The translations under genes were made by a program, and so were the position numbers. Below the pieces are notes generated by a model. The model saw nothing but the letters and a program-made list of their open reading frames with translations, searched no databases and was not told the origin of the DNA. From Edaphobacter aggregans (lineage in GTDB: Bacteria > Acidobacteriota > Terriglobia > Terriglobales > Acidobacteriaceae), in assembly GCF_003945235.1 (NCBI RefSeq), contig NZ_RSDW01000001.1, positions 5,790,001 to 5,822,000 of the forward strand: a DNA stretch of 32,000 nt. The letters are read 5' to 3'. Below, one piece after another: positions 1 to 32,000 of this stretch; position 1 is the first letter of the stretch; every line of letters begins with the position of its first letter.

Positions 1-204
1 AGATCTTGCGCTTTCAAAACATTCGCGTCCACTTGGCCAAGTGCTGATAGCAACCTTCAATTTCGTACGGAACGATACAACGCGCTAAATCACCCGCAGT
101 TTGCTAATCCCGACAACAATTTCTCGTCTCCCTCTTTCGGTGTCATTAGCAGCACGAGTGTAAATCCTCGCTTCATCCAGTTCGCACTCAAGCTCAATTT
201 CTAG
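1..204 (+). CDS. TonB-dependent receptor type outer-membrane beta-barrel, C-terminal fragment (5' end outside window)
   Basis: Frame 1 is open from base 1 to TAG at 202-204. The translation ends LQFRTERYNALNHPQFANPDNNFSSPSFGVISSTSVNPRFIQFALKLNF. This is the NHPxF...FG.I...R.IQFALKL.F terminal-strand signature with a final aromatic residue. It is absent from the ORF track because it has no start codon in the window. Confidence 0.7.
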   Translation, partial: RSCAFKTFASTWPSADSNLQFRTERYNALNHPQFANPDNNFSSPSFGVISSTSVNPRFIQFALKLNF

Positions 205-239
205 CTTCCGAGTCCTGATTTCACAGGCTACCTGCATCA

Positions 240-629
240 CTAGACGACCGATGGAGAAACGTAGGATTCGCCTTTGAGTGCCGACTGTATCGCGGCAACA
301 AGGTGGGTTTTCATGTGTGACTTGAGGACATATCCCAATGCCCCCTCTGCCAGGCACGCTTTAAGGAACTCTTCATTCGCATGGACTGTTAAGAACACAA
401 ACGTAGCGGAAAAATTAGAGTCACGCAATTGGCTGACGGCCTCGATCCCGTTCAAAACAGGCATGGTGATGTCAGTCACAATTACGTCTGGACGAAGACG
501 AAGAGCCTCCGACACAAGCATTGCGCCGTCAGTTGCAGTTCCCACTATATCGAAGTGGGGGTTCAAGATGGCGGTAGCAGCTTCGAGCAACGAGGGATGA
601 TCATCAGCCAACAAAACGGTGGTTTTCAT
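240..629 (-). CDS. Response regulator, receiver domain only (NarL/FixJ-like receiver without the LuxR-type HTH)
   Basis: 129 aa. It has the acidic pocket DD (LLADDHP), the phospho-acceptor context VIVTDITMP, and a conserved LTVH...K region. The protein stops right after ...GESYVSPSVV, where NarL-type regulators continue into a linker and HTH. Only 35 nt remain before the convergent receptor gene, so there is no room for an output domain. Confidence 0.85.
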   Translation of the reverse strand: MKTTVLLADDHPSLLEAATAILNPHFDIVGTATDGAMLVSEALRLRPDVIVTDITMPVLNGIEAVSQLRDSNFSATFVFLTVHANEEFLKACLAEGALGYVLKSHMKTHLVAAIQSALKGESYVSPSVV

Positions 630-708
630 ACGTAGGCCTGATGTATTTATCTTCGATCTGGCACAGTTGCAAAAAACACAATATAGGGCGTGCGACGTCT
701 CTCAACAA

Positions 709-724
709 CTGGGGAAATGCCTAG
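709..724 (-). promoter_or_regulatory. Palindromic box copy A (gene-sense CTAGGCATTTCCCCAG, 14/16 to copy G), upstream of the response-regulator gene
   Basis: It abuts -35-like TTGTTG (708-703). A 17-nt spacer follows, then -10 TATATT (685-680). The start codon is at 629. Confidence 0.6.
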
Positions 725-831
725 GTGGATGTTCCTTCCTTAGAAGGCTCGCTACTGTCTAGCCGACATGACGTTCATGGACAAGCTCATTTCACTGCGT
801 TCTCTCCGCGACACGGAAGTGAACAGAGTAC

Positions 832-847
832 CTAGGGTTTTTCCTAG
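832..847 (+). promoter_or_regulatory. Palindromic box copy B (CTAGGGTTTTTCCTAG, 14/16), upstream of the DcaP-like porin/glutaminase genes
   Basis: It abuts TTGTTG (848-853). A 17-nt spacer follows, then TACAAG (871-876). The start codon is at 930. Confidence 0.6.
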
Positions 848-929
848 TTGTTGTCACTAGCCCAAGAGCATACAAGTATCGCAAAGCTAATGGCAGCGAC
901 TTGTAGGACTCCAAGGAGGCACCAGACCT

Positions 930-2429
930 ATGAGATCGAACTTAAAGAATGCTAGGAATAACGCCTCTCTTGTCGCGGTATTATTTCTTTCCGTTATGTG
1001 GGGCCAGCCGGCTAAAGCGCAGTCCCAGGATACCCGGAAGCAGGATATACAGGAGCTCAAGGACAAACTTCAGCAATTGGAACAAATGATGGGGGAGGTG
1101 AAGGGGAAGATCACGGTGCTGGAGGGTCAGCCTGGCACGCAAAACTCAGAGGCCGGCGTTGGAGAGAGCAAGAGCGGGCCGAACGATGCCCTTGTCAGCT
1201 CAGTCGTCAACTCGCTTGATCACTATCCCGGAGCGCATGCTGCTGCAATACCCACAGTTGGCGCTCATGGTGCACAGGCGGACCAAAAGAAACCTGGATC
1301 AGAGAGCACCCTGGATATTTATGGATTCGTCATGATGGATTCCGGTTATGACTTCGGACAATCGGACCCAAGCTGGAATGACGTGTTACGACCAACGAAA
1401 CTCCCATCTTTTCCGAACGAGTTTGGGCCAAACGGACAGGCTTTTTTCAGTGTAAAGCAGACGAGATTTGGAACGAAGACGTCCACTCCGACTTCGTTTG
1501 GCGATCTGAAGACGACATTTGAGTTTGAGCTTTTCGGTACAGGTGTTGATGCAGGGCAGACCACATTCCGGCTTCGTCATGCATGGGGGGAAATGGGTCA
1601 CTTCGGCGCAGGGCAGACCTGGAGCCCGTTTATGGATATCAATGTCTTCCCGAACTCGATCGAATACTGGGGCCCTAACGGAATGGTTTTCTTCCGGAAT
1701 GTGCAGTTTCGGTGGACGCCGATCAAGACAGCGCATAACACATTCATGATTGCAGCAGAGCGTCCTGGAGCAAGCGGGGACCAGGGAGTTTACAGCGGCC
1801 GCATTGAGCTCTCGAACATTACACCTCAGTTCATTCTTCCTGATCTTTCTATGCAGGGCCACTTCGACCGGAAGTGGGGATATTTTCAGATTGCGAGCAT
1901 GTTCCGGAGAATTGCGTGGGTGGACAACAACGCGACGTCCAAGCTCAATTTCAGCGGTTCGGCATTTGGTTGGGGCATTAATGCGAGTTCGAACCTCAAA
2001 TTCAAAGAGAGCACTACGGGAAGGCTCCAACTGGTCTATGGCCATGGCATTCAGAATTATATGAACGACGCACCGATTGACATTGGCGTCCAGAATAACT
2101 TTTCCAACCCGATAACACCTATCAAGGGAGTTCCTCTGCCGATGATTGGCGCGGTTGCGTTTGTTGATCACAACTGGAGCCCAAAGTTCAGCAGCACGTT
2201 TGGAGGATCGATGCTGAATATCTGGAACTCAGATGCTGAGGCGCCGAGCGATTTTCACCAAGGATATTATGCGCTTACGAACCTGCTGTACTACCCGATC
2301 AAAAACGTGATGGCGGGCGGCGAGTTTCAGTATGGCCGGCGAGTGAATTTCCGGAACGGCTACAACTTCAACGACTATCGAGTGCAGTTTTCCTTCAAGT
2401 ATTCGTATGGCAAGACGTTTGCTTTCTGA
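930..2429 (+). CDS. DcaP-like outer-membrane porin with N-terminal coiled coil
   Basis: AAGGAGG sits 7 nt before the ATG. The signal peptide ends at AKA-QS. A heptad-like segment reads QDIQELKDKLQQLEQMMGEVKGKITVLEG. The barrel body follows (LDIYGFVMMDSGYDFGQ...FSVKQTRFG...FEFELFG) and ends ...FSFKYSYGKTFAF with a terminal aromatic residue. Confidence 0.8.
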   Translation: MRSNLKNARNNASLVAVLFLSVMWGQPAKAQSQDTRKQDIQELKDKLQQLEQMMGEVKGKITVLEGQPGTQNSEAGVGESKSGPNDALVSSVVNSLDHYPGAHAAAIPTVGAHGAQADQKKPGSESTLDIYGFVMMDSGYDFGQSDPSWNDVLRPTKLPSFPNEFGPNGQAFFSVKQTRFGTKTSTPTSFGDLKTTFEFELFGTGVDAGQTTFRLRHAWGEMGHFGAGQTWSPFMDINVFPNSIEYWGPNGMVFFRNVQFRWTPIKTAHNTFMIAAERPGASGDQGVYSGRIELSNITPQFILPDLSMQGHFDRKWGYFQIASMFRRIAWVDNNATSKLNFSGSAFGWGINASSNLKFKESTTGRLQLVYGHGIQNYMNDAPIDIGVQNNFSNPITPIKGVPLPMIGAVAFVDHNWSPKFSSTFGGSMLNIWNSDAEAPSDFHQGYYALTNLLYYPIKNVMAGGEFQYGRRVNFRNGYNFNDYRVQFSFKYSYGKTFAF

Positions 2430-2495
2430 GTAGAGGGCTGCGGTGGACCTTGTTCGAAAAATCATAGGTAATCGAGAGCGGAAAGGAGATCCACT

Positions 2496-3554
2496 GTGAA
2501 TGCACGTCGAATTTCTACTTTGGTTTTGATGGCAGCTTCGCTATTTTCCGAATATTCTTGCGCGGTTCCTGCAGTCGCTCAAACCCCAAAGGTCAGCCCG
2601 GTTGCCCCGCGACGGGAGCAGGTTGAGGCGGTCGTCAAAGAAGCCTACGAAAAATTTAGGAACGACACCAACGGAAAAAACGCTGATTACATTCCATATC
2701 TTGCAAAGGTAGATTCGAAGCTATTCGGAATAGCTATCGTCACGACGGACAACCAAGTCCTAACGATGGGAGATGTGAAATACGCGTTCTCCATCCAGTC
2801 GATCTCCAAGGTCTATTCTCTCGCACTCGCAATGGAGGAACTTGGTCCCGACAAGGTCTTTGAAAAAATCGGCTCTGAGCCTACTGGACGCCCCTTCAAT
2901 TCTCCAGTGGCGGTAGTTGATATGCCGACGCACTCGGGCAATCCATTCGTTAACGCAGGTGCCATTGCGACCGTTAGCCTGATCTCAGGCAGCACGGCGG
3001 ATGAGAAATGGAACAAGATTCTGAATTTCTACAGTAAGGCTGCAGGAGAAAAGCTGGTCCTGATTGATGAGGTGTACAAGTCGGAGGCGGCTACGAATAC
3101 GGGTAATAAAGCGCTGTCGTATCTGCTGGCGAAGTATGACCGGATCTATGCGGATCCGTTTGAGTCAGTAGATGTGTATACGAAGCAGTGCTCCGTCGGA
3201 GTGAATGCGACGCAGCTGGCGCGCATGGGTGCGACGTTGGCGAACAACGGAGTGAATCCGGCGACTGGCGAGCGAGTGATCAAAGCCGAGGATATTCCGC
3301 ACATTTTGAGCACGATGATGGTGGCAGGGCTGTATGACGGCTCGGGCACTTGGGCCTGGAACGTGGGTTTGCCGGCGAAGAGCGGCGTTGGCGGGGGGAT
3401 TGTTGCAATTGCTCCGGGGAAGGGCGCAATTGCGGTGTTTGCTCCGCCACTGGATGAGGCGGGAAACAGCGTGAAGGCGCAGGAGGTCATCCGGTACGTT
3501 GCAGAGAGGCTAAATTACAACATCTTTTCCCCGACCTCTGTTGGCTTCAAGTAG
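2496..3554 (+). CDS. glsA: Glutaminase A with Sec signal peptide (predicted periplasmic)
   Basis: The start is GTG with AAGGAG 7 nt upstream. The N-terminus MNARRISTLVLMAASLFSEYSCAVPAVA-QT looks like a signal peptide. The glutaminase core motifs are present: ADYIPYLAKVD, FSIQSISKVYSLALAMEELG, EPTGRPFNS and LPAKSGVGGGIVAI. Confidence 0.9.
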   Translation: MNARRISTLVLMAASLFSEYSCAVPAVAQTPKVSPVAPRREQVEAVVKEAYEKFRNDTNGKNADYIPYLAKVDSKLFGIAIVTTDNQVLTMGDVKYAFSIQSISKVYSLALAMEELGPDKVFEKIGSEPTGRPFNSPVAVVDMPTHSGNPFVNAGAIATVSLISGSTADEKWNKILNFYSKAAGEKLVLIDEVYKSEAATNTGNKALSYLLAKYDRIYADPFESVDVYTKQCSVGVNATQLARMGATLANNGVNPATGERVIKAEDIPHILSTMMVAGLYDGSGTWAWNVGLPAKSGVGGGIVAIAPGKGAIAVFAPPLDEAGNSVKAQEVIRYVAERLNYNIFSPTSVGFK

Positions 3555-3699
3555 TGGGAAAGTGCCTTCGCGGCGATAGATGATTTCGATTGTTTCCCTG
3601 CCGTCGGCGCGTGTGAATGAGGCTATGGGGCGGCGAGCCTGGCGGTTCCGATGTTTGATACGAGTCCGAATACCAACGGCAGCCCGAGATCGGCGATCA

Positions 3700-3798
3700 A
3701 TCCGTTTGACGCATGCGTTAAGGCTCAGGAGGTTATTCGCTATGTCGCCGAAGCCTGAGCTACAACCTCTTCTCTCCGATTTCTGTTGGTTGAAGTAG
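3700..3798 (+). pseudogene. Decayed relic of a second glutaminase 3' end
   Basis: 3713-3798 aligns base-for-base, at roughly three quarters identity by eye, with glsA 3469-3554. VKAQEVIRYVAE is retained, then a premature TGA and a frame change, then LSYNLFSPISVG versus LNYNIFSPTSVGFK. The relic ends with the same ...gaagtag. Weaker similarity may extend back to about 3620. Confidence 0.6.
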
Positions 3799-3845
3799 CT
3801 CAGCGACGAAGTGAATCGCCGTCGCTTACAAGGAGGCGTCATTCA

Positions 3846-5501
3846 ATGACAGCTGGGATCTCCATCTGCAGAGATTTTCGAGAACGTCAGAGATTTCTTG
3901 TTCGCGCTTGCCTATCCGTAAGCCTGTTTTTGGTTGTGCATCCGTGTAACGCCCAATCGTCGACACCCTCGATATTCAATGGCCCCTCCGACGCAATCGA
4001 CGGTGCATCGTCGATTCCCAAAGTCAGCCCTCCCCTGACTGAACGAGAAGAGGAAATGTTGCGGCTCATTCAGAGTCTCCAGGATCGCGTCGCCCGGCTG
4101 GAGGCTGAGAGGGGGACTGATTCGAAGGATATAAACTTTGATACCGAAGTGGAGGCGAAGAAGGCCTCTGCAAATGTTCTAGCGGCGACTGTTGTTGCTG
4201 TACCGCCGACAAGCAGAGATATCGCGAATCCTATCGATGAAGCCGCGAGGTCGCCCGTTGACGGTGTGAAGAGTCTAGGTGGAAGCGCTAGTGGTGGCCA
4301 GGAAGAAAGAAAGTTTTGGAGCCCCTACACACCGAATCTTGGTTTCAAGATAGCCAATACCGAGTACGGAGACGTAAGCCTTAGCATCTATACCTACGCT
4401 CGCTATCTGAACCAACGGGCGATCGAGCCAACATATACAAACGCGTTCGGCGTTACCAGCAATCTCCAACAACGGCAGGATTTTCAACTCAACAAACTAC
4501 AAATAAAGTTTCTCGGCTGGATGATGAGTCCTAAATTCCGTTACTTCCTCTATGCATGGACCTCGAACGCCACACAGGGGCAAGGAGCTCAGGTCGTACT
4601 CGCTGGAAATCTGAATTACAGCTTCAATAAGTACCTCACCGTTGGCGCGGGAGTCTTCTCATTGCCGGGCGCGAGGAGCGTCGAAGGCAACTTTCCGTTC
4701 TGGCTGAGTGTTGATAGTCGACTAATAGCTGACGAGTTCTTTCGCCCCTCATATTCCTCAGGCATTAAGGCCAGTGGAACCATCGCGAAGGGGCTGAGTT
4801 ACCAAGCCATGGTCGCGAATAATCGGAGCACACTGGGTGTCAGCGCAGCCCAGCTTCCCAACCACTTCAATACTATTTCTTCTGTGCTCCTCTGGATGCC
4901 TAAGGGCGATTACGGATTAGGCTGGGGCGACTTTGAACATCATGAATCACCTGTTACTCGTTTTGGCTTCCATTTCAACCATAGTGACGAGAACAAGCAA
5001 AGCCAGCCAAACAGCGATTCATTCGAGAATGTTCAGCTCAGGCTCTCCGATGGCAGCGTAATCTTTACGCCTAATCTCTTCGGGCCAGGCATTACGATCA
5101 CCGATGCAAGATATAAGATGGCCTCCTTCGACGCGGGGATCAAGTATCGCGGCTATGCACTAGAAGGTGAATATTACTGGCAGTGGCTCAATGACTTCCG
5201 TGGCACGAATACTTCAGGGCTGCCAACGGATTATGCCTATGGGTATCAGCTTCAGGGCTCAGCGATGGTCATCCCCAAAGCGCTTCAGATCTATGCGGGA
5301 GGATCGGAGATCATTGGCCAGTTCGGCCGCCCGTGGGACTTTCGTGCGGGCACAAACTACTTCCCGTTCAAGAACAAGGTCGTGCGATGGAACTCCGAGT
5401 TCCTCTACTTGTACAGATCCCCTGTCGGCTACACATCCGTTCCTTTTCCACTGGGAGGCACCGGACCGATCTTTCATACAACTCTGGAGCTAGCTTTCTG
5501 A
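3846..5501 (+). CDS. Outer-membrane beta-barrel (porin-like) with N-terminal coiled coil; paralog of 20203-21771
   Basis: I prefer the ATG at 3846 (AAGGAGG 9 nt upstream) over the ORF-track start at 3786, which lies inside the glutaminase relic. The signal peptide ends at CNA-QSS. The coiled-coil segment reads EREEEMLRLIQSLQDRVARLEAE. The protein ends ...FHTTLELAF. It is about 60 percent identical by eye to the 20203-21771 product. Confidence 0.75.
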   Translation: MTAGISICRDFRERQRFLVRACLSVSLFLVVHPCNAQSSTPSIFNGPSDAIDGASSIPKVSPPLTEREEEMLRLIQSLQDRVARLEAERGTDSKDINFDTEVEAKKASANVLAATVVAVPPTSRDIANPIDEAARSPVDGVKSLGGSASGGQEERKFWSPYTPNLGFKIANTEYGDVSLSIYTYARYLNQRAIEPTYTNAFGVTSNLQQRQDFQLNKLQIKFLGWMMSPKFRYFLYAWTSNATQGQGAQVVLAGNLNYSFNKYLTVGAGVFSLPGARSVEGNFPFWLSVDSRLIADEFFRPSYSSGIKASGTIAKGLSYQAMVANNRSTLGVSAAQLPNHFNTISSVLLWMPKGDYGLGWGDFEHHESPVTRFGFHFNHSDENKQSQPNSDSFENVQLRLSDGSVIFTPNLFGPGITITDARYKMASFDAGIKYRGYALEGEYYWQWLNDFRGTNTSGLPTDYAYGYQLQGSAMVIPKALQIYAGGSEIIGQFGRPWDFRAGTNYFPFKNKVVRWNSEFLYLYRSPVGYTSVPFPLGGTGPIFHTTLELAF

Positions 5502-5562
5502 AATGTAGGGCTAGTCGACTGACGATGTAAATGAATCAACGACGAATGAAAAAGGAGGCTCT

Positions 5563-6657
5563 GTGAAACGCACTTCGGACAATCTGCTTCATAGGCTCGT
5601 TTTTGGCTTATGTCTATGTGTGTCGCTGTGTTCTACATCTGGAACTGCACAGACTAATCCTCCTAATCAATTTGAGCTGAACGATTCGCACTTTCATCTT
5701 ACGAACTACGTTCAAGAAGGCACTGATATACATGAATTCCTGAAGATTATGGGCACAAAGGTCGGGCGCGTCGCGCTGTTCGGAATTCCTCTTCAGCAGC
5801 AGTGGTCTTATCTGAACTCCGGCGATACTGCGCCCACGTATTACCTACAGACCGACTCGCCTCTCTACTACTACTCATTTACCGATGCGAATATCGCAAT
5901 GACATATCGGTCACTCTCCAAGGAAGATCAGGCGCGCTTCGAACCCATGATCACAGGCTTCAACCCGACCGACATGTATGCGGCTGATCACATTCGTCGC
6001 GTCCTGCAGACTTTTCCAGGAGTCTTTTCGGGAATTGGAGAGTTCACGATTCATAAAGAGTTTGTTTCCTCCAAGATCCCAGGAGAAACTGCCAATCTTC
6101 AGAACCGCGCTCTCGACAGGATTCTGGACTTTGCCGGCGAGGTCGGGCTCGTTGTCATAATCCACAGCGACATGGACGTGCCGTTCCCTAAGGAAGGTGC
6201 GCCGCCCGCATATCTTGATCAAATGAAGGCGCTCCTTAAACGGCATCCTAATACCACAATCATTTGGGCACATACCGGCTTAGGCCGAGTGGTTCGTCCT
6301 ATCAAGGATCACGCTGCCAATCTAGCGTTGATCCTAAGCGATCCTGCATTCAAACATGTCTATTTCGATATCTCATGGGACGAAGTAGCTAAGTACGTCG
6401 TCGCAACTCCTGAATCTACCCAGACTAGTGCCGACCTCATCAATCGTTTCCCGGATCGCTTTCTGTTCGGCACTGACGAGGTCGCACCTTCCAGCCAGGA
6501 GTCTTACTTGAAGGTCTTCTATCAATACGGTCCTCTTTGGAAGTTGCTTACACCGGAAGCAAGCGAGAAGGTCCGTAAAGGAAACTTCGCGCGTCTTTTC
6601 GACGAAGCACGACCCAAAGTAAGAGCGTGGGAAAGCACCCACGCTAGCGGAAAATAG
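5563..6657 (+). CDS. Exported metal-dependent amidohydrolase (Amidohydro_2/TIM-barrel type)
   Basis: The start is GTG with AAAGGAGG upstream. The signal peptide ends at GTA-QT. Metal-ligand-like motifs are DSHFHL, VVIIHSDMD, IIWAHTG and LFGTDE. Confidence 0.8.
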   Translation: MKRTSDNLLHRLVFGLCLCVSLCSTSGTAQTNPPNQFELNDSHFHLTNYVQEGTDIHEFLKIMGTKVGRVALFGIPLQQQWSYLNSGDTAPTYYLQTDSPLYYYSFTDANIAMTYRSLSKEDQARFEPMITGFNPTDMYAADHIRRVLQTFPGVFSGIGEFTIHKEFVSSKIPGETANLQNRALDRILDFAGEVGLVVIIHSDMDVPFPKEGAPPAYLDQMKALLKRHPNTTIIWAHTGLGRVVRPIKDHAANLALILSDPAFKHVYFDISWDEVAKYVVATPESTQTSADLINRFPDRFLFGTDEVAPSSQESYLKVFYQYGPLWKLLTPEASEKVRKGNFARLFDEARPKVRAWESTHASGK

Positions 6658-6681
6658 ATTTAGAACGATTGTGCGATTGTT

Positions 6682-7650
6682 CTAAAAAGAAACCGCGGCC
6701 GAGATCTGCAGCGAGTATCCCTGCAGAGTTGACCTATTCGAGAATTCTCGAAAATACTTGAGGCCCAGGCTCACCTTTCGCGCTGGCAGCATTACGTTTG
6801 AAGCGAATCCAAGGGAGTTGACCCGATAGTGTGCCTTCGCCTGATCCGGTGTGATCGTTGGCCCACTCTTATCAGTCGTCTGCCACTGTTGGTAGCCCAC
6901 TAACCCCAGTTGTAGACGCAAATCACTTTTCAACGGAACGGTGTGCATTAGCGAATAGTCGAGATTAAGGGCTTGCCCCGGATGAATTCCAGTGCCTTCT
7001 TGAACACCGTGGAATTCATACAACTCGAACGCGGAAATTGAGGTCGCTTTGTTGTCGGTTAGATAAAAGGATTCGCCCCCCGCAACGCAATGAGTCCAGT
7101 AGCCCGAACCAACATTGCTGTTGGAACTGGCATCGAATCTGCCGGTAGGCGCTAGGAACCCGTAGATAGCACGAGCGTCAACACGTTTTGTCTTCCAGCC
7201 GAGAATAAAGGGTTGGTAGTAAGAGTCTGCAAATCCGCCTCCGCCGCTGATAGCCCCCTGAGCATTGGAAGTTAGCGAGTTGTTGGCGATGGGCAGCGTG
7301 GCCACAAAGGAGTAGACAGGGCTGCCCAACATCCCTATCTTCTTTTTGCTGACCCAGACGAAACTGTTCATGTCCATCAATACCGAATTTTGCCCGGTAG
7401 CAACGACTTCGCCGTTGGCACCCTTCAAATGGTCGCGTGAGTAAAACAGAAAGGCGTTTGAGTAGGTAAATCCTGGCTCCGGTGTAACCCCAGAGTTGGT
7501 GGCGGTCATCCCCAGGGGGTAGACACCCCTGACCTGAGCTTTACCGGGTGCAATCATCGTCCAGATGGTCATGACCAGACAAAATACGGCAAATGACGAA
7601 GGCACACAGTCTTTACTTACGACCTCAGACTCCTTTCCGCCCAGATTCAT
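6682..7650 (-). CDS. Outer-membrane channel of the MetA-pathway (Phenol_MetA_deg-like) transporter family
   Basis: The hydrophobic leader ends at GKA-QV. The sequence shows an alternating beta-strand pattern with GGGFADSYYQPFILGWK and GSGYWTH. The protein ends ...LQISAAVSF. It is the last gene of the DyP operon. Confidence 0.7.
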   Translation of the reverse strand: MNLGGKESEVVSKDCVPSSFAVFCLVMTIWTMIAPGKAQVRGVYPLGMTATNSGVTPEPGFTYSNAFLFYSRDHLKGANGEVVATGQNSVLMDMNSFVWVSKKKIGMLGSPVYSFVATLPIANNSLTSNAQGAISGGGGFADSYYQPFILGWKTKRVDARAIYGFLAPTGRFDASSNSNVGSGYWTHCVAGGESFYLTDNKATSISAFELYEFHGVQEGTGIHPGQALNLDYSLMHTVPLKSDLRLQLGLVGYQQWQTTDKSGPTITPDQAKAHYRVNSLGFASNVMLPARKVSLGLKYFREFSNRSTLQGYSLQISAAVSF

Positions 7651-7772
7651 CTGTGCATGCCCTCAAGACTGTGTAGGTTGCTGGCTGGTCCTTTGCTCCC
7701 CGCTGCGCTTCGCTAGCCAACGTGCAAAGGGGAAGAGGAGAACGAGGCCAACGATCGCAATCACAACGACCA

Positions 7773-8531
7773 TCACGGCCATCCGTGGGTCACTGAAGTT
7801 TGTTTAGCAACCACTAATGCAGCAGCGATATTGCGCTGCGCAGTGCCTAGTGCCATAACGCTTCTTGTCTTGACTGCAGGACCTCCAAGAAACCATCCGA
7901 TAATTGAACCAGCCACAAGGAGGAGGATGCTGGCAAGCACCCCTCGAGATACATATAAGCTCAGGATGTTTTGGATGTTCGCCACAAACATCAGCAGGAT
8001 TAGCAACATCAGGGCAAACTTTGACGCATTGCTGAACAAAGGTTCGATGCGGGCTGCAATACCTTCGAGGCCGGCCTTCACCGCAAGGCCAATTCCTAAC
8101 GGAAGCAACATGAGAAGGAGCAGGGAACTGGCGATCTTAGCGGGATCGACCGAAACTCCGCTGAGTAAAAGGGGCAATACTAATGGCATGTAGGCAACTG
8201 ACAAGATCATCAGCAGCACAGTCAAGCCGACAGAAAATGCAAGATCACCCTTAGCAATTCCTGCGAGCAGAGGAATGAATGGAGCCCCGGGCGCTGTTCC
8301 CAGCAACAACAGCGCGACACCCAAGGATCCGTCGAGTTGCAGTAGCCTTGCGATGGCCATTGCAGCTAGCGGCATCAGGACAAAATTTGCCAGCAGTGCG
8401 AAAGTGACTAGTCTGGCATTTCGCAACGGGGCAACGACCCGGCCCACAGTGAGACTCAAACCCACGGCAAGCATGGATGAAACGACAAAAATAATCGTCG
8501 ATAGAGAAGCCGCTTTATTTACGAATTCCAT
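7773..8531 (-). CDS. Bile acid:sodium symporter (BASS/SBF-like) family transporter, apparently frameshifted near the 3' end
   Basis: The protein is polytopic and hydrophobic, with GTAPGAPFIPLLA and ALGTAQRNIAAALVVA motifs. The ORF stops 8 codons after the A-run at 7798-7802. The expected last TM helix is encoded in another frame down to 7663 (see findings). Confidence 0.8.
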   Translation of the reverse strand: MEFVNKAASLSTIIFVVSSMLAVGLSLTVGRVVAPLRNARLVTFALLANFVLMPLAAMAIARLLQLDGSLGVALLLLGTAPGAPFIPLLAGIAKGDLAFSVGLTVLLMILSVAYMPLVLPLLLSGVSVDPAKIASSLLLLMLLPLGIGLAVKAGLEGIAARIEPLFSNASKFALMLLILLMFVANIQNILSLYVSRGVLASILLLVAGSIIGWFLGGPAVKTRSVMALGTAQRNIAAALVVAKQTSVTHGWP

Positions 8532-8600
8532 GAACCTTCACCTAATTCGAATCTCATCTCGATGCTTCAGAGTCGGTGATGGTGTTCCTACGACAGGCAT

Positions 8601-9632
8601 CTATTTGGAGTGAAGCGGAGTCATCGCAAGGTTTCGCCAGAAATTCTCCAGGGACTCTACACCGCCAAAAAGCGTTGTAAATATTGTGGAATCGGCCAAC
8701 AGAATGTCCCCTGCGCGACTTCCGGTAGGTGGCATCCAAAGGAAATTGTTGAACTCGGTATTTCCTGCTTCTGTGAAGGGATGCGGTCTGGACAGATCGA
8801 TCGGTTGCGAAGCCAAAATGCGAATCGACTTCGTATCGTCAGTGGTCAAGGCGTAGTGTGGCAGATGCGGATGGAAGTTAAATGTCGTAACTCCTTTGAG
8901 CCAGCCACGCGAATCCAGATCTCTCAATGTGTTGAGTGGAGCAATTTGATTTGTTCCTTTGACAACTGCAGGACGAAGACCGTAGCGATTTTCAACAGGT
9001 ACTCCCAGGCCTTTCATCAGGGAGCGCGTGTACTTTCCAAAGCGTTGCTGACGCGGCACCAAAGGATCACCGTGGTGGGCATACTCCATCGCCCGTTCCT
9101 TTTGGTCGGACGAGACACCCACGTCGTGGTGTGGACCAAGGATCAGGCATGTCCCTTCCCGCGTAAGAAACTGTTGAATCGCTTCGATCTCTTCTAGGGT
9201 GGCTTCCTGCTCCGTAACCATGTGGTCAAGACCAAACACCATCAAAGTGTCAGTGTCTGCGAGCACACCCGCGTCGATAGGGCATCTCTGCCCCGCCTGG
9301 TCAATCCGCTGATAAACCGCGACTGGTTGTTCTGTTGCCTCACCTACTACCCGCTGAAACGTCAACGTCGATAGGTGGAACAACTCAAGCGTTCCAGAGA
9401 TCCCTTGCAGAAACATCTGTGCTGAAAACTCCGGGGTCTCGTAATTCGGCCACGCTACGCGGCGAACTTCGGTGATCGTTGAGAAGCGATTATCCAGTTC
9501 TGTTACATCTCGATTCGCTTCCCATGGATAACTCCATGTCCAATAAATGCTGAATCGCCGCTTGCCCGAAGCATATTTTCTTGGTAGCTGTATCTGGTTA
9601 TAGGTACGTGGTCCGGATTTTGAGTTACTCAT
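8601..9632 (-). CDS. Hypothetical cytoplasmic protein (343 aa), no family recognised
   Basis: This is a long ORF in the operon, 21 nt after the DyP stop, with AAAGGGA before the ATG. It has no signal peptide. His-containing motifs are FGLDHM, LILGPHHDVG, EYAHHGDP and FHPHLPHY. The segment DTLMVFGLDH...EEIEAIQQFLTREGTCLILGPHHD is loosely reminiscent of a ThuA/GATase1-like fold, but that is speculation. Confidence 0.7.
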   Translation of the reverse strand: MSNSKSGPRTYNQIQLPRKYASGKRRFSIYWTWSYPWEANRDVTELDNRFSTITEVRRVAWPNYETPEFSAQMFLQGISGTLELFHLSTLTFQRVVGEATEQPVAVYQRIDQAGQRCPIDAGVLADTDTLMVFGLDHMVTEQEATLEEIEAIQQFLTREGTCLILGPHHDVGVSSDQKERAMEYAHHGDPLVPRQQRFGKYTRSLMKGLGVPVENRYGLRPAVVKGTNQIAPLNTLRDLDSRGWLKGVTTFNFHPHLPHYALTTDDTKSIRILASQPIDLSRPHPFTEAGNTEFNNFLWMPPTGSRAGDILLADSTIFTTLFGGVESLENFWRNLAMTPLHSK

Positions 9633-9653
9633 CTCAATCCCTTTCTCCAGGAT

Positions 9654-10994
9654 TCATGCAGAACGGGCCTGGCTCCTATCTGAGAGTGCCGCAAGGTATC
9701 GCAGCGCCCTGATACCCGGCAGGAAGAAGTAAGCTCCCCCTCGCAAGGTCGTAAAAGACGGCAGGCCTGTGATCTTCCTCCGAATGGGTCGTTTTGGGAT
9801 GGTCATGTCAAAGCTTCCATCCTGTGTGCCAAAAATCGGATCGCGTTCGTTACCTAGCTCGTGAAAATTGGGATCGTTCACCCATACGTTCATCGCAAAC
9901 TCAAACTGTCGCACGAGACTCGCGCAACCGATGAACGCCGCAATCCCCCGTTCTATCCCATCCTCAGGCTTGCCCTCCGGCAACGGCGGACCGTACGTCC
10001 CCCCCCGCCGAATCATCCTTCTCCGCTGCATGTTTGCCGCCGTATCTCGCGGGTTCATGCGCCGAATATGCGAGCCGAGCGGACACCCATAGCCGTACGG
10101 GTCCATCTTGGCGTAGTTGAAATCGTTCGTGCGCTTCATGTCTCCGCCGAGCTCCGGGTCGTCTTTGTCAGGCGTCAGCACCAGCGGAGCGCCGCTGCGC
10201 CATCGGCCCATCAGCTTCGCGGCAATCCATTCCTGCTGCTCCGGTGTCGCGCCGTTTTGCCGCAGAAAATCGCGAAAGGCCCCAACGTGTTCCTCGAGCC
10301 TGAGGTACGCGAGATAGCTGCCGTTGTGCGAAAGAATCTCCGGTTGCGGCAGCCCGGCAGGCGGTCCGTTTTCATCCGGATAACCGAGAAAAAATTCTCC
10401 GGCATTAATCGGAGGGCCAGAGCCGGGAGTTGGTTCACCATCAATTCCCTTGATGTAGGGCTGCGACAGGCGATCGCGATACCCAAAGTGCTCATGTGCG
10501 TATGTAAAAGGAGGAATCGCTTCCAGATCGAGCGACGACAAAACCTTCACTCTATCGCATTGGAGAAGGTGTTCCCGATGCTCCTGCCTGCATCGTTCGC
10601 GCTCGGCGACATCTCGGGCGAACAAGACAACAATGGCATGAAGATCAGGACTCGCTAGCCCTCCCACCCAGTGCTTTGGATCGTTGTCGCCCGTAGCGCC
10701 GACGATCTCCGCACGGGCAGCCATACCTTGACGAAACTCCTCAGGAAATGTGGCAAGAGACGTTTCATCAACCCCAAGAGCTCGCAAGCCGTTCCAGGTA
10801 AAGGCCACACTCACCCACCTGGTGTACGAGTCATTGGATTCGATAGCTTTTGCAGTGCCGACTTTTTCTAGAATCCCGTTGAGCCACTCGCGCGCTCCGG
10901 CATTCTGTCGAAACGTTAGAAATTCATATCTCGCTGCAAGAGCGTGTGGTCGCGAAATCAGGAAGTGCTGAATGTCTTCGATTTCAAGCCTCAT
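9654..10994 (-). CDS. DyP-type (dye-decolorizing) heme peroxidase, cytoplasmic
   Basis: GAGGAGGG precedes the ATG. The N-terminus is DIQHFLI... The GXXDG-like motif is EHFGYRDRLSQP, with the Asp retained. The proximal-His context is PLGSHIRRMNPRD. MIRRGGTYG is also present. There is no Tat/Sec signal. Confidence 0.9.
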   Translation of the reverse strand: MRLEIEDIQHFLISRPHALAARYEFLTFRQNAGAREWLNGILEKVGTAKAIESNDSYTRWVSVAFTWNGLRALGVDETSLATFPEEFRQGMAARAEIVGATGDNDPKHWVGGLASPDLHAIVVLFARDVAERERCRQEHREHLLQCDRVKVLSSLDLEAIPPFTYAHEHFGYRDRLSQPYIKGIDGEPTPGSGPPINAGEFFLGYPDENGPPAGLPQPEILSHNGSYLAYLRLEEHVGAFRDFLRQNGATPEQQEWIAAKLMGRWRSGAPLVLTPDKDDPELGGDMKRTNDFNYAKMDPYGYGCPLGSHIRRMNPRDTAANMQRRRMIRRGGTYGPPLPEGKPEDGIERGIAAFIGCASLVRQFEFAMNVWVNDPNFHELGNERDPIFGTQDGSFDMTIPKRPIRRKITGLPSFTTLRGGAYFFLPGIRALRYLAALSDRSQARSA

Positions 10995-11067
10995 GTGCCC
11001 TCCTCAAATCACATCTCGAGGTTGCGAGCTAGGAGAAAAACAACATTCATGCACCAGAAGAGTGCCG

Positions 11068-11646
11068 CTACTGCATCAGGTCGAGCATTCCGGAAAAGGT
11101 CGCCTTGAGTTTCAGTGCCTTCTTGATCTCATCTGCGGAGACATACGGATACTCTCCGTATTCCAGAAAGCTCGGGCGTTGGTGTTCACGAACGAACCGA
11201 ACGAATGCCGGAGTATTTGTCTTCCAGTCCTCTGGAAATCCTTCGAGGTTTTCAAAGACAGTGTTCAAGCCATATTGGGAGAACAACGCTACTGCGTCTT
11301 CGGTGTACTTATCAAAATCGGTGTCGAAGATTCCTTGATACATGAAATATGTATCGTTCCCAATGTCGAAGAGAACCCATCGCAGGTAATGAAGTTTGAG
11401 CGTTGCAAGTGCTTCCGGCAACCCTGCGATTGTCTTCTCGATTGTCTTGCCATATTCGCGGATAACATCCTCTCGCCCAGGCTTGATCTTCGCAATGATC
11501 GTGAATCCATAACAGGCCGGTGTTCGAGGATAGAGCGGTCCGTATCTTCCATTTTGGAGTGTGAAATACCCCTCTTTTGGAATGGCCATCGCTTGGGGTT
11601 TGGTTGGATCAATTTCCTTTTCGGGTGCGACTGCTGGAGTTGCCAT
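11068..11646 (-). CDS. Hypothetical protein (192 aa), first gene of the DyP operon
   Basis: I prefer the ATG at 11646 (GGGAGGAG 6 nt upstream) over the ORF-track start at 11667. The sequence is soluble-like: GFTIIAKIKPGREDVIREYG, LHYLRWVLFD, GIFDTDFDKYTEDA. I do not recognise a family. An alpha+beta-barrel-like fold is a guess. Confidence 0.75.
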   Translation of the reverse strand: MATPAVAPEKEIDPTKPQAMAIPKEGYFTLQNGRYGPLYPRTPACYGFTIIAKIKPGREDVIREYGKTIEKTIAGLPEALATLKLHYLRWVLFDIGNDTYFMYQGIFDTDFDKYTEDAVALFSQYGLNTVFENLEGFPEDWKTNTPAFVRFVREHQRPSFLEYGEYPYVSADEIKKALKLKATFSGMLDLMQ

Positions 11647-11713
11647 ATCATCTCCTCCCAAGATCACAGGCTGCGATAGACAGAAGGCTATGCGGAGCCA
11701 ACGAAGACCGAAA

Positions 11714-11729
11714 CTAGGAAAATCCCCAG
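11714..11729 (-). promoter_or_regulatory. Palindromic box copy C (gene-sense CTGGGGATTTTCCTAG, 14/16), upstream of the DyP operon
   Basis: It abuts TTTCGG (11713-11708). A 17-nt spacer follows, then TAGCCT (11690-11685). The start codon is at 11646. Confidence 0.55.
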
Positions 11730-11769
11730 TGAGCCTCTTGGTTGCACCATCTGCAAATCCTAATCTTTT

Positions 11770-12768
11770 TTAGTCGTCTTCCACTGGAGTCCAGGTTTTA
11801 TCCGGATTGAAGCGTTCCATCTTCTTGAATTCATCGAGCGTAGACGGCCCTAAATCCTTTTCGTACACAACGCCGTCGTTGTTCACGATGAACGTTTTCA
11901 CTCCGGTGACGCGGTACTCGGCAGGGGAAGCTATAAGGGCGAAGCCACCGATCATCGCGCCCTTAATCACATAGTCCAACTCCCCCACCGGTGTGGCTGC
12001 GGGACCCTGACCCTTTAGCACTTTGAAGAAGTAGCCATGATAAGGCTCCGCTTTGCTGGTATAGCCCTGTGTAATTGCCTCCGCAATCTCTTCACTGAAG
12101 GGACCGCCTAAGGTGCCGTCTGCGTTTCGCCACGACAGACCATCCTGTTTGCCAGGGGTGCTAATAATACGTTGGGCGTATTGATTCACGTCGTAGCCTT
12201 CGCGCTTTTGCAAAGCGTATTCCTTCTGCGCCTCTACGTACTCATGAGAGATGTTGATGGCATCGAGTTCATTGGAGCCGATGCGGCGATTCAAGATCTC
12301 CTGCCTGCCCGCGTTGCTGTCGAAAAACCATCGATTGCTCCTCTTGACGATCGGTACCGGGAACGGCCAGTCCTCGTTGCCTACAAGGAGATAGGCCCAT
12401 AATCCGTTCTTCGGTTCAACGGAAACTTTCGTCTTTTCGCGGGCCTCCGCCGCGAACTCAGCGGCACGTTGCCGGTCCTGCACGACATCTCCGGTGAACG
12501 CAATGTCGTGGCCATCTGGGCCAAAAATCTGCGCAAGTGCAGTCTCGTCAAATTGGTCGGCTGCACGGACCAGCGCATCAGCAGCCTGCTGGGAGGTATC
12601 AAAGGTTTTTGTCCCTGCCGGAATACCTCTTGTAGGCGCCGAAGCCGAAGCCGTTATTGCTGACTGCTGAGCGACGGAAAGTATCGGCACGAACAAACAT
12701 GCCAAAGCCACGACGCTCAGAACCCAGGCACATAGGGAGACATTTCTATTCGTAGACGTTGGTTTCAT
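11770..12768 (-). CDS. DUF2950 family exported protein
   Basis: I prefer the ATG at 12768 (AGAGGAG 7 nt upstream). The signal peptide ends at SVA-QQ. The C-terminal signature is YHGYFFKVLKGQGPAA...DYVIKGAMIGGFALIASPAEYRVTGVKTFIVNNDGVVYEKDLG. Confidence 0.85.
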   Translation of the reverse strand: MKPTSTNRNVSLCAWVLSVVALACLFVPILSVAQQSAITASASAPTRGIPAGTKTFDTSQQAADALVRAADQFDETALAQIFGPDGHDIAFTGDVVQDRQRAAEFAAEAREKTKVSVEPKNGLWAYLLVGNEDWPFPVPIVKRSNRWFFDSNAGRQEILNRRIGSNELDAINISHEYVEAQKEYALQKREGYDVNQYAQRIISTPGKQDGLSWRNADGTLGGPFSEEIAEAITQGYTSKAEPYHGYFFKVLKGQGPAATPVGELDYVIKGAMIGGFALIASPAEYRVTGVKTFIVNNDGVVYEKDLGPSTLDEFKKMERFNPDKTWTPVEDD

Positions 12769-12797
12769 TGCAGCGCTCCTCTGTTCGCCTTCCATGC

Positions 12798-14294
12798 CTA
12801 CCTCCGCCGTCCACCGCCACGGGCGCCGCCGCCACCTCGAGATCCCATACTTCGAGATCCCATGCTGGAGGCGCCCCGGTTGCTGCTGGCGCGTGCGCTT
12901 GATCCGCTGAACCCTCCAGATCCACCTCCAAATGCACCCCGGTTTCCACCGCCGCTGCCCCGCGAAAGATCCCGACTTCCTGCACTGGTTCCGCCTCCGC
13001 CAAGTCCTCCGCCACGCGCGCCTCCGCCAGTTCCTCCCCCTCGATCGCCTCCCCCAAGTCCTCCGGATCGATTGCCCAGACCGCCTCCTGCCTCTCGATT
13101 GCTGGCTAAATTGCCGCCCTCTCGGCCAATCTGCTGCCTTGCGCTCGCTTGACGATTAGCCAGCGAGTCGCCCCGAGCCGAACCGCCAAATCGATCCGCC
13201 GTTCCACGATCCCCATAGGGAGCGCCACCGCGATGTTCCGGGTTATGCTGCCACTTGTTGCCTGCATTGCCACCTGCAGGCAGTTGCGACGGCCGGTTGC
13301 CAGCGCCACCAACACCTCCAACTCCACCGGCGCCACCAACACCTCCTACTCCGCCAGCGCCACCTACGCCACCGGGACGACCAGCACCACCTACGCCGCC
13401 TGCACCACCGACACCTCCAACTCCTCCGGCACCACCCCGAGAGGGTAGTTGGGAAGGTCGGTTGCCGCCGCCAATGTTCGTGTTGCGATTGAAATTATTG
13501 TTGCGGTTGATCGTGATGTCGTTGTTACCACCCCAGCCGCACCCCCAGCCCCAACCGCCACCCCAGAATGCGCCCATCGCTATACCAACGCCGAAAGAGA
13601 TCGCCATCCCCGCGGCATAGTAACCGGGAGGCGGATAGTAAATAGGAGGGTAAGGATACACCGGTGGTCCATACACTACTACTGGATTGTAAGAAGGAAC
13701 GTACACCACTTGAGGATTCGCCTGCTCGATGACGATCGTGCTCTTGCTTTCGATGACCTTGGTCTCTACTTTTTGCTGTTCACTCGACTTCAGATTGCCG
13801 GTTCCCTGGGCCTTCTTACGCATTCGCTGGACTGCATCCATCACATCGCTTTGCTGTGCGAGAAACGCGTTGCCGAGATCCGTCGTCCACTGGATATCGT
13901 CCGCCAGGCGCTTGACTAGGTCAGGCAGTCCGGCCAGAGCCTGGACGCTTGGATCCCATGTCTGCTTGGCCACAGCATCGGCGAGGGCTTTATCTTTCAG
14001 CCCCGGATTTTTCGCAAGCCACTGTTGGAGTTGAATAATCTCAAGCGGATACGTGGAGGCGGCAAGGGTTTGGGCCAACATCGGATCTGGAAAAAGCGCA
14101 ATCGGTGCAACCAGTGAATCCAATTGGTCCGAAGGAATCTTGGTAGCCGGTGCAGGCGATGTCGTCGATGCCGCCTGTGGCGGAGAAGGGGACTGCAACT
14201 CCGCCACTGTGTCACCTGGCACGATAACGATGGCGCAGAGGACTACCGTCAAACGTCGAAGTCCTGCTGCGAATGTTTCAGTCTTCGGATTCAT
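12798..14294 (-). CDS. DUF3300 family exported protein with a long Gly/Arg/Ser-rich C-terminal low-complexity region
   Basis: GGAGGGA precedes the ATG. The DUF3300 core reads LDSLVAPIALFPDPMLAQTLAASTYPLEIIQLQQWL...WDPSVQALAGLPDLVKRLADDIQWTTDLGNAFLAQQSDVMDAVQRMRKKAQ. A Pro/Tyr-rich segment follows, then GWGWGCGWGG, then about 250 aa of G/R/S-rich sequence ending GGGRRR. Confidence 0.85.
   Translation of the reverse strand: MNPKTETFAAGLRRLTVVLCAIVIVPGDTVAELQSPSPPQAASTTSPAPATKIPSDQLDSLVAPIALFPDPMLAQTLAASTYPLEIIQLQQWLAKNPGLKDKALADAVAKQTWDPSVQALAGLPDLVKRLADDIQWTTDLGNAFLAQQSDVMDAVQRMRKKAQGTGNLKSSEQQKVETKVIESKSTIVIEQANPQVVYVPSYNPVVVYGPPVYPYPPIYYPPPGYYAAGMAISFGVGIAMGAFWGGGWGWGCGWGGNNDITINRNNNFNRNTNIGGGNRPSQLPSRGGAGGVGGVGGAGGVGGAGRPGGVGGAGGVGGVGGAGGVGGVGGAGNRPSQLPAGGNAGNKWQHNPEHRGGAPYGDRGTADRFGGSARGDSLANRQASARQQIGREGGNLASNREAGGGLGNRSGGLGGGDRGGGTGGGARGGGLGGGGTSAGSRDLSRGSGGGNRGAFGGGSGGFSGSSARASSNRGASSMGSRSMGSRGGGGARGGGRRR
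13303..13436 (-). repeat. In-frame 9-nt periodic repeat encoding (GGA/GGV)n inside the DUF3300 gene
   Basis: The + strand reads ccaccaacacctccaactccaccggcgccacc... in repeated units. On the coding strand this gives GGAGGVGGVGGAGGVGGAGRPGGVGGAGGVGGVGGAGGVGGVGGAG. Confidence 0.7.
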
Positions 14295-14375
14295 GGGTAA
14301 CTTCCCTCCGTCTTAACAATCTTTCGGGAATCCCTTGAGGTCCCTCAGAGCGTGTCCATCTTCCGCTTGGCTCGC

Positions 14376-14406
14376 GTCGCAATTCCGCTCGTCACGGAAT
14401 CGCAAC
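14376..14406 (-). other. Imperfect 12-bp-arm hairpin in the predicted 5' leader of the DUF3300-DUF2950 operon
   Basis: The + strand reads gtcgcaattccg-ctcgtca-cggaatcgcaac. Ten of 12 arm positions pair and the loop is 7 nt. It lies between the predicted -10 (14422-14427) and the start codon (14294). Confidence 0.35.
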
Positions 14407-14450
14407 TTTGTGATTCTCAGGAGCCTACCTCAGGACGAAGAGAACCGATA

Positions 14451-14466
14451 CTAGGGAAAACCCTTA
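14451..14466 (-). promoter_or_regulatory. Palindromic box copy D (gene-sense TAAGGGTTTTCCCTAG, 13/16), upstream of DUF3300-DUF2950
   Basis: It abuts TATCGG (14450-14445). A 17-nt spacer follows, then TAGGCT (14427-14422). The start codon is at 14294. A weaker look-alike, CAAGGGATTCCCGAA, with one central base fewer, lies at about 14323-14337 in the leader. Confidence 0.5.
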
Positions 14467-14588
14467 TACGCAGCAGAGGTCTGTATCAGGGTCCGATCCG
14501 GTGCAGCCAGCGACGGGAAAACTTGTTATATGGCAAGATCGCGATGGCAGTTGGTCAGTTTGTCTGGCTCGGCAATACTCCACTGTGC

Positions 14589-15785
14589 TCAGAAAATAAT
14601 TTTGATAGCCCGGGACAACAGTTCTTCTAGCGGCATGATAGTCAGGAGCAAAGGCAGGAGTGGTGCAGCCGTCGTTGCGGCGAGCCGGAAGACGTCATCC
14701 AGAGAAAAGGGCACGAAACGCATCTCCCGTACGAACCCAAAGCTGTTGCCGAGGTCAGCTAAGGATTGGATGTCGCCGCTTCCGAGCAATTCATCGCCGT
14801 GAGCGTCGCTTTTCTGGTTGCCGGTAGGCAGCCACTTGTCTTCAAATTCACTGACGTAACTGGACGCGAGCGTCCCGTATTCTCCAAGACCCCGGCGCTT
14901 CGCGGCGCTCAATTGTGGGGTAAATACCACAAGCGGACCAAGAATGAATACGACAAAGACAGCGACGAAGGCGACGATGTTAAGTTTATAAGACAGCAGA
15001 TTATGGCCCTGATAGAGGATGCGGTTAGCGATAAGTCCCGCCAGCACTACACCCTGCGCGAACAGGATCGGAGCGAACGCGTAGGAGCCCACACCCAGAA
15101 AGCCAAGGCCGCCCGCGCGGTCTGGATGGGCAGGCAATAAATGCAGGTCGAACTTTGAAATCCGCCACAGGAATTGGAACCAGATGAAAGTTCGTATATA
15201 CCAGCGCAGTAAGATGAATTGAAAGATCGGCAAACTGACAAAGGCGTACCAATATCCCGGCAGCGTCAACCCCAGGTGAACTCCCTCTGGCGTGCGATAC
15301 CAACTCGCCGTTTCCAGAGAAGTCTGGCTGCGCCAAAACCATTGCCCGACCGTATAGATGAAAACTAGCAGGGCAAGTTCGAGAGCGAGTGAGTTGCGGA
15401 GGCGCGTAGCAGCTTCGATAGCATTGTGGAATTTTGGGGTGTCCCGTGGTCTGACAATGCCGCGCTCGATGAAGCGTTTTACCGTGATCCGCAAGCGTCG
15501 ATGGATAATGAGTTCGGCTCCGATAAGCACTGGAACTGCGATGAGGAATCGGACATGGGCCTCAATATCGTGGAGGAAGGTGAGCTTCACGCCGGATGGA
15601 TTCCCCGCAATTAAGGTCAACAGAGCCAAGGGCAACCAGGTGATCAGTGCAAAGAACAGAACACGGCGCGGCAACAGTTCGAGTGCCGGTCCCTCTAGAC
15701 GAGCCCGTCGCAGGAACTGATATAACGGCCCACCGAGAACTAGAGAGAAATCGGGCTCTTCCTGAAGAGGTGATTGTATGATCAT
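14589..15785 (-). CDS. Polytopic inner-membrane protein of unknown function (398 aa from ATG 15785)
   Basis: There are at least six hydrophobic helices, for example VLFFALITWLPLALLTLIAG, FLIAVPVLIGAELII, GYWYAFVSLPIFQFILL and IVAFVAVFVVFILGPLVVF. The C-terminal domain is soluble. I recognise no family. The ORF-track start at 15815 is TTG and directly touches box E, so the ATG at 15785 is more plausible. Confidence 0.75.
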   Translation of the reverse strand: MIIQSPLQEEPDFSLVLGGPLYQFLRRARLEGPALELLPRRVLFFALITWLPLALLTLIAGNPSGVKLTFLHDIEAHVRFLIAVPVLIGAELIIHRRLRITVKRFIERGIVRPRDTPKFHNAIEAATRLRNSLALELALLVFIYTVGQWFWRSQTSLETASWYRTPEGVHLGLTLPGYWYAFVSLPIFQFILLRWYIRTFIWFQFLWRISKFDLHLLPAHPDRAGGLGFLGVGSYAFAPILFAQGVVLAGLIANRILYQGHNLLSYKLNIVAFVAVFVVFILGPLVVFTPQLSAAKRRGLGEYGTLASSYVSEFEDKWLPTGNQKSDAHGDELLGSGDIQSLADLGNSFGFVREMRFVPFSLDDVFRLAATTAAPLLPLLLTIMPLEELLSRAIKIIF

Positions 15786-15815
15786 GAGCTTTGTCCTTTC
15801 AGTGCGCACGGACAA

Positions 15816-15831
15816 TTAGGAAAATCCCTAA
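15816..15831 (-). promoter_or_regulatory. Palindromic box copy E (gene-sense TTAGGGATTTTCCTAA, 13/16), upstream of the membrane-protein gene
   Basis: It abuts TTGTCC (15815-15810). A 17-nt spacer leads to AAAGCT (15792-15787), only 1 nt before the ATG at 15785. Confidence 0.5.
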
Positions 15832-15899
15832 CAGGTTCGAAATGTCGTAGCTGCGCTAAAGGAACGAGCAGGCAAGTTATGTCAAAGACTAAAGACACG

Positions 15900-16808
15900 T
15901 CACTGAATTCCAGCGATACCCTTGTTCTGAAGAATCCGCACCACGACGCGACGATTCTCGGCTTCCGAATCATTCGCATTGCCCGAGTCCACTTGCCGGC
16001 TCTCGCCCATCGCGCCGGGAGCCAGCATTCTCGAAAGTGGGACATGGCCCTCCTGCTGGAGGTAGGTAGCCACAGCATTGGCGCGGTCTTCGCTTAGTTT
16101 CTGGTTCAGTGCGGCGCTGCCGGACGAGGAGGCGTAGCCTTTCACCTGGATCACGTAGCCGTTCACGGTCTCGGCCTTTTGCGCCAAGGCCAATAGGGGG
16201 GCATTGTATTGTGGGTCTAGCTTAACCTTGCCGTTTCCGAAGTAGACTGTTACCTCATCGTAGATGTAGTAATCGTCGAGTTGGCCGAAGCGTGCGGTAT
16301 TGGCGGCGATTAAAGCCTTGTGCTCGGCCAGCTTTTTCTGCTGTTCCGTCAACTGTGCCTGTTGTTCTTTTAATGCCGCGTTCTGCTCCTCCAGCTCCTT
16401 TTGGTTGGCAGCCGCTTGCTGGGCTGTTTCATGCACGCCGGCACTAATAGCCTGGGCTTGTTCGAAATCGTTGCCTTTGAATCGAATGGTGTTCGCCACG
16501 AGTTGGTTCTGAGCGTCATAGCTCCCCTCTACCCGAATCGGAAGACCGGGGATCAGAGCCGCCATCGACATTTTCTTGTTGCGCGCCTTGAGCGCACCTT
16601 GTAGTTGACCAACATCGGTGCTCTCGGTTAGAAGAACGACCACTTTGGGTGAGTTAGATGTCTGCAGCTCGAGGGTGTCACCGCTGCGCGCTTTTATGAT
16701 GCCTTCAACCTTCGTGTTCTGGGCGTAGACTGCACTGCTTAGGACCGCCAATCCCATAAGCAACAGGGCTGATACGGATACGATTCTGCGTGATTTGCCT
16801 TGCGTCAT
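15900..16808 (-). CDS. OmpA-family protein: exported N-terminal domain, coiled coil, C-terminal OmpA-like peptidoglycan-binding domain
   Basis: I prefer the ATG at 16808 (GGAGAG 5 nt upstream). The signal peptide ends at VYA-QN. The coiled-coil segment is QKELEEQNAALKEQQAQLTEQQKKLAEHKA. The OmpA-like C-terminus reads VQVKGYASSSGSAALNQKLSEDRANAVATYL...NRRVVVRIL. Confidence 0.85.
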   Translation of the reverse strand: MTQGKSRRIVSVSALLLMGLAVLSSAVYAQNTKVEGIIKARSGDTLELQTSNSPKVVVLLTESTDVGQLQGALKARNKKMSMAALIPGLPIRVEGSYDAQNQLVANTIRFKGNDFEQAQAISAGVHETAQQAAANQKELEEQNAALKEQQAQLTEQQKKLAEHKALIAANTARFGQLDDYYIYDEVTVYFGNGKVKLDPQYNAPLLALAQKAETVNGYVIQVKGYASSSGSAALNQKLSEDRANAVATYLQQEGHVPLSRMLAPGAMGESRQVDSGNANDSEAENRRVVVRILQNKGIAGIQ

Positions 16809-16921
16809 AGCATCTCTCCAATCGGCCGCGTTTAACATGCGACCTGGTCTTCTCATCATCGTGTTGATTCTGAAAACCCTGCTGCACACTGTATGTTTAG
16901 GGGATCGTCTGAGATTAGCAA

Positions 16922-16937
16922 CTAGGGAAATCCCTAA
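16922..16937 (-). promoter_or_regulatory. Palindromic box copy F (gene-sense TTAGGGATTTCCCTAG, 15/16), upstream of the OmpA-family gene
   Basis: It abuts TTGCTA (16921-16916). A 17-nt spacer follows, then AAACAT (16898-16893). The start codon is at 16808. Confidence 0.6.
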
Positions 16938-17083
16938 AGCGCGAGGATCAAGATGAATCGTAACTGATCCCGTCGCCCGTTCCTGTTGTCTGATTGCGAC
17001 TTAGTTGATCGGCAGATACGTATGCTGACCATCACCCGCTTGTTACGCGAAATTCTACTCACAGCACGCGTAACGCTCGGACG

Positions 17084-17099
17084 CTAGGGATTTCCCTAG
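17084..17099 (+). promoter_or_regulatory. Palindromic box copy G (CTAGGGATTTCCCTAG, perfect 7-bp arms), upstream of DUF4136-DUF481
   Basis: It abuts TTGTAG (17100-17105). A 17-nt spacer follows, then TAGAAA (17123-17128). The start codon is at 17256. Confidence 0.6.
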
Positions 17100-17255
17100 T
17101 TGTAGCTCTGGACTGTTTACTTTAGAAAAACAATTGAGAATTTACTGCTCCGACTGCGAGACAGAAAAGCCTGCGGTAGCTTGATTAGACCCAACCGCAG
17201 CCACGAGAGACGCGATGGGTCGCTAATTACTGCAATCGAGAGAGGAGAACAGCGA

Positions 17256-17816
17256 ATGAAGAAGCTAATTCTGTTGGCATTCGTTTCATTTTTCATGAGC
17301 ACTAGTTGGGTGGCGGCGCAAGATGTGCGTTATAACTTCGACAACAAAGCCGACTTCACGGCATTCAAGACCTATAAGTGGGTTGAAATTAAAGGGGCCG
17401 ATCATGCGAATCAATTGGTAGATAAGCAGATTAAAGACGCTTTAGATGCCGAACTGGCGACAAAAGGCCTACAGAAGACCGACTCGGACTCGGCCGACCT
17501 TTACATTGCATACCAAACTGCCATTGGTTCGGAGAAGCAGTTCACGTCCTTCAACACGGGATGGGGCTATGGCCCGGGTTGGGGTGGCGGCTGGTATGGC
17601 GGAGGCATGAACTCAGGCATGACCACAGGTTCAACGTCGACGATCTATGTTGGGCAATTGGTTGTTGATATGTACGAACCGGCTAAGAAAGATTTGGTTT
17701 GGCGTGGCACCGCTAGCAAAACCCTTGATCCGAAGGCGAAACCAGAAAAACAGCAAAACAACCTCACGAAGGCTGTTAAGAAACTCCTAAAGAACTATCC
17801 GCCGAAGCCAAAATAG
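17256..17816 (+). CDS. DUF4136 domain exported protein
   Basis: I prefer the ATG at 17256 (GAGAGGAGAA upstream). The signal peptide is MKKLILLAFVSFFMSTSWVAA-QD, with no lipobox Cys. The domain begins DVRYNFDNKADFTAFKTYKWVE. There is a Gly/Trp-rich insert, GWGYGPGWGGGWYGGG. Confidence 0.8.
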   Translation: MKKLILLAFVSFFMSTSWVAAQDVRYNFDNKADFTAFKTYKWVEIKGADHANQLVDKQIKDALDAELATKGLQKTDSDSADLYIAYQTAIGSEKQFTSFNTGWGYGPGWGGGWYGGGMNSGMTTGSTSTIYVGQLVVDMYEPAKKDLVWRGTASKTLDPKAKPEKQQNNLTKAVKKLLKNYPPKPK

Positions 17817-17952
17817 AGTGTTTCAGGCAAGGAATGTCCAGGACTTATTCGTTTCGTTGCGGTCGCATTCAGCTGATGGATCATTGGCATACCGCGGGAA
17901 TGCGCAGATGGGCCTGTATGGAGCGATGGTGGGAATGTTTCTACTCAACGCT

Positions 17953-19008
17953 ATGAAGATTGCAGCCGTAACTCTCTCCTGCGCACTTCTCGTGACTACC
18001 TCTCTTTTTGCGCGCGACAAGTCAGACGTGCTCGTCATGAACAACGGCGACCGCTTTACCTGTGAGATCAAATCCCTTGACGCGAGCGTGCTCTATGTCA
18101 GCTTCGATTACATAGACGGCACAGCCTCGGTTGATTGGTCTAAAGTGCGTCGCGTGGAAAGCAAGCAGTTGTTTTTCGTAAAAACTCAGGATGGTTCAGT
18201 TTACACTGGAACGCTCTCCACAGTGATGGACGGAGGAGCCCGGCCAGTGCAAATCAAAGTAGCGGAGAAGCCAGAGACAAACATAGTGCTCGAACAGCAA
18301 AAGGTCGTGGCCATTAATCAGACATCGGACCGTTTTTGGCAGCGATTCAACGGCAGCATCAACTCGGGGCTGATTTACTCCAAGGGCAATCAGACGACTC
18401 AATTCACTTTTGGAACGCAAGCCCAATATCCTCGAGAGCGGTGGCGCGCAGGCGCGTCTTTCAATTCCACACTTTCAGGAAGCACCGGGGCTACCACTTC
18501 TACCCGCAACGACGGATCGCTATATGCCCGCCATCTTTTGAACTGGAACAATTGGTTTTATACCGGCGTTGGCAACTTTCTGCAAAGCTCGGAGCAGAAC
18601 ATCCAACTTCAGTCGAATCTTGGTGGGGGTGTCGGTCGCTATTTGAAGAACACTAATCATGCGATCATTGCTCTGACCGGCGGCCTCGCATGGCAGAACA
18701 CGAGATACGATCAATCCGCAGAACTGCCAGGGGCGCAAAACGTTGCCGCTGTACTGGTCGCTGCAGATGTAGAATTGTTCAAATTCGACAAGACGAATCT
18801 GACGATCCGGGGCAGTGTTTTCCCTGCTATTTCGGAGCCTGGACGTGCCTTCACTAGCACCAACATGACCTACTACGTAAAATTTTGGGGCAACTTCACC
18901 TGGAACCTATCCTTCTACGGTAACTGGGACAATCAGCCGCCGGCTCATCTCTCCGGCTCCGACTACGGGGCCAGTTCAGGACTCGGCTGGACGTTCGGCA
19001 ATCCATAG
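17953..19008 (+). CDS. DUF481 (YdiY-like) outer-membrane beta-barrel protein
   Basis: The ORF is open from 17818. The start is uncertain. I chose the ATG at 17953 because it gives the signal peptide MKIAAVTLSCALLVTTSLFA-RD. The N-terminal segment DVLVMNNGDRFTCEIKSLD is typical of DUF481. The rest is beta-strand-rich and ends GLGWTF-like. Confidence 0.75.
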   Translation: MKIAAVTLSCALLVTTSLFARDKSDVLVMNNGDRFTCEIKSLDASVLYVSFDYIDGTASVDWSKVRRVESKQLFFVKTQDGSVYTGTLSTVMDGGARPVQIKVAEKPETNIVLEQQKVVAINQTSDRFWQRFNGSINSGLIYSKGNQTTQFTFGTQAQYPRERWRAGASFNSTLSGSTGATTSTRNDGSLYARHLLNWNNWFYTGVGNFLQSSEQNIQLQSNLGGGVGRYLKNTNHAIIALTGGLAWQNTRYDQSAELPGAQNVAAVLVAADVELFKFDKTNLTIRGSVFPAISEPGRAFTSTNMTYYVKFWGNFTWNLSFYGNWDNQPPAHLSGSDYGASSGLGWTFGNP

Positions 19009-19178
19009 GGACTTCGAGCAACCGAACAAACTTCGAATGAAGACTCATCAGTATGAGCAAGAGGCTTTCTATCTTGTCGCCTGCGCGAAACGTTATATTG
19101 AGATGACAAACCGCTTCGCGAGCTATAGCGCTTTGGCGTTCGCGATATCGAGGAGTGCCCTCTCGCTCAAGCGAAAAT

Positions 19179-20156
19179 CTACTCCGAAAGCTCCGGATAG
19201 AGTAGACGCGATCGGCCCATCCAGAAGCTATTGCTCCTGCGTGTGAGCGGCCCTGGAGAGCGGCCGTATAACCGGGCCTCGGCCTCATGAAAAGGACCGA
19301 CAAAACGCACAGAGCGGGGAACGCCCGGATATAGCAGAGGCAACAGGCGAGTAGCCGACCGCAATGCCTTTTCTTCCCGTGCGCCGAAGGATAGCTCAAA
19401 AGCGGTACGGAGTCGCGGCGGCATCCAAAAGGCGGTGAGTGCTCGATACCAGCACGGAGGACGAACCCAGGTGCCGGCACCGGACAGAATACTGTGGCCC
19501 AACAAGCGCGCGTTCTCGTCAACGCCCAACAGCGGCGATTCGATCATCTGTGCGGTGTATCGGACAAACGCGGACCAGTCCGTGGGGAGTGCCCCTGCGG
19601 GTATGCCAAAAAGCGCAGCTATTCGCTTGCTCTCACAGTAGTACTGCTCACGCTCATCTGACGAAAGCGGCGGCAGGACAAATTCGTAAGCCAAAATAGC
19701 ACTCTCGGCCAGGGTAGCGTAGACCCAGCAGAGTGCCTTGATTTCATTAGCTTCGTAATGCTCGCCGAGCGGGCGAGCCCCGACTGCATGAGGCAATTCA
19801 CCGCTGATGCCAGTATGAAGCTGGTAGACCCGTCTGGACGCTGCGATGGCTTGTGCGCGGCTACCGAATAGCATCGTGTAGATCACGCGAAAGGTTGAGT
19901 GAAAACGACCGATGGCATCGTTCATCAGGTTGGAGTGATGGAGGAGCGAAGCCGCAACCCAAGGGTGAGCTAATTGCAATAAAGCCGCACGCCCGGCACC
20001 GAGAAAGATGGCAGATTCTCGGTTCACTCGCCAAGTCACTGAATTTGGCCCGAAGAAACCGCAGCGAGGACCACCGGGTAGTTGTTCGAGTTCGGAAATC
20101 TGTTGCTCAATGTCTCCGTGGGAGACATACTGCGGAGATTCGCTTTCAGACATCAT
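19179..20156 (-). CDS. DUF2236 / MpaB-type oxygenase family protein
   Basis: Motifs are SVTWRVNRESAIFLGAGRAALLQLAHPWVAASLLHHS and RRVYQLHTGISG. There is no signal peptide. It lies directly downstream of the porin paralog on the same strand. Confidence 0.8.
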   Translation of the reverse strand: MMSESESPQYVSHGDIEQQISELEQLPGGPRCGFFGPNSVTWRVNRESAIFLGAGRAALLQLAHPWVAASLLHHSNLMNDAIGRFHSTFRVIYTMLFGSRAQAIAASRRVYQLHTGISGELPHAVGARPLGEHYEANEIKALCWVYATLAESAILAYEFVLPPLSSDEREQYYCESKRIAALFGIPAGALPTDWSAFVRYTAQMIESPLLGVDENARLLGHSILSGAGTWVRPPCWYRALTAFWMPPRLRTAFELSFGAREEKALRSATRLLPLLYPGVPRSVRFVGPFHEAEARLYGRSPGPLTRRSNSFWMGRSRLLYPELSE

Positions 20157-20202
20157 GTCTGCTTAGATGCGGAGATCAGTCAACTCATCATGGTCTACCT
20201 CC

Positions 20203-21771
20203 TTAGAACGCCATCTCCAAATTTGAATGGAATACAAATCCGTGACCTCCCACTGTGAACGGAGCAGATGAATAACCCACGGGAGAGTTATAGAGGTACA
20301 GCCCCTCGGTGTTCCACCGAAGAACTCTGTTCTTCCAGGGAAACCAGTTCATTCCTGCACGAACATCCCATGGATGCCCGTACTTGCCGAAGACCGTCGA
20401 CCCGCCTAAGTACAACTGAAAAGTTTTGGGCACCACCATGGTCGATGTTTGCAGTTGAAAGCCATGGTCGAAGATTTGAGACAGACCAGCGGTGCCGGGA
20501 CCAACGAAGTTGTTTAGCCATCGAAAGTAATACTCACCCTCTACTGCATACCCGTGATACTTCACTCCACTGTCGACAGAGGTCATATGATAATTCACAT
20601 CGTTGACCGTGATGCCTGGCCCAAATAGGTTGGGCGTAAAAATAATGCTTCCGTCCGTAAGCCGGATTTGTGTGTTTGCGAACTGATCGGTGTTCGGCTG
20701 GCTCTGCTTGGTCTCATGGCTCGTCGTAAAGTGAACCCCCAAACGAGTCGCGACACTTTCGTGATGTTCAAAATCGCCAAAGCCCCCTCCAAATTCGCCG
20801 GTCGAGGGAGCCCAGACCAGCGCGGTTGACACAGTGTTAAGTCCATTGTCGAGCTGGAGCGCGCCCACGCCGAGTTGGCTCAGGTTATTGCCAAGCATGA
20901 CCTGATATCTCAGTTTGTTGGTGATCAGACCTTTGGCCCAGATTCCGGACGTGTAAGAGGGCCGGAAAAACTCGTCTGCGATTTGGCGGGTGTCCACGCT
21001 AAGCCAATTAGGAAAGTTGCCTTCAAGGGTCCGCACACCTGGCAGGGCGTTAATGCCGCCAGACAGAGTGATGTATTTATTGAAGGTATAGTTCAGGTTC
21101 CCGGCGACCACCACCTGAGCACCTTGACCCTGTGAGGCATTTGAAGTCCATGTGTAGAGGAAGTAGCGAAACTTGGGATTCATGAGCCAGCCGAGAAACT
21201 TCAACTGAACCTTCAGGATCTGAAAGTTGTTCTGCTTTATGACTGAGTTGACATTGCCAAAGTAGTTGGTACTCGAATCGGCGAGTCCCAGTTGGTTGAG
21301 GTAGCGCACATAGGAATAGAGGCTTATGTTCATATCTCCATAATTGGTGTCCGCAACCTTGAAGCCTAGTTGGGGCGTGTAGGTGCCCCACTTCCTTCCG
21401 GCCTCCGCAATCGTCTGGGTATCGGCAGGGCGATTAGATTCACCAGATGCCGGGATGGAAGCTACGGCTGAGGTGAGTACCTGTGGTTCCGCAGCTTGGC
21501 TGGATTCCGGAACTTTACCCGATGGCGTAACAAGTCTCTGGCGCAGAACTTGAATCTGATCAATCAGTTCTTCATTCTGTTTTTCGAGTTGCTTGTTTTG
21601 TTCGACTAACTGGTCAACTTTATTGAGGATGTCCGACGTACTCTGCGCCTGCCTGTTTGCGACGTTCGCCCCATTCGGCTGAGATTGGGCGTTTACAGCA
21701 CTCGTCCAACTCGCCAAAAGAGCCAATGTCAGAAGAGAATGCCGTGTTGCTCTGCTAAATAGCTGTTTCAC
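20203..21771 (-). CDS. Outer-membrane beta-barrel (porin-like) with N-terminal coiled coil; paralog of 3846-5501
   Basis: The start is GTG with GAGGAGG 5 nt upstream. The signal peptide ends at VNA-QS. The coiled-coil segment is LNKVDQLVEQNKQLEKQNEELIDQIQVLRQRL. The barrel body is collinear with the 3846-5501 product and ends ...FHSNLEMAF. Confidence 0.8.
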   Translation of the reverse strand: MKQLFSRATRHSLLTLALLASWTSAVNAQSQPNGANVANRQAQSTSDILNKVDQLVEQNKQLEKQNEELIDQIQVLRQRLVTPSGKVPESSQAAEPQVLTSAVASIPASGESNRPADTQTIAEAGRKWGTYTPQLGFKVADTNYGDMNISLYSYVRYLNQLGLADSSTNYFGNVNSVIKQNNFQILKVQLKFLGWLMNPKFRYFLYTWTSNASQGQGAQVVVAGNLNYTFNKYITLSGGINALPGVRTLEGNFPNWLSVDTRQIADEFFRPSYTSGIWAKGLITNKLRYQVMLGNNLSQLGVGALQLDNGLNTVSTALVWAPSTGEFGGGFGDFEHHESVATRLGVHFTTSHETKQSQPNTDQFANTQIRLTDGSIIFTPNLFGPGITVNDVNYHMTSVDSGVKYHGYAVEGEYYFRWLNNFVGPGTAGLSQIFDHGFQLQTSTMVVPKTFQLYLGGSTVFGKYGHPWDVRAGMNWFPWKNRVLRWNTEGLYLYNSPVGYSSAPFTVGGHGFVFHSNLEMAF

Positions 21772-22470
21772 TCTAACCTCCTCACGTGATTCCTTGGGTG
21801 ATGTTTAAATCGTCTCGGCGATGTTCTCCAATCCAAGTGTCAACAATGCAACCCGCTGGCTAAAGTCAGCGTGGAGTTACCTTGGGCGGCCACGCTCCTG
21901 CTCTTGTGCATTGATCGAAGAATTGAATTTGGTGATTTGGATTTCTTGTTAGGTTGTAAGTAATCATTGCGACGGCAAGATGCTCTCGCTCACCTCGGGG
22001 AGGGTTAGGATGTTCTTGCGGGCCGGACTTTCCGATGAGGCGTATGGAGCCCCGATAATCGAGACTAACGACACGAAACAAACCCAAACAATATTGGAGC
22101 GCCATCGGCCGAAAGTGGCTTCCTGACATGCTGCAACGGTGTCCGAGCATAGTCCTCTCAGAACGGTAGAGACGTATACGTTGGCCCGTTAAATACCCTT
22201 TACGCTACTTTACGCCCGTTTCAAACTTAGCCCGCCTCCACAAGTGCCACATGGTAATCACTTACGAAACATGGGTCGTTTCAACAGATAGAAAGGTAGC
22301 TGTATAACAACTCAGGTGCGATGAAGATTACTCTCAGCCGCCTCAACATAGAAAAAGTGACTGCAACCCTTCTCTCCAATCAGGACCTGGATCGTGGCAT
22401 CGTGGATTACCAAAGGCGGGATGGTCTATGGGTTTGTAGCGGCATCGCTGCAACACAGTAAAATAGTCTT

Positions 22471-22890
22471 ATGACCATCAAAACCACCGGCTACACCGAC
22501 GACCACGCCAAAGCCGGCCTCGATACTACGTTTCCAGCAATCGAAACTTGGCAGAACCAGTTCAAAGCCTACGAAATCCTCGTCGACGATCCTGAGTTCA
22601 CCAGCGTCTGCCCCAAGACCGGCCTGCCCGACTTCGGCCGCCTCACCATCCGTTACATGCCTCGTGAGCGCTGCATGGAGTTGAAATCCCTCAAGGAATA
22701 CCTCTTCGTCTACCGCAACCTCGGCATCTTCCAGGAAAACATCGTCAACCAGGTCCTCGACGATGTAGTCAAAGCGACCGACCCTGTCTGGGCCAAAGTA
22801 GTAGGCGACTTCCGCCCCCGCGGAGGCATCTCGACCATCGTCGAAGCCTTCTATCCTCGCCCCAAAGATTCCAAAGGCCCCCGCCCCTAG
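22471..22890 (+). CDS. queF: NADPH-dependent 7-cyano-7-deazaguanine reductase
   Basis: 139 aa. It carries the QueF type I signature EFTSVCPKTGLPDFG, followed by SLKEYLFVYRN and ISTIVE. Confidence 0.92.
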   Translation: MTIKTTGYTDDHAKAGLDTTFPAIETWQNQFKAYEILVDDPEFTSVCPKTGLPDFGRLTIRYMPRERCMELKSLKEYLFVYRNLGIFQENIVNQVLDDVVKATDPVWAKVVGDFRPRGGISTIVEAFYPRPKDSKGPRP

Positions 22891-22974
22891 CGGATTTCGA
22901 TTGAAACCGGCATCGAGATAGGTCAGACTACGGGAGCACGTTGCTCAACCTGTATCTCCACTCCGTATCGAGAG

Positions 22975-23793
22975 GTGATTTCGTTGACCCCAACCCTCCG
23001 TACCATTGCACTATCTCTCTTGCTGTCCAGCCCTGCCGTTCTTATCGCTCAACCACCCGGCTTCACCAACAATCCTTACACTGCGACGAAGAAGACGACC
23101 ATTGTTCAAAAGCTTGCGAACGGCACGACCATCACCCTCGTGAACACAACGACGGAAGCGCGCGACTCTCAGGGTAGAACCATGCAGCAGCATTCAATCC
23201 AAGGACCAGCCGGACGAGAGACCATCAACACCTTCGTTACGGATCCAATTGCTCGCACAACGACGATATGGTTATCTACCAGCAAACAAGCCACAAGGAC
23301 GTACTTGCTGGAGCCTAGGCGGATGCAACCGCCATCAGGATCATCGATGGGCAATGGATCCGTCTCGGGTAATGTCTCCGGCATAGGAGCCGTCGAACCT
23401 TCATCAACTGCGGTTCTGATTACAGGCAGTCTAGGAAGCAGTGCAGGAATTGGAGGGTACACAGGCGATCCCAACCTCCGTCCCACAACTCAGACGGAGA
23501 AATTGGGAGGCAAATCAATCGCCGGAGTCTACACCGAAGGGATAAGAACCACCGTTACATATCCAACGGGCTCCTTCGGAAATGACAGGCCGATTGTCGT
23601 CTTGAATGAGAGATGGACATCTCCCGATTTGAAGATCATCGTCCTGACCATCAATGACGACCCTCGCAGCGGCACGCAGACAACCGAGATAACGGATCTC
23701 AACCGCGCCGAACCCGACCCGGCGCTCTTTCAGGTTCCGGAGGGTTACACCATCAAGGACCAATATCCCGGATCGAACTTGAGCGTGAGATAG
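22975..23793 (+). CDS. Exported hypothetical protein
   Basis: The signal-like N-terminus is LRTIALSLLLSSPAVLIA-QP. The sequence is Thr/Ser/Gly-rich and ends ...FQVPEGYTIKDQ. The start is ambiguous. GTG at 22975 has no spacing to a GAGAG. TTG at 22984 has GAGAGG 8 nt upstream. Confidence 0.6.
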   Translation: MISLTPTLRTIALSLLLSSPAVLIAQPPGFTNNPYTATKKTTIVQKLANGTTITLVNTTTEARDSQGRTMQQHSIQGPAGRETINTFVTDPIARTTTIWLSTSKQATRTYLLEPRRMQPPSGSSMGNGSVSGNVSGIGAVEPSSTAVLITGSLGSSAGIGGYTGDPNLRPTTQTEKLGGKSIAGVYTEGIRTTVTYPTGSFGNDRPIVVLNERWTSPDLKIIVLTINDDPRSGTQTTEITDLNRAEPDPALFQVPEGYTIKDQYPGSNLSVR

Positions 23794-23804
23794 CGGAGAC
23801 TCCA

Positions 23805-24077
23805 ATGAAGTGGTACCACTACCTCGACTGCTACTTGGCCGGAGTCTTTCTCATCCACATAGTCCCGCACATCATGAACGGCATAAGCCTGATGAACGTC
23901 CTCGGCATCGTCGTCAGCCTGGGGGGAGGCTGTCTACTTCTATGGGCGGGCAAATTCTCGTTCAAAGATCCGCTGGCAGTCATCCTGCTTCTGGCCGGCG
24001 CAGCCTCCGTGCTGATCTTCAACACGATGCATCATCACCACCCGCACCTTCACACAACAGCACCTTCAACCGACTGA
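23805..24077 (+). CDS. Small membrane protein (about 3 TM) with a His-rich tail
   Basis: GGAGAC lies 5 nt before the ATG. The hydrophobic segments are LAGVFLIHIVPHI, VLGIVVSLGGGCLLLWA and AVILLLAGAASVLIF. The tail is MHHHHPHLH. Confidence 0.55.
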   Translation: MKWYHYLDCYLAGVFLIHIVPHIMNGISLMNVLGIVVSLGGGCLLLWAGKFSFKDPLAVILLLAGAASVLIFNTMHHHHPHLHTTAPSTD

Positions 24078-24114
24078 ACCCGGCGGGGCATCGCACACAG
24101 CCTGAACCGCACAT

Positions 24115-25635
24115 CTACTTCAAAACATAAATCCGATATCCATTGGGCCATTGCTGGCGACTCCACCAGTGATCCGGACGGCTTGGACTCCAATCCGTCT
24201 TCAACGAATAGTCCTTGGCAAGATAGTCCGCAAACTCCGGCCACTTCGCAAGCTTCATGTAATGGTCGGGCCCATCGATATGGAGCCAGCTGCTCACAAC
24301 AATAACCTGCGGCGGATTGTCGGCCATTGCCTTGTTAAATTGTTCGCGAGTCATGTGAACAACGGGCGTTGTGTCAGGACCGAAAAGCAGAAAATCAGAG
24401 AGCACTCCAGTCGACTGGACCAGTCGCATCTTGTAAAGCGTCGAACCACACCCCGAGATCGAGTCTATACATTGAATATGTCCTGAGAGCTTTGAACCGC
24501 CAAGCGCTTCGAGATCCTGATCAAGCGAGGAGATAAAGTCCGTGTGCGTCTCATAGCGATGAATCAAAAATGCTGAGACCGGAGCGATGATCAGTGCCCC
24601 AGTCACCAAGCCAGCAGCAGCGATAACTCGAATCGCCAGTGCCAGCTTCCCCGACGTCGATCGCCACGCAGCAGTGAAATCCAACGCCATAAGCGGAAGC
24701 AAAAACACCAGCAACGGGTAGCGATAGTACGGATAGCCGCGCGCCTGAACAACATAAGAGATAAGTCCGAATCCAACCCCGCAAAACAGAGCGGCTCGCT
24801 CCCAGTTCAGCCGAGGCCTCTGAACCGCAATCAAAACAATCCAAATCAGCACAAGAGGCAGCAGCGGCGAGACGCTGTGGAGAAGCAGAAAGCCCAGCGG
24901 CTTATGCCCGAGACTTGCGTAATACGGAACGATCCCGAACAAGCCACCGACAAAGGCCGCGATGGCATGTTTCTCCCAAAGAAAGACCAGAGCCATGATT
25001 GGCCCGACGAAAAAAGTAATCGACGCGGACACAGCGTGCGTATAAACCGTCTGTCCCCGTCGTCGCAAAGTAAAAATGGCCATCAGCAGCAAAACCGCTC
25101 CAAACGGCAGAATGGTCGGCTTAATCGTTGCCGCCACTCCGGCGAAAAGCCCGAACAGCGCAGTAGACCAGGGGCGGTTTCTCCGCACTCCATGGAGAAG
25201 GAAGGCCGTCGCAACCAGGAGGCAGATAGCCATCGTAAAGTCACGCTGGCCCGCCTGCCCCAGACCATCCCGCCCGTGGACTAGGATGAGCAGAGCGGCA
25301 GCGAAGCATCCGGCAAACCAGTCATATGGCAGCGTGATGGCAAAGATGGCCAGGGCAGCGATGACCATAAGAGCGAAGTCAAAGACACGCCACGCCAACT
25401 CTCCTCCGCCGAGCGTGTGCATCACAGCCCACTCGATCATGTAGGCCCCGGGCATATTCATATCGCCCAGGTCACGATACGGGGCCATGCCATGGTCCAT
25501 CAGAAAGCTGATGTAATGGATTAGAGATGCATCCCCAACCAGAGGCCAATGCCGGCTCCAGAAGAAGAACAACACAACGCAGAGCGCCATGCTGCAACAC
25601 ATCACCAGCTTGGGAGCGCGTTCAATCGACCGCAT
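24115..25635 (-). CDS. GT-C fold membrane glycosyltransferase (ArnT/PMT_2-like)
   Basis: There are more than 10 hydrophobic helices, an early loop APYRDLGDMNMPG, and a C-terminal soluble domain. I prefer the ATG at 25635. The ORF-track start at 25725 would leave only 24 nt to the divergent gene. Confidence 0.7.
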   Translation of the reverse strand: MRSIERAPKLVMCCSMALCVVLFFFWSRHWPLVGDASLIHYISFLMDHGMAPYRDLGDMNMPGAYMIEWAVMHTLGGGELAWRVFDFALMVIAALAIFAITLPYDWFAGCFAAALLILVHGRDGLGQAGQRDFTMAICLLVATAFLLHGVRRNRPWSTALFGLFAGVAATIKPTILPFGAVLLLMAIFTLRRRGQTVYTHAVSASITFFVGPIMALVFLWEKHAIAAFVGGLFGIVPYYASLGHKPLGFLLLHSVSPLLPLVLIWIVLIAVQRPRLNWERAALFCGVGFGLISYVVQARGYPYYRYPLLVFLLPLMALDFTAAWRSTSGKLALAIRVIAAAGLVTGALIIAPVSAFLIHRYETHTDFISSLDQDLEALGGSKLSGHIQCIDSISGCGSTLYKMRLVQSTGVLSDFLLFGPDTTPVVHMTREQFNKAMADNPPQVIVVSSWLHIDGPDHYMKLAKWPEFADYLAKDYSLKTDWSPSRPDHWWSRQQWPNGYRIYVLK

Positions 25636-25749
25636 GGCTATAGAGCCTCGCAGCGAGTATAGTGGCCACCGTCCTCCGCCACTAGCAAATTTCTTGGCCC
25701 CAATTACGAATCGGGGAATGGCCATTTCACGCTGATAGACTTACCAACT

Positions 25750-26889
25750 ATGAAGCACATGCCGAGATGGGTTTTGTTCGTTGCGTCTCTTTTCTGTTTC
25801 GTGGTTTCTTCTTTCAGTCAAACGCCTTTGCAGCCTCCGGCGAACCCAGCCGCTACTTGGCAGACAATCAAGCCTGAAGATGCCGGGTACTCCAGTGCCC
25901 GACTCGAAGCCCTCCACTCCTGGCTTCAAACCGGCCAGACTTCTGCCATGATCGTCGTCGTCCACGGCAAGATCATCTTTCAGTACGGCGACCTCGCACA
26001 TGCCAGCAAGATCGCCTCCATGCGCAAGAGCGTCCTCGGCATGCTCTATGGCAGCTACGTCGTATCCGGAAAGATAGACCTCAGCAAAACCGTCAAGCAG
26101 CTTGGCCTCGACGACAACGAGCCCTTCCTCCCCATCGAAGAGCACGCCACGCTCGAGCAACTCCTCGCCGCACGCTCTGGTATCTATCTTCCATCTGGCA
26201 ACAAGAACCTCGATCAATACGCGCCCAGGCGCGGCTCCCAGTATCCCGGCACCTTCTTCGACTACAACAACTGGGACTTCAACGCTGCCGGAACTGCCTT
26301 CGAAAAACTTACCGGCAAAAACATCTACGATGCCGTCCAGACCGACCTCGCCCAGCCGCTCCACATGCAGGACTATGATCGCGCCGCCCAGCACAGCATC
26401 CCCGCCCCGCCCTCCCGGCACGCCGAATACGCCATGTCTCTCTCCGCGCGCGACCTTGCCCGTCTTGGCCTACTCATGCTCCGCCTCGGCAACTGGGACG
26501 GCAAGCAGATCATGTCGCCCGACTGGATCCGTTACATGACAACCCCAACCACTCGCTTCGAGCAGATGTATCCAACTTCGTTGCGTGAGCCCGGCCTTCC
26601 TGAACGATGGGGATACGGAGTTCTATGGTGGGTCTGGGATGCGCCGGTCTACCCTGGCCCAATCTACGCCAGCCCCTTCGCGGGTGCCTACACAGCCCGC
26701 GGTTCAGGGGGCCAGTTCGTCACGGTCCTTCCTTTTTTCGACATGGTCGTCGTCCACACTGTAGACATCGACAAAGACCCGAAAGCAAATGTCTCTGTCC
26801 AAAATGGAGATGCCATCCTCAACATGGTTCTCGCCTCAGTCTGCGAGGGCCCCTGCCCCCAGCCCAACTTAAAGGCGCTGGCACACTGA
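25750..26889 (+). CDS. Exported serine hydrolase of the beta-lactamase/PBP-like family
   Basis: The signal peptide ends at SFS-QT. The S-x-x-K motif is SMRKS, the Y-x-N motif is YNN, and a later RGSGGQF is present. Confidence 0.85.
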   Translation: MKHMPRWVLFVASLFCFVVSSFSQTPLQPPANPAATWQTIKPEDAGYSSARLEALHSWLQTGQTSAMIVVVHGKIIFQYGDLAHASKIASMRKSVLGMLYGSYVVSGKIDLSKTVKQLGLDDNEPFLPIEEHATLEQLLAARSGIYLPSGNKNLDQYAPRRGSQYPGTFFDYNNWDFNAAGTAFEKLTGKNIYDAVQTDLAQPLHMQDYDRAAQHSIPAPPSRHAEYAMSLSARDLARLGLLMLRLGNWDGKQIMSPDWIRYMTTPTTRFEQMYPTSLREPGLPERWGYGVLWWVWDAPVYPGPIYASPFAGAYTARGSGGQFVTVLPFFDMVVVHTVDIDKDPKANVSVQNGDAILNMVLASVCEGPCPQPNLKALAH

Positions 26890-26897
26890 GATACTCG

Positions 26898-27473
26898 TCA
26901 ATCAGGCAACCCATTCCCATCCGTCTTCAACGTCTGCGTAGAAAACTTACCCAGATAAGCCGACAGGCTCCCATCGCTCCTCAGGATAAACACGCACCCA
27001 TCCTGCCAGATTCCATCCAGAGCCCGAAACTGCCCCGGAGGATCTCCCTGGTTGCAATGAATATCATGCACACCCTTCCCGGTCGTATACGGAGCTCCGA
27101 ACACATAAACCTTCGTGGAACTCTTCAACAGCGCAACCAAAGCCTCACCCGCCTCATTCCCCGTGACATTTATCCACGTCGGCTTCAGCGCCTTCGTCAG
27201 GATCGGACTGCGGGCATAGTCCATGGCCCCCGAACTCGCATTCGATTTCAGGGTATGCCACCCATCCTTCAGCTTCGAGTCCACCGCAAACAGAGTGTGA
27301 TCAAGCCCATTCAAAATCTGATACTGAAACAGTCCATTAGGCTCATTCACATCAACCGCAGCCTGATACTTCACCCCGGCAGCTTCGACATTCATGACCA
27401 CATGCATCCATTTGCCCTGCTCCGTCGAGTAGCTCCCAGACTGTCCGATGACGACGCCATAACTCGGAAGCAT
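26898..27473 (-). CDS. DUF2278 (YukJ-like) family protein
   Basis: The N-terminus is YGVVIGQ. Further motifs are YQAAVDVNEPNGLFQYQIL and GVHDIHCNQGDPPGQF...GIWQDGCVFI, which matches the remembered YukJ HMNQG/QDG signature. Confidence 0.7.
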   Translation of the reverse strand: MLPSYGVVIGQSGSYSTEQGKWMHVVMNVEAAGVKYQAAVDVNEPNGLFQYQILNGLDHTLFAVDSKLKDGWHTLKSNASSGAMDYARSPILTKALKPTWINVTGNEAGEALVALLKSSTKVYVFGAPYTTGKGVHDIHCNQGDPPGQFRALDGIWQDGCVFILRSDGSLSAYLGKFSTQTLKTDGNGLPD

Positions 27474-27626
27474 TATCCCTCCTAACTCAGTCGCCCACCT
27501 CAGCGCCGATCATACTGCACACACTGACCACACATGAAACCACCCCTCTCCATTGCAGATCCGATCCTTTTCCACAGTCCATTCCTTGACGCCCCTGTTA
27601 GTCTTAAATCAGAAGAGAACCGCAAA

Positions 27627-27657
27627 AGCCCAGCCACAAACTGGGCTTTCGCATTTT
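27627..27657 (+). terminator. Terminator-like hairpin in a divergent intergenic region
   Basis: The stem is agcccag (27627-27633) and ctgggct (27641-27647) with a 7-nt loop. It is followed by ttcgcatttt, an interrupted U-tract. No upstream + strand gene ends here. Confidence 0.35.
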
Positions 27658-27683
27658 GACCAAGACGCAAAAGGTCCAGACCG

Positions 27684-27717
27684 AAGTCCAGACTTAAGTC
27701 TTATCTTTCGAAGACTT
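27684..27717. promoter_or_regulatory. Nested inverted repeats built from AAGTC/GACTT upstream of the MFS gene (candidate operator)
   Basis: The sequence is AAGTCcAGACTTAAGTCTtatctttcgAAGACTT. The core AGACTTAAGTCT (27690-27701) is a perfect 12-bp palindrome. It lies 35-70 nt upstream of the strong SD at 27733-27743. Confidence 0.35.
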
Positions 27718-27800
27718 TGCATACTTTAAGGTAGGAGGGGGAGTATCAGCATGGAACACAAAACCATCGACCAGCCGGTCCCTGCTATCCTTCCCCAAAG

Positions 27801-29054
27801 ATGCCCTCCGCAACCAAACCCACCCGCACCGCCTCCGTCGCCGGAGCGACGACTGCTCTCGTCCTCCTCACAGCTTTAAACTTCGTCAACTACATCGATC
27901 GCTACATCCTCCCCGGCGTCCAGGAGCAGATCAAAGGCGAGTTCCACCTCTCCGACGAGCACATCGGAGCCCTCACCTTCTGGTTCATGATCGCCTACAT
28001 GCTCACCTCGCCCATCACCGGCTGGCTGGGCGACCGCTTCCCCCGCAAGCCCATGATCGTCCTCGCCGCCCTCTTCTGGAGCGGCATCAATTTCTTTACC
28101 GCCAGCGTCCACTCCTACAACTCGCTCAACATCCGCCACGCCGCCCTCGGCATCGGCGAAGCCAGTTTTGGCATCTTCGCCCCCGCGCTCCTCGCCGACT
28201 TCTACGAGCCCGATCAGCGCAATCGAGTCCTCACCATCTTCAACATAGCCATCCCTGTAGGCGCCGCTCTGGGCTACCTCGTCGGCGGAACCGTCGGCGA
28301 GCGCTACGGCTGGCGCATGTCCTTCATAGTCTCTGCCATCCCCGGAGCCCTCATAGCGCTCCTAATAGCCTTCTTCATGAAGGAGCCAGCCCGAGGTGCC
28401 AGCCAGCACGATAAAGCAAAGTTGGAGAAGGGAACCATCCTCTCTCTCATCAAGAACAAGGCCTACCTCTCCTCCATCCTCGGATACGCCGCCGTCACCT
28501 TCTCCCTCGGAGGCATCTCCTGGTGGATGCCCTCCTTCCTCCAGCGCGTCGACGGCCGCAGCCAATCCTCGGCAGCCTTCCTCATGGGAGCCATCACCGT
28601 AGTCACCGGCCTTGGCGGCACCATCACCGGAGGCATCATCGCCCAGCGCTGGTCCCGCAAGACCTCGAAGGCCCTCTACTTCGTCCCCGCTATCAGCGCC
28701 GCCCTCGCCGTCCCGCCGGCACTGGTCTGCTTCTTCGGCCCCAAATCCCTCACCATCCCCAGCCTCGCCATCGCCATCTTCCTGATCTTCCTCGGCACCG
28801 GCCCTGTCAACGCAGCCACTGTCAACGCCGTACGTCCCGAGATCCGCGCCACCGCCCTCGCCGGCCAACTCCTCGTTATCCACGCCCTCGGCGACGCCCT
28901 ATCCCCCCGTGTCATCGGAGCCGTCAGCGACCGTAGCACCCTCAATCTCGGTCTCGGATCGACTCTCATCACGCTCGTCCTGGCCTCCATCATCTTCTTC
29001 ATAGGTTCACGCTACGCCCCACCCCTCTTTACGCAAGAATCCGCAACCGTCTGA
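27801..29054 (+). CDS. MFS transporter (Spinster-like subfamily)
   Basis: 417 aa with about 12 TM helices. Motifs are LNFVNYIDRYILPGV and GWLGDRFPRKPMI, an MFS motif-A-like loop. Confidence 0.9.
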   Translation: MPSATKPTRTASVAGATTALVLLTALNFVNYIDRYILPGVQEQIKGEFHLSDEHIGALTFWFMIAYMLTSPITGWLGDRFPRKPMIVLAALFWSGINFFTASVHSYNSLNIRHAALGIGEASFGIFAPALLADFYEPDQRNRVLTIFNIAIPVGAALGYLVGGTVGERYGWRMSFIVSAIPGALIALLIAFFMKEPARGASQHDKAKLEKGTILSLIKNKAYLSSILGYAAVTFSLGGISWWMPSFLQRVDGRSQSSAAFLMGAITVVTGLGGTITGGIIAQRWSRKTSKALYFVPAISAALAVPPALVCFFGPKSLTIPSLAIAIFLIFLGTGPVNAATVNAVRPEIRATALAGQLLVIHALGDALSPRVIGAVSDRSTLNLGLGSTLITLVLASIIFFIGSRYAPPLFTQESATV

Positions 29055-29087
29055 CCTCACACCTCATCGAAACCGCAGGAGCCAATA

Positions 29088-29873
29088 ATGAACATTACCT
29101 TCCCCGGAGAATCCTCGGAATACCGTGCAGCTCGCAACCGCCTCCTCGATGAAGAGATCAACCTCCGCCGCGCCATGGAATCCGTGGCCGCCGCCCGCCG
29201 CAATCTGCCTCCCGGCGGCCCCATCCCCGAGGACTACGTCTTCGACGCCCTCGACTCCACAGGCATCCTCATCAAAATCAAGCTCTCCCAGCTCTTCGGT
29301 CCCGGCCAAGACTCGCTCGTCATCTACAACTTCATGTTCCCGCGTCAACCACAGGACGAGCGCCCCGCCCCCACCCAGGGTGCGACCGCTCAACTCAAGC
29401 GCGAAGACACTCCATGCCCCTCCTGCACAGCCCTGCTCGACTCGCTCGACCGCACCGCCAAACACCTAGTAGACGCCGGCCTCAACTTCGTCGTCATCGC
29501 CAAAGCCCCCATCGACCGCATCGTCACTTACGCACGCGAACGCGGCTGGAGCAACCTCCGTCTCCTCTCCGCCGCCAACAACAACTTCAAGCGCGACTAC
29601 CACGCCGAGTCGCCCGAAGGCTTCCAACTCCCTCTCATCACCGTCTTCCGTCGCGACGGCGACCAGGTCCGCCACTTCTGGACCTCCGAGATGCTCTTCG
29701 CCCCATCCGACCCAGGACAGGATCCTCGACACAACGGCACGATCGAACAGATCTGGAATCTCTTCGACTTCACCCCCGAAGGCCGCCCCGCCAGCTGGCA
29801 CGAGCAGGTCGATTACGACTGCTGCCACCACGACACCAAAACCTACGACGACTTACGACTCATCACCTCTTAG
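29088..29873 (+). CDS. DUF899 thioredoxin-like family protein
   Basis: AGGAG lies 8 nt before the ATG. The N-terminal signature is FPGESSEYRAARNRLLDEEINLRRAMESVAAARRNLPPGG...DYVF. A C-P-S-C motif is present. Confidence 0.85.
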   Translation: MNITFPGESSEYRAARNRLLDEEINLRRAMESVAAARRNLPPGGPIPEDYVFDALDSTGILIKIKLSQLFGPGQDSLVIYNFMFPRQPQDERPAPTQGATAQLKREDTPCPSCTALLDSLDRTAKHLVDAGLNFVVIAKAPIDRIVTYARERGWSNLRLLSAANNNFKRDYHAESPEGFQLPLITVFRRDGDQVRHFWTSEMLFAPSDPGQDPRHNGTIEQIWNLFDFTPEGRPASWHEQVDYDCCHHDTKTYDDLRLITS

Positions 29874-29880
29874 CCACGCA

Positions 29881-31071
29881 TTGCCCCACTCCCTTCAATC
29901 CGTCCTCACAGCCTTGGCATGGCTCATCGCGCTCGCCTGGCTCTGGAAGGCCATCACCGCAGCCCGAGGTATACCCCAGCTCCCCAACCTCTGCGACCCG
30001 CAATACAACCTGACCCCCACCGGCAGCCCTACCATCACCGTCATCGTCCCCGCCCGCAACGAGTCCGCCGACATCACCGCCACCCTCGAATCCCTTCTCA
30101 ACCAGGACTATCCCAACCTGCAAATCCTCGCCGTCAACGACCGCTCCACCGACACCACCGGCACCCTCATGGACGGCCTCTCCGCCCAGCACCCTCAAAA
30201 ACTCCGCACACTCCACATCACCGAACTCCCCCCCGGATGGCTAGGCAAGACCCACGCCATGGCCCTCGCCGCACGCCACGCCATCGCTATTCACCACCCC
30301 GACTACCTCCTATTTACTGACGCCGACATCGTCTTCCACCGCGAAGTCATCCGCCGATCCCTGGCCCACGCTGTAGCAACCCAGGCCGACCACTTCGTCA
30401 CCTTCCCCACCCCCCTCATCAAAACCCCCGGCGAAGGAATGCTCCTTGGCTACCTCCAGGTCATGGGCCTCTGGGCCACCCGCCCCTGGCGAGCCGCCGA
30501 CCCCAAATCCATCCGCGACTCCATCGGCATAGGAGCCTTCAACCTCCTTCGCACACCCGTCTACCAACAACTCGGCGGCTTCGACGCCCTCCGCATGGAG
30601 ATACTCGAAGACCTCACCCTGGCTCGTCGCGTCAAACAAGCCGGCCTCCGCCAGCGAGTCGTCATCGCTCCCGGCATGGTCACCCTCCACTGGGCCGCCG
30701 GAGCCATGGGCATCGTCAACGTCATGACGAAAAATCTCTATGCCGTCTTCCGTTTCCGTACTTCGTTCCTTCTGCTTACCTGTCTCTGGCTCACCCTCTT
30801 TTGCCTCGGCCCCATAGTCTTCCTGGCCCTCCCAGAGACCCGCACACCCGCCATCCTTACCCTGGTCGCAATCATCATCCTCTACATATTCTCCAGCCGC
30901 CACTCCAGAATCTCCCCTTGGTACGCCACCCTCTTCCCAGCTGGAGCCACCCTCTTCCTCTACTCCATCCTCCGTTCCGTCATTACCACCCTCAAAGCTG
31001 GAGGCGTGACCTGGCGAGGAACCTTCTACCCCCTAACCGAGCTCCGCAAAAACGCCACACCCCTCCGCTAG
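29881..31071 (+). CDS. Family 2 glycosyltransferase with N- and C-terminal TM helices
   Basis: Motifs are ITVIVPARNES, LLNQDYPNLQILAVNDRSTD and LLFTDADI (DxD). The C-terminal helices are hydrophobic. The TTG start at 29881 has no obvious SD and is uncertain. Confidence 0.85.
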   Translation: MPHSLQSVLTALAWLIALAWLWKAITAARGIPQLPNLCDPQYNLTPTGSPTITVIVPARNESADITATLESLLNQDYPNLQILAVNDRSTDTTGTLMDGLSAQHPQKLRTLHITELPPGWLGKTHAMALAARHAIAIHHPDYLLFTDADIVFHREVIRRSLAHAVATQADHFVTFPTPLIKTPGEGMLLGYLQVMGLWATRPWRAADPKSIRDSIGIGAFNLLRTPVYQQLGGFDALRMEILEDLTLARRVKQAGLRQRVVIAPGMVTLHWAAGAMGIVNVMTKNLYAVFRFRTSFLLLTCLWLTLFCLGPIVFLALPETRTPAILTLVAIIILYIFSSRHSRISPWYATLFPAGATLFLYSILRSVITTLKAGGVTWRGTFYPLTELRKNATPLR

Positions 31072-31265
31072 CCTTTCAATCCGTCATTCTGACCCCGAGC
31101 TTGCCGAAGTGGAAGAATCCCTGTATTTGCCTTTGTCGTTGCGACCACCCTGGCTCTAAAACCTGTCAAGTCCAAACTCAAGTATCTGACACAAAACAAA
31201 TAACATCCGCGTGGCATAGCAATTCCATCGGATTCGCTATAATAGGTAGAAGAGCCAATAAATAA

Positions 31266-31299
31266 AGCCCCGGACTTAATTCGGGGCTTTTTCTTTTTC
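31266..31299. terminator. Bidirectional intrinsic terminator
   Basis: The stem is agccccg (31266-31272) and cggggct (31282-31288) with a 9-nt loop. It is followed by tttttctttttc on the + strand and by tttatttatt on the - strand. It sits between the convergent GT2 and ispG genes. Confidence 0.7.
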
Positions 31300-31451
31300 T
31301 TATAAACTATTCAAAATAGATACTTTATAGATAAAGTATCTGAAATGAATGCTTTGCGGATCAAGTCCGAATCTAAACGATTTGTTTAGAATACTTTGCA
31401 CCAAAACATCCCAGAGGGGAAGGTACAGATGCGGTATCAAATTGAGAGCAG

Positions 31452-32000
31452 TTATGCCTCGACCAGCACCCGCCCATACCGTTTCTCGACATACTCATCA
31501 AGAATCGCCTGGAACTCCTCGACGATCCTGTCGCCCTTTAACGTAGTGAACAGCTTCCCATCCACATAAACCGGAGCCTTGGGCTCTTCAAATGTCCCCG
31601 GCAGCGAGATGCCAATATTCGCGTGCTTCGACTCGCCCGGCCCATTCACGATGCAGCCCATCACAGCCAGCTTCAGCTCCTCGACACCCGCATACTGCTT
31701 CTTCCACTCCGGCATCTGCTCAACCAGATAACCCTGAATCCGCTCCGCCAGCTCCTGGAAGTAGGTCGAAGTAGTCCGCCCGCACCCAGGGCAGCTAGTC
31801 ACCTGCGGCATAAAGCTGCGAATCCCCAGCGACTGCAGAATCTGCTGTCCACACCGAACCTCCTCCGACCGGTCCCCACCCGGAGTAGGCGTCAAACTAA
31901 CCCGGATCGTGTCCCCGATCCCCGAGAGCAGCAAAGGAGCCAGCCCGGCAGCCGAAGCCACAACTCCCTTCATCCCCATGCCGGCCTCGGTCAGCCCAAG
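31452..32000 (-). CDS. ispG: 4-hydroxy-3-methylbut-2-enyl diphosphate synthase, C-terminal part (5' end outside window)
   Basis: The frame is open to the window edge ([19 protein letters not shown]...). The Fe-S ligand region is [10 protein letters not shown]...[24 protein letters not shown]. Confidence 0.92.

Follow-up and report, generated by a model that had tools for sequence, protein, structure and literature searches.

The NarL heptamer consensus is TACYYMT, the CRP and FNR motifs are TGTGA-N6-TCACA and TTGAT-N4-ATCAA, and in EvgS/EvgA of E. coli a NarL-family regulator is paired with a kinase whose sensor domains are periplasmic binding-protein-like, in the service of amino-acid-dependent acid resistance. 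At E. coli yeaR, NarL occupies a 7-2-7 site immediately before the -35 element, with its centre at -43.5, and acts there not via sigma region 4 but via the alpha-CTD, which sits in the minor groove in the middle of the dyad; CRP/FNR class II sites, with centres at -41.5, overlap the -35 element (PMC10853779). The lux box is centred at -42.5 (PMC3376562). The RcsB box reads TN(G/A)GAN4TC(T/C)NA, and GGG variants weakened RcsB binding (PMC7913699). Here we describe a family of inverted repeats (boxes) from Acidobacteriaceae which are likely to be activator sites of an autoregulated NarL/FixJ-family regulon under a neighbouring two-component regulator.

The window, that is, the whole 32,000-nt stretch of DNA from the soil bacterium Edaphobacter aggregans that was analysed, holds seven such boxes. 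Searching it with the 16-mer CTAGGGAAATCCCTAG at ≤3 mismatches gave 9 strand-matches at 7 sites against 0.14 expected; 100 shuffles never yielded 9. The consensus, YTAGGGA-TT-TCCCTAG, is a 16-bp inverted repeat in a 7-2-7 arrangement, and can also be laid out as 5-N4-5 (TAGGG-ATTT-CCCTA). The boxes, in gene orientation, are as follows.

709-724, minus strand: box A, CTAGGCATTTCCCCAG, upstream of the stand-alone receiver gene, the first of the two-component operon
832-847, plus strand: box B, CTAGGGTTTTTCCTAG, upstream of the porin operon
11714-11729, minus strand: box C, CTGGGGATTTTCCTAG
14451-14466, minus strand: box D, TAAGGGTTTTCCCTAG
15816-15831, minus strand: box E, TTAGGGATTTTCCTAA
16922-16937, minus strand: box F, TTAGGGATTTCCCTAG
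17084-17099, plus strand: box G, CTAGGGATTTCCCTAG, a perfect match to the consensus

All seven, together with the fourteen promoter hexamers given below, read exactly as the first-pass annotation had placed them. They belong to no larger repeat: the seven regions fail to align beyond the box, and the box columns and the T just after it are the sole invariants. The box at the position of box A is conserved in loci L010 and L011, and the promoter orthologous to that of box C is present in L011. Box B is kept upstream of ~29 porin orthologues, lying ~100-130 nt before the porin gene in ~29 Acidobacteriaceae/Terriglobales loci, down to ~55% protein identity, and is absent from Blastocatellia, Pyrinomonadaceae and other phyla. 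Tandem and triple boxes were also seen upstream of a single TTG/TA.

The boxes precede the following genes and operons.

240-629, minus strand: stand-alone receiver, 129 aa, NarL-type receiver without a DNA-binding domain
930-6657, plus strand: probable operon B
930-2429, plus strand: operon B, DcaP-like porin
2496-3554, plus strand: operon B, glutaminase
3786-5501, plus strand: operon B, 571-aa protein of unknown function
5563-6657, plus strand: operon B, Amidohydro_2 protein
6682-11646, minus strand: probable operon C
ATG at 11646, minus strand: operon C, ~192-aa protein, preceded by GGGAGGAG
9654-10994, minus strand: operon C, DyP-type peroxidase
minus strand: operon C, 343-aa protein
7773-8531, minus strand: operon C, SBF transporter
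6682-7650, minus strand: operon C, MetA-like outer-membrane protein
11770-14294, minus strand: operon D, DUF3300 (12798-14294) and DUF2950 (11770-12795)
14589-15785, minus strand: gene E, conserved 398-aa membrane protein with no Pfam family
15900-16859, minus strand: OmpA-family protein, downstream of box F, likely start ATGATG at 16859
17181-19008, plus strand: operon G
17181-17816, plus strand: operon G, DUF4136 lipoprotein-like protein
17818-19008, plus strand: operon G, DUF481 outer-membrane protein

The start of the OmpA-family gene is placed at ATGATG because an upstream GTG, at 16889, precedes the predicted transcription start. DUF3300 is the commonest first gene after the box in the metagenome set defined below.

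Each box is followed directly by a -35-like hexamer and, further downstream, by a -10-like hexamer.

680-708, minus strand: promoter A, TTGTTG (708-703), 17-nt spacer, TATATT (685-680), predicted start ~673-671
848-876, plus strand: promoter B, TTGTTG (848-853), 17-nt spacer, TACAAG (871-876), predicted start ~883-885
11685-11713, minus strand: promoter C, TTTCGG (11713-11708), 17-nt spacer, TAGCCT (11690-11685), predicted start ~11678-11676
14422-14450, minus strand: promoter D, TATCGG (14450-14445), 17-nt spacer, TAGGCT (14427-14422)
15787-15815, minus strand: promoter E (doubtful), TTGTCC (15815-15810), AAAGCT (15792-15787)
16893-16921, minus strand: promoter F, TTGCTA (16921-16916), 17-nt spacer, AAACAT (16898-16893)
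17100-17128, plus strand: promoter G, TTGTAG (17100-17105), 17-nt spacer, TAGAAA (17123-17128), predicted start ~17135-17137

Among the seven window sites the bases after the box are T (7/7), T (6/7) and G (5/7), and position 2 of the proposed -10 is always A (7/7). The direct adjacency of box and -35 element, first claimed from these sites, extends to orthologous and related promoters: in 38 non-redundant promoters from Acidobacteriaceae genomes and the window (the genome set), the box is followed directly by T in 36/38, then T in 31/38 and G in 32/38, with T at +24 in 27/38 and A at +25 in 30/38, with no conservation between the TTG and this TA in these 38 promoters. The 17-nt spacer recurs as well. 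Among an independent set of 98 non-redundant soil-metagenome promoters chosen only for box plus TTG (the metagenome set), +24 is T in 78/98 and +25 is A in 77/98, and a TA begins at spacer 17 in 70/98, at spacer 18 in 13/98 and at spacer 16 in 3/98, against a background TA frequency of 3%. Purines are enriched in both promoter sets at +37 to +39 after the box, the expected position of the start site, which is only suggestive.

Of the sigma-70 features TTGACA and TATAAT, the conserved part comprises the TTG and the TA, plus a weak A/G-rich body; in the metagenome set the final T of the -10 is poorly conserved (42/98) and C is preferred at -13 (64/98), which is atypical of E. coli sigma-70 promoters. 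A generic sigma-70 scan of the window found none of the seven proposed hexamer pairs, its one nearby match, at A, using shifted hexamers, and this bears out the earlier description of the hexamers as weak. The '-10' hexamers of E and F (AAAGCT and AAACAT) are poor; promoter F orthologues carry TAGATA or TAGAAA in place of AAACAT. The promoters may be of a weak, activator-dependent housekeeping type, which this pattern would fit. Given a standard -10-to-start distance, the dyad centre of the box would lie at ~-43.5 from the predicted starts. Among orthologues the distance from box to start codon drifts and that from box to TA stays fixed. With its rigid register, weak core hexamers and fixed box-to-TA distance, this layout points to an activator in contact with RNA polymerase rather than to an operator.

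Box E is the exception in the window. The first-pass annotation had drawn a promoter here like the other six, and this one cannot work as drawn, since the conserved ATG of gene E, at 15785, lies 1 nt past the proposed -10. The gene E orthologue in L110 has a canonical promoter, consisting of a box, TTGCTC, 17 nt and TAGGGT, with a leader of ~65 nt.

The arms of the box are symmetrical and its centre is polar. An orientation-blind scan of the box arms in genome loci found the TTG on the right of a central TT 35 times and on the left once, and on the left of a central AA 22 times (plus 1) and on the right 4 times. Extra boxes in metagenome loci, outside the selection by search pattern, were concordant in 28 cases and discordant in 5. 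Pooled, 85 sites are concordant and 10 discordant (p = 6e-16); counted by cluster, the figures are 33 and 4 (p = 1e-6). The earlier claim that the central TT always faces the gene is thus true of the seven window sites and fails as a law, applying to ~89% of informative sites overall: the polarity is a strong tendency, not absolute, and ~10% of sites break it.

Boxes are concentrated near a conserved operon that itself bears one and whose predicted products are the stand-alone receiver, a HisKA_3 kinase whose sensor is periplasmic binding-protein-like, and a Response_reg+GerE regulator. In E. aggregans this operon would lie just left of the window, as judged from the gene list of a contig sharing the porin and from orthologous loci. 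On that JGI metagenome contig, which encodes the same porin, a Response_reg+GerE protein (223 aa) lies left of the receiver, along with an unannotated 481-aa protein cut by the contig end and presumed to be the kinase. The order in L011 is box A, receiver, small ORF, HisKA_3 kinase (614 aa, ABC_sub_bind-like sensor) and Response_reg+GerE regulator, and L017-type genomes have one box for the regulator gene and another for the receiver gene. Regulator orthologues were found in 23 box-bearing genome loci and in 0 of ~20 box-less loci, a linkage partly confounded by porin synteny; a set of 120 metagenome loci picked solely by DNA motif lessens this confounding and does not remove it. In those 120 loci, a full-length regulator orthologue occurs in 25, the kinase in 19, the receiver in 27 and at least one of these in 41. 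The receiver or regulator is among the commonest first genes after the box (17/104 in one count, 5/87 in another). The closest solved relatives of the regulator are VraR, NarL and RcsB (E = 2e-20 against NarL), and its recognition helix, TV(E/A)FHK, is unlike those of NarL and RcsB. In each of two regulator clades, which are just 42% identical to one another, the regulator gene retains a box.

The nearest parallel is NarL at yeaR, and at the -44.5 site of ogt ('non-canonical class II'), where two heptamers 2 bp apart likewise lie directly upstream of the -35 element and where the protein is a dimeric response regulator of the NarL/FixJ family, as predicted here. The box is not a NarL site proper: its heptamers, CTAGGGA and TCCCTAG, do not fit TACYYMT, and compared with a NarL site the G-rich and C-rich arms have changed places. 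Recognition helix, organism, sensor and regulon also differ, the last being unrelated to nitrate respiration, and a strictly polar TT centre is not a described feature of NarL sites. With the RcsB box our box shares a 14-bp 5-N4-5 pseudo-palindrome with T, G, G on the left and C, C, A on the right at matching positions, the predicted regulator family, and a regulon likewise rich in envelope and outer-membrane genes (PMC7913699). It differs in the innermost half-site bases, which are G/C here (TAGGG...CCCTA) and A/T in RcsB; RcsB requires A at position 5 and T at position 10, the box has G and C there, and it was rejected as an RcsB box. Moreover, RcsB boxes occur at many positions, even inside genes, whereas the boxes here hold one register, and no RcsC/D/F-type phosphorelay is present here. 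LuxR/TraR regulators also use a GerE-type helix-turn-helix dimer on an inverted repeat near -42.5, beside or overlapping a weak -35 element (PMC3376562), but the lux box is 20 bp long and overlaps the -35 element, and its regulators sense acyl-homoserine lactones and are not phosphorylated.

CRP and FNR, to which the first-pass annotation had likened the activator, resemble the present case in being dimeric activators beside the -35 element of weak promoters. The dyad position proposed there, -43/-44, agrees with the ~-43.5 reckoned from predicted starts, but the choice of family needs correction: the sequence and the protein family are different, class II sites overlap the -35 element whereas box and TTG adjoin without overlap, the boxes have no linked regulator of the CRP/FNR family, and the likely regulator is the Response_reg+GerE protein encoded beside them. 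EvgS/EvgA offers a functional analogy only, in its NarL-family regulator and its kinase with a periplasmic binding-protein-like sensor; the type of binding-protein domain, the DNA site and the kinase architecture (here HisKA_3, not hybrid) differ.

In the mechanism we propose, the box would be recognised by a dimeric response regulator of Acidobacteriaceae that belongs to the NarL/FixJ family and has a GerE/LuxR-type helix-turn-helix. Once phosphorylated, the regulator would bind the 7-2-7 inverted repeat YTAGGGA-TT-TCCCTAG, which is flush with a weak -35 (TTGnnn), the weak -10 (TAnnnn) following 17 nt further on, a spacing that puts the dyad centre near -43.5. From there it would recruit RNA polymerase as NarL does from the -43.5 7-2-7 site of yeaR, and box A would drive the first gene of its own operon, the stand-alone receiver. 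The simplest account of the polar centre (ATTT on the sense strand) would be a minor-groove feature that polymerase reads in one orientation, and we speculate that it is a dock for the alpha-CTD, which in the NarL complex binds at this very place, between the two NarL monomers.

A site touching the -35 element might hinder polymerase binding, and RcsB-type boxes can repress from promoter-proximal sites, such as that upstream of the -10 at gadA (PMC2887963). That the box is an operator, at which the same regulator or another dimeric protein represses from a position flush with the -35 element, is nevertheless quite improbable. The box never overlaps the -35 or the -10, its zero-gap register is rigid across >100 unrelated promoters whereas operators usually vary in position, weak core elements and a promoter-polar centre are hallmarks of protein-polymerase contact, and the identical geometry activates at yeaR (PMC10853779). 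Activation by another transcription factor encoded elsewhere, with the two-component system merely a member of the regulon, is unlikely. Two-component genes can be targets of other regulators, and the recognition helix TV(E/A)FHK is not that of NarL or of RcsB, so the specificity of the regulator is unpredictable. Yet the 16-bp 7-2-7 / 5-N4-5 layout is that used by GerE-domain dimers, two-component genes are strongly over-represented beside boxes (41/120 motif-selected loci), both of the divergent regulator clades retain boxes on their own genes, and no other DNA-binding protein recurs in the loci, a TetR gene found once, in L011, being the only other one noted.

The atypical -10, with its CTA start, purine-rich body and weak final T, would suit an alternative sigma factor reading box, TTG and TA directly as a promoter without a separate activator, but sigma recognition elements do not take the form of a perfect 16-bp dyad, housekeeping promoters normally have the TTG-N20-TA geometry with its 17-nt spacer, and tandem or triple boxes before a single TTG/TA fit a multimerising factor, not a sigma; we regard this as highly implausible. 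The box is palindromic, and box B was flagged by a terminator scan, as might be expected of a chance or selfish repeat (a REP or MITE-like palindrome) or of a hairpin terminator with no regulatory role. This explanation is effectively refuted: there is no similarity between the flanks, every site is intergenic and lies upstream of a gene that it faces, a stem of 7 bp closed by a 2-nt loop would not make a viable hairpin, and the box is conserved before orthologues at ~55% protein identity, where neutral DNA randomises.

The preferred reading thus remains activation by the neighbouring two-component regulator, an ordinary mechanism serving a regulon not previously described. On the best reading, this predicted regulon includes porins, OmpA, DUF3300/DUF2950 and glutaminase, to which other genomes add amino-acid decarboxylases, aspartase, carbonic anhydrase and ATP synthase. 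Its combination of envelope and outer-membrane proteins with ammonia-releasing, proton-consuming amino-acid enzymes may represent an acid or pH-homeostasis response, a link we infer from regulon content. Members counted for it include glutaminase, Orn/Lys/Arg decarboxylase, a putative aspartate decarboxylase with an Asp:Ala exchanger, aspartase with DcuA, serine dehydratase, carbonic anhydrase, ATP synthase, porins and envelope proteins, and the sensor would be the kinase with the periplasmic binding-protein-like domain. More tentatively, it is possible, though doubtful, that the box is a composite element whose central T-tract serves as a directional alpha-CTD dock between the regulator monomers and that the regulon is the master acid/pH-homeostasis response of Acidobacteriaceae. 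If true, the dock would explain the conserved polarity of a palindromic site, and the regulon would provide a testable molecular handle on why the phylum tracks soil pH.

Re-reading the sequence confirmed that the positions assigned in the first-pass annotation to the seven boxes (A to G, copies of a 16-bp palindrome) and to their fourteen promoter hexamers are all exact. The consensus CTAGGGAAATCCCTAG, allowing ≤3 mismatches, matched 7 sites in the window (9 strand-matches, compared with 0.14 expected from shuffles; 0/100 shuffles attained 9), and the same search found no additional box past 17.1 kb. In gene orientation, the window sites read YTAGGGATTTYCCTAG, followed by T (7/7), T (6/7) and G (5/7), and box plus start of the -35 element can be written as YTAGGGWTTTYCCTAG+TTG. 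The second base of the proposed -10 hexamer is A in 7/7 sites. When the seven regions were aligned, the only invariant columns were those of the box and the adjoining T; the flanks show no relationship, which led us to reject a larger repeat or mobile element. A consensus scanner flagged box B with the following TTGTTGTCAC (window 832-857) as a terminator-like hairpin, an artefact of the palindrome. Box-driven units span nearly all of bases 1-19000 of the window:

Unit A, two-component operon; the gene after box A (240-629) encodes a stand-alone NarL-type receiver of 129 aa
Unit B, DcaP-like porin, glutaminase, protein of unknown function, amidohydrolase
Unit C, protein of ~192 aa, DyP peroxidase, transporter, outer-membrane protein
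Unit D, DUF3300, DUF2950
Unit E, membrane protein
Unit F, OmpA-like protein
Unit G, DUF4136, DUF481

All seven gene families were found again behind boxes elsewhere. Bases 19000-32000 are box-free in the consensus search and encode MPAB_Lcp_cat (Pfam PF09995, rubber-oxygenase-type catalytic domain), QueF, a PMT_2 glycosyltransferase, a beta-lactamase-fold protein, an MFS transporter, DUF899, a GT2 glycosyltransferase and the 3' part of IspG/GcpE; G+C there reaches 0.58-0.63, and GC skew is strongly negative past ~26 kb.

The layout proposed at first pass, a box abutting a -35-like hexamer, a 17-nt spacer and a -10-like hexamer, recurs in 38 non-redundant genome promoters, obtained by clustering flanks against orthologous redundancy, and in 98 non-redundant metagenome promoters among the matches listed from an independent scan with TAGGGATTTCCCTAGTTG (at least 120 loci). 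Adjacency of box and -35 element is kept in the related genomes: counting from the first base 3' of the box, the 38 promoters carry T (36/38), T (31/38) and G (32/38), then 17 intervening bases without information, T at +24 (27/38) and A at +25 (30/38), and a purine at +37 (33/38), where the start site would be expected. The 98 metagenome promoters, among the matches listed, have T at +24 in 78/98, A at +25 in 77/98, T at +4 in 65/98 and C at +23 in 64/98. TA occurs at spacer 17 in 70/98 of them, at spacer 18 in 13/98 and at spacer 16 in 3/98 (among the matches listed), against a background TA frequency of 3%; the fixed 17-nt spacer is thus a genuine, conserved property. A -10 element displaced by a single base (AAGAAT-type, spacer 18) did not hold up, as spacer 17 prevails by 70 to 13 among the matches listed. 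In the metagenome loci selected by DNA motif (L051-L170), the C preceding TA corresponds to -13 and the last T of the hexamer is poorly conserved (42/98, among the matches listed), so that the -10 element reads CTARRa, which may reflect the Acidobacteria housekeeping sigma factor or another sigma factor.

A generic sigma-70 and terminator scan of bases 1-20000 returned promoter-like matches at chance level (12 versus 12.5 expected) and recovered 0/7 promoters as originally drawn, with a nearby match at A only, its hexamers shifted. This agrees with weak, activator-dependent core elements, as had been suggested from the hexamers themselves. ORFs of ≥100 aa start downstream of 68/79 boxes and upstream of 42/79, a control that is only moderately discriminating; many boxes lie in divergent intergenic regions.

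Orthologues of the porin behind box B were compared at 49 genome loci, mostly from Acidobacteriaceae/Terriglobales metagenome-assembled genomes. At about 29 of the 49, among them loci at just 55-59% protein identity, the porin gene is preceded at ~100-130 nt by a box of the same orientation, and no box was found at the Blastocatellia, Pyrinomonadaceae or non-Acidobacteria loci examined. Several porin promoters (loci L004-L008, L020, L031, L033 and L047, at about 9830-9905) carry two abutting boxes (CTAGGGATTTCCCTAG followed directly by TTAGGGAATCTCCTAG) right before the TTG, and those of L008, L020 and L031 a third box ~39 nt farther upstream. These double and triple arrangements look like multi-dimer promoters, which would fit cooperative binding of several dimers, and are reminiscent of the two NarL sites at the ogt promoter, at -44.5 and -77.5 (PMC10853779).

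The central TT had been said always to face the gene. This holds for the seven window sites and is a strong tendency overall (~89%), not an absolute rule. Scanning both arms blind to orientation, we found at the genome loci that TTG lies to the right of a central TT in 35 cases and to the left in one, whereas for a central AA it lies to the left in 22(+1) cases and to the right in 4. Metagenome-locus boxes outside the selection of the search pattern were concordant in 28 cases and discordant in 5, among the matches listed. Pooled counts are 85 concordant versus 10 discordant (P = 6e-16), or 33 versus 4 by cluster (P = 1e-6), the metagenome part in both being among the matches listed. Box centres are TT/AA in 106/138 and AT/TA in 22, which argues for a preference for an oriented T-tract over mere A+T richness. 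Discordant sites have centres such as GAATTC, yet carry TTG+17+TAAGGT on the ‘wrong’ side; boxes with GAATTC-type centres at L006, L007, L008 and L031 (~12.2-12.4 kb) are conserved exceptions.

Box E is the one place where the promoter as proposed is not workable. The 398-aa gene E protein aligns from its first residues with its orthologue at metagenome locus L110 (58% identity), placing the gene E ATG at 15785, that is, 1 nt past the proposed -10 hexamer (15792-15787; site region 15783-15831). Transcription starting 6-9 nt past that hexamer would begin inside the coding sequence. At L110, the orthologue is preceded by a canonical box+TTGCTC+17+TAGGGT promoter and a leader of ~65 nt. In the window, promoter-leader sequence seems to have been deleted, and box E is possibly a relic; gene E may instead be co-transcribed with the OmpA-like gene F by read-through from promoter F. 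The start codon of gene F is likely the ATGATG at 16859, since a transcript from the predicted start site would not include the GTG at 16889.

In layout, the box is an inverted repeat of the 7-2-7 type. If the -10 hexamer occupies -12 to -7 and the spacer is 17 nt long, the computed box position is -51 to -36, centred at -43.5; a start at the purine peak, one or two bases farther, would place the centre at -44.5 or -45.5. The main thrust of the earlier interpretation, an activator site in fixed register adjoining a weak -35 element, is supported as a prediction; the family it points to is NarL/FixJ rather than CRP/FNR. CRP/FNR sites have their centre at -41.5, overlapping the -35 element (PMC10853779), so this analogy is looser than first assumed. 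The lux box is centred at -42.5 (PMC3376562). The RcsB box, TN(G/A)GAN4TC(T/C)NA, resembles the box described here in half-site layout except for the innermost base of each half (PMC7913699). Against the box sequence itself, the NarL, RcsB and CRP/FNR consensus sequences each fail. At the E. coli yeaR promoter, NarL uses a 7-2-7 site centred at -43.5, directly before the -35 element (PMC10853779). In the cryo-EM complex with a NarL dimer, the dimer contacts alpha-CTD, which occupies the minor groove between the monomers, at the centre of the dyad, and contact with sigma region 4 is absent (PMC10853779). By analogy with that complex, a polar T-tract would let the polymerase read the site centre from one side.

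The receiver encoded in the window was ruled out as the box-binding protein, being without a DNA-binding domain; inspection of all three frames after its gene revealed none. Stand-alone receivers in the window and among orthologues are about 130-150 aa long with canonical Asp/Thr/Lys residues, and are consistently the first box-driven gene of the two-component operon or adjoin it (window, and 27 metagenome loci among the matches listed); they could be phosphate sinks or connectors. A JGI metagenome contig with the same porin protein encodes, farther left, a 223-aa Response_reg+GerE regulator plus a 481-aa protein cut by the contig end. At L011, a close relative, the box is followed by the receiver, a small ORF, a 614-aa kinase (HisKA_3 and HATPase_c with an ABC_sub_bind-like periplasmic domain) and a 233-aa Response_reg+GerE regulator. 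The L017 group, more distantly related, has one box for its regulator gene and another for a receiver gene. Identity between the two regulator clades is only 42%, and the regulator's closest solved relatives are VraR, NarL and RcsB. Regulator orthologues occur at 23 box-bearing genome loci versus 0 of ~20 box-less loci. Among the matches listed from the at least 120 loci selected by motif only, a full-length regulator orthologue is encoded at 25, the kinase at 19 and the receiver at 27, with at least one of the three in 41/120. Receivers or regulators also rank among the genes that most often come first behind a box (for the metagenome part, among the matches listed). Such linkage is the pattern expected of an autoregulated two-component system, making the regulator the candidate binder. 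Two paralogous regulator copies per locus were seen at L105 (8806-10329) and L022 (4150-4803 and 15233-15916).

First genes after the box in the motif-selected set include (counts among the matches listed)
DUF3300, 9
Lyase_1 (fumarase/aspartase type), 5
OmpA, 5
Receivers, 5
Beta-carbonic anhydrase, 4
Sortase, 4
Porin, 4
Orn/Lys/Arg decarboxylase, 2-3
ATP synthase subunit a, 2
Serine dehydratase, 2

One box-driven operon (L131:842-10807) encodes an Orn/Lys/Arg decarboxylase (946 aa), a 566-aa class I/II aminotransferase-like protein that is possibly an aspartate 4-decarboxylase, an Asp-Al_Ex exchanger with TrkA_C, a DcaP porin and a DASS transporter; such decarboxylase/antiporter sets are typical of proton-consuming systems. 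Another pairs Lyase_1 with DcuA. Together, the amino-acid enzymes that release ammonia and consume protons, the carbonic anhydrase, the ATP synthase and the envelope proteins suggest a response to acid or pH; alternatively, the regulon may serve to take up and catabolise acidic amino acids or dicarboxylates, or may be a general response to envelope stress.

Acidobacteria are among the most abundant soil bacteria and their distribution tracks pH, and to our knowledge their transcriptional regulation is almost uncharted. A literature search for the exact motif, and for Acidobacteria regulator or acid-stress work, found no prior description. The mechanism itself is textbook-style and not surprising; the regulon prediction is solid and testable in an understudied phylum. 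What is gained is a well-defined cis-element with precise promoter architecture, a candidate regulator and sensor by name, and a predicted regulon of several dozen operon types from genomes and metagenomes. Conserved polarity within a palindromic site is an unusual detail of this system, and the predicted site position carries the NarL -43.5 geometry over to a distant phylum. As for function, what the regulon contains suggests envelope remodelling together with amino-acid-dependent proton consumption and ammonia release.

Follow-up and report, generated by a model that had tools for sequence, protein, structure and literature searches.

The window analysed here, a stretch of 32,000 nucleotides (32 kb) from Edaphobacter aggregans, carries seven copies of the inverted repeat CTAGGGA-TT-TCCCTAG, against an expectation of 0.22 (Table 1). 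The original prediction, made from the sequence alone, had described seven intergenic 7-2-7 copies agreeing with copy G at 13–16 of 16 positions, and all were located where it had placed them, with 0–3 mismatches to copy G. Counted on both strands, the near-palindromes gave 9 matches (0.22 expected), a number that none of 100 shuffles reached. Scores of a position weight matrix (PWM) trained on the seven sites were bimodal in the window, with the boxes at 21.7–26.9 bits and the highest-scoring unrelated position of the 32 kb at 8.6 bits; given this next-best score, neither the coding sequence nor the region to the right of 17.1 kb contains any weaker copy, in agreement with the prediction. With gene starts corrected, coding sequence makes up 89.6% of positions 240–19008, and all seven boxes lie in the other 10.4%, upstream of gene or operon starts as had been proposed. 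Every directon start within this interval (0.2–19 kb) has a box, and each box points at a gene. Boxes A and B are found between the divergent response-regulator and porin genes, boxes F and G between the divergent OmpA-like and DUF4136 genes.

Table 1. Boxes in the window, their predicted promoter elements, and the genes behind them
Feature	Position	Strand	Sequence	Predicted -35	Predicted -10	Target or gene content
Box A	709..724	(-)	CTAGGCATTTCCCCAG	TTGTTG 708-703	TATATT 685-680	Before receiver-only response regulator
Box B	832..847	(+)	CTAGGGTTTTTCCTAG	TTGTTG 848-853	TACAAG 871-876	Before porin gene
Box C	11714..11729	(-)	CTGGGGATTTTCCTAG	TTTCGG 11713-11708	TAGCCT 11690-11685	
Box D	14451..14466	(-)	TAAGGGTTTTCCCTAG	TATCGG 14450-14445	TAGGCT 14427-14422	
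Box E	15816..15831	(-)	TTAGGGATTTTCCTAA	TTGTCC 15815-15810	AAAGCT (-10-like) 15792-15787	
Box F	16922..16937	(-)	TTAGGGATTTCCCTAG	TTGCTA 16921-16916	TAAACA or AAACAT 16899-16893	
Box G	17084..17099	(+)	CTAGGGATTTCCCTAG (= consensus)	TTGTAG 17100-17105	TAGAAA 17123-17128	
Receiver-only response regulator, 129 aa	240..629	(-)				Target of box A; Pfam Response_reg 1.2e-21
Putative box B unit	930..6657	(+)				DcaP-like porin 930-2429 and glutaminase 2496-3554 (Pfam); 571-aa protein of no assigned family 3786-5501; amidohydrolase 5563-6657
Box C operon	6682..11646	(-)				192-aa protein, distant DyP-type peroxidase, 343-aa protein, SBF transporter, MetA-pathway-type outer-membrane protein
DUF3300-DUF2950 operon	11770..14294	(-)				Behind box D; Pfam 8.6e-73 and 3.3e-104
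398-aa membrane protein, no known family	14589..15785	(-)				Behind box E
OmpA-like exported protein	15900..16808	(-)				Behind box F; start corrected to ATG 16808
DUF4136 lipoprotein and DUF481 outer-membrane protein	17256..19008	(+)				Behind box G; DUF4136 start corrected to 17256

The gene assignments first made by inspection were confirmed by Pfam, and many of the same families stand behind boxes in other genomes. Orthologues of the receiver-only regulator are box-driven in at least 14 other genomes; the NCBIfam receivers closest to the 129-aa protein belong to the MctR/NarL type, none of them reaching the cut-off. The box B unit probably continues beyond the 232-nt gap at 3554–3786. Elsewhere, 6 of 12 DcaP homologues are box-driven, with glutaminase homologues co-occurring as downstream genes, and the 192-aa first gene of the box C operon has homologues at four loci, three of them box-driven. 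DUF3300 is the commonest box-driven family among the matches listed (17 of 150 genes downstream of a box; 18 of 21 cluster members), and a homologue of the 398-aa membrane protein is the third gene of a box-DUF3300-DUF2950 operon in several genomes (e.g. L034, L042 and L114). OmpA-like and DUF481 homologues are box-driven in 3/8 and 4/6 cases, respectively. No gene for a DNA-binding regulator was found in the window.

The anatomy of the box was derived from 92 sites that had not been chosen by the search pattern. Its full conserved form is a-CTAGGGATTTCCCyAG-TnGy, a 20-nt motif whose distal (upstream) flank carries ~0 bits over the 92 sites, with nothing conserved further out. Conservation is about the same in the two halves of the dyad (~10–12 bits each), which fits a dimer and not sigma region 4 alone, and a 7-2-7 inverted repeat with short fixed spacing is also the layout of operators of the NarL/FixJ (GerE helix-turn-helix, HTH) family. 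The box is not fully symmetric, as its T-rich centre and a flanking T-n-G always face the gene, with T at +16 in 96% and G at +18 in 90% of the 92 sites. A -35-like TTG directly abuts the box end and a TAnnnT-like -10 stands 17 nt further on: after this fixed gap, 72% of the 92 sites have T and 63% have A, and TAnnnT stands at offset +39 in 28% of a set of 222 sites that includes the seeded ones, versus 0.6% of background. Only three of the six -35 hexamer positions are conserved, so that the -35 is suboptimal, like those of activator-dependent promoters. If transcription starts 7 nt past the -10, the box would occupy about -52 to -37 with its centre near -44.5, given that its end marks the start of the -35-like TTG and that a 17-nt spacer and the -10 follow. 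The predicted position is the one expected of an activator site at a class II-type sigma-70 promoter (centre at about -41 to -45, adjoining or overlapping the -35). The -35 and -10 assignments in Table 1 are pattern-based predictions; that of box E includes a poor -10-like element, with an ATG at 15785 only 2 nt after it. T16 and G18 match the dyad in conservation and the centre is T-rich toward the gene; a plain symmetric dimer explains neither.

An 18-mer scan of 185,579 species genomes returned at least 120 stretches. Among the matches listed, 116 of 120 belong to the Acidobacteriota, and all of those named below phylum to the Terriglobia. PWM scores were again bimodal in 956 kb of related genomes, where 230 sites reached at least 16 bits among the matches listed, and box sites there are unusually near consensus. 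The original prediction had proposed such a scan for upstream and orientation bias, and both were found: among the matches listed, acidobacterial sites are nearly all intergenic, with a co-oriented gene start at a median of 127 nt downstream, and sites with a co-oriented start only outnumber those with an opposite start only by 100 to 28 (p = 1e-10). Families of the window recur behind boxes in the matches listed (DUF3300-DUF2950, receiver-only regulators, DcaP porins, OmpA-like, DUF481), where further box-preceded families include Ysc84, sortase, beta-carbonic anhydrase and amino-acid decarboxylases. Homologues of genes to the right of 19 kb are nearly missing from the box loci among these matches (MpaB none, QueF none, the 522-aa protein one). 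A pH/CO2 theme runs through the regulon, in the form of glutaminase, beta-carbonic anhydrase, SulP transporters and amino-acid decarboxylases. As a cis-regulatory site, the box is coupled to promoters, and it is conserved across Terriglobia before the same gene families. Our literature search found the 14-mer and the 16-mer in no paper and no published description of the box, in line with its designation as undescribed.

We consider it reasonably probable that the box is the operator of a NarL/FixJ-family response regulator dimer, acting as a class II-type activator within a composite promoter. Among the matches listed, two kinds of regulator alone recur in the 933 ORFs of the box loci: proteins of the response-regulator superfamily, with 45 members in 37 loci, and a HisKA_3 kinase, with 21 in 20. 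There is no second recurring family of transcription factors in these ORFs. About 21 box loci among these matches carry a NarL-type regulator (receiver plus GerE HTH). In most of these loci the arrangement is kinase, NarL-type regulator, box, receiver-only regulator, box, DUF3300, or differs from this only slightly. A PF04392-like (periplasmic binding-protein-like) domain of the kinase is flanked by two transmembrane segments. Recognition helix LSEKTVEFHKHHIM of the regulator is nearly invariant, and the regulators are 66–88% identical to the reference sequence. Compared with solved structures, NarL is the best sequence match of the candidate (7e-28), while DevR (4e-16) is weaker than NarL, VraR and RcsB; its NCBIfam scores are 112 for NarL (cut-off 250) and 74.6 for EvgA (cut-off 251). 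Since the kinase-regulator pair is absent from the window, the link to the box rests on other genomes, where this genomic linkage of a REC-GerE regulator and a HisKA_3 kinase to the sites was found.

The link persists when loci are chosen by regulator and not by box. Of 40 TVEFHK-type loci, 26 have the box, with 57 sites in all; at 18 of these 26, a box is found 43–202 nt past the regulator stop codon. At loci of more distantly related regulators, with a TVA/RFHK helix, this box occurs in 0 of 29 and a different dyad, CTGTCA-N4-TGACAG, in 19 of 29. Fisher tests between the two sets gave 8e-8 and 4e-5, an association in which lineage is a confounder, since clades could differ in regulator and in box for reasons that have nothing to do with each other. 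Canonical boxes are still nearby in a TVMFHKY-helix subgroup, so that helix position is not a simple setter of specificity. It is unlikely, though worth weighing, that a real promoter-coupled operator is bound by something else, either an unlinked regulator from a different transcription-factor family or a box-driven orphan NarL-type paralogue, the adjacent pair being a neighbour or a regulon member. Synteny is linkage and not binding, the window is devoid of any DNA-binding regulator, half of the TVEFHK-type loci have no box directly downstream of the regulator, and two REC-GerE paralogues are themselves box-driven (L002:3596-4225 and L050:1270-1911). Relatives of the orphan paralogue type (helix TVAFHKYR), however, are boxless in 23 loci and have another dyad there, and the other reading also has to contend with the lack of a second recurring transcription-factor family and with the regulator-selected loci.

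Binding by the NarL-type regulator, and activation rather than repression, are what we infer from this arrangement. Were the box instead a repressor operator, of the same regulator or of another protein, it would block upstream polymerase contacts on stress genes until a signal arrives. The strongly conserved -35-like TTG could mean that the promoters are active without an activator, and sites so near consensus are as in tightly repressed regulons. Repressor sites, however, are mostly found overlapping the -35, -10 or start, at variable positions, whereas this site lies entirely upstream of the -35 with a spacing to the -10 that is nucleotide-exact over ~220 sites, and the -35, with its three conserved positions, is of the suboptimal kind. 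Precedents of the NarL family in this position are activators (PMC13486717), and we regard repression as improbable.

We give little credence to the 20-nt motif being the extended -35 of an alternative stress sigma factor, read by RNA polymerase directly with no separate transcription factor. Strict phase with the -10, fixed orientation, T16 and G18 as well conserved as the dyad, and gene content like that of a general stress regulon would all suit it, as would one lineage that keeps the promoter-proximal half and the TTG and has lost the distal half. Yet the half-site further from the promoter (about -52 to -46) is out of the reach of sigma region 4 and is conserved like the proximal half; the -10 resembles the housekeeping TAnnAT; and no sigma gene recurs in the 117 box loci among the matches listed, where two Sigma70_r4_2 hits are cross-hits of GerE domains. 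Promoters of the ECF type were considered in an indirect test, which found neither an ECF -35/-10 nor an autoregulated sigma gene behind the motif. The chance that the box is a dispersed REP/MITE-like repeat, an RNA hairpin or a terminator without promoter function is negligible: it is palindromic, occurs many times per genome and as RNA forms a 6-bp hairpin (-8 to -11 kcal/mol), but the intergenic, gene-oriented and promoter-phased sites, with no distal conservation past 20 nt, contradict the repeat that the original prediction had named as its refutation, boxes A/B and F/G leave nothing to terminate between divergent genes, the hairpin has a z of only -1 to -2 and no U-tract, and the base changes are not compensatory, with C at position 13 in 37% of sites against an A kept in 96% at the position it pairs with. 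Features of REP/MITE elements, terminators and structured RNAs were thus not found, the distribution data had already refuted the repeat/RNA explanation, and an Rfam search of the box gave no match at the gathering threshold or up to E = 1.

For the NarL-type activator, we propose that a HisKA_3 kinase with a PF04392 solute-binding-protein-like periplasmic sensor would phosphorylate the regulator, whose dimer on the box would recruit RNA polymerase through contacts with sigma region 4 and the alpha subunit. The phosphorylated regulator would turn on a dispersed, often clustered regulon. Its envelope and exported part would comprise DUF3300-DUF2950 with the membrane protein, DcaP porins, OmpA-like proteins, DUF4136-DUF481, Ysc84, sortase and AsmA/YhdP, and its pH/CO2 part glutaminase, beta-carbonic anhydrase, SulP-STAS transporters, Orn/Lys/Arg decarboxylase and fumarase C. 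The box-driven receiver-only regulator probably feeds back on the phosphorelay. Transcription starts of the box promoters are deduced from promoter spacing, and acid or envelope stress as the inducing signal is a guess from gene content. The suggestion of one dimeric regulator coordinating an envelope or stress programme is thus supported by the phase-locked dyad, the families conserved across Terriglobia and the linked NarL-type regulator as the probable binder. To this our analysis adds three refinements: the asymmetric site abutting the -35, a candidate NarL-type regulator with its kinase, and the pH/CO2 theme.

A wider reading, which we put forward only tentatively, is that the box is the cis-code of a Terriglobia-wide master regulon for a general stress response of envelope, pH and CO2, with several paralogous kinases converging on one operator. 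Such a regulon may hold tens of operons per genome, often in islands like 0.2–19 kb of the window; regulators with an invariant recognition helix may funnel several kinases with binding-protein-like sensors onto the operator, and the box-driven receiver-only protein may be a built-in phosphate sink. The sister system, whose dyad is CTGTCA-N4-TGACAG, hints that kinase-regulator-box modules may form a larger family, probably in soil bacteria. If true, this would amount to the first regulatory map of a dominant, genetically almost unstudied soil class, and would give DUF3300, DUF2950, DUF4136, DUF481 and Ysc84 a shared physiological role.

Several known systems resemble parts of this arrangement. 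The Dev box of DosR/DevR in Mycobacterium tuberculosis is a 20-bp element, TTSGGGACTWWAGTCCCSAA. It is likewise a palindrome with a GGGA...TCCC core for a NarL-family dimer (predicted here), but its half-site and spacing differ from CTAGGGA-TT-TCCCTAG, which would act in the manner of a Dev box without being one. DosR, a NarL-family regulator, acts at hspX from a box centred at -43.5, next to a -35 that is suboptimal, and there makes contact with alpha and with region 4 of sigma A (PMC13486717). The box near -43.5, the suboptimal -35 with a good -10, and recruitment of polymerase via sigma region 4 and alpha (PMC13486717) are thus shared with the promoter that we propose. Both are multi-operon stress regulons with many genes of no known function. 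The recognition helix of the candidate, the phylum and the gene content are all different, and the DevR partner kinase has cytoplasmic GAF-haem domains, whereas the candidate kinase has a periplasmic binding-protein-like sensor domain.

NarL sites of Escherichia coli consist of two inverted heptamers with a 2-bp gap, bound by a GerE-type HTH dimer under a HisKA_3-type kinase. These 7-2-7 pairs are like the box in layout, but the NarL heptamer TACYYMT is unrelated to it in sequence, and both the position and the number of NarL sites differ widely, whereas the boxes here are single, near consensus and phase-locked to the -35. EvgS/EvgA of E. coli passes a signal from a kinase with periplasmic solute-binding-protein-like domains to a NarL-family regulator, which binds an inverted repeat and activates acid-resistance genes, including a glutaminase/decarboxylase circuit. 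The regulon here similarly has glutaminase, amino-acid decarboxylases and carbonic anhydrase, the acid signal being a guess; EvgS is a hybrid BvgS-type phosphorelay kinase, whereas the candidate, a simple HisKA_3 kinase, has a single PF04392-like domain. The lux and tra boxes are 18–20-bp dyads, centred at about -42 to -45 and thus adjoining or overlapping the -35, where GerE-family dimers activate in a class II-type manner; LuxR and TraR differ in responding through an N-terminal acyl-homoserine lactone ligand domain and not phosphorylation, and in their small regulons, and the sequences are unrelated to the box described here. The RpoS regulon of Gammaproteobacteria and the PhyR-EcfG regulon of Alphaproteobacteria are defined through an alternative sigma factor together with the promoter it reads, whereas here a housekeeping-like promoter with an upstream dyad has no linked sigma gene. 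Shared with these general stress regulons are OmpA-like proteins, YciE/F-type DUF892, YegP-type DUF1508, glutaminase, decarboxylases, single-domain receivers and many exported proteins without assigned function.

A search of the 32-kb window with CTAGGGATTTCCCTAG, allowing up to 3 mismatches, matched exactly seven sites. These are the same seven palindromes of 7-2-7 architecture (CTAGGGA-TT-TCCCTAG; copies A to G), in the same places and on the same strands, from which the original prediction had proposed an undescribed regulon. Shuffled sequence gave an expectation of 0.22 matches, and the observed count was reached in 0 of 100 shuffles, confirming the observation. A position weight matrix (PWM) built from the seven sites scored them at 21.7-26.9 bits versus 8.6 bits for the best unrelated position in the whole 32 kb. 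Because of this gap, we can also confirm that no weaker copies are found in coding sequence or to the right of 17.1 kb. With gene starts corrected, 89.6% of the interval 240-19008 is coding; all seven boxes fall in the other 10.4%, and a box is present at every directon start within this interval.

Pfam agreed with the gene calls previously made from sequence for all products downstream of the boxes, which are listed in the table together with the other features discussed here. Several mechanically assigned ORF starts were too far upstream (e.g. the listed TTG of DUF4136) and were corrected by translation and exact protein match to a JGI soil contig; read from the ATG at 17256, the DUF4136 protein is matched exactly in two JGI metagenome samples, one of which has DNA on record. 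The DyP-type peroxidase of the five-gene operon behind box C (446 aa) scores under both Pfam and NCBIfam cut-offs, and homologues of all five genes of this operon recur in other Terriglobia box loci. No DNA-binding regulator is encoded in the window. In the segment of negative GC skew near its right end, the MFS, DUF899 and GT2 genes lie on the + strand although the skew is negative, and composition there differs from that of the box-bearing left half.

Features of the window and of retrieved loci (L-numbers; positions counted within each locus)
Feature	Position	Strand	Assignment or remark
Receiver-only response regulator			Pfam
DcaP-like porin and glutaminase			Pfam
Five-gene operon behind box C, with distant DyP-type peroxidase (Pfam)	6682-11646 (corrected start of first gene, 11646)	-	192-aa unknown, DyP-type, 343-aa unknown, SBF transporter, MetA-pathway-type outer-membrane protein
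DUF3300-DUF2950			Pfam
Membrane protein, 398 aa	corrected start 15785		no family assigned (Pfam)
Box E	15816-15831		
Box E promoter to membrane-protein ATG	15785-15831		
OmpA-like protein	corrected start ~16808		Pfam
DUF4136-DUF481	corrected DUF4136 start 17256 (ATG)		Pfam
Segment of negative GC skew	27000-31100		GC rises to 62-64%, skew drops to -0.3 to -0.43
Perfect 18-mer, probably a chance match	L088:3962-3977		
Beta-carbonic anhydrase between kinase and regulator genes	L086:1890-2525; L003:1392-1871		
Box-driven REC-GerE regulator, helix TVA[FY]HK	L002:3478-4225; L050:1143-1911		
Second dyad, examples	L177:79-104; L179:3410-3435		

A scan of one genome per species (185,579 species) with TAGGGATTTYCCTAGTTG matched at least 120 stretches. 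Among those listed, 116 are from Acidobacteriota, and all of these that are named below phylum belong to Terriglobia; Acidobacteriaceae, Acidoferrales, Korobacteraceae, Terracidiphilus, Sulfotelmatobacter and Edaphobacter sp. HDX4 are represented among the matches listed, the last with an exact 18-mer (L008). Four listed stretches from other phyla (L017, L053, L061, L088) look like chance matches, since by our own estimate approximately 34 matches would be expected database-wide at uniform base composition. The perfect 18-mer of L088 lies in a 72%-GC contig binned as Gemmatimonadaceae, where one of the genes nearby shares 67% identity with a gene of an acidobacterial locus. The PWM scan suggested along with the original prediction was run on the window and on the 956 kb of retrieved related DNA, where scores were bimodal and 230 sites reached at least 16 bits. 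Acidobacterial sites are nearly all intergenic, and those called 'intragenic' fall in spurious short ORFs or in genes whose start was set too far upstream. The median distance downstream to a co-oriented gene start is 127 nt; 100 sites have only a co-oriented start, and 28 have only an opposite one (p = 1e-10). The dispersed repeat that the original prediction had named as a refuting outcome is thereby set aside, with flanks, position and orientation ruling out a REP or MITE.

The genes behind the boxes are also shared between genomes. Pfam scanning and clustering of 150 downstream genes from the listed box loci returned DUF3300 (with DUF2950 as second gene) in 17 cases, a response-regulator receiver domain in 16 (14 of them receiver-only orthologues), Ysc84 in 12, sortase in 8, beta-carbonic anhydrase and DcaP porins in 6 each, and fumarase C, Orn/Lys/Arg decarboxylase and DUF481 in 4 each. 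AI-2E transporters, OmpA/DUF5666, DUF1508, DUF892 and AsmA/YhdP recur behind boxes as well, and DUF4136 and SulP-STAS transporters recur at other places in box loci, so that the recurrent families include those of the window. In other loci, homologues of the genes that open the window's operons stand directly behind a box in 17 cases for the receiver-only protein, 6 for DcaP, 3 of 4 for the 192-aa protein, 5 of 6 for DUF3300, 3 of 8 for the OmpA-like protein and 4 of 6 for DUF481; operon-internal genes have homologues in box loci without a box of their own. The genes to the right of 19 kb are almost unrepresented in box loci, with no homologue of MpaB, none of QueF and one of the 522-aa unknown. 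In several other genomes, a box-DUF3300-DUF2950 operon has the 398-aa membrane protein as its third gene, which ties this protein functionally to the pair. The presence of glutaminase, decarboxylases, beta-carbonic anhydrase and SulP-STAS transporters, together with that of porins and OmpA-like proteins, suggests a role in envelope remodelling and pH/CO2 homeostasis. On sequence grounds, the shared families, the dyad and a linked regulator support and sharpen the interpretation of the box as the mark of a putative regulon of envelope and stress genes under one dimeric regulator.

In searching for this regulator among the 933 ORFs of the listed box loci, the only recurrent regulatory proteins were of the response-regulator superfamily (45 in 37 loci) and of one histidine-kinase family (21 in 20 loci). 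A NarL-type REC-GerE regulator is found in approximately 21 box loci. Most of these follow, exactly or with slight variation, the arrangement kinase, regulator, box, receiver-only regulator, box, DUF3300. In the kinase, a signal/transmembrane segment is followed by about 310 aa of periplasmic domain similar to ABC substrate-binding proteins (PF04392), then by another transmembrane segment and the HisKA_3 and HATPase domains. Two genomes have a gene for beta-carbonic anhydrase inserted between those of the kinase and the regulator. Among solved structures the regulator best matches NarL (7e-28), VraR, RcsB, DesR, EvgA and DevR. No named equivalog identity could be given, as none of the kinase, regulator and receiver-only protein reached an NCBIfam cut-off; the best matches of the set, MctS/MctR, were far under threshold.

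The recognition helix, LSEKTVEFHKHHIM, is nearly invariant among regulators 66-88% identical to the reference sequence. To avoid box-selection bias, 80 metagenome loci were fetched by regulator alignment. This box was present in 26 of the 40 loci with a TVEFHK helix (57 sites) and in none of the 29 with a TVA/RFHK helix (44-50% identical), versus 5 and 19 loci, respectively, for a second dyad (Fisher tests: this box, 8e-8; second dyad, 4e-5). In 18 TVEFHK loci the box is co-oriented and lies 43-202 nt past the regulator stop codon. Each regulator subfamily is thus linked to its own dyad, a link that is confounded with lineage and provides the strongest computational support for the candidate regulator. 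The second dyad (aCTGTCA-N4-TGACAGt) is intergenic, with 33 sites in 19 of 31 distant-relative loci (L171-L201) where about 0.3 were expected. It frequently precedes the regulator gene by 70-108 nt or closely follows it, and it probably serves a sister two-component system as operator. The window lacks this dyad, and Terriglobia box loci contain few copies (7 in 956 kb, 3 exact). Regulators of the TVMFHKY helix type have a syntenic promoter with CTATCAGTTTTCCTAGTTGC, 16-18 nt after the regulator stop codon, which retains the proximal half-site and TTG but no longer has the distal half-site (L146, L147, L151, L163, L164, L166, L167, L169). Canonical boxes lie about 650 nt further on in L163, L167 and L169, and as they persist near the half-degenerate box, helix-to-box covariation within Terriglobia is uninformative. 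A GTGGA-N2-TCCAC palindrome enriched in regulator loci proved to be an artefact, namely the coding sequence of the TVEFHK helix.

It is conceivable, though rather unlikely, that the box is bound by a different factor, either one not linked to it or an orphan NarL paralogue that is itself box-driven. No other transcription-factor family recurs in box loci, and relatives of the orphan type carry the second dyad. The kinase-linked NarL-type protein is the candidate we favour. Two paralogous TVEFHK-type regulators on one 35-kb soil contig (Ga0210403_10000648; L144 and L157) suggest that several sensors feed one operator, and in two genomes a second, directly box-driven REC-GerE type (helix TVA[FY]HK) hints at a cascade from this box to another regulon.

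The anatomy of the box bears on how it would act. In the seven aligned window sites the distal flank shows no conservation, and the gene-side flank has TTGnnn directly after the box (TTT or TAT in two copies), followed 17 nt further by a TAnnnT-like hexamer with an invariant A. The centre is T-rich toward the gene in all seven copies (ATTT or TTTT); with the fixed promoter spacing, the box is therefore a dyad and yet has a direction and a set phase relative to a sigma-70-type promoter. If transcription starts 7 nt past the -10, it spans about -52 to -37. Box E has a poor predicted -10 (AAAGCT), and the membrane-protein ATG follows 2 nt after this hexamer; either the transcript has little or no leader, or the start or the promoter has been assigned wrongly. 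The 20-mer form of the box is ACTAGGGATTTCCCTAGTTG. From the 230 high-scoring sites, the 92 not chosen by the search pattern gave the consensus a-CTAGGGATTTCCCyAG-T(96%)-t(54%)-G(90%)-y, with similar information content in the two half-sites, none in the distal flank and, past a fixed gap, T (72%) and A (63%) followed by an A-rich run. TAnnnT stands at offset +39 in 28% of the 222 sites with full flanks, versus a background of 0.6%. T16 and G18 are conserved as strongly as the dyad itself, and from weak mirror images of them at -3 (C) and -1 (A) the dyad may extend to 22 bp, with one side reinforced by the -35.

Repression through the box is unlikely because its position upstream of the -35 is fixed. 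Direct reading of the box by an alternative sigma factor is highly improbable, as the distal half-site is equally conserved, the -10 is housekeeping-like and no sigma gene is linked; sigma-factor autoregulation was also rejected, the two Sigma70_r4_2 matches in downstream genes being GerE domains of response regulators. An RNA element or terminator can be dismissed, since the hairpin is weak and lacks both a U-tract and compensatory changes, position 13 being C in 37% of the 92 sites and its dyad partner A in 96%, which is not a pattern of hairpin-type selection; Rfam gave 0 matches at gathering threshold in the whole window and 0 at E up to 1 in 1-18 kb.

The original prediction did not recognise the box as the site of any characterised regulator; its 14-mer and 16-mer were not found in the literature searched, and Rfam and NCBIfam hold no equivalent of the system. 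GGGATTTCCC appears in the literature in unrelated contexts only, mostly as an NF-kappaB site. Nothing relevant was found on DUF3300/DUF2950 and Acidobacteria regulons, nor any published regulon for Terriglobia in the literature searched, and this is likely the first map of a regulon in a dominant class of soil bacteria. Terriglobia rank among the most abundant bacteria of soil, and a near-invariant 20-nt box with a plausible cognate two-component system may serve as a predictor of co-regulated genes in hundreds of genomes and metagenome bins. It would also give DUF3300, DUF2950, DUF4136, DUF481, Ysc84 and the 398-aa membrane protein one physiological context. What is gained is a regulatory map and a route to function discovery, the transcription mechanism being conventional (a NarL-type regulator at about -44).

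At these promoters the dyad immediately precedes a -35 in which 3 of 6 positions are conserved, and its distance to a good -10 is fixed to the nucleotide. This is the geometry of class II-type activation by NarL-family dimers. A recent cryo-EM structure of DosR in its activation complex (PMC13486717) has the same arrangement as the box promoters: the DosR box, centred at -43.5, stands next to a suboptimal -35, and DosR touches region 4 of sigma A as well as both alpha domains. From this geometry and likeness we propose activation, in which the phosphorylated NarL-type regulator would bind the box and recruit polymerase. The receiver-only protein, closest to NarL-type receivers in NCBIfam, probably competes for phosphoryl groups and would thereby provide feedback. 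The kind of system is well known: the operator of a two-component regulator at a class II position.

Follow-up and report, generated by a model that had tools for sequence, protein, structure and literature searches.

A DyP-type peroxidase gene of Edaphobacter aggregans and its two conserved neighbours may encode an undescribed multi-protein peroxidase system

The window, which is the whole stretch of 32,000 nucleotides from Edaphobacter aggregans that was analysed, includes an operon of five genes (Table 1). All five open reading frames are located on the minus strand where a first-pass annotation of this DNA had placed them as co-directional genes, and recomputed coordinates returned the same intergenic gaps of 73, 21, 69 and 122 nt. 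For the first gene, encoding a 192-residue protein (A192), the ORF lister picks a GTG at 11667 instead of the ATG at 11646. A192, the DyP-type peroxidase and the 343-residue protein (C343) had been described as lacking signal peptides, which holds true, as none of them has a hydrophobic N-terminal segment. Their maximal 12-residue Kyte-Doolittle scores are 1.2, 0.65 and -0.2, respectively, compared with 2.3 for the signal peptide of the outer-membrane protein (OMP), and the N-terminal hydrophobicity scan revealed neither a Tat nor a Sec signal in the three proteins. The terminator-like hairpin behind the OMP gene probably represents the operon end, with terminator-like sites being no more numerous in this region than in shuffled controls.

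Table 1. Positions of the operon genes and of the adjoining putative signals, counted from the first letter of the window.
Feature	Position	Strand	Remarks
A192 (192 aa)	11646..11068	-	ATG behind GGAGGAG; unnamed family; predicted cytoplasmic
Class V DyP (446 aa)	10994..9654	-	no signal peptide
C343 (343 aa)	9632..8601	-	unnamed, very highly conserved family; predicted cytoplasmic
BASS/SBF inner-membrane transporter gene	8531..7773 main frame; 8531..7663 corrected	-	Pfam SBF
OMP, MetA-pathway (Phenol_MetA_deg) outer-membrane β-barrel	7650..6682	-	PF13557 and signal peptide
Operator-like box CTAGGAAAATCCCCAG	11714..11729	.	7-2-7 palindrome, 68-83 nt 5′ of the A192 ATG
Terminator-like hairpin	6624..6645	-	consensus match just 3′ of the OMP stop codon

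The operator-like box in front of the operon, which had been proposed as 'box C', could be verified. Seven distinct sites in the window, this box among them, match CTAGGGAAATCCCTAG with at most 3 mismatches, compared with 0.14 expected by chance, and all of them are intergenic. Their consensus, CTAGGGA-AA-TCCCTAG, consists of inverted heptamers in a 7-2-7 arrangement, which fits the pattern of a putative NarL/LuxR-type response-regulator operator. No Fur-like operator was found, the box itself not being Fur-like. Within the window, the box-bearing genes encode an OmpA-like protein, porins, DUF4136/DUF481 proteins and a glutaminase. The same box is also present 90-140 nt upstream of A192 in four other genomes (L001, L002, L003 and L028).

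Judged by its relatives of solved structure, the peroxidase is a class V (former C/D) DyP-type heme peroxidase. It matches the DyP from Deinococcus radiodurans (DrDyP; PDB 8RE2) over residues 3-437 (435 residues) with an E value of 4.5e-100, and further matches were obtained with 8RE3 and with the class V structures 7anv, 6fsk, 4au9, 2d3q, 4g2c and 5c2i. Its scores with Pfam DyP_N (24.1 bits) and NCBIfam TIGR01413 (75.2 bits) are below the cut-offs of 27.5 and 100.5 bits. As these models under-represent the lineage of the window DyP, the class assignment is decided by the PDB matches. In an alignment of 11 sequences (A5), G171, D174 (distal Asp), H309 (proximal His) and R329/R330 (distal Arg) are invariant, and the catalytic residues align with D189, H324 and R348 of DrDyP. 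The GXXDG motif reads GYRDR, its fifth position being occupied by Arg and not by Gly. The heme of DrDyP purified alone is six-coordinate and low-spin, and the enzyme shows no activity at pH 7.5 (PMC10820274). Its gene adjoins a catalase-like gene, the product of which is without catalase activity (PMC6300522).

The two proteins flanking the DyP had been regarded as unrecognised, and they indeed belong to uncharacterised families. Sequence and profile searches yielded no match for A192 or C343 in Pfam, NCBIfam, PADLOC or PDB sequences, and each has thousands of homologues, 7539 for A192, every one of them labelled 'hypothetical', and at least 5845, likewise 'hypothetical', for C343. The motifs pointed out earlier in A192 (LHYLRWVLFD and GIFDTDFDKY) and in C343 (LILGPHHDVG and EYAHHGDP) could be confirmed and occupy the best-conserved positions of the respective family alignments.

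The signature of the A192 family is KPG ... LHxxR[WFY]V ... FDxD[FW]DxYxxD, within which the acidic motif DxDxDxY is invariant, and its dN/dS is about 0.08. The AF2 model of A192 is of low confidence (pLDDT 55). Its top Foldseek matches (7byu, 1x8d, 1q4r, 4dn9 and 1xbw; probabilities 0.9-0.98) all belong to the dimeric α+β-barrel superfamily and are weak (E 8e-3 to 0.1), and the order of secondary-structure elements in this model fits a ferredoxin-like β-α-β-β-α-β arrangement. This hints at a possible α+β-barrel fold. Such proteins (ABM, Dabb, IsdG, sugar mutarotases) come closest to the model in fold, but a single α+β-barrel subunit is only about half as long as A192, which also has no sequence-profile match to them. 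A profile relation to the DyP family itself was also not detected (hhalign probability 0.14).

C343 is 73-86% identical across phyla, with a median of 77% and no value below 73%. In its alignment (A3) seven His residues (H168, H169, H186, H187, H254, H256 and H284) are invariant and H259 is nearly so, and the invariant acidic residues include D136, E183, D189 and D314. These conserved residues probably form a metal site. A conserved nucleophile Cys is absent from the alignment. The AF2 model is again of low confidence (pLDDT 61.5, pTM 0.73), and its best Foldseek match is the ThuA-like protein 1t0b (E 1e-2, probability 0.97), with TM-scores of 0.38 (query-normalised) and 0.50 (target-normalised). 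A ThuA/flavodoxin-like fold is hinted at by this model. No Foldseek match of the A192 or C343 model reaches E 1e-3, and the Pfam search, including ThuA (PF06283), returned no match for C343 even when divergent members were searched with E values up to 1. C343 differs from ThuA-like and class I glutamine-amidotransferase-like proteins in that it exceeds ThuA by about 100 residues, and its His-rich signature is not known to us from that family. Divergent relatives of C343 pair with PLP-dependent decarboxylases, not with DyPs, and A192 is absent there; these paralogues are translationally coupled to tyrosine-decarboxylase-like or OKR_DC_1 (Orn/Lys/Arg-type) PLP enzymes.

At least 595 species genomes contain C343. 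Counting only those C343 loci with enough flanking sequence (n = 68), A192 and DyP adjoin C343 in every one (68/68), co-directionally, within 4.5 kb and in three different gene orders. The trio spans at least eight phyla, including Acidobacteriota, Alphaproteobacteria, Myxococcota, Bacteroidota, Gemmatimonadota and Eremiobacterota, and is also present on Nostoc and Streptomyces plasmids. The linkage to the DyP is thus conserved well outside the Edaphobacter genome. Of the two outcomes which the first-pass annotation had named as refuting its proposal, namely known, unrelated families for the two proteins and an unconserved linkage, neither was observed. With dN values of 0.07-0.2, saturated dS and dN/dS below 0.1, A192, DyP and C343 are co-inherited across phyla under strong purifying selection, and the core module is horizontally mobile. 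An SthA-like flavoprotein, inserted in 21 of the 68 loci, is optional. Fusion proteins among the module components, which would speak for physical contact, were not found, the long 'fusions' in the library being frameshift artefacts. The hosts of the trio are hundreds of soil bacteria from many phyla. In agreement with the earlier statement that no DyP system of such a composition has been described, a literature search yielded no paper on the combination of A192, DyP and C343, and a 2021 review on DyPs lists as gene contexts only EfeUOB/FepABC, encapsulin cargo and DtpA-sco.

The transport genes at the end of the operon are less constant. The BASS gene matches Pfam SBF (PF01758) with E 2.1e-22 (80.2 bits, cut-off 24.3), and the OMP, which has a hydrophobic N-terminal segment, matches Phenol_MetA_deg (PF13557) with E 4e-33 over 233 of 242 profile positions. 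A frameshift suspected in the BASS gene turned out to be real on three-frame translation against intact homologues (L069 and L026). It is a 1-nt shift in an A-rich stretch near 7797-7808, behind which the shifted frame reads FSDPRMAVMVVVIAIVGLVLLFPFARWLAK... and aligns with both homologues; its stop codon (7665-7663) is separated from the OMP ATG by 12 nt. The frameshift, which could be a sequencing error, leaves the main frame without its last transmembrane helix. Across the 68 loci, the PF13557 channel follows C343, tightly placed, in 49 (72%), and BASS is present in nine; the alphaproteobacterial and Nostoc versions possess neither. The complete outside-to-cytoplasm route is thus not supported in the form proposed, as it does not belong to the conserved core and its BASS gene is frameshifted in this genome. 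Many versions lack the transporters and the BASS gene of this operon is broken, so that the data do not require the substrate to be imported. On a Streptomyces plasmid, a separate BASS/SBF gene, only 30% identical to the window BASS, follows the module, which makes a link to a transported small molecule plausible. Recruitment of SBF carriers took place in Acidobacteriota and, separately, in Streptomyces.

A192 relatives with 24-31% identity are found directly upstream of DyPs in all six annotated plasmid records examined and in L074, and an A192-like gene holds this position in 23 of 26 metagenome loci offering sufficient sequence on either side. Tandem A192-like copies (two to four) occur in 17 of 80 loci. 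The A192 family accompanies the DrDyP-like DyP lineage wherever that lineage was found. The third partner is exchangeable, being C343 here and a catalase-like protein or DUF4331 in other loci. The distant A192 relatives and their DyP are usually accompanied by the catalase-like gene, forming a sister module of a catalase-like protein, A192-like protein(s) and a DyP, in which the often multiplied A192-like gene(s) lie directly upstream of the DyP gene. This DyP shares 37-45% identity with the window DyP and keeps all catalytic residues. Neighbours of the sister module encode a thioesterase, a patatin-like phospholipase, an oleate hydratase, a 3-hydroxyacyl-CoA dehydrogenase, a TetR regulator and efflux proteins. 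The two modules have the DyP lineage and the A192 family in common and differ in the third partner, catalase-like in one and C343 in the other. A description of the sister module was not found in the literature either.

The trio looks like an undescribed multi-protein peroxidase system. With somewhat less than even confidence we favour the reading that A192, a DrDyP-like class V DyP and C343 constitute a conserved cytoplasmic three-protein oxidative module. A192 would be an accessory subunit dedicated to the DyP. Probably a small ligand-binding protein of the α+β-barrel type, it might either open or activate the heme site at cytoplasmic pH, or else present or capture the substrate or radical product. 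C343 would be a His-ligated metal enzyme which acts on the small molecule handled by the DyP, either ahead of the peroxidase reaction or following it, or which delivers the oxidant. The substrate may be an exogenous aromatic or phenolic compound, probably anionic, which in diderm hosts would enter via the MetA-type channel and, where present, the BASS carrier. In E. aggregans, the operon would be switched by a response-regulator-type operator common to envelope and porin genes. The thread leading to a phenolic substrate is weakened by the pairing of C343 paralogues with an Orn/Lys/Arg-type decarboxylase as well. A bolder generalisation, which we consider possible but rather doubtful, is that DrDyP-like class V DyPs are the catalytic subunit of a multi-protein machine, with A192 as universal second subunit that converts the inactive six-coordinate heme to an active state at neutral pH, and with an exchangeable third subunit setting the chemistry; C343 would then be a new His-rich metalloenzyme family which also partners PLP decarboxylases. 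The partners may explain the inactivity of such a DyP when it is purified alone.

Alternatively, DyP, A192 and a third redox protein might defend the cell by reducing endogenous organic or lipid hydroperoxides that arise in membranes during envelope or oxidative stress, the OM channel and BASS being incidental. The lipid genes adjoining the sister module (oleate hydratase, patatin, thioesterase), beside which the dehydrogenase and TetR genes are also located, indicate lipid hydroperoxides rather than aromatics, the SthA-like flavoprotein could supply reducing equivalents from NAD(P)H, and the box-bearing genes of the window encode the envelope proteins and glutaminase named above. However, none of the 68 loci of the C343-type module includes a catalase-like or lipid gene, the OM channel is tightly placed behind C343 in most of them, and the pairing of C343 relatives with PLP decarboxylases is left unexplained, so that this defence function appears unlikely, though by no means far-fetched. 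Handling of metal or heme iron, with the DyP oxidising a metal or stripping it from a porphyrin and the His-rich C343 binding it as in an EfeUOB-like system, corresponds to the metal removal suggested in the first-pass annotation and would fit the eight conserved His and several invariant Asp/Glu of C343, the invariant acidic motif of A192 and the known roles of DyPs in iron uptake (EfeB/FepB) and Mn oxidation (DyP2). Yet all three proteins are cytoplasmic without Tat or Sec signal, EfeO-, EfeU- and permease-type genes are absent, the operator is not Fur-like, and BASS carriers transport organic anions, not metals, which renders this explanation improbable.

Very improbable is a scaffold or cage self-assembled from A192 and/or C343 around the DyP, as a non-encapsulin counterpart of the encapsulin-DyP nanocompartment. 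While the unusually high cross-phylum conservation of C343, the up to four tandem paralogous A192-like copies and the role of DyPs of another class as encapsulin cargo could be read in its favour, no HK97-like or BMC-like match was obtained, the low-confidence models hint at ordinary small enzyme or ligand-binding folds, and C343 relatives pair with decarboxylases where A192 is lacking. Nothing beyond the missing family annotation speaks for chance neighbours or for A192 and C343 being spurious ORFs, a notion of practically negligible probability that is refuted by the 68/68 co-occurrence, which extends over different phyla, includes plasmids and persists in three gene orders, by dN/dS below 0.1 and by the thousands of homologues per family.

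Compared with known systems, the operon resembles the encapsulin-DyP nanocompartment in that a DyP there relies on a dedicated, co-encoded, non-enzymatic partner. That system, however, combines an HK97-fold shell with a DyP of another class (class P), whereas the partners here are proteins of 192 and 343 residues with different predicted folds. Neither an encapsulin nor a Linocin_M18 domain was detected in the operon genes or recurrent neighbours, and membership was rejected, there being no adjacent HK97-fold shell gene. As in EfeUOB/FepABC, the DyP gene shares its operon with membrane transport genes and with a partner that looks metal-binding. But EfeB belongs to class I, is exported via Tat and is controlled by Fur, unlike the cytoplasmic class V DyP behind a 7-2-7 palindrome operator; EfeO and EfeU are unrelated to A192 and C343, and the membrane genes here are BASS and a MetA-type OM barrel. 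A domain search of the operon and recurrent neighbours revealed no EfeO (cupredoxin/M75), EfeU or permease-type iron gene, and this system was likewise rejected on account of the missing signal peptide, the DyP class and the lack of an EfeO/EfeU domain. The closest solved relative of the window DyP is DrDyP (DR_A0145; 8RE2/8RE3), all studies of which have used the isolated protein. Both are cytoplasmic class V enzymes with a non-canonical fifth GXXDG residue (Met in DrDyP, Arg in the window DyP), and both are encoded beside a second protein. For DrDyP this is the catalytically odd, catalase-like redox protein DR_A0146 and not C343, so that its arrangement matches the sister module.

The 192-aa and 343-aa proteins encoded on either side of the DyP peroxidase gene (A192 and C343) form together with it a three-gene module which is conserved, under selection and mobile. 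A C343 scan with one genome per species yielded at least 595 loci, the best 80 of which (73-86% identity) stem from Acidobacteriota, Alphaproteobacteria, Myxococcota (including Minicystis rosea), Bacteroidota (including Flavihumibacter petaseus and Cytophagales), Gemmatimonadota, Eremiobacterota and others. In all 68 loci from this best 80 that extend at least 4 kb to both sides, the A192 and DyP genes were co-directional and located within 4.5 kb of C343. The first-pass annotation, which had regarded both flanking proteins as unrecognised partners of the DyP, is borne out in this respect, with family searches leaving the two unmatched to known families and the linkage being kept outside Edaphobacter. 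Three gene orders were observed: A192-DyP-C343-OMP, as in the window (OMP being the MetA-type outer-membrane channel), C343-A192-DyP without OMP in Alphaproteobacteria, and A192-flavoprotein-C343-OMP-DyP in Bryobacterales and relatives, where the DyP is only 42-46% and C343 73-79% identical. Among the same 68 loci (from the best 80 of at least 595), 49 contain a MetA-type OMP, 21 an SthA-like flavoprotein (418.7 bits with the Si-specific transhydrogenase model, cut-off 465) and nine BASS, the SBF-family transporter; a catalase-like gene occurs in none.

Direct evidence of mobility comes from Nostoc sp. ATCC 53789, where a plasmid carries A192-peroxidase-C343-MarC between IS1 and Tn7-like genes and a second plasmid bears a near-identical copy of the module. 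A Streptomyces linear plasmid exhibits the order A192-C343-DyP, behind which lies a gene of the SBF family that shares only 30% identity with the BASS of the window. For A192 and C343, comparison with family-level relatives gave dN values of 0.07-0.2 at saturated dS (dN/dS below 0.1). With synonymous sites already saturated within the family, constraint and not very recent transfer accounts for the high protein identity between phyla.

Neither A192 nor C343 matched any Pfam, NCBIfam, PADLOC or PDB-sequence entry, be it as single sequence or with shallow and more diverse profiles. The databases hold 7539 homologues of A192, and every named one is a "hypothetical protein". Invariant throughout the family are K55-P56-G57, H86, D98, D108, D110, D112, Y114 and D117. 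Relatives with 24-31% identity are still encoded directly upstream of DyPs; A192 tracks the lineage of DyPs resembling DrDyP, the DR_A0145 product of Deinococcus radiodurans, and can serve as a family-level genomic marker for it. The idea that A192 is a split-off DyP domain was dismissed, as hhalign of the two families gave a probability of 0.14. Structure prediction for A192 and C343 was supplied with sequences at least 79% identical only, so that both models are poor and the Foldseek results, with no match at E 1e-3 or better for either model, are only hints. For A192 (pLDDT 55) the top matches were dimeric α+β-barrel proteins (sugar mutarotases, Dabb, ABM, IsdG; probabilities 0.9-0.98, E 8e-3 to 0.1), hinting at such a fold.

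The third partner of A192 and DyP is exchangeable. On annotated plasmids (six records), a sister module in the order catalase family protein, A192-like, DyP was found in Sphingomonas, Agrobacterium, Ketogulonicigenium, Microvirga and Brucella; in Rhodococcus the catalase-like gene follows the DyP instead. Searches of Pfam, NCBIfam and PDB sequences did not confirm the RefSeq label of this partner, "catalase family protein". Starting from distant A192 members, a metagenome scan gave at least 490 relatives. Among the best 80 of these, 26 loci extend at least 1.5 kb to either side; a DyP lies within 800 nt in 23 of the 26, and a catalase-like gene is likewise present in 23 of the 26. Two to four tandem A192-like copies occur in 17 of the best 80. 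On the Sphingomonas, Agrobacterium and Brucella plasmids the sister module is accompanied by genes for a thioesterase, a patatin-like phospholipase, an oleate hydratase, a 3-hydroxyacyl-CoA dehydrogenase and a TetR regulator. Yet another third partner is a DUF4331 protein. In one related locus (L074), a cluster divergent from the main module has two tandem A192-like genes ahead of a second DyP (44% identity) and the DUF4331 gene, and also encodes a TPR protein.

The DyP of the window is most similar to DrDyP (PDB 8RE2/8RE3; E 4.5e-100, nearly full length), followed among PDB sequences by other class V enzymes. Its scores remain under the curated Pfam and NCBIfam cut-offs, so both sets of models cover this DyP lineage poorly. 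When 11 DyPs representing every module type were aligned, the distal Asp, the proximal His and the distal Arg proved invariant. The window's version of the GXXDG motif is GYRDR, with Arg at the fifth position, where DrDyP has Met (PMC10820274). The heme of DrDyP purified alone is six-coordinate and low-spin, and at pH 7.5 the enzyme shows no activity (PMC10820274). Its gene adjoins that of the catalase-like DR_A0146, which lacks catalase activity (PMC6300522).

C343 represents a large, extremely conserved His-rich family without annotation (at least 5845 database homologues, every named one a "hypothetical protein"; 933 clusters at E up to 1e-3 in a representative library). Divergent full-length members (34-46% identity) retain H168, H169, H186, H187, H254, H256 and H284 as well as D136, E183, D189 and D314, and nearly always H259, a pattern which would be typical of a metal site. 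None of these divergent members has an adjacent DyP. Their genes begin 1-3 nt after the end of one encoding a PLP enzyme of about 740 aa, for which the best NCBIfam model is tyrosine decarboxylase (342.6 bits, cut-off 905.3); one precedes a 904-aa OKR_DC_1 decarboxylase instead. Divergent C343 and the PLP decarboxylase-like gene constitute a second undescribed gene pair, which is translationally coupled. Genes for M4, M28 or M36 metallopeptidases and emfourin are often located nearby. The C343 model (pLDDT 61.5, pTM 0.73) had the ThuA-like 1t0b as top Foldseek match (E 1e-2, probability 0.97), with flavodoxin-like folds next, which hints at a ThuA/flavodoxin-like fold. An HDAC- or LmbE-like deacetylase, considered for C343 in view of its PHH and HHGD motifs, is improbable, as the motif spacing and secondary-structure context do not seem to fit those families and Pfam gave no match. 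A Tat signal was also rejected, since the conserved RRF lies within a predicted β-strand with no hydrophobic region after it, and all eight "long" homologues in the representative library, considered as Rosetta-stone fusions, turned out to be Arg-rich out-of-frame artefacts.

In the window, the five open reading frames share the minus strand, and their coordinates reproduce the intergenic gaps of 73, 21, 69 and 122 nt given by the first-pass annotation. Three-frame translation places the BASS frameshift, a single base, within a run rich in A near 7797-7808. The missing last helix is encoded in the shifted frame and aligns with intact homologues (loci L069 and L026); the corrected frame stops at 7665-7663, leaving the 12 nt to the OMP start that had been proposed. 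Either BASS is a pseudogene here or the sequence contains an error. Among the five proteins only OMP has an N-terminal hydrophobic segment; the three soluble ones indeed lack signal peptides. As the hairpin scan was not enriched over shuffled controls, the terminator is only suggestive. The ORF antisense to A192, with similar ORFs in 16 related loci, is most likely a by-product of strong A192 conservation and not a gene.

The palindrome ahead of the operon, reported earlier as box C (CTAGGAAAATCCCCAG), is one of seven sites of a 16-bp palindrome, CTAGGGAAATCCCTAG, which marks a regulon in the window. Allowing up to three mismatches, the search of the whole window gave seven distinct sites, compared to 0.14 in shuffled sequence, and all seven are intergenic. 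Downstream lie a DcaP-type porin followed by a glutaminase, the A192-DyP-C343 operon, a DUF3300-DUF2950 pair, a 408-aa membrane protein, an OmpA-like protein and a DUF4136-DUF481 pair. The box also stands ahead of A192 in four related loci (L001, L002, L003, L028), at a distance of about 90-140 nt. Its 7-2-7 inverted-heptamer layout is presumably of the kind bound by NarL/LuxR-type response regulators; in Acidobacteriaceae loci, genes for LuxR-type and receiver-only regulators are repeatedly located close to the module. In the window, two of the boxes have a receiver-only response regulator gene beside them. Elsewhere in the window, two ORFs of 571 and 522 aa without Pfam match, in which about 400 nt form inverted repeats with 70-77% nucleotide identity, probably encode paralogous outer-membrane proteins. 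The DUF3300 gene contains 9-nt and 27-nt tandem repeats encoding a Gly-rich low-complexity tail (GGAGGVGGV...). The same neighbourhood includes an MpaB/Lcp-type gene (rubber-oxygenase catalytic domain), a member of another heme-dependent oxygenase family.

Coordinates of features in the window and in related loci
Feature	Location	Strand	Remarks
A192	11646..11068	-	ATG 5 nt past GGAGGAG; homologues 192-193 aa
DyP	10994..9654	-	446 aa
C343	9632..8601	-	
BASS fragment	8531..7773	-	252 aa; Pfam SBF E 2.1e-22
OMP	7650..6682	-	322 aa; Pfam Phenol_MetA_deg E 4e-33
Terminator-like hairpin	6645-6624		3' of OMP stop; hairpin scan
CTAGGGAAATCCCTAG sites	709-724, 832-847, 11714-11729 (box C), 14451-14466, 15816-15831, 16922-16937, 17084-17099		
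Receiver-only response regulator	240-629	-	
571-aa ORF	3786-5501	+	
ORF antisense to A192	10972-11679	+	235 aa
DUF3300 gene	12798-14294		tandem repeats at 12987-13451
MpaB/Lcp-type gene	19179-20156	-	PF09995 E 1.7e-46
522-aa ORF	20203-21771	-	
DUF4331 cluster	L074 758-5854		
Nostoc module	L089, plasmid pNsp_c, 4372-13898		flanked by IS1 fragments and TnsA-type (Tn7-like) transposition gene
Sister module	L092-L097, L098-L177		catalase-like, one to four tandem A192-like, DyP
C343-PLP pairs	L081 2650-5833; L083 4775-7960; L084; L085; L086; L087 4458-8151; L091 4838-7969		

As isolated DrDyP is inactive at neutral pH, an activating or substrate-presenting partner appears attractive, and A192 may be such a dedicated accessory subunit of the DyP. 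C343 could be a metal enzyme acting on the small molecule of the DyP. That a MetA-type channel recurs and that SBF carriers were recruited independently suggests an exogenous substrate, which would probably be aromatic and anionic. A defence against organic or lipid hydroperoxides is a less likely alternative, favoured by the lipid genes which flank the sister module and by the envelope-type regulon in the window. That A192 and/or C343 build a structural assembly is suggested by their extreme conservation and tandem paralogues, and by these alone. Plasmid-borne toxin-antitoxin, AIPR, PIN and Tn7 neighbours raised the idea of anti-phage defence, which was discarded, as PADLOC gave no match and on chromosomes the module mostly lies outside defence islands. 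Metal handling of the EfeUOB kind has little support; the main module differs from EfeUOB/FepABC in having neither a Tat signal nor EfeO or EfeU.

An accessory role of A192 would also bear on the inactivity of DrDyP at physiological pH, which is puzzling (PMC10820274) and for which partners missing from the assays are a candidate, testable reason. Cultured hosts such as Flavihumibacter petaseus NBRC 106054, Minicystis rosea DSM 24000, Nostoc sp. ATCC 53789 and several Streptomyces NBC strains carry the module, so that experiments are feasible. Our literature search found no paper on the A192 or C343 families or on either module, and nothing relevant on DyP genome neighbourhoods, DUF4331, or catalase-related proteins or oleate hydratase together with DyP. 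What DyP peroxidases do physiologically is still described as unclear in a review, and the known systems comprise EfeUOB/FepABC, encapsulin cargo and the DtpA-sco context (PMC8197335). From encapsulin-DyP systems the main module is set apart by the lack of a shell gene. The sister module agrees with the neighbourhood of DR_A0145 and DR_A0146 in Deinococcus radiodurans, a DyP next to a catalase-like gene. The enzyme is a known one, and the module is widespread; its partners are new and undescribed, two unnamed families inherited with DrDyP-like DyPs in hundreds of soil bacteria.
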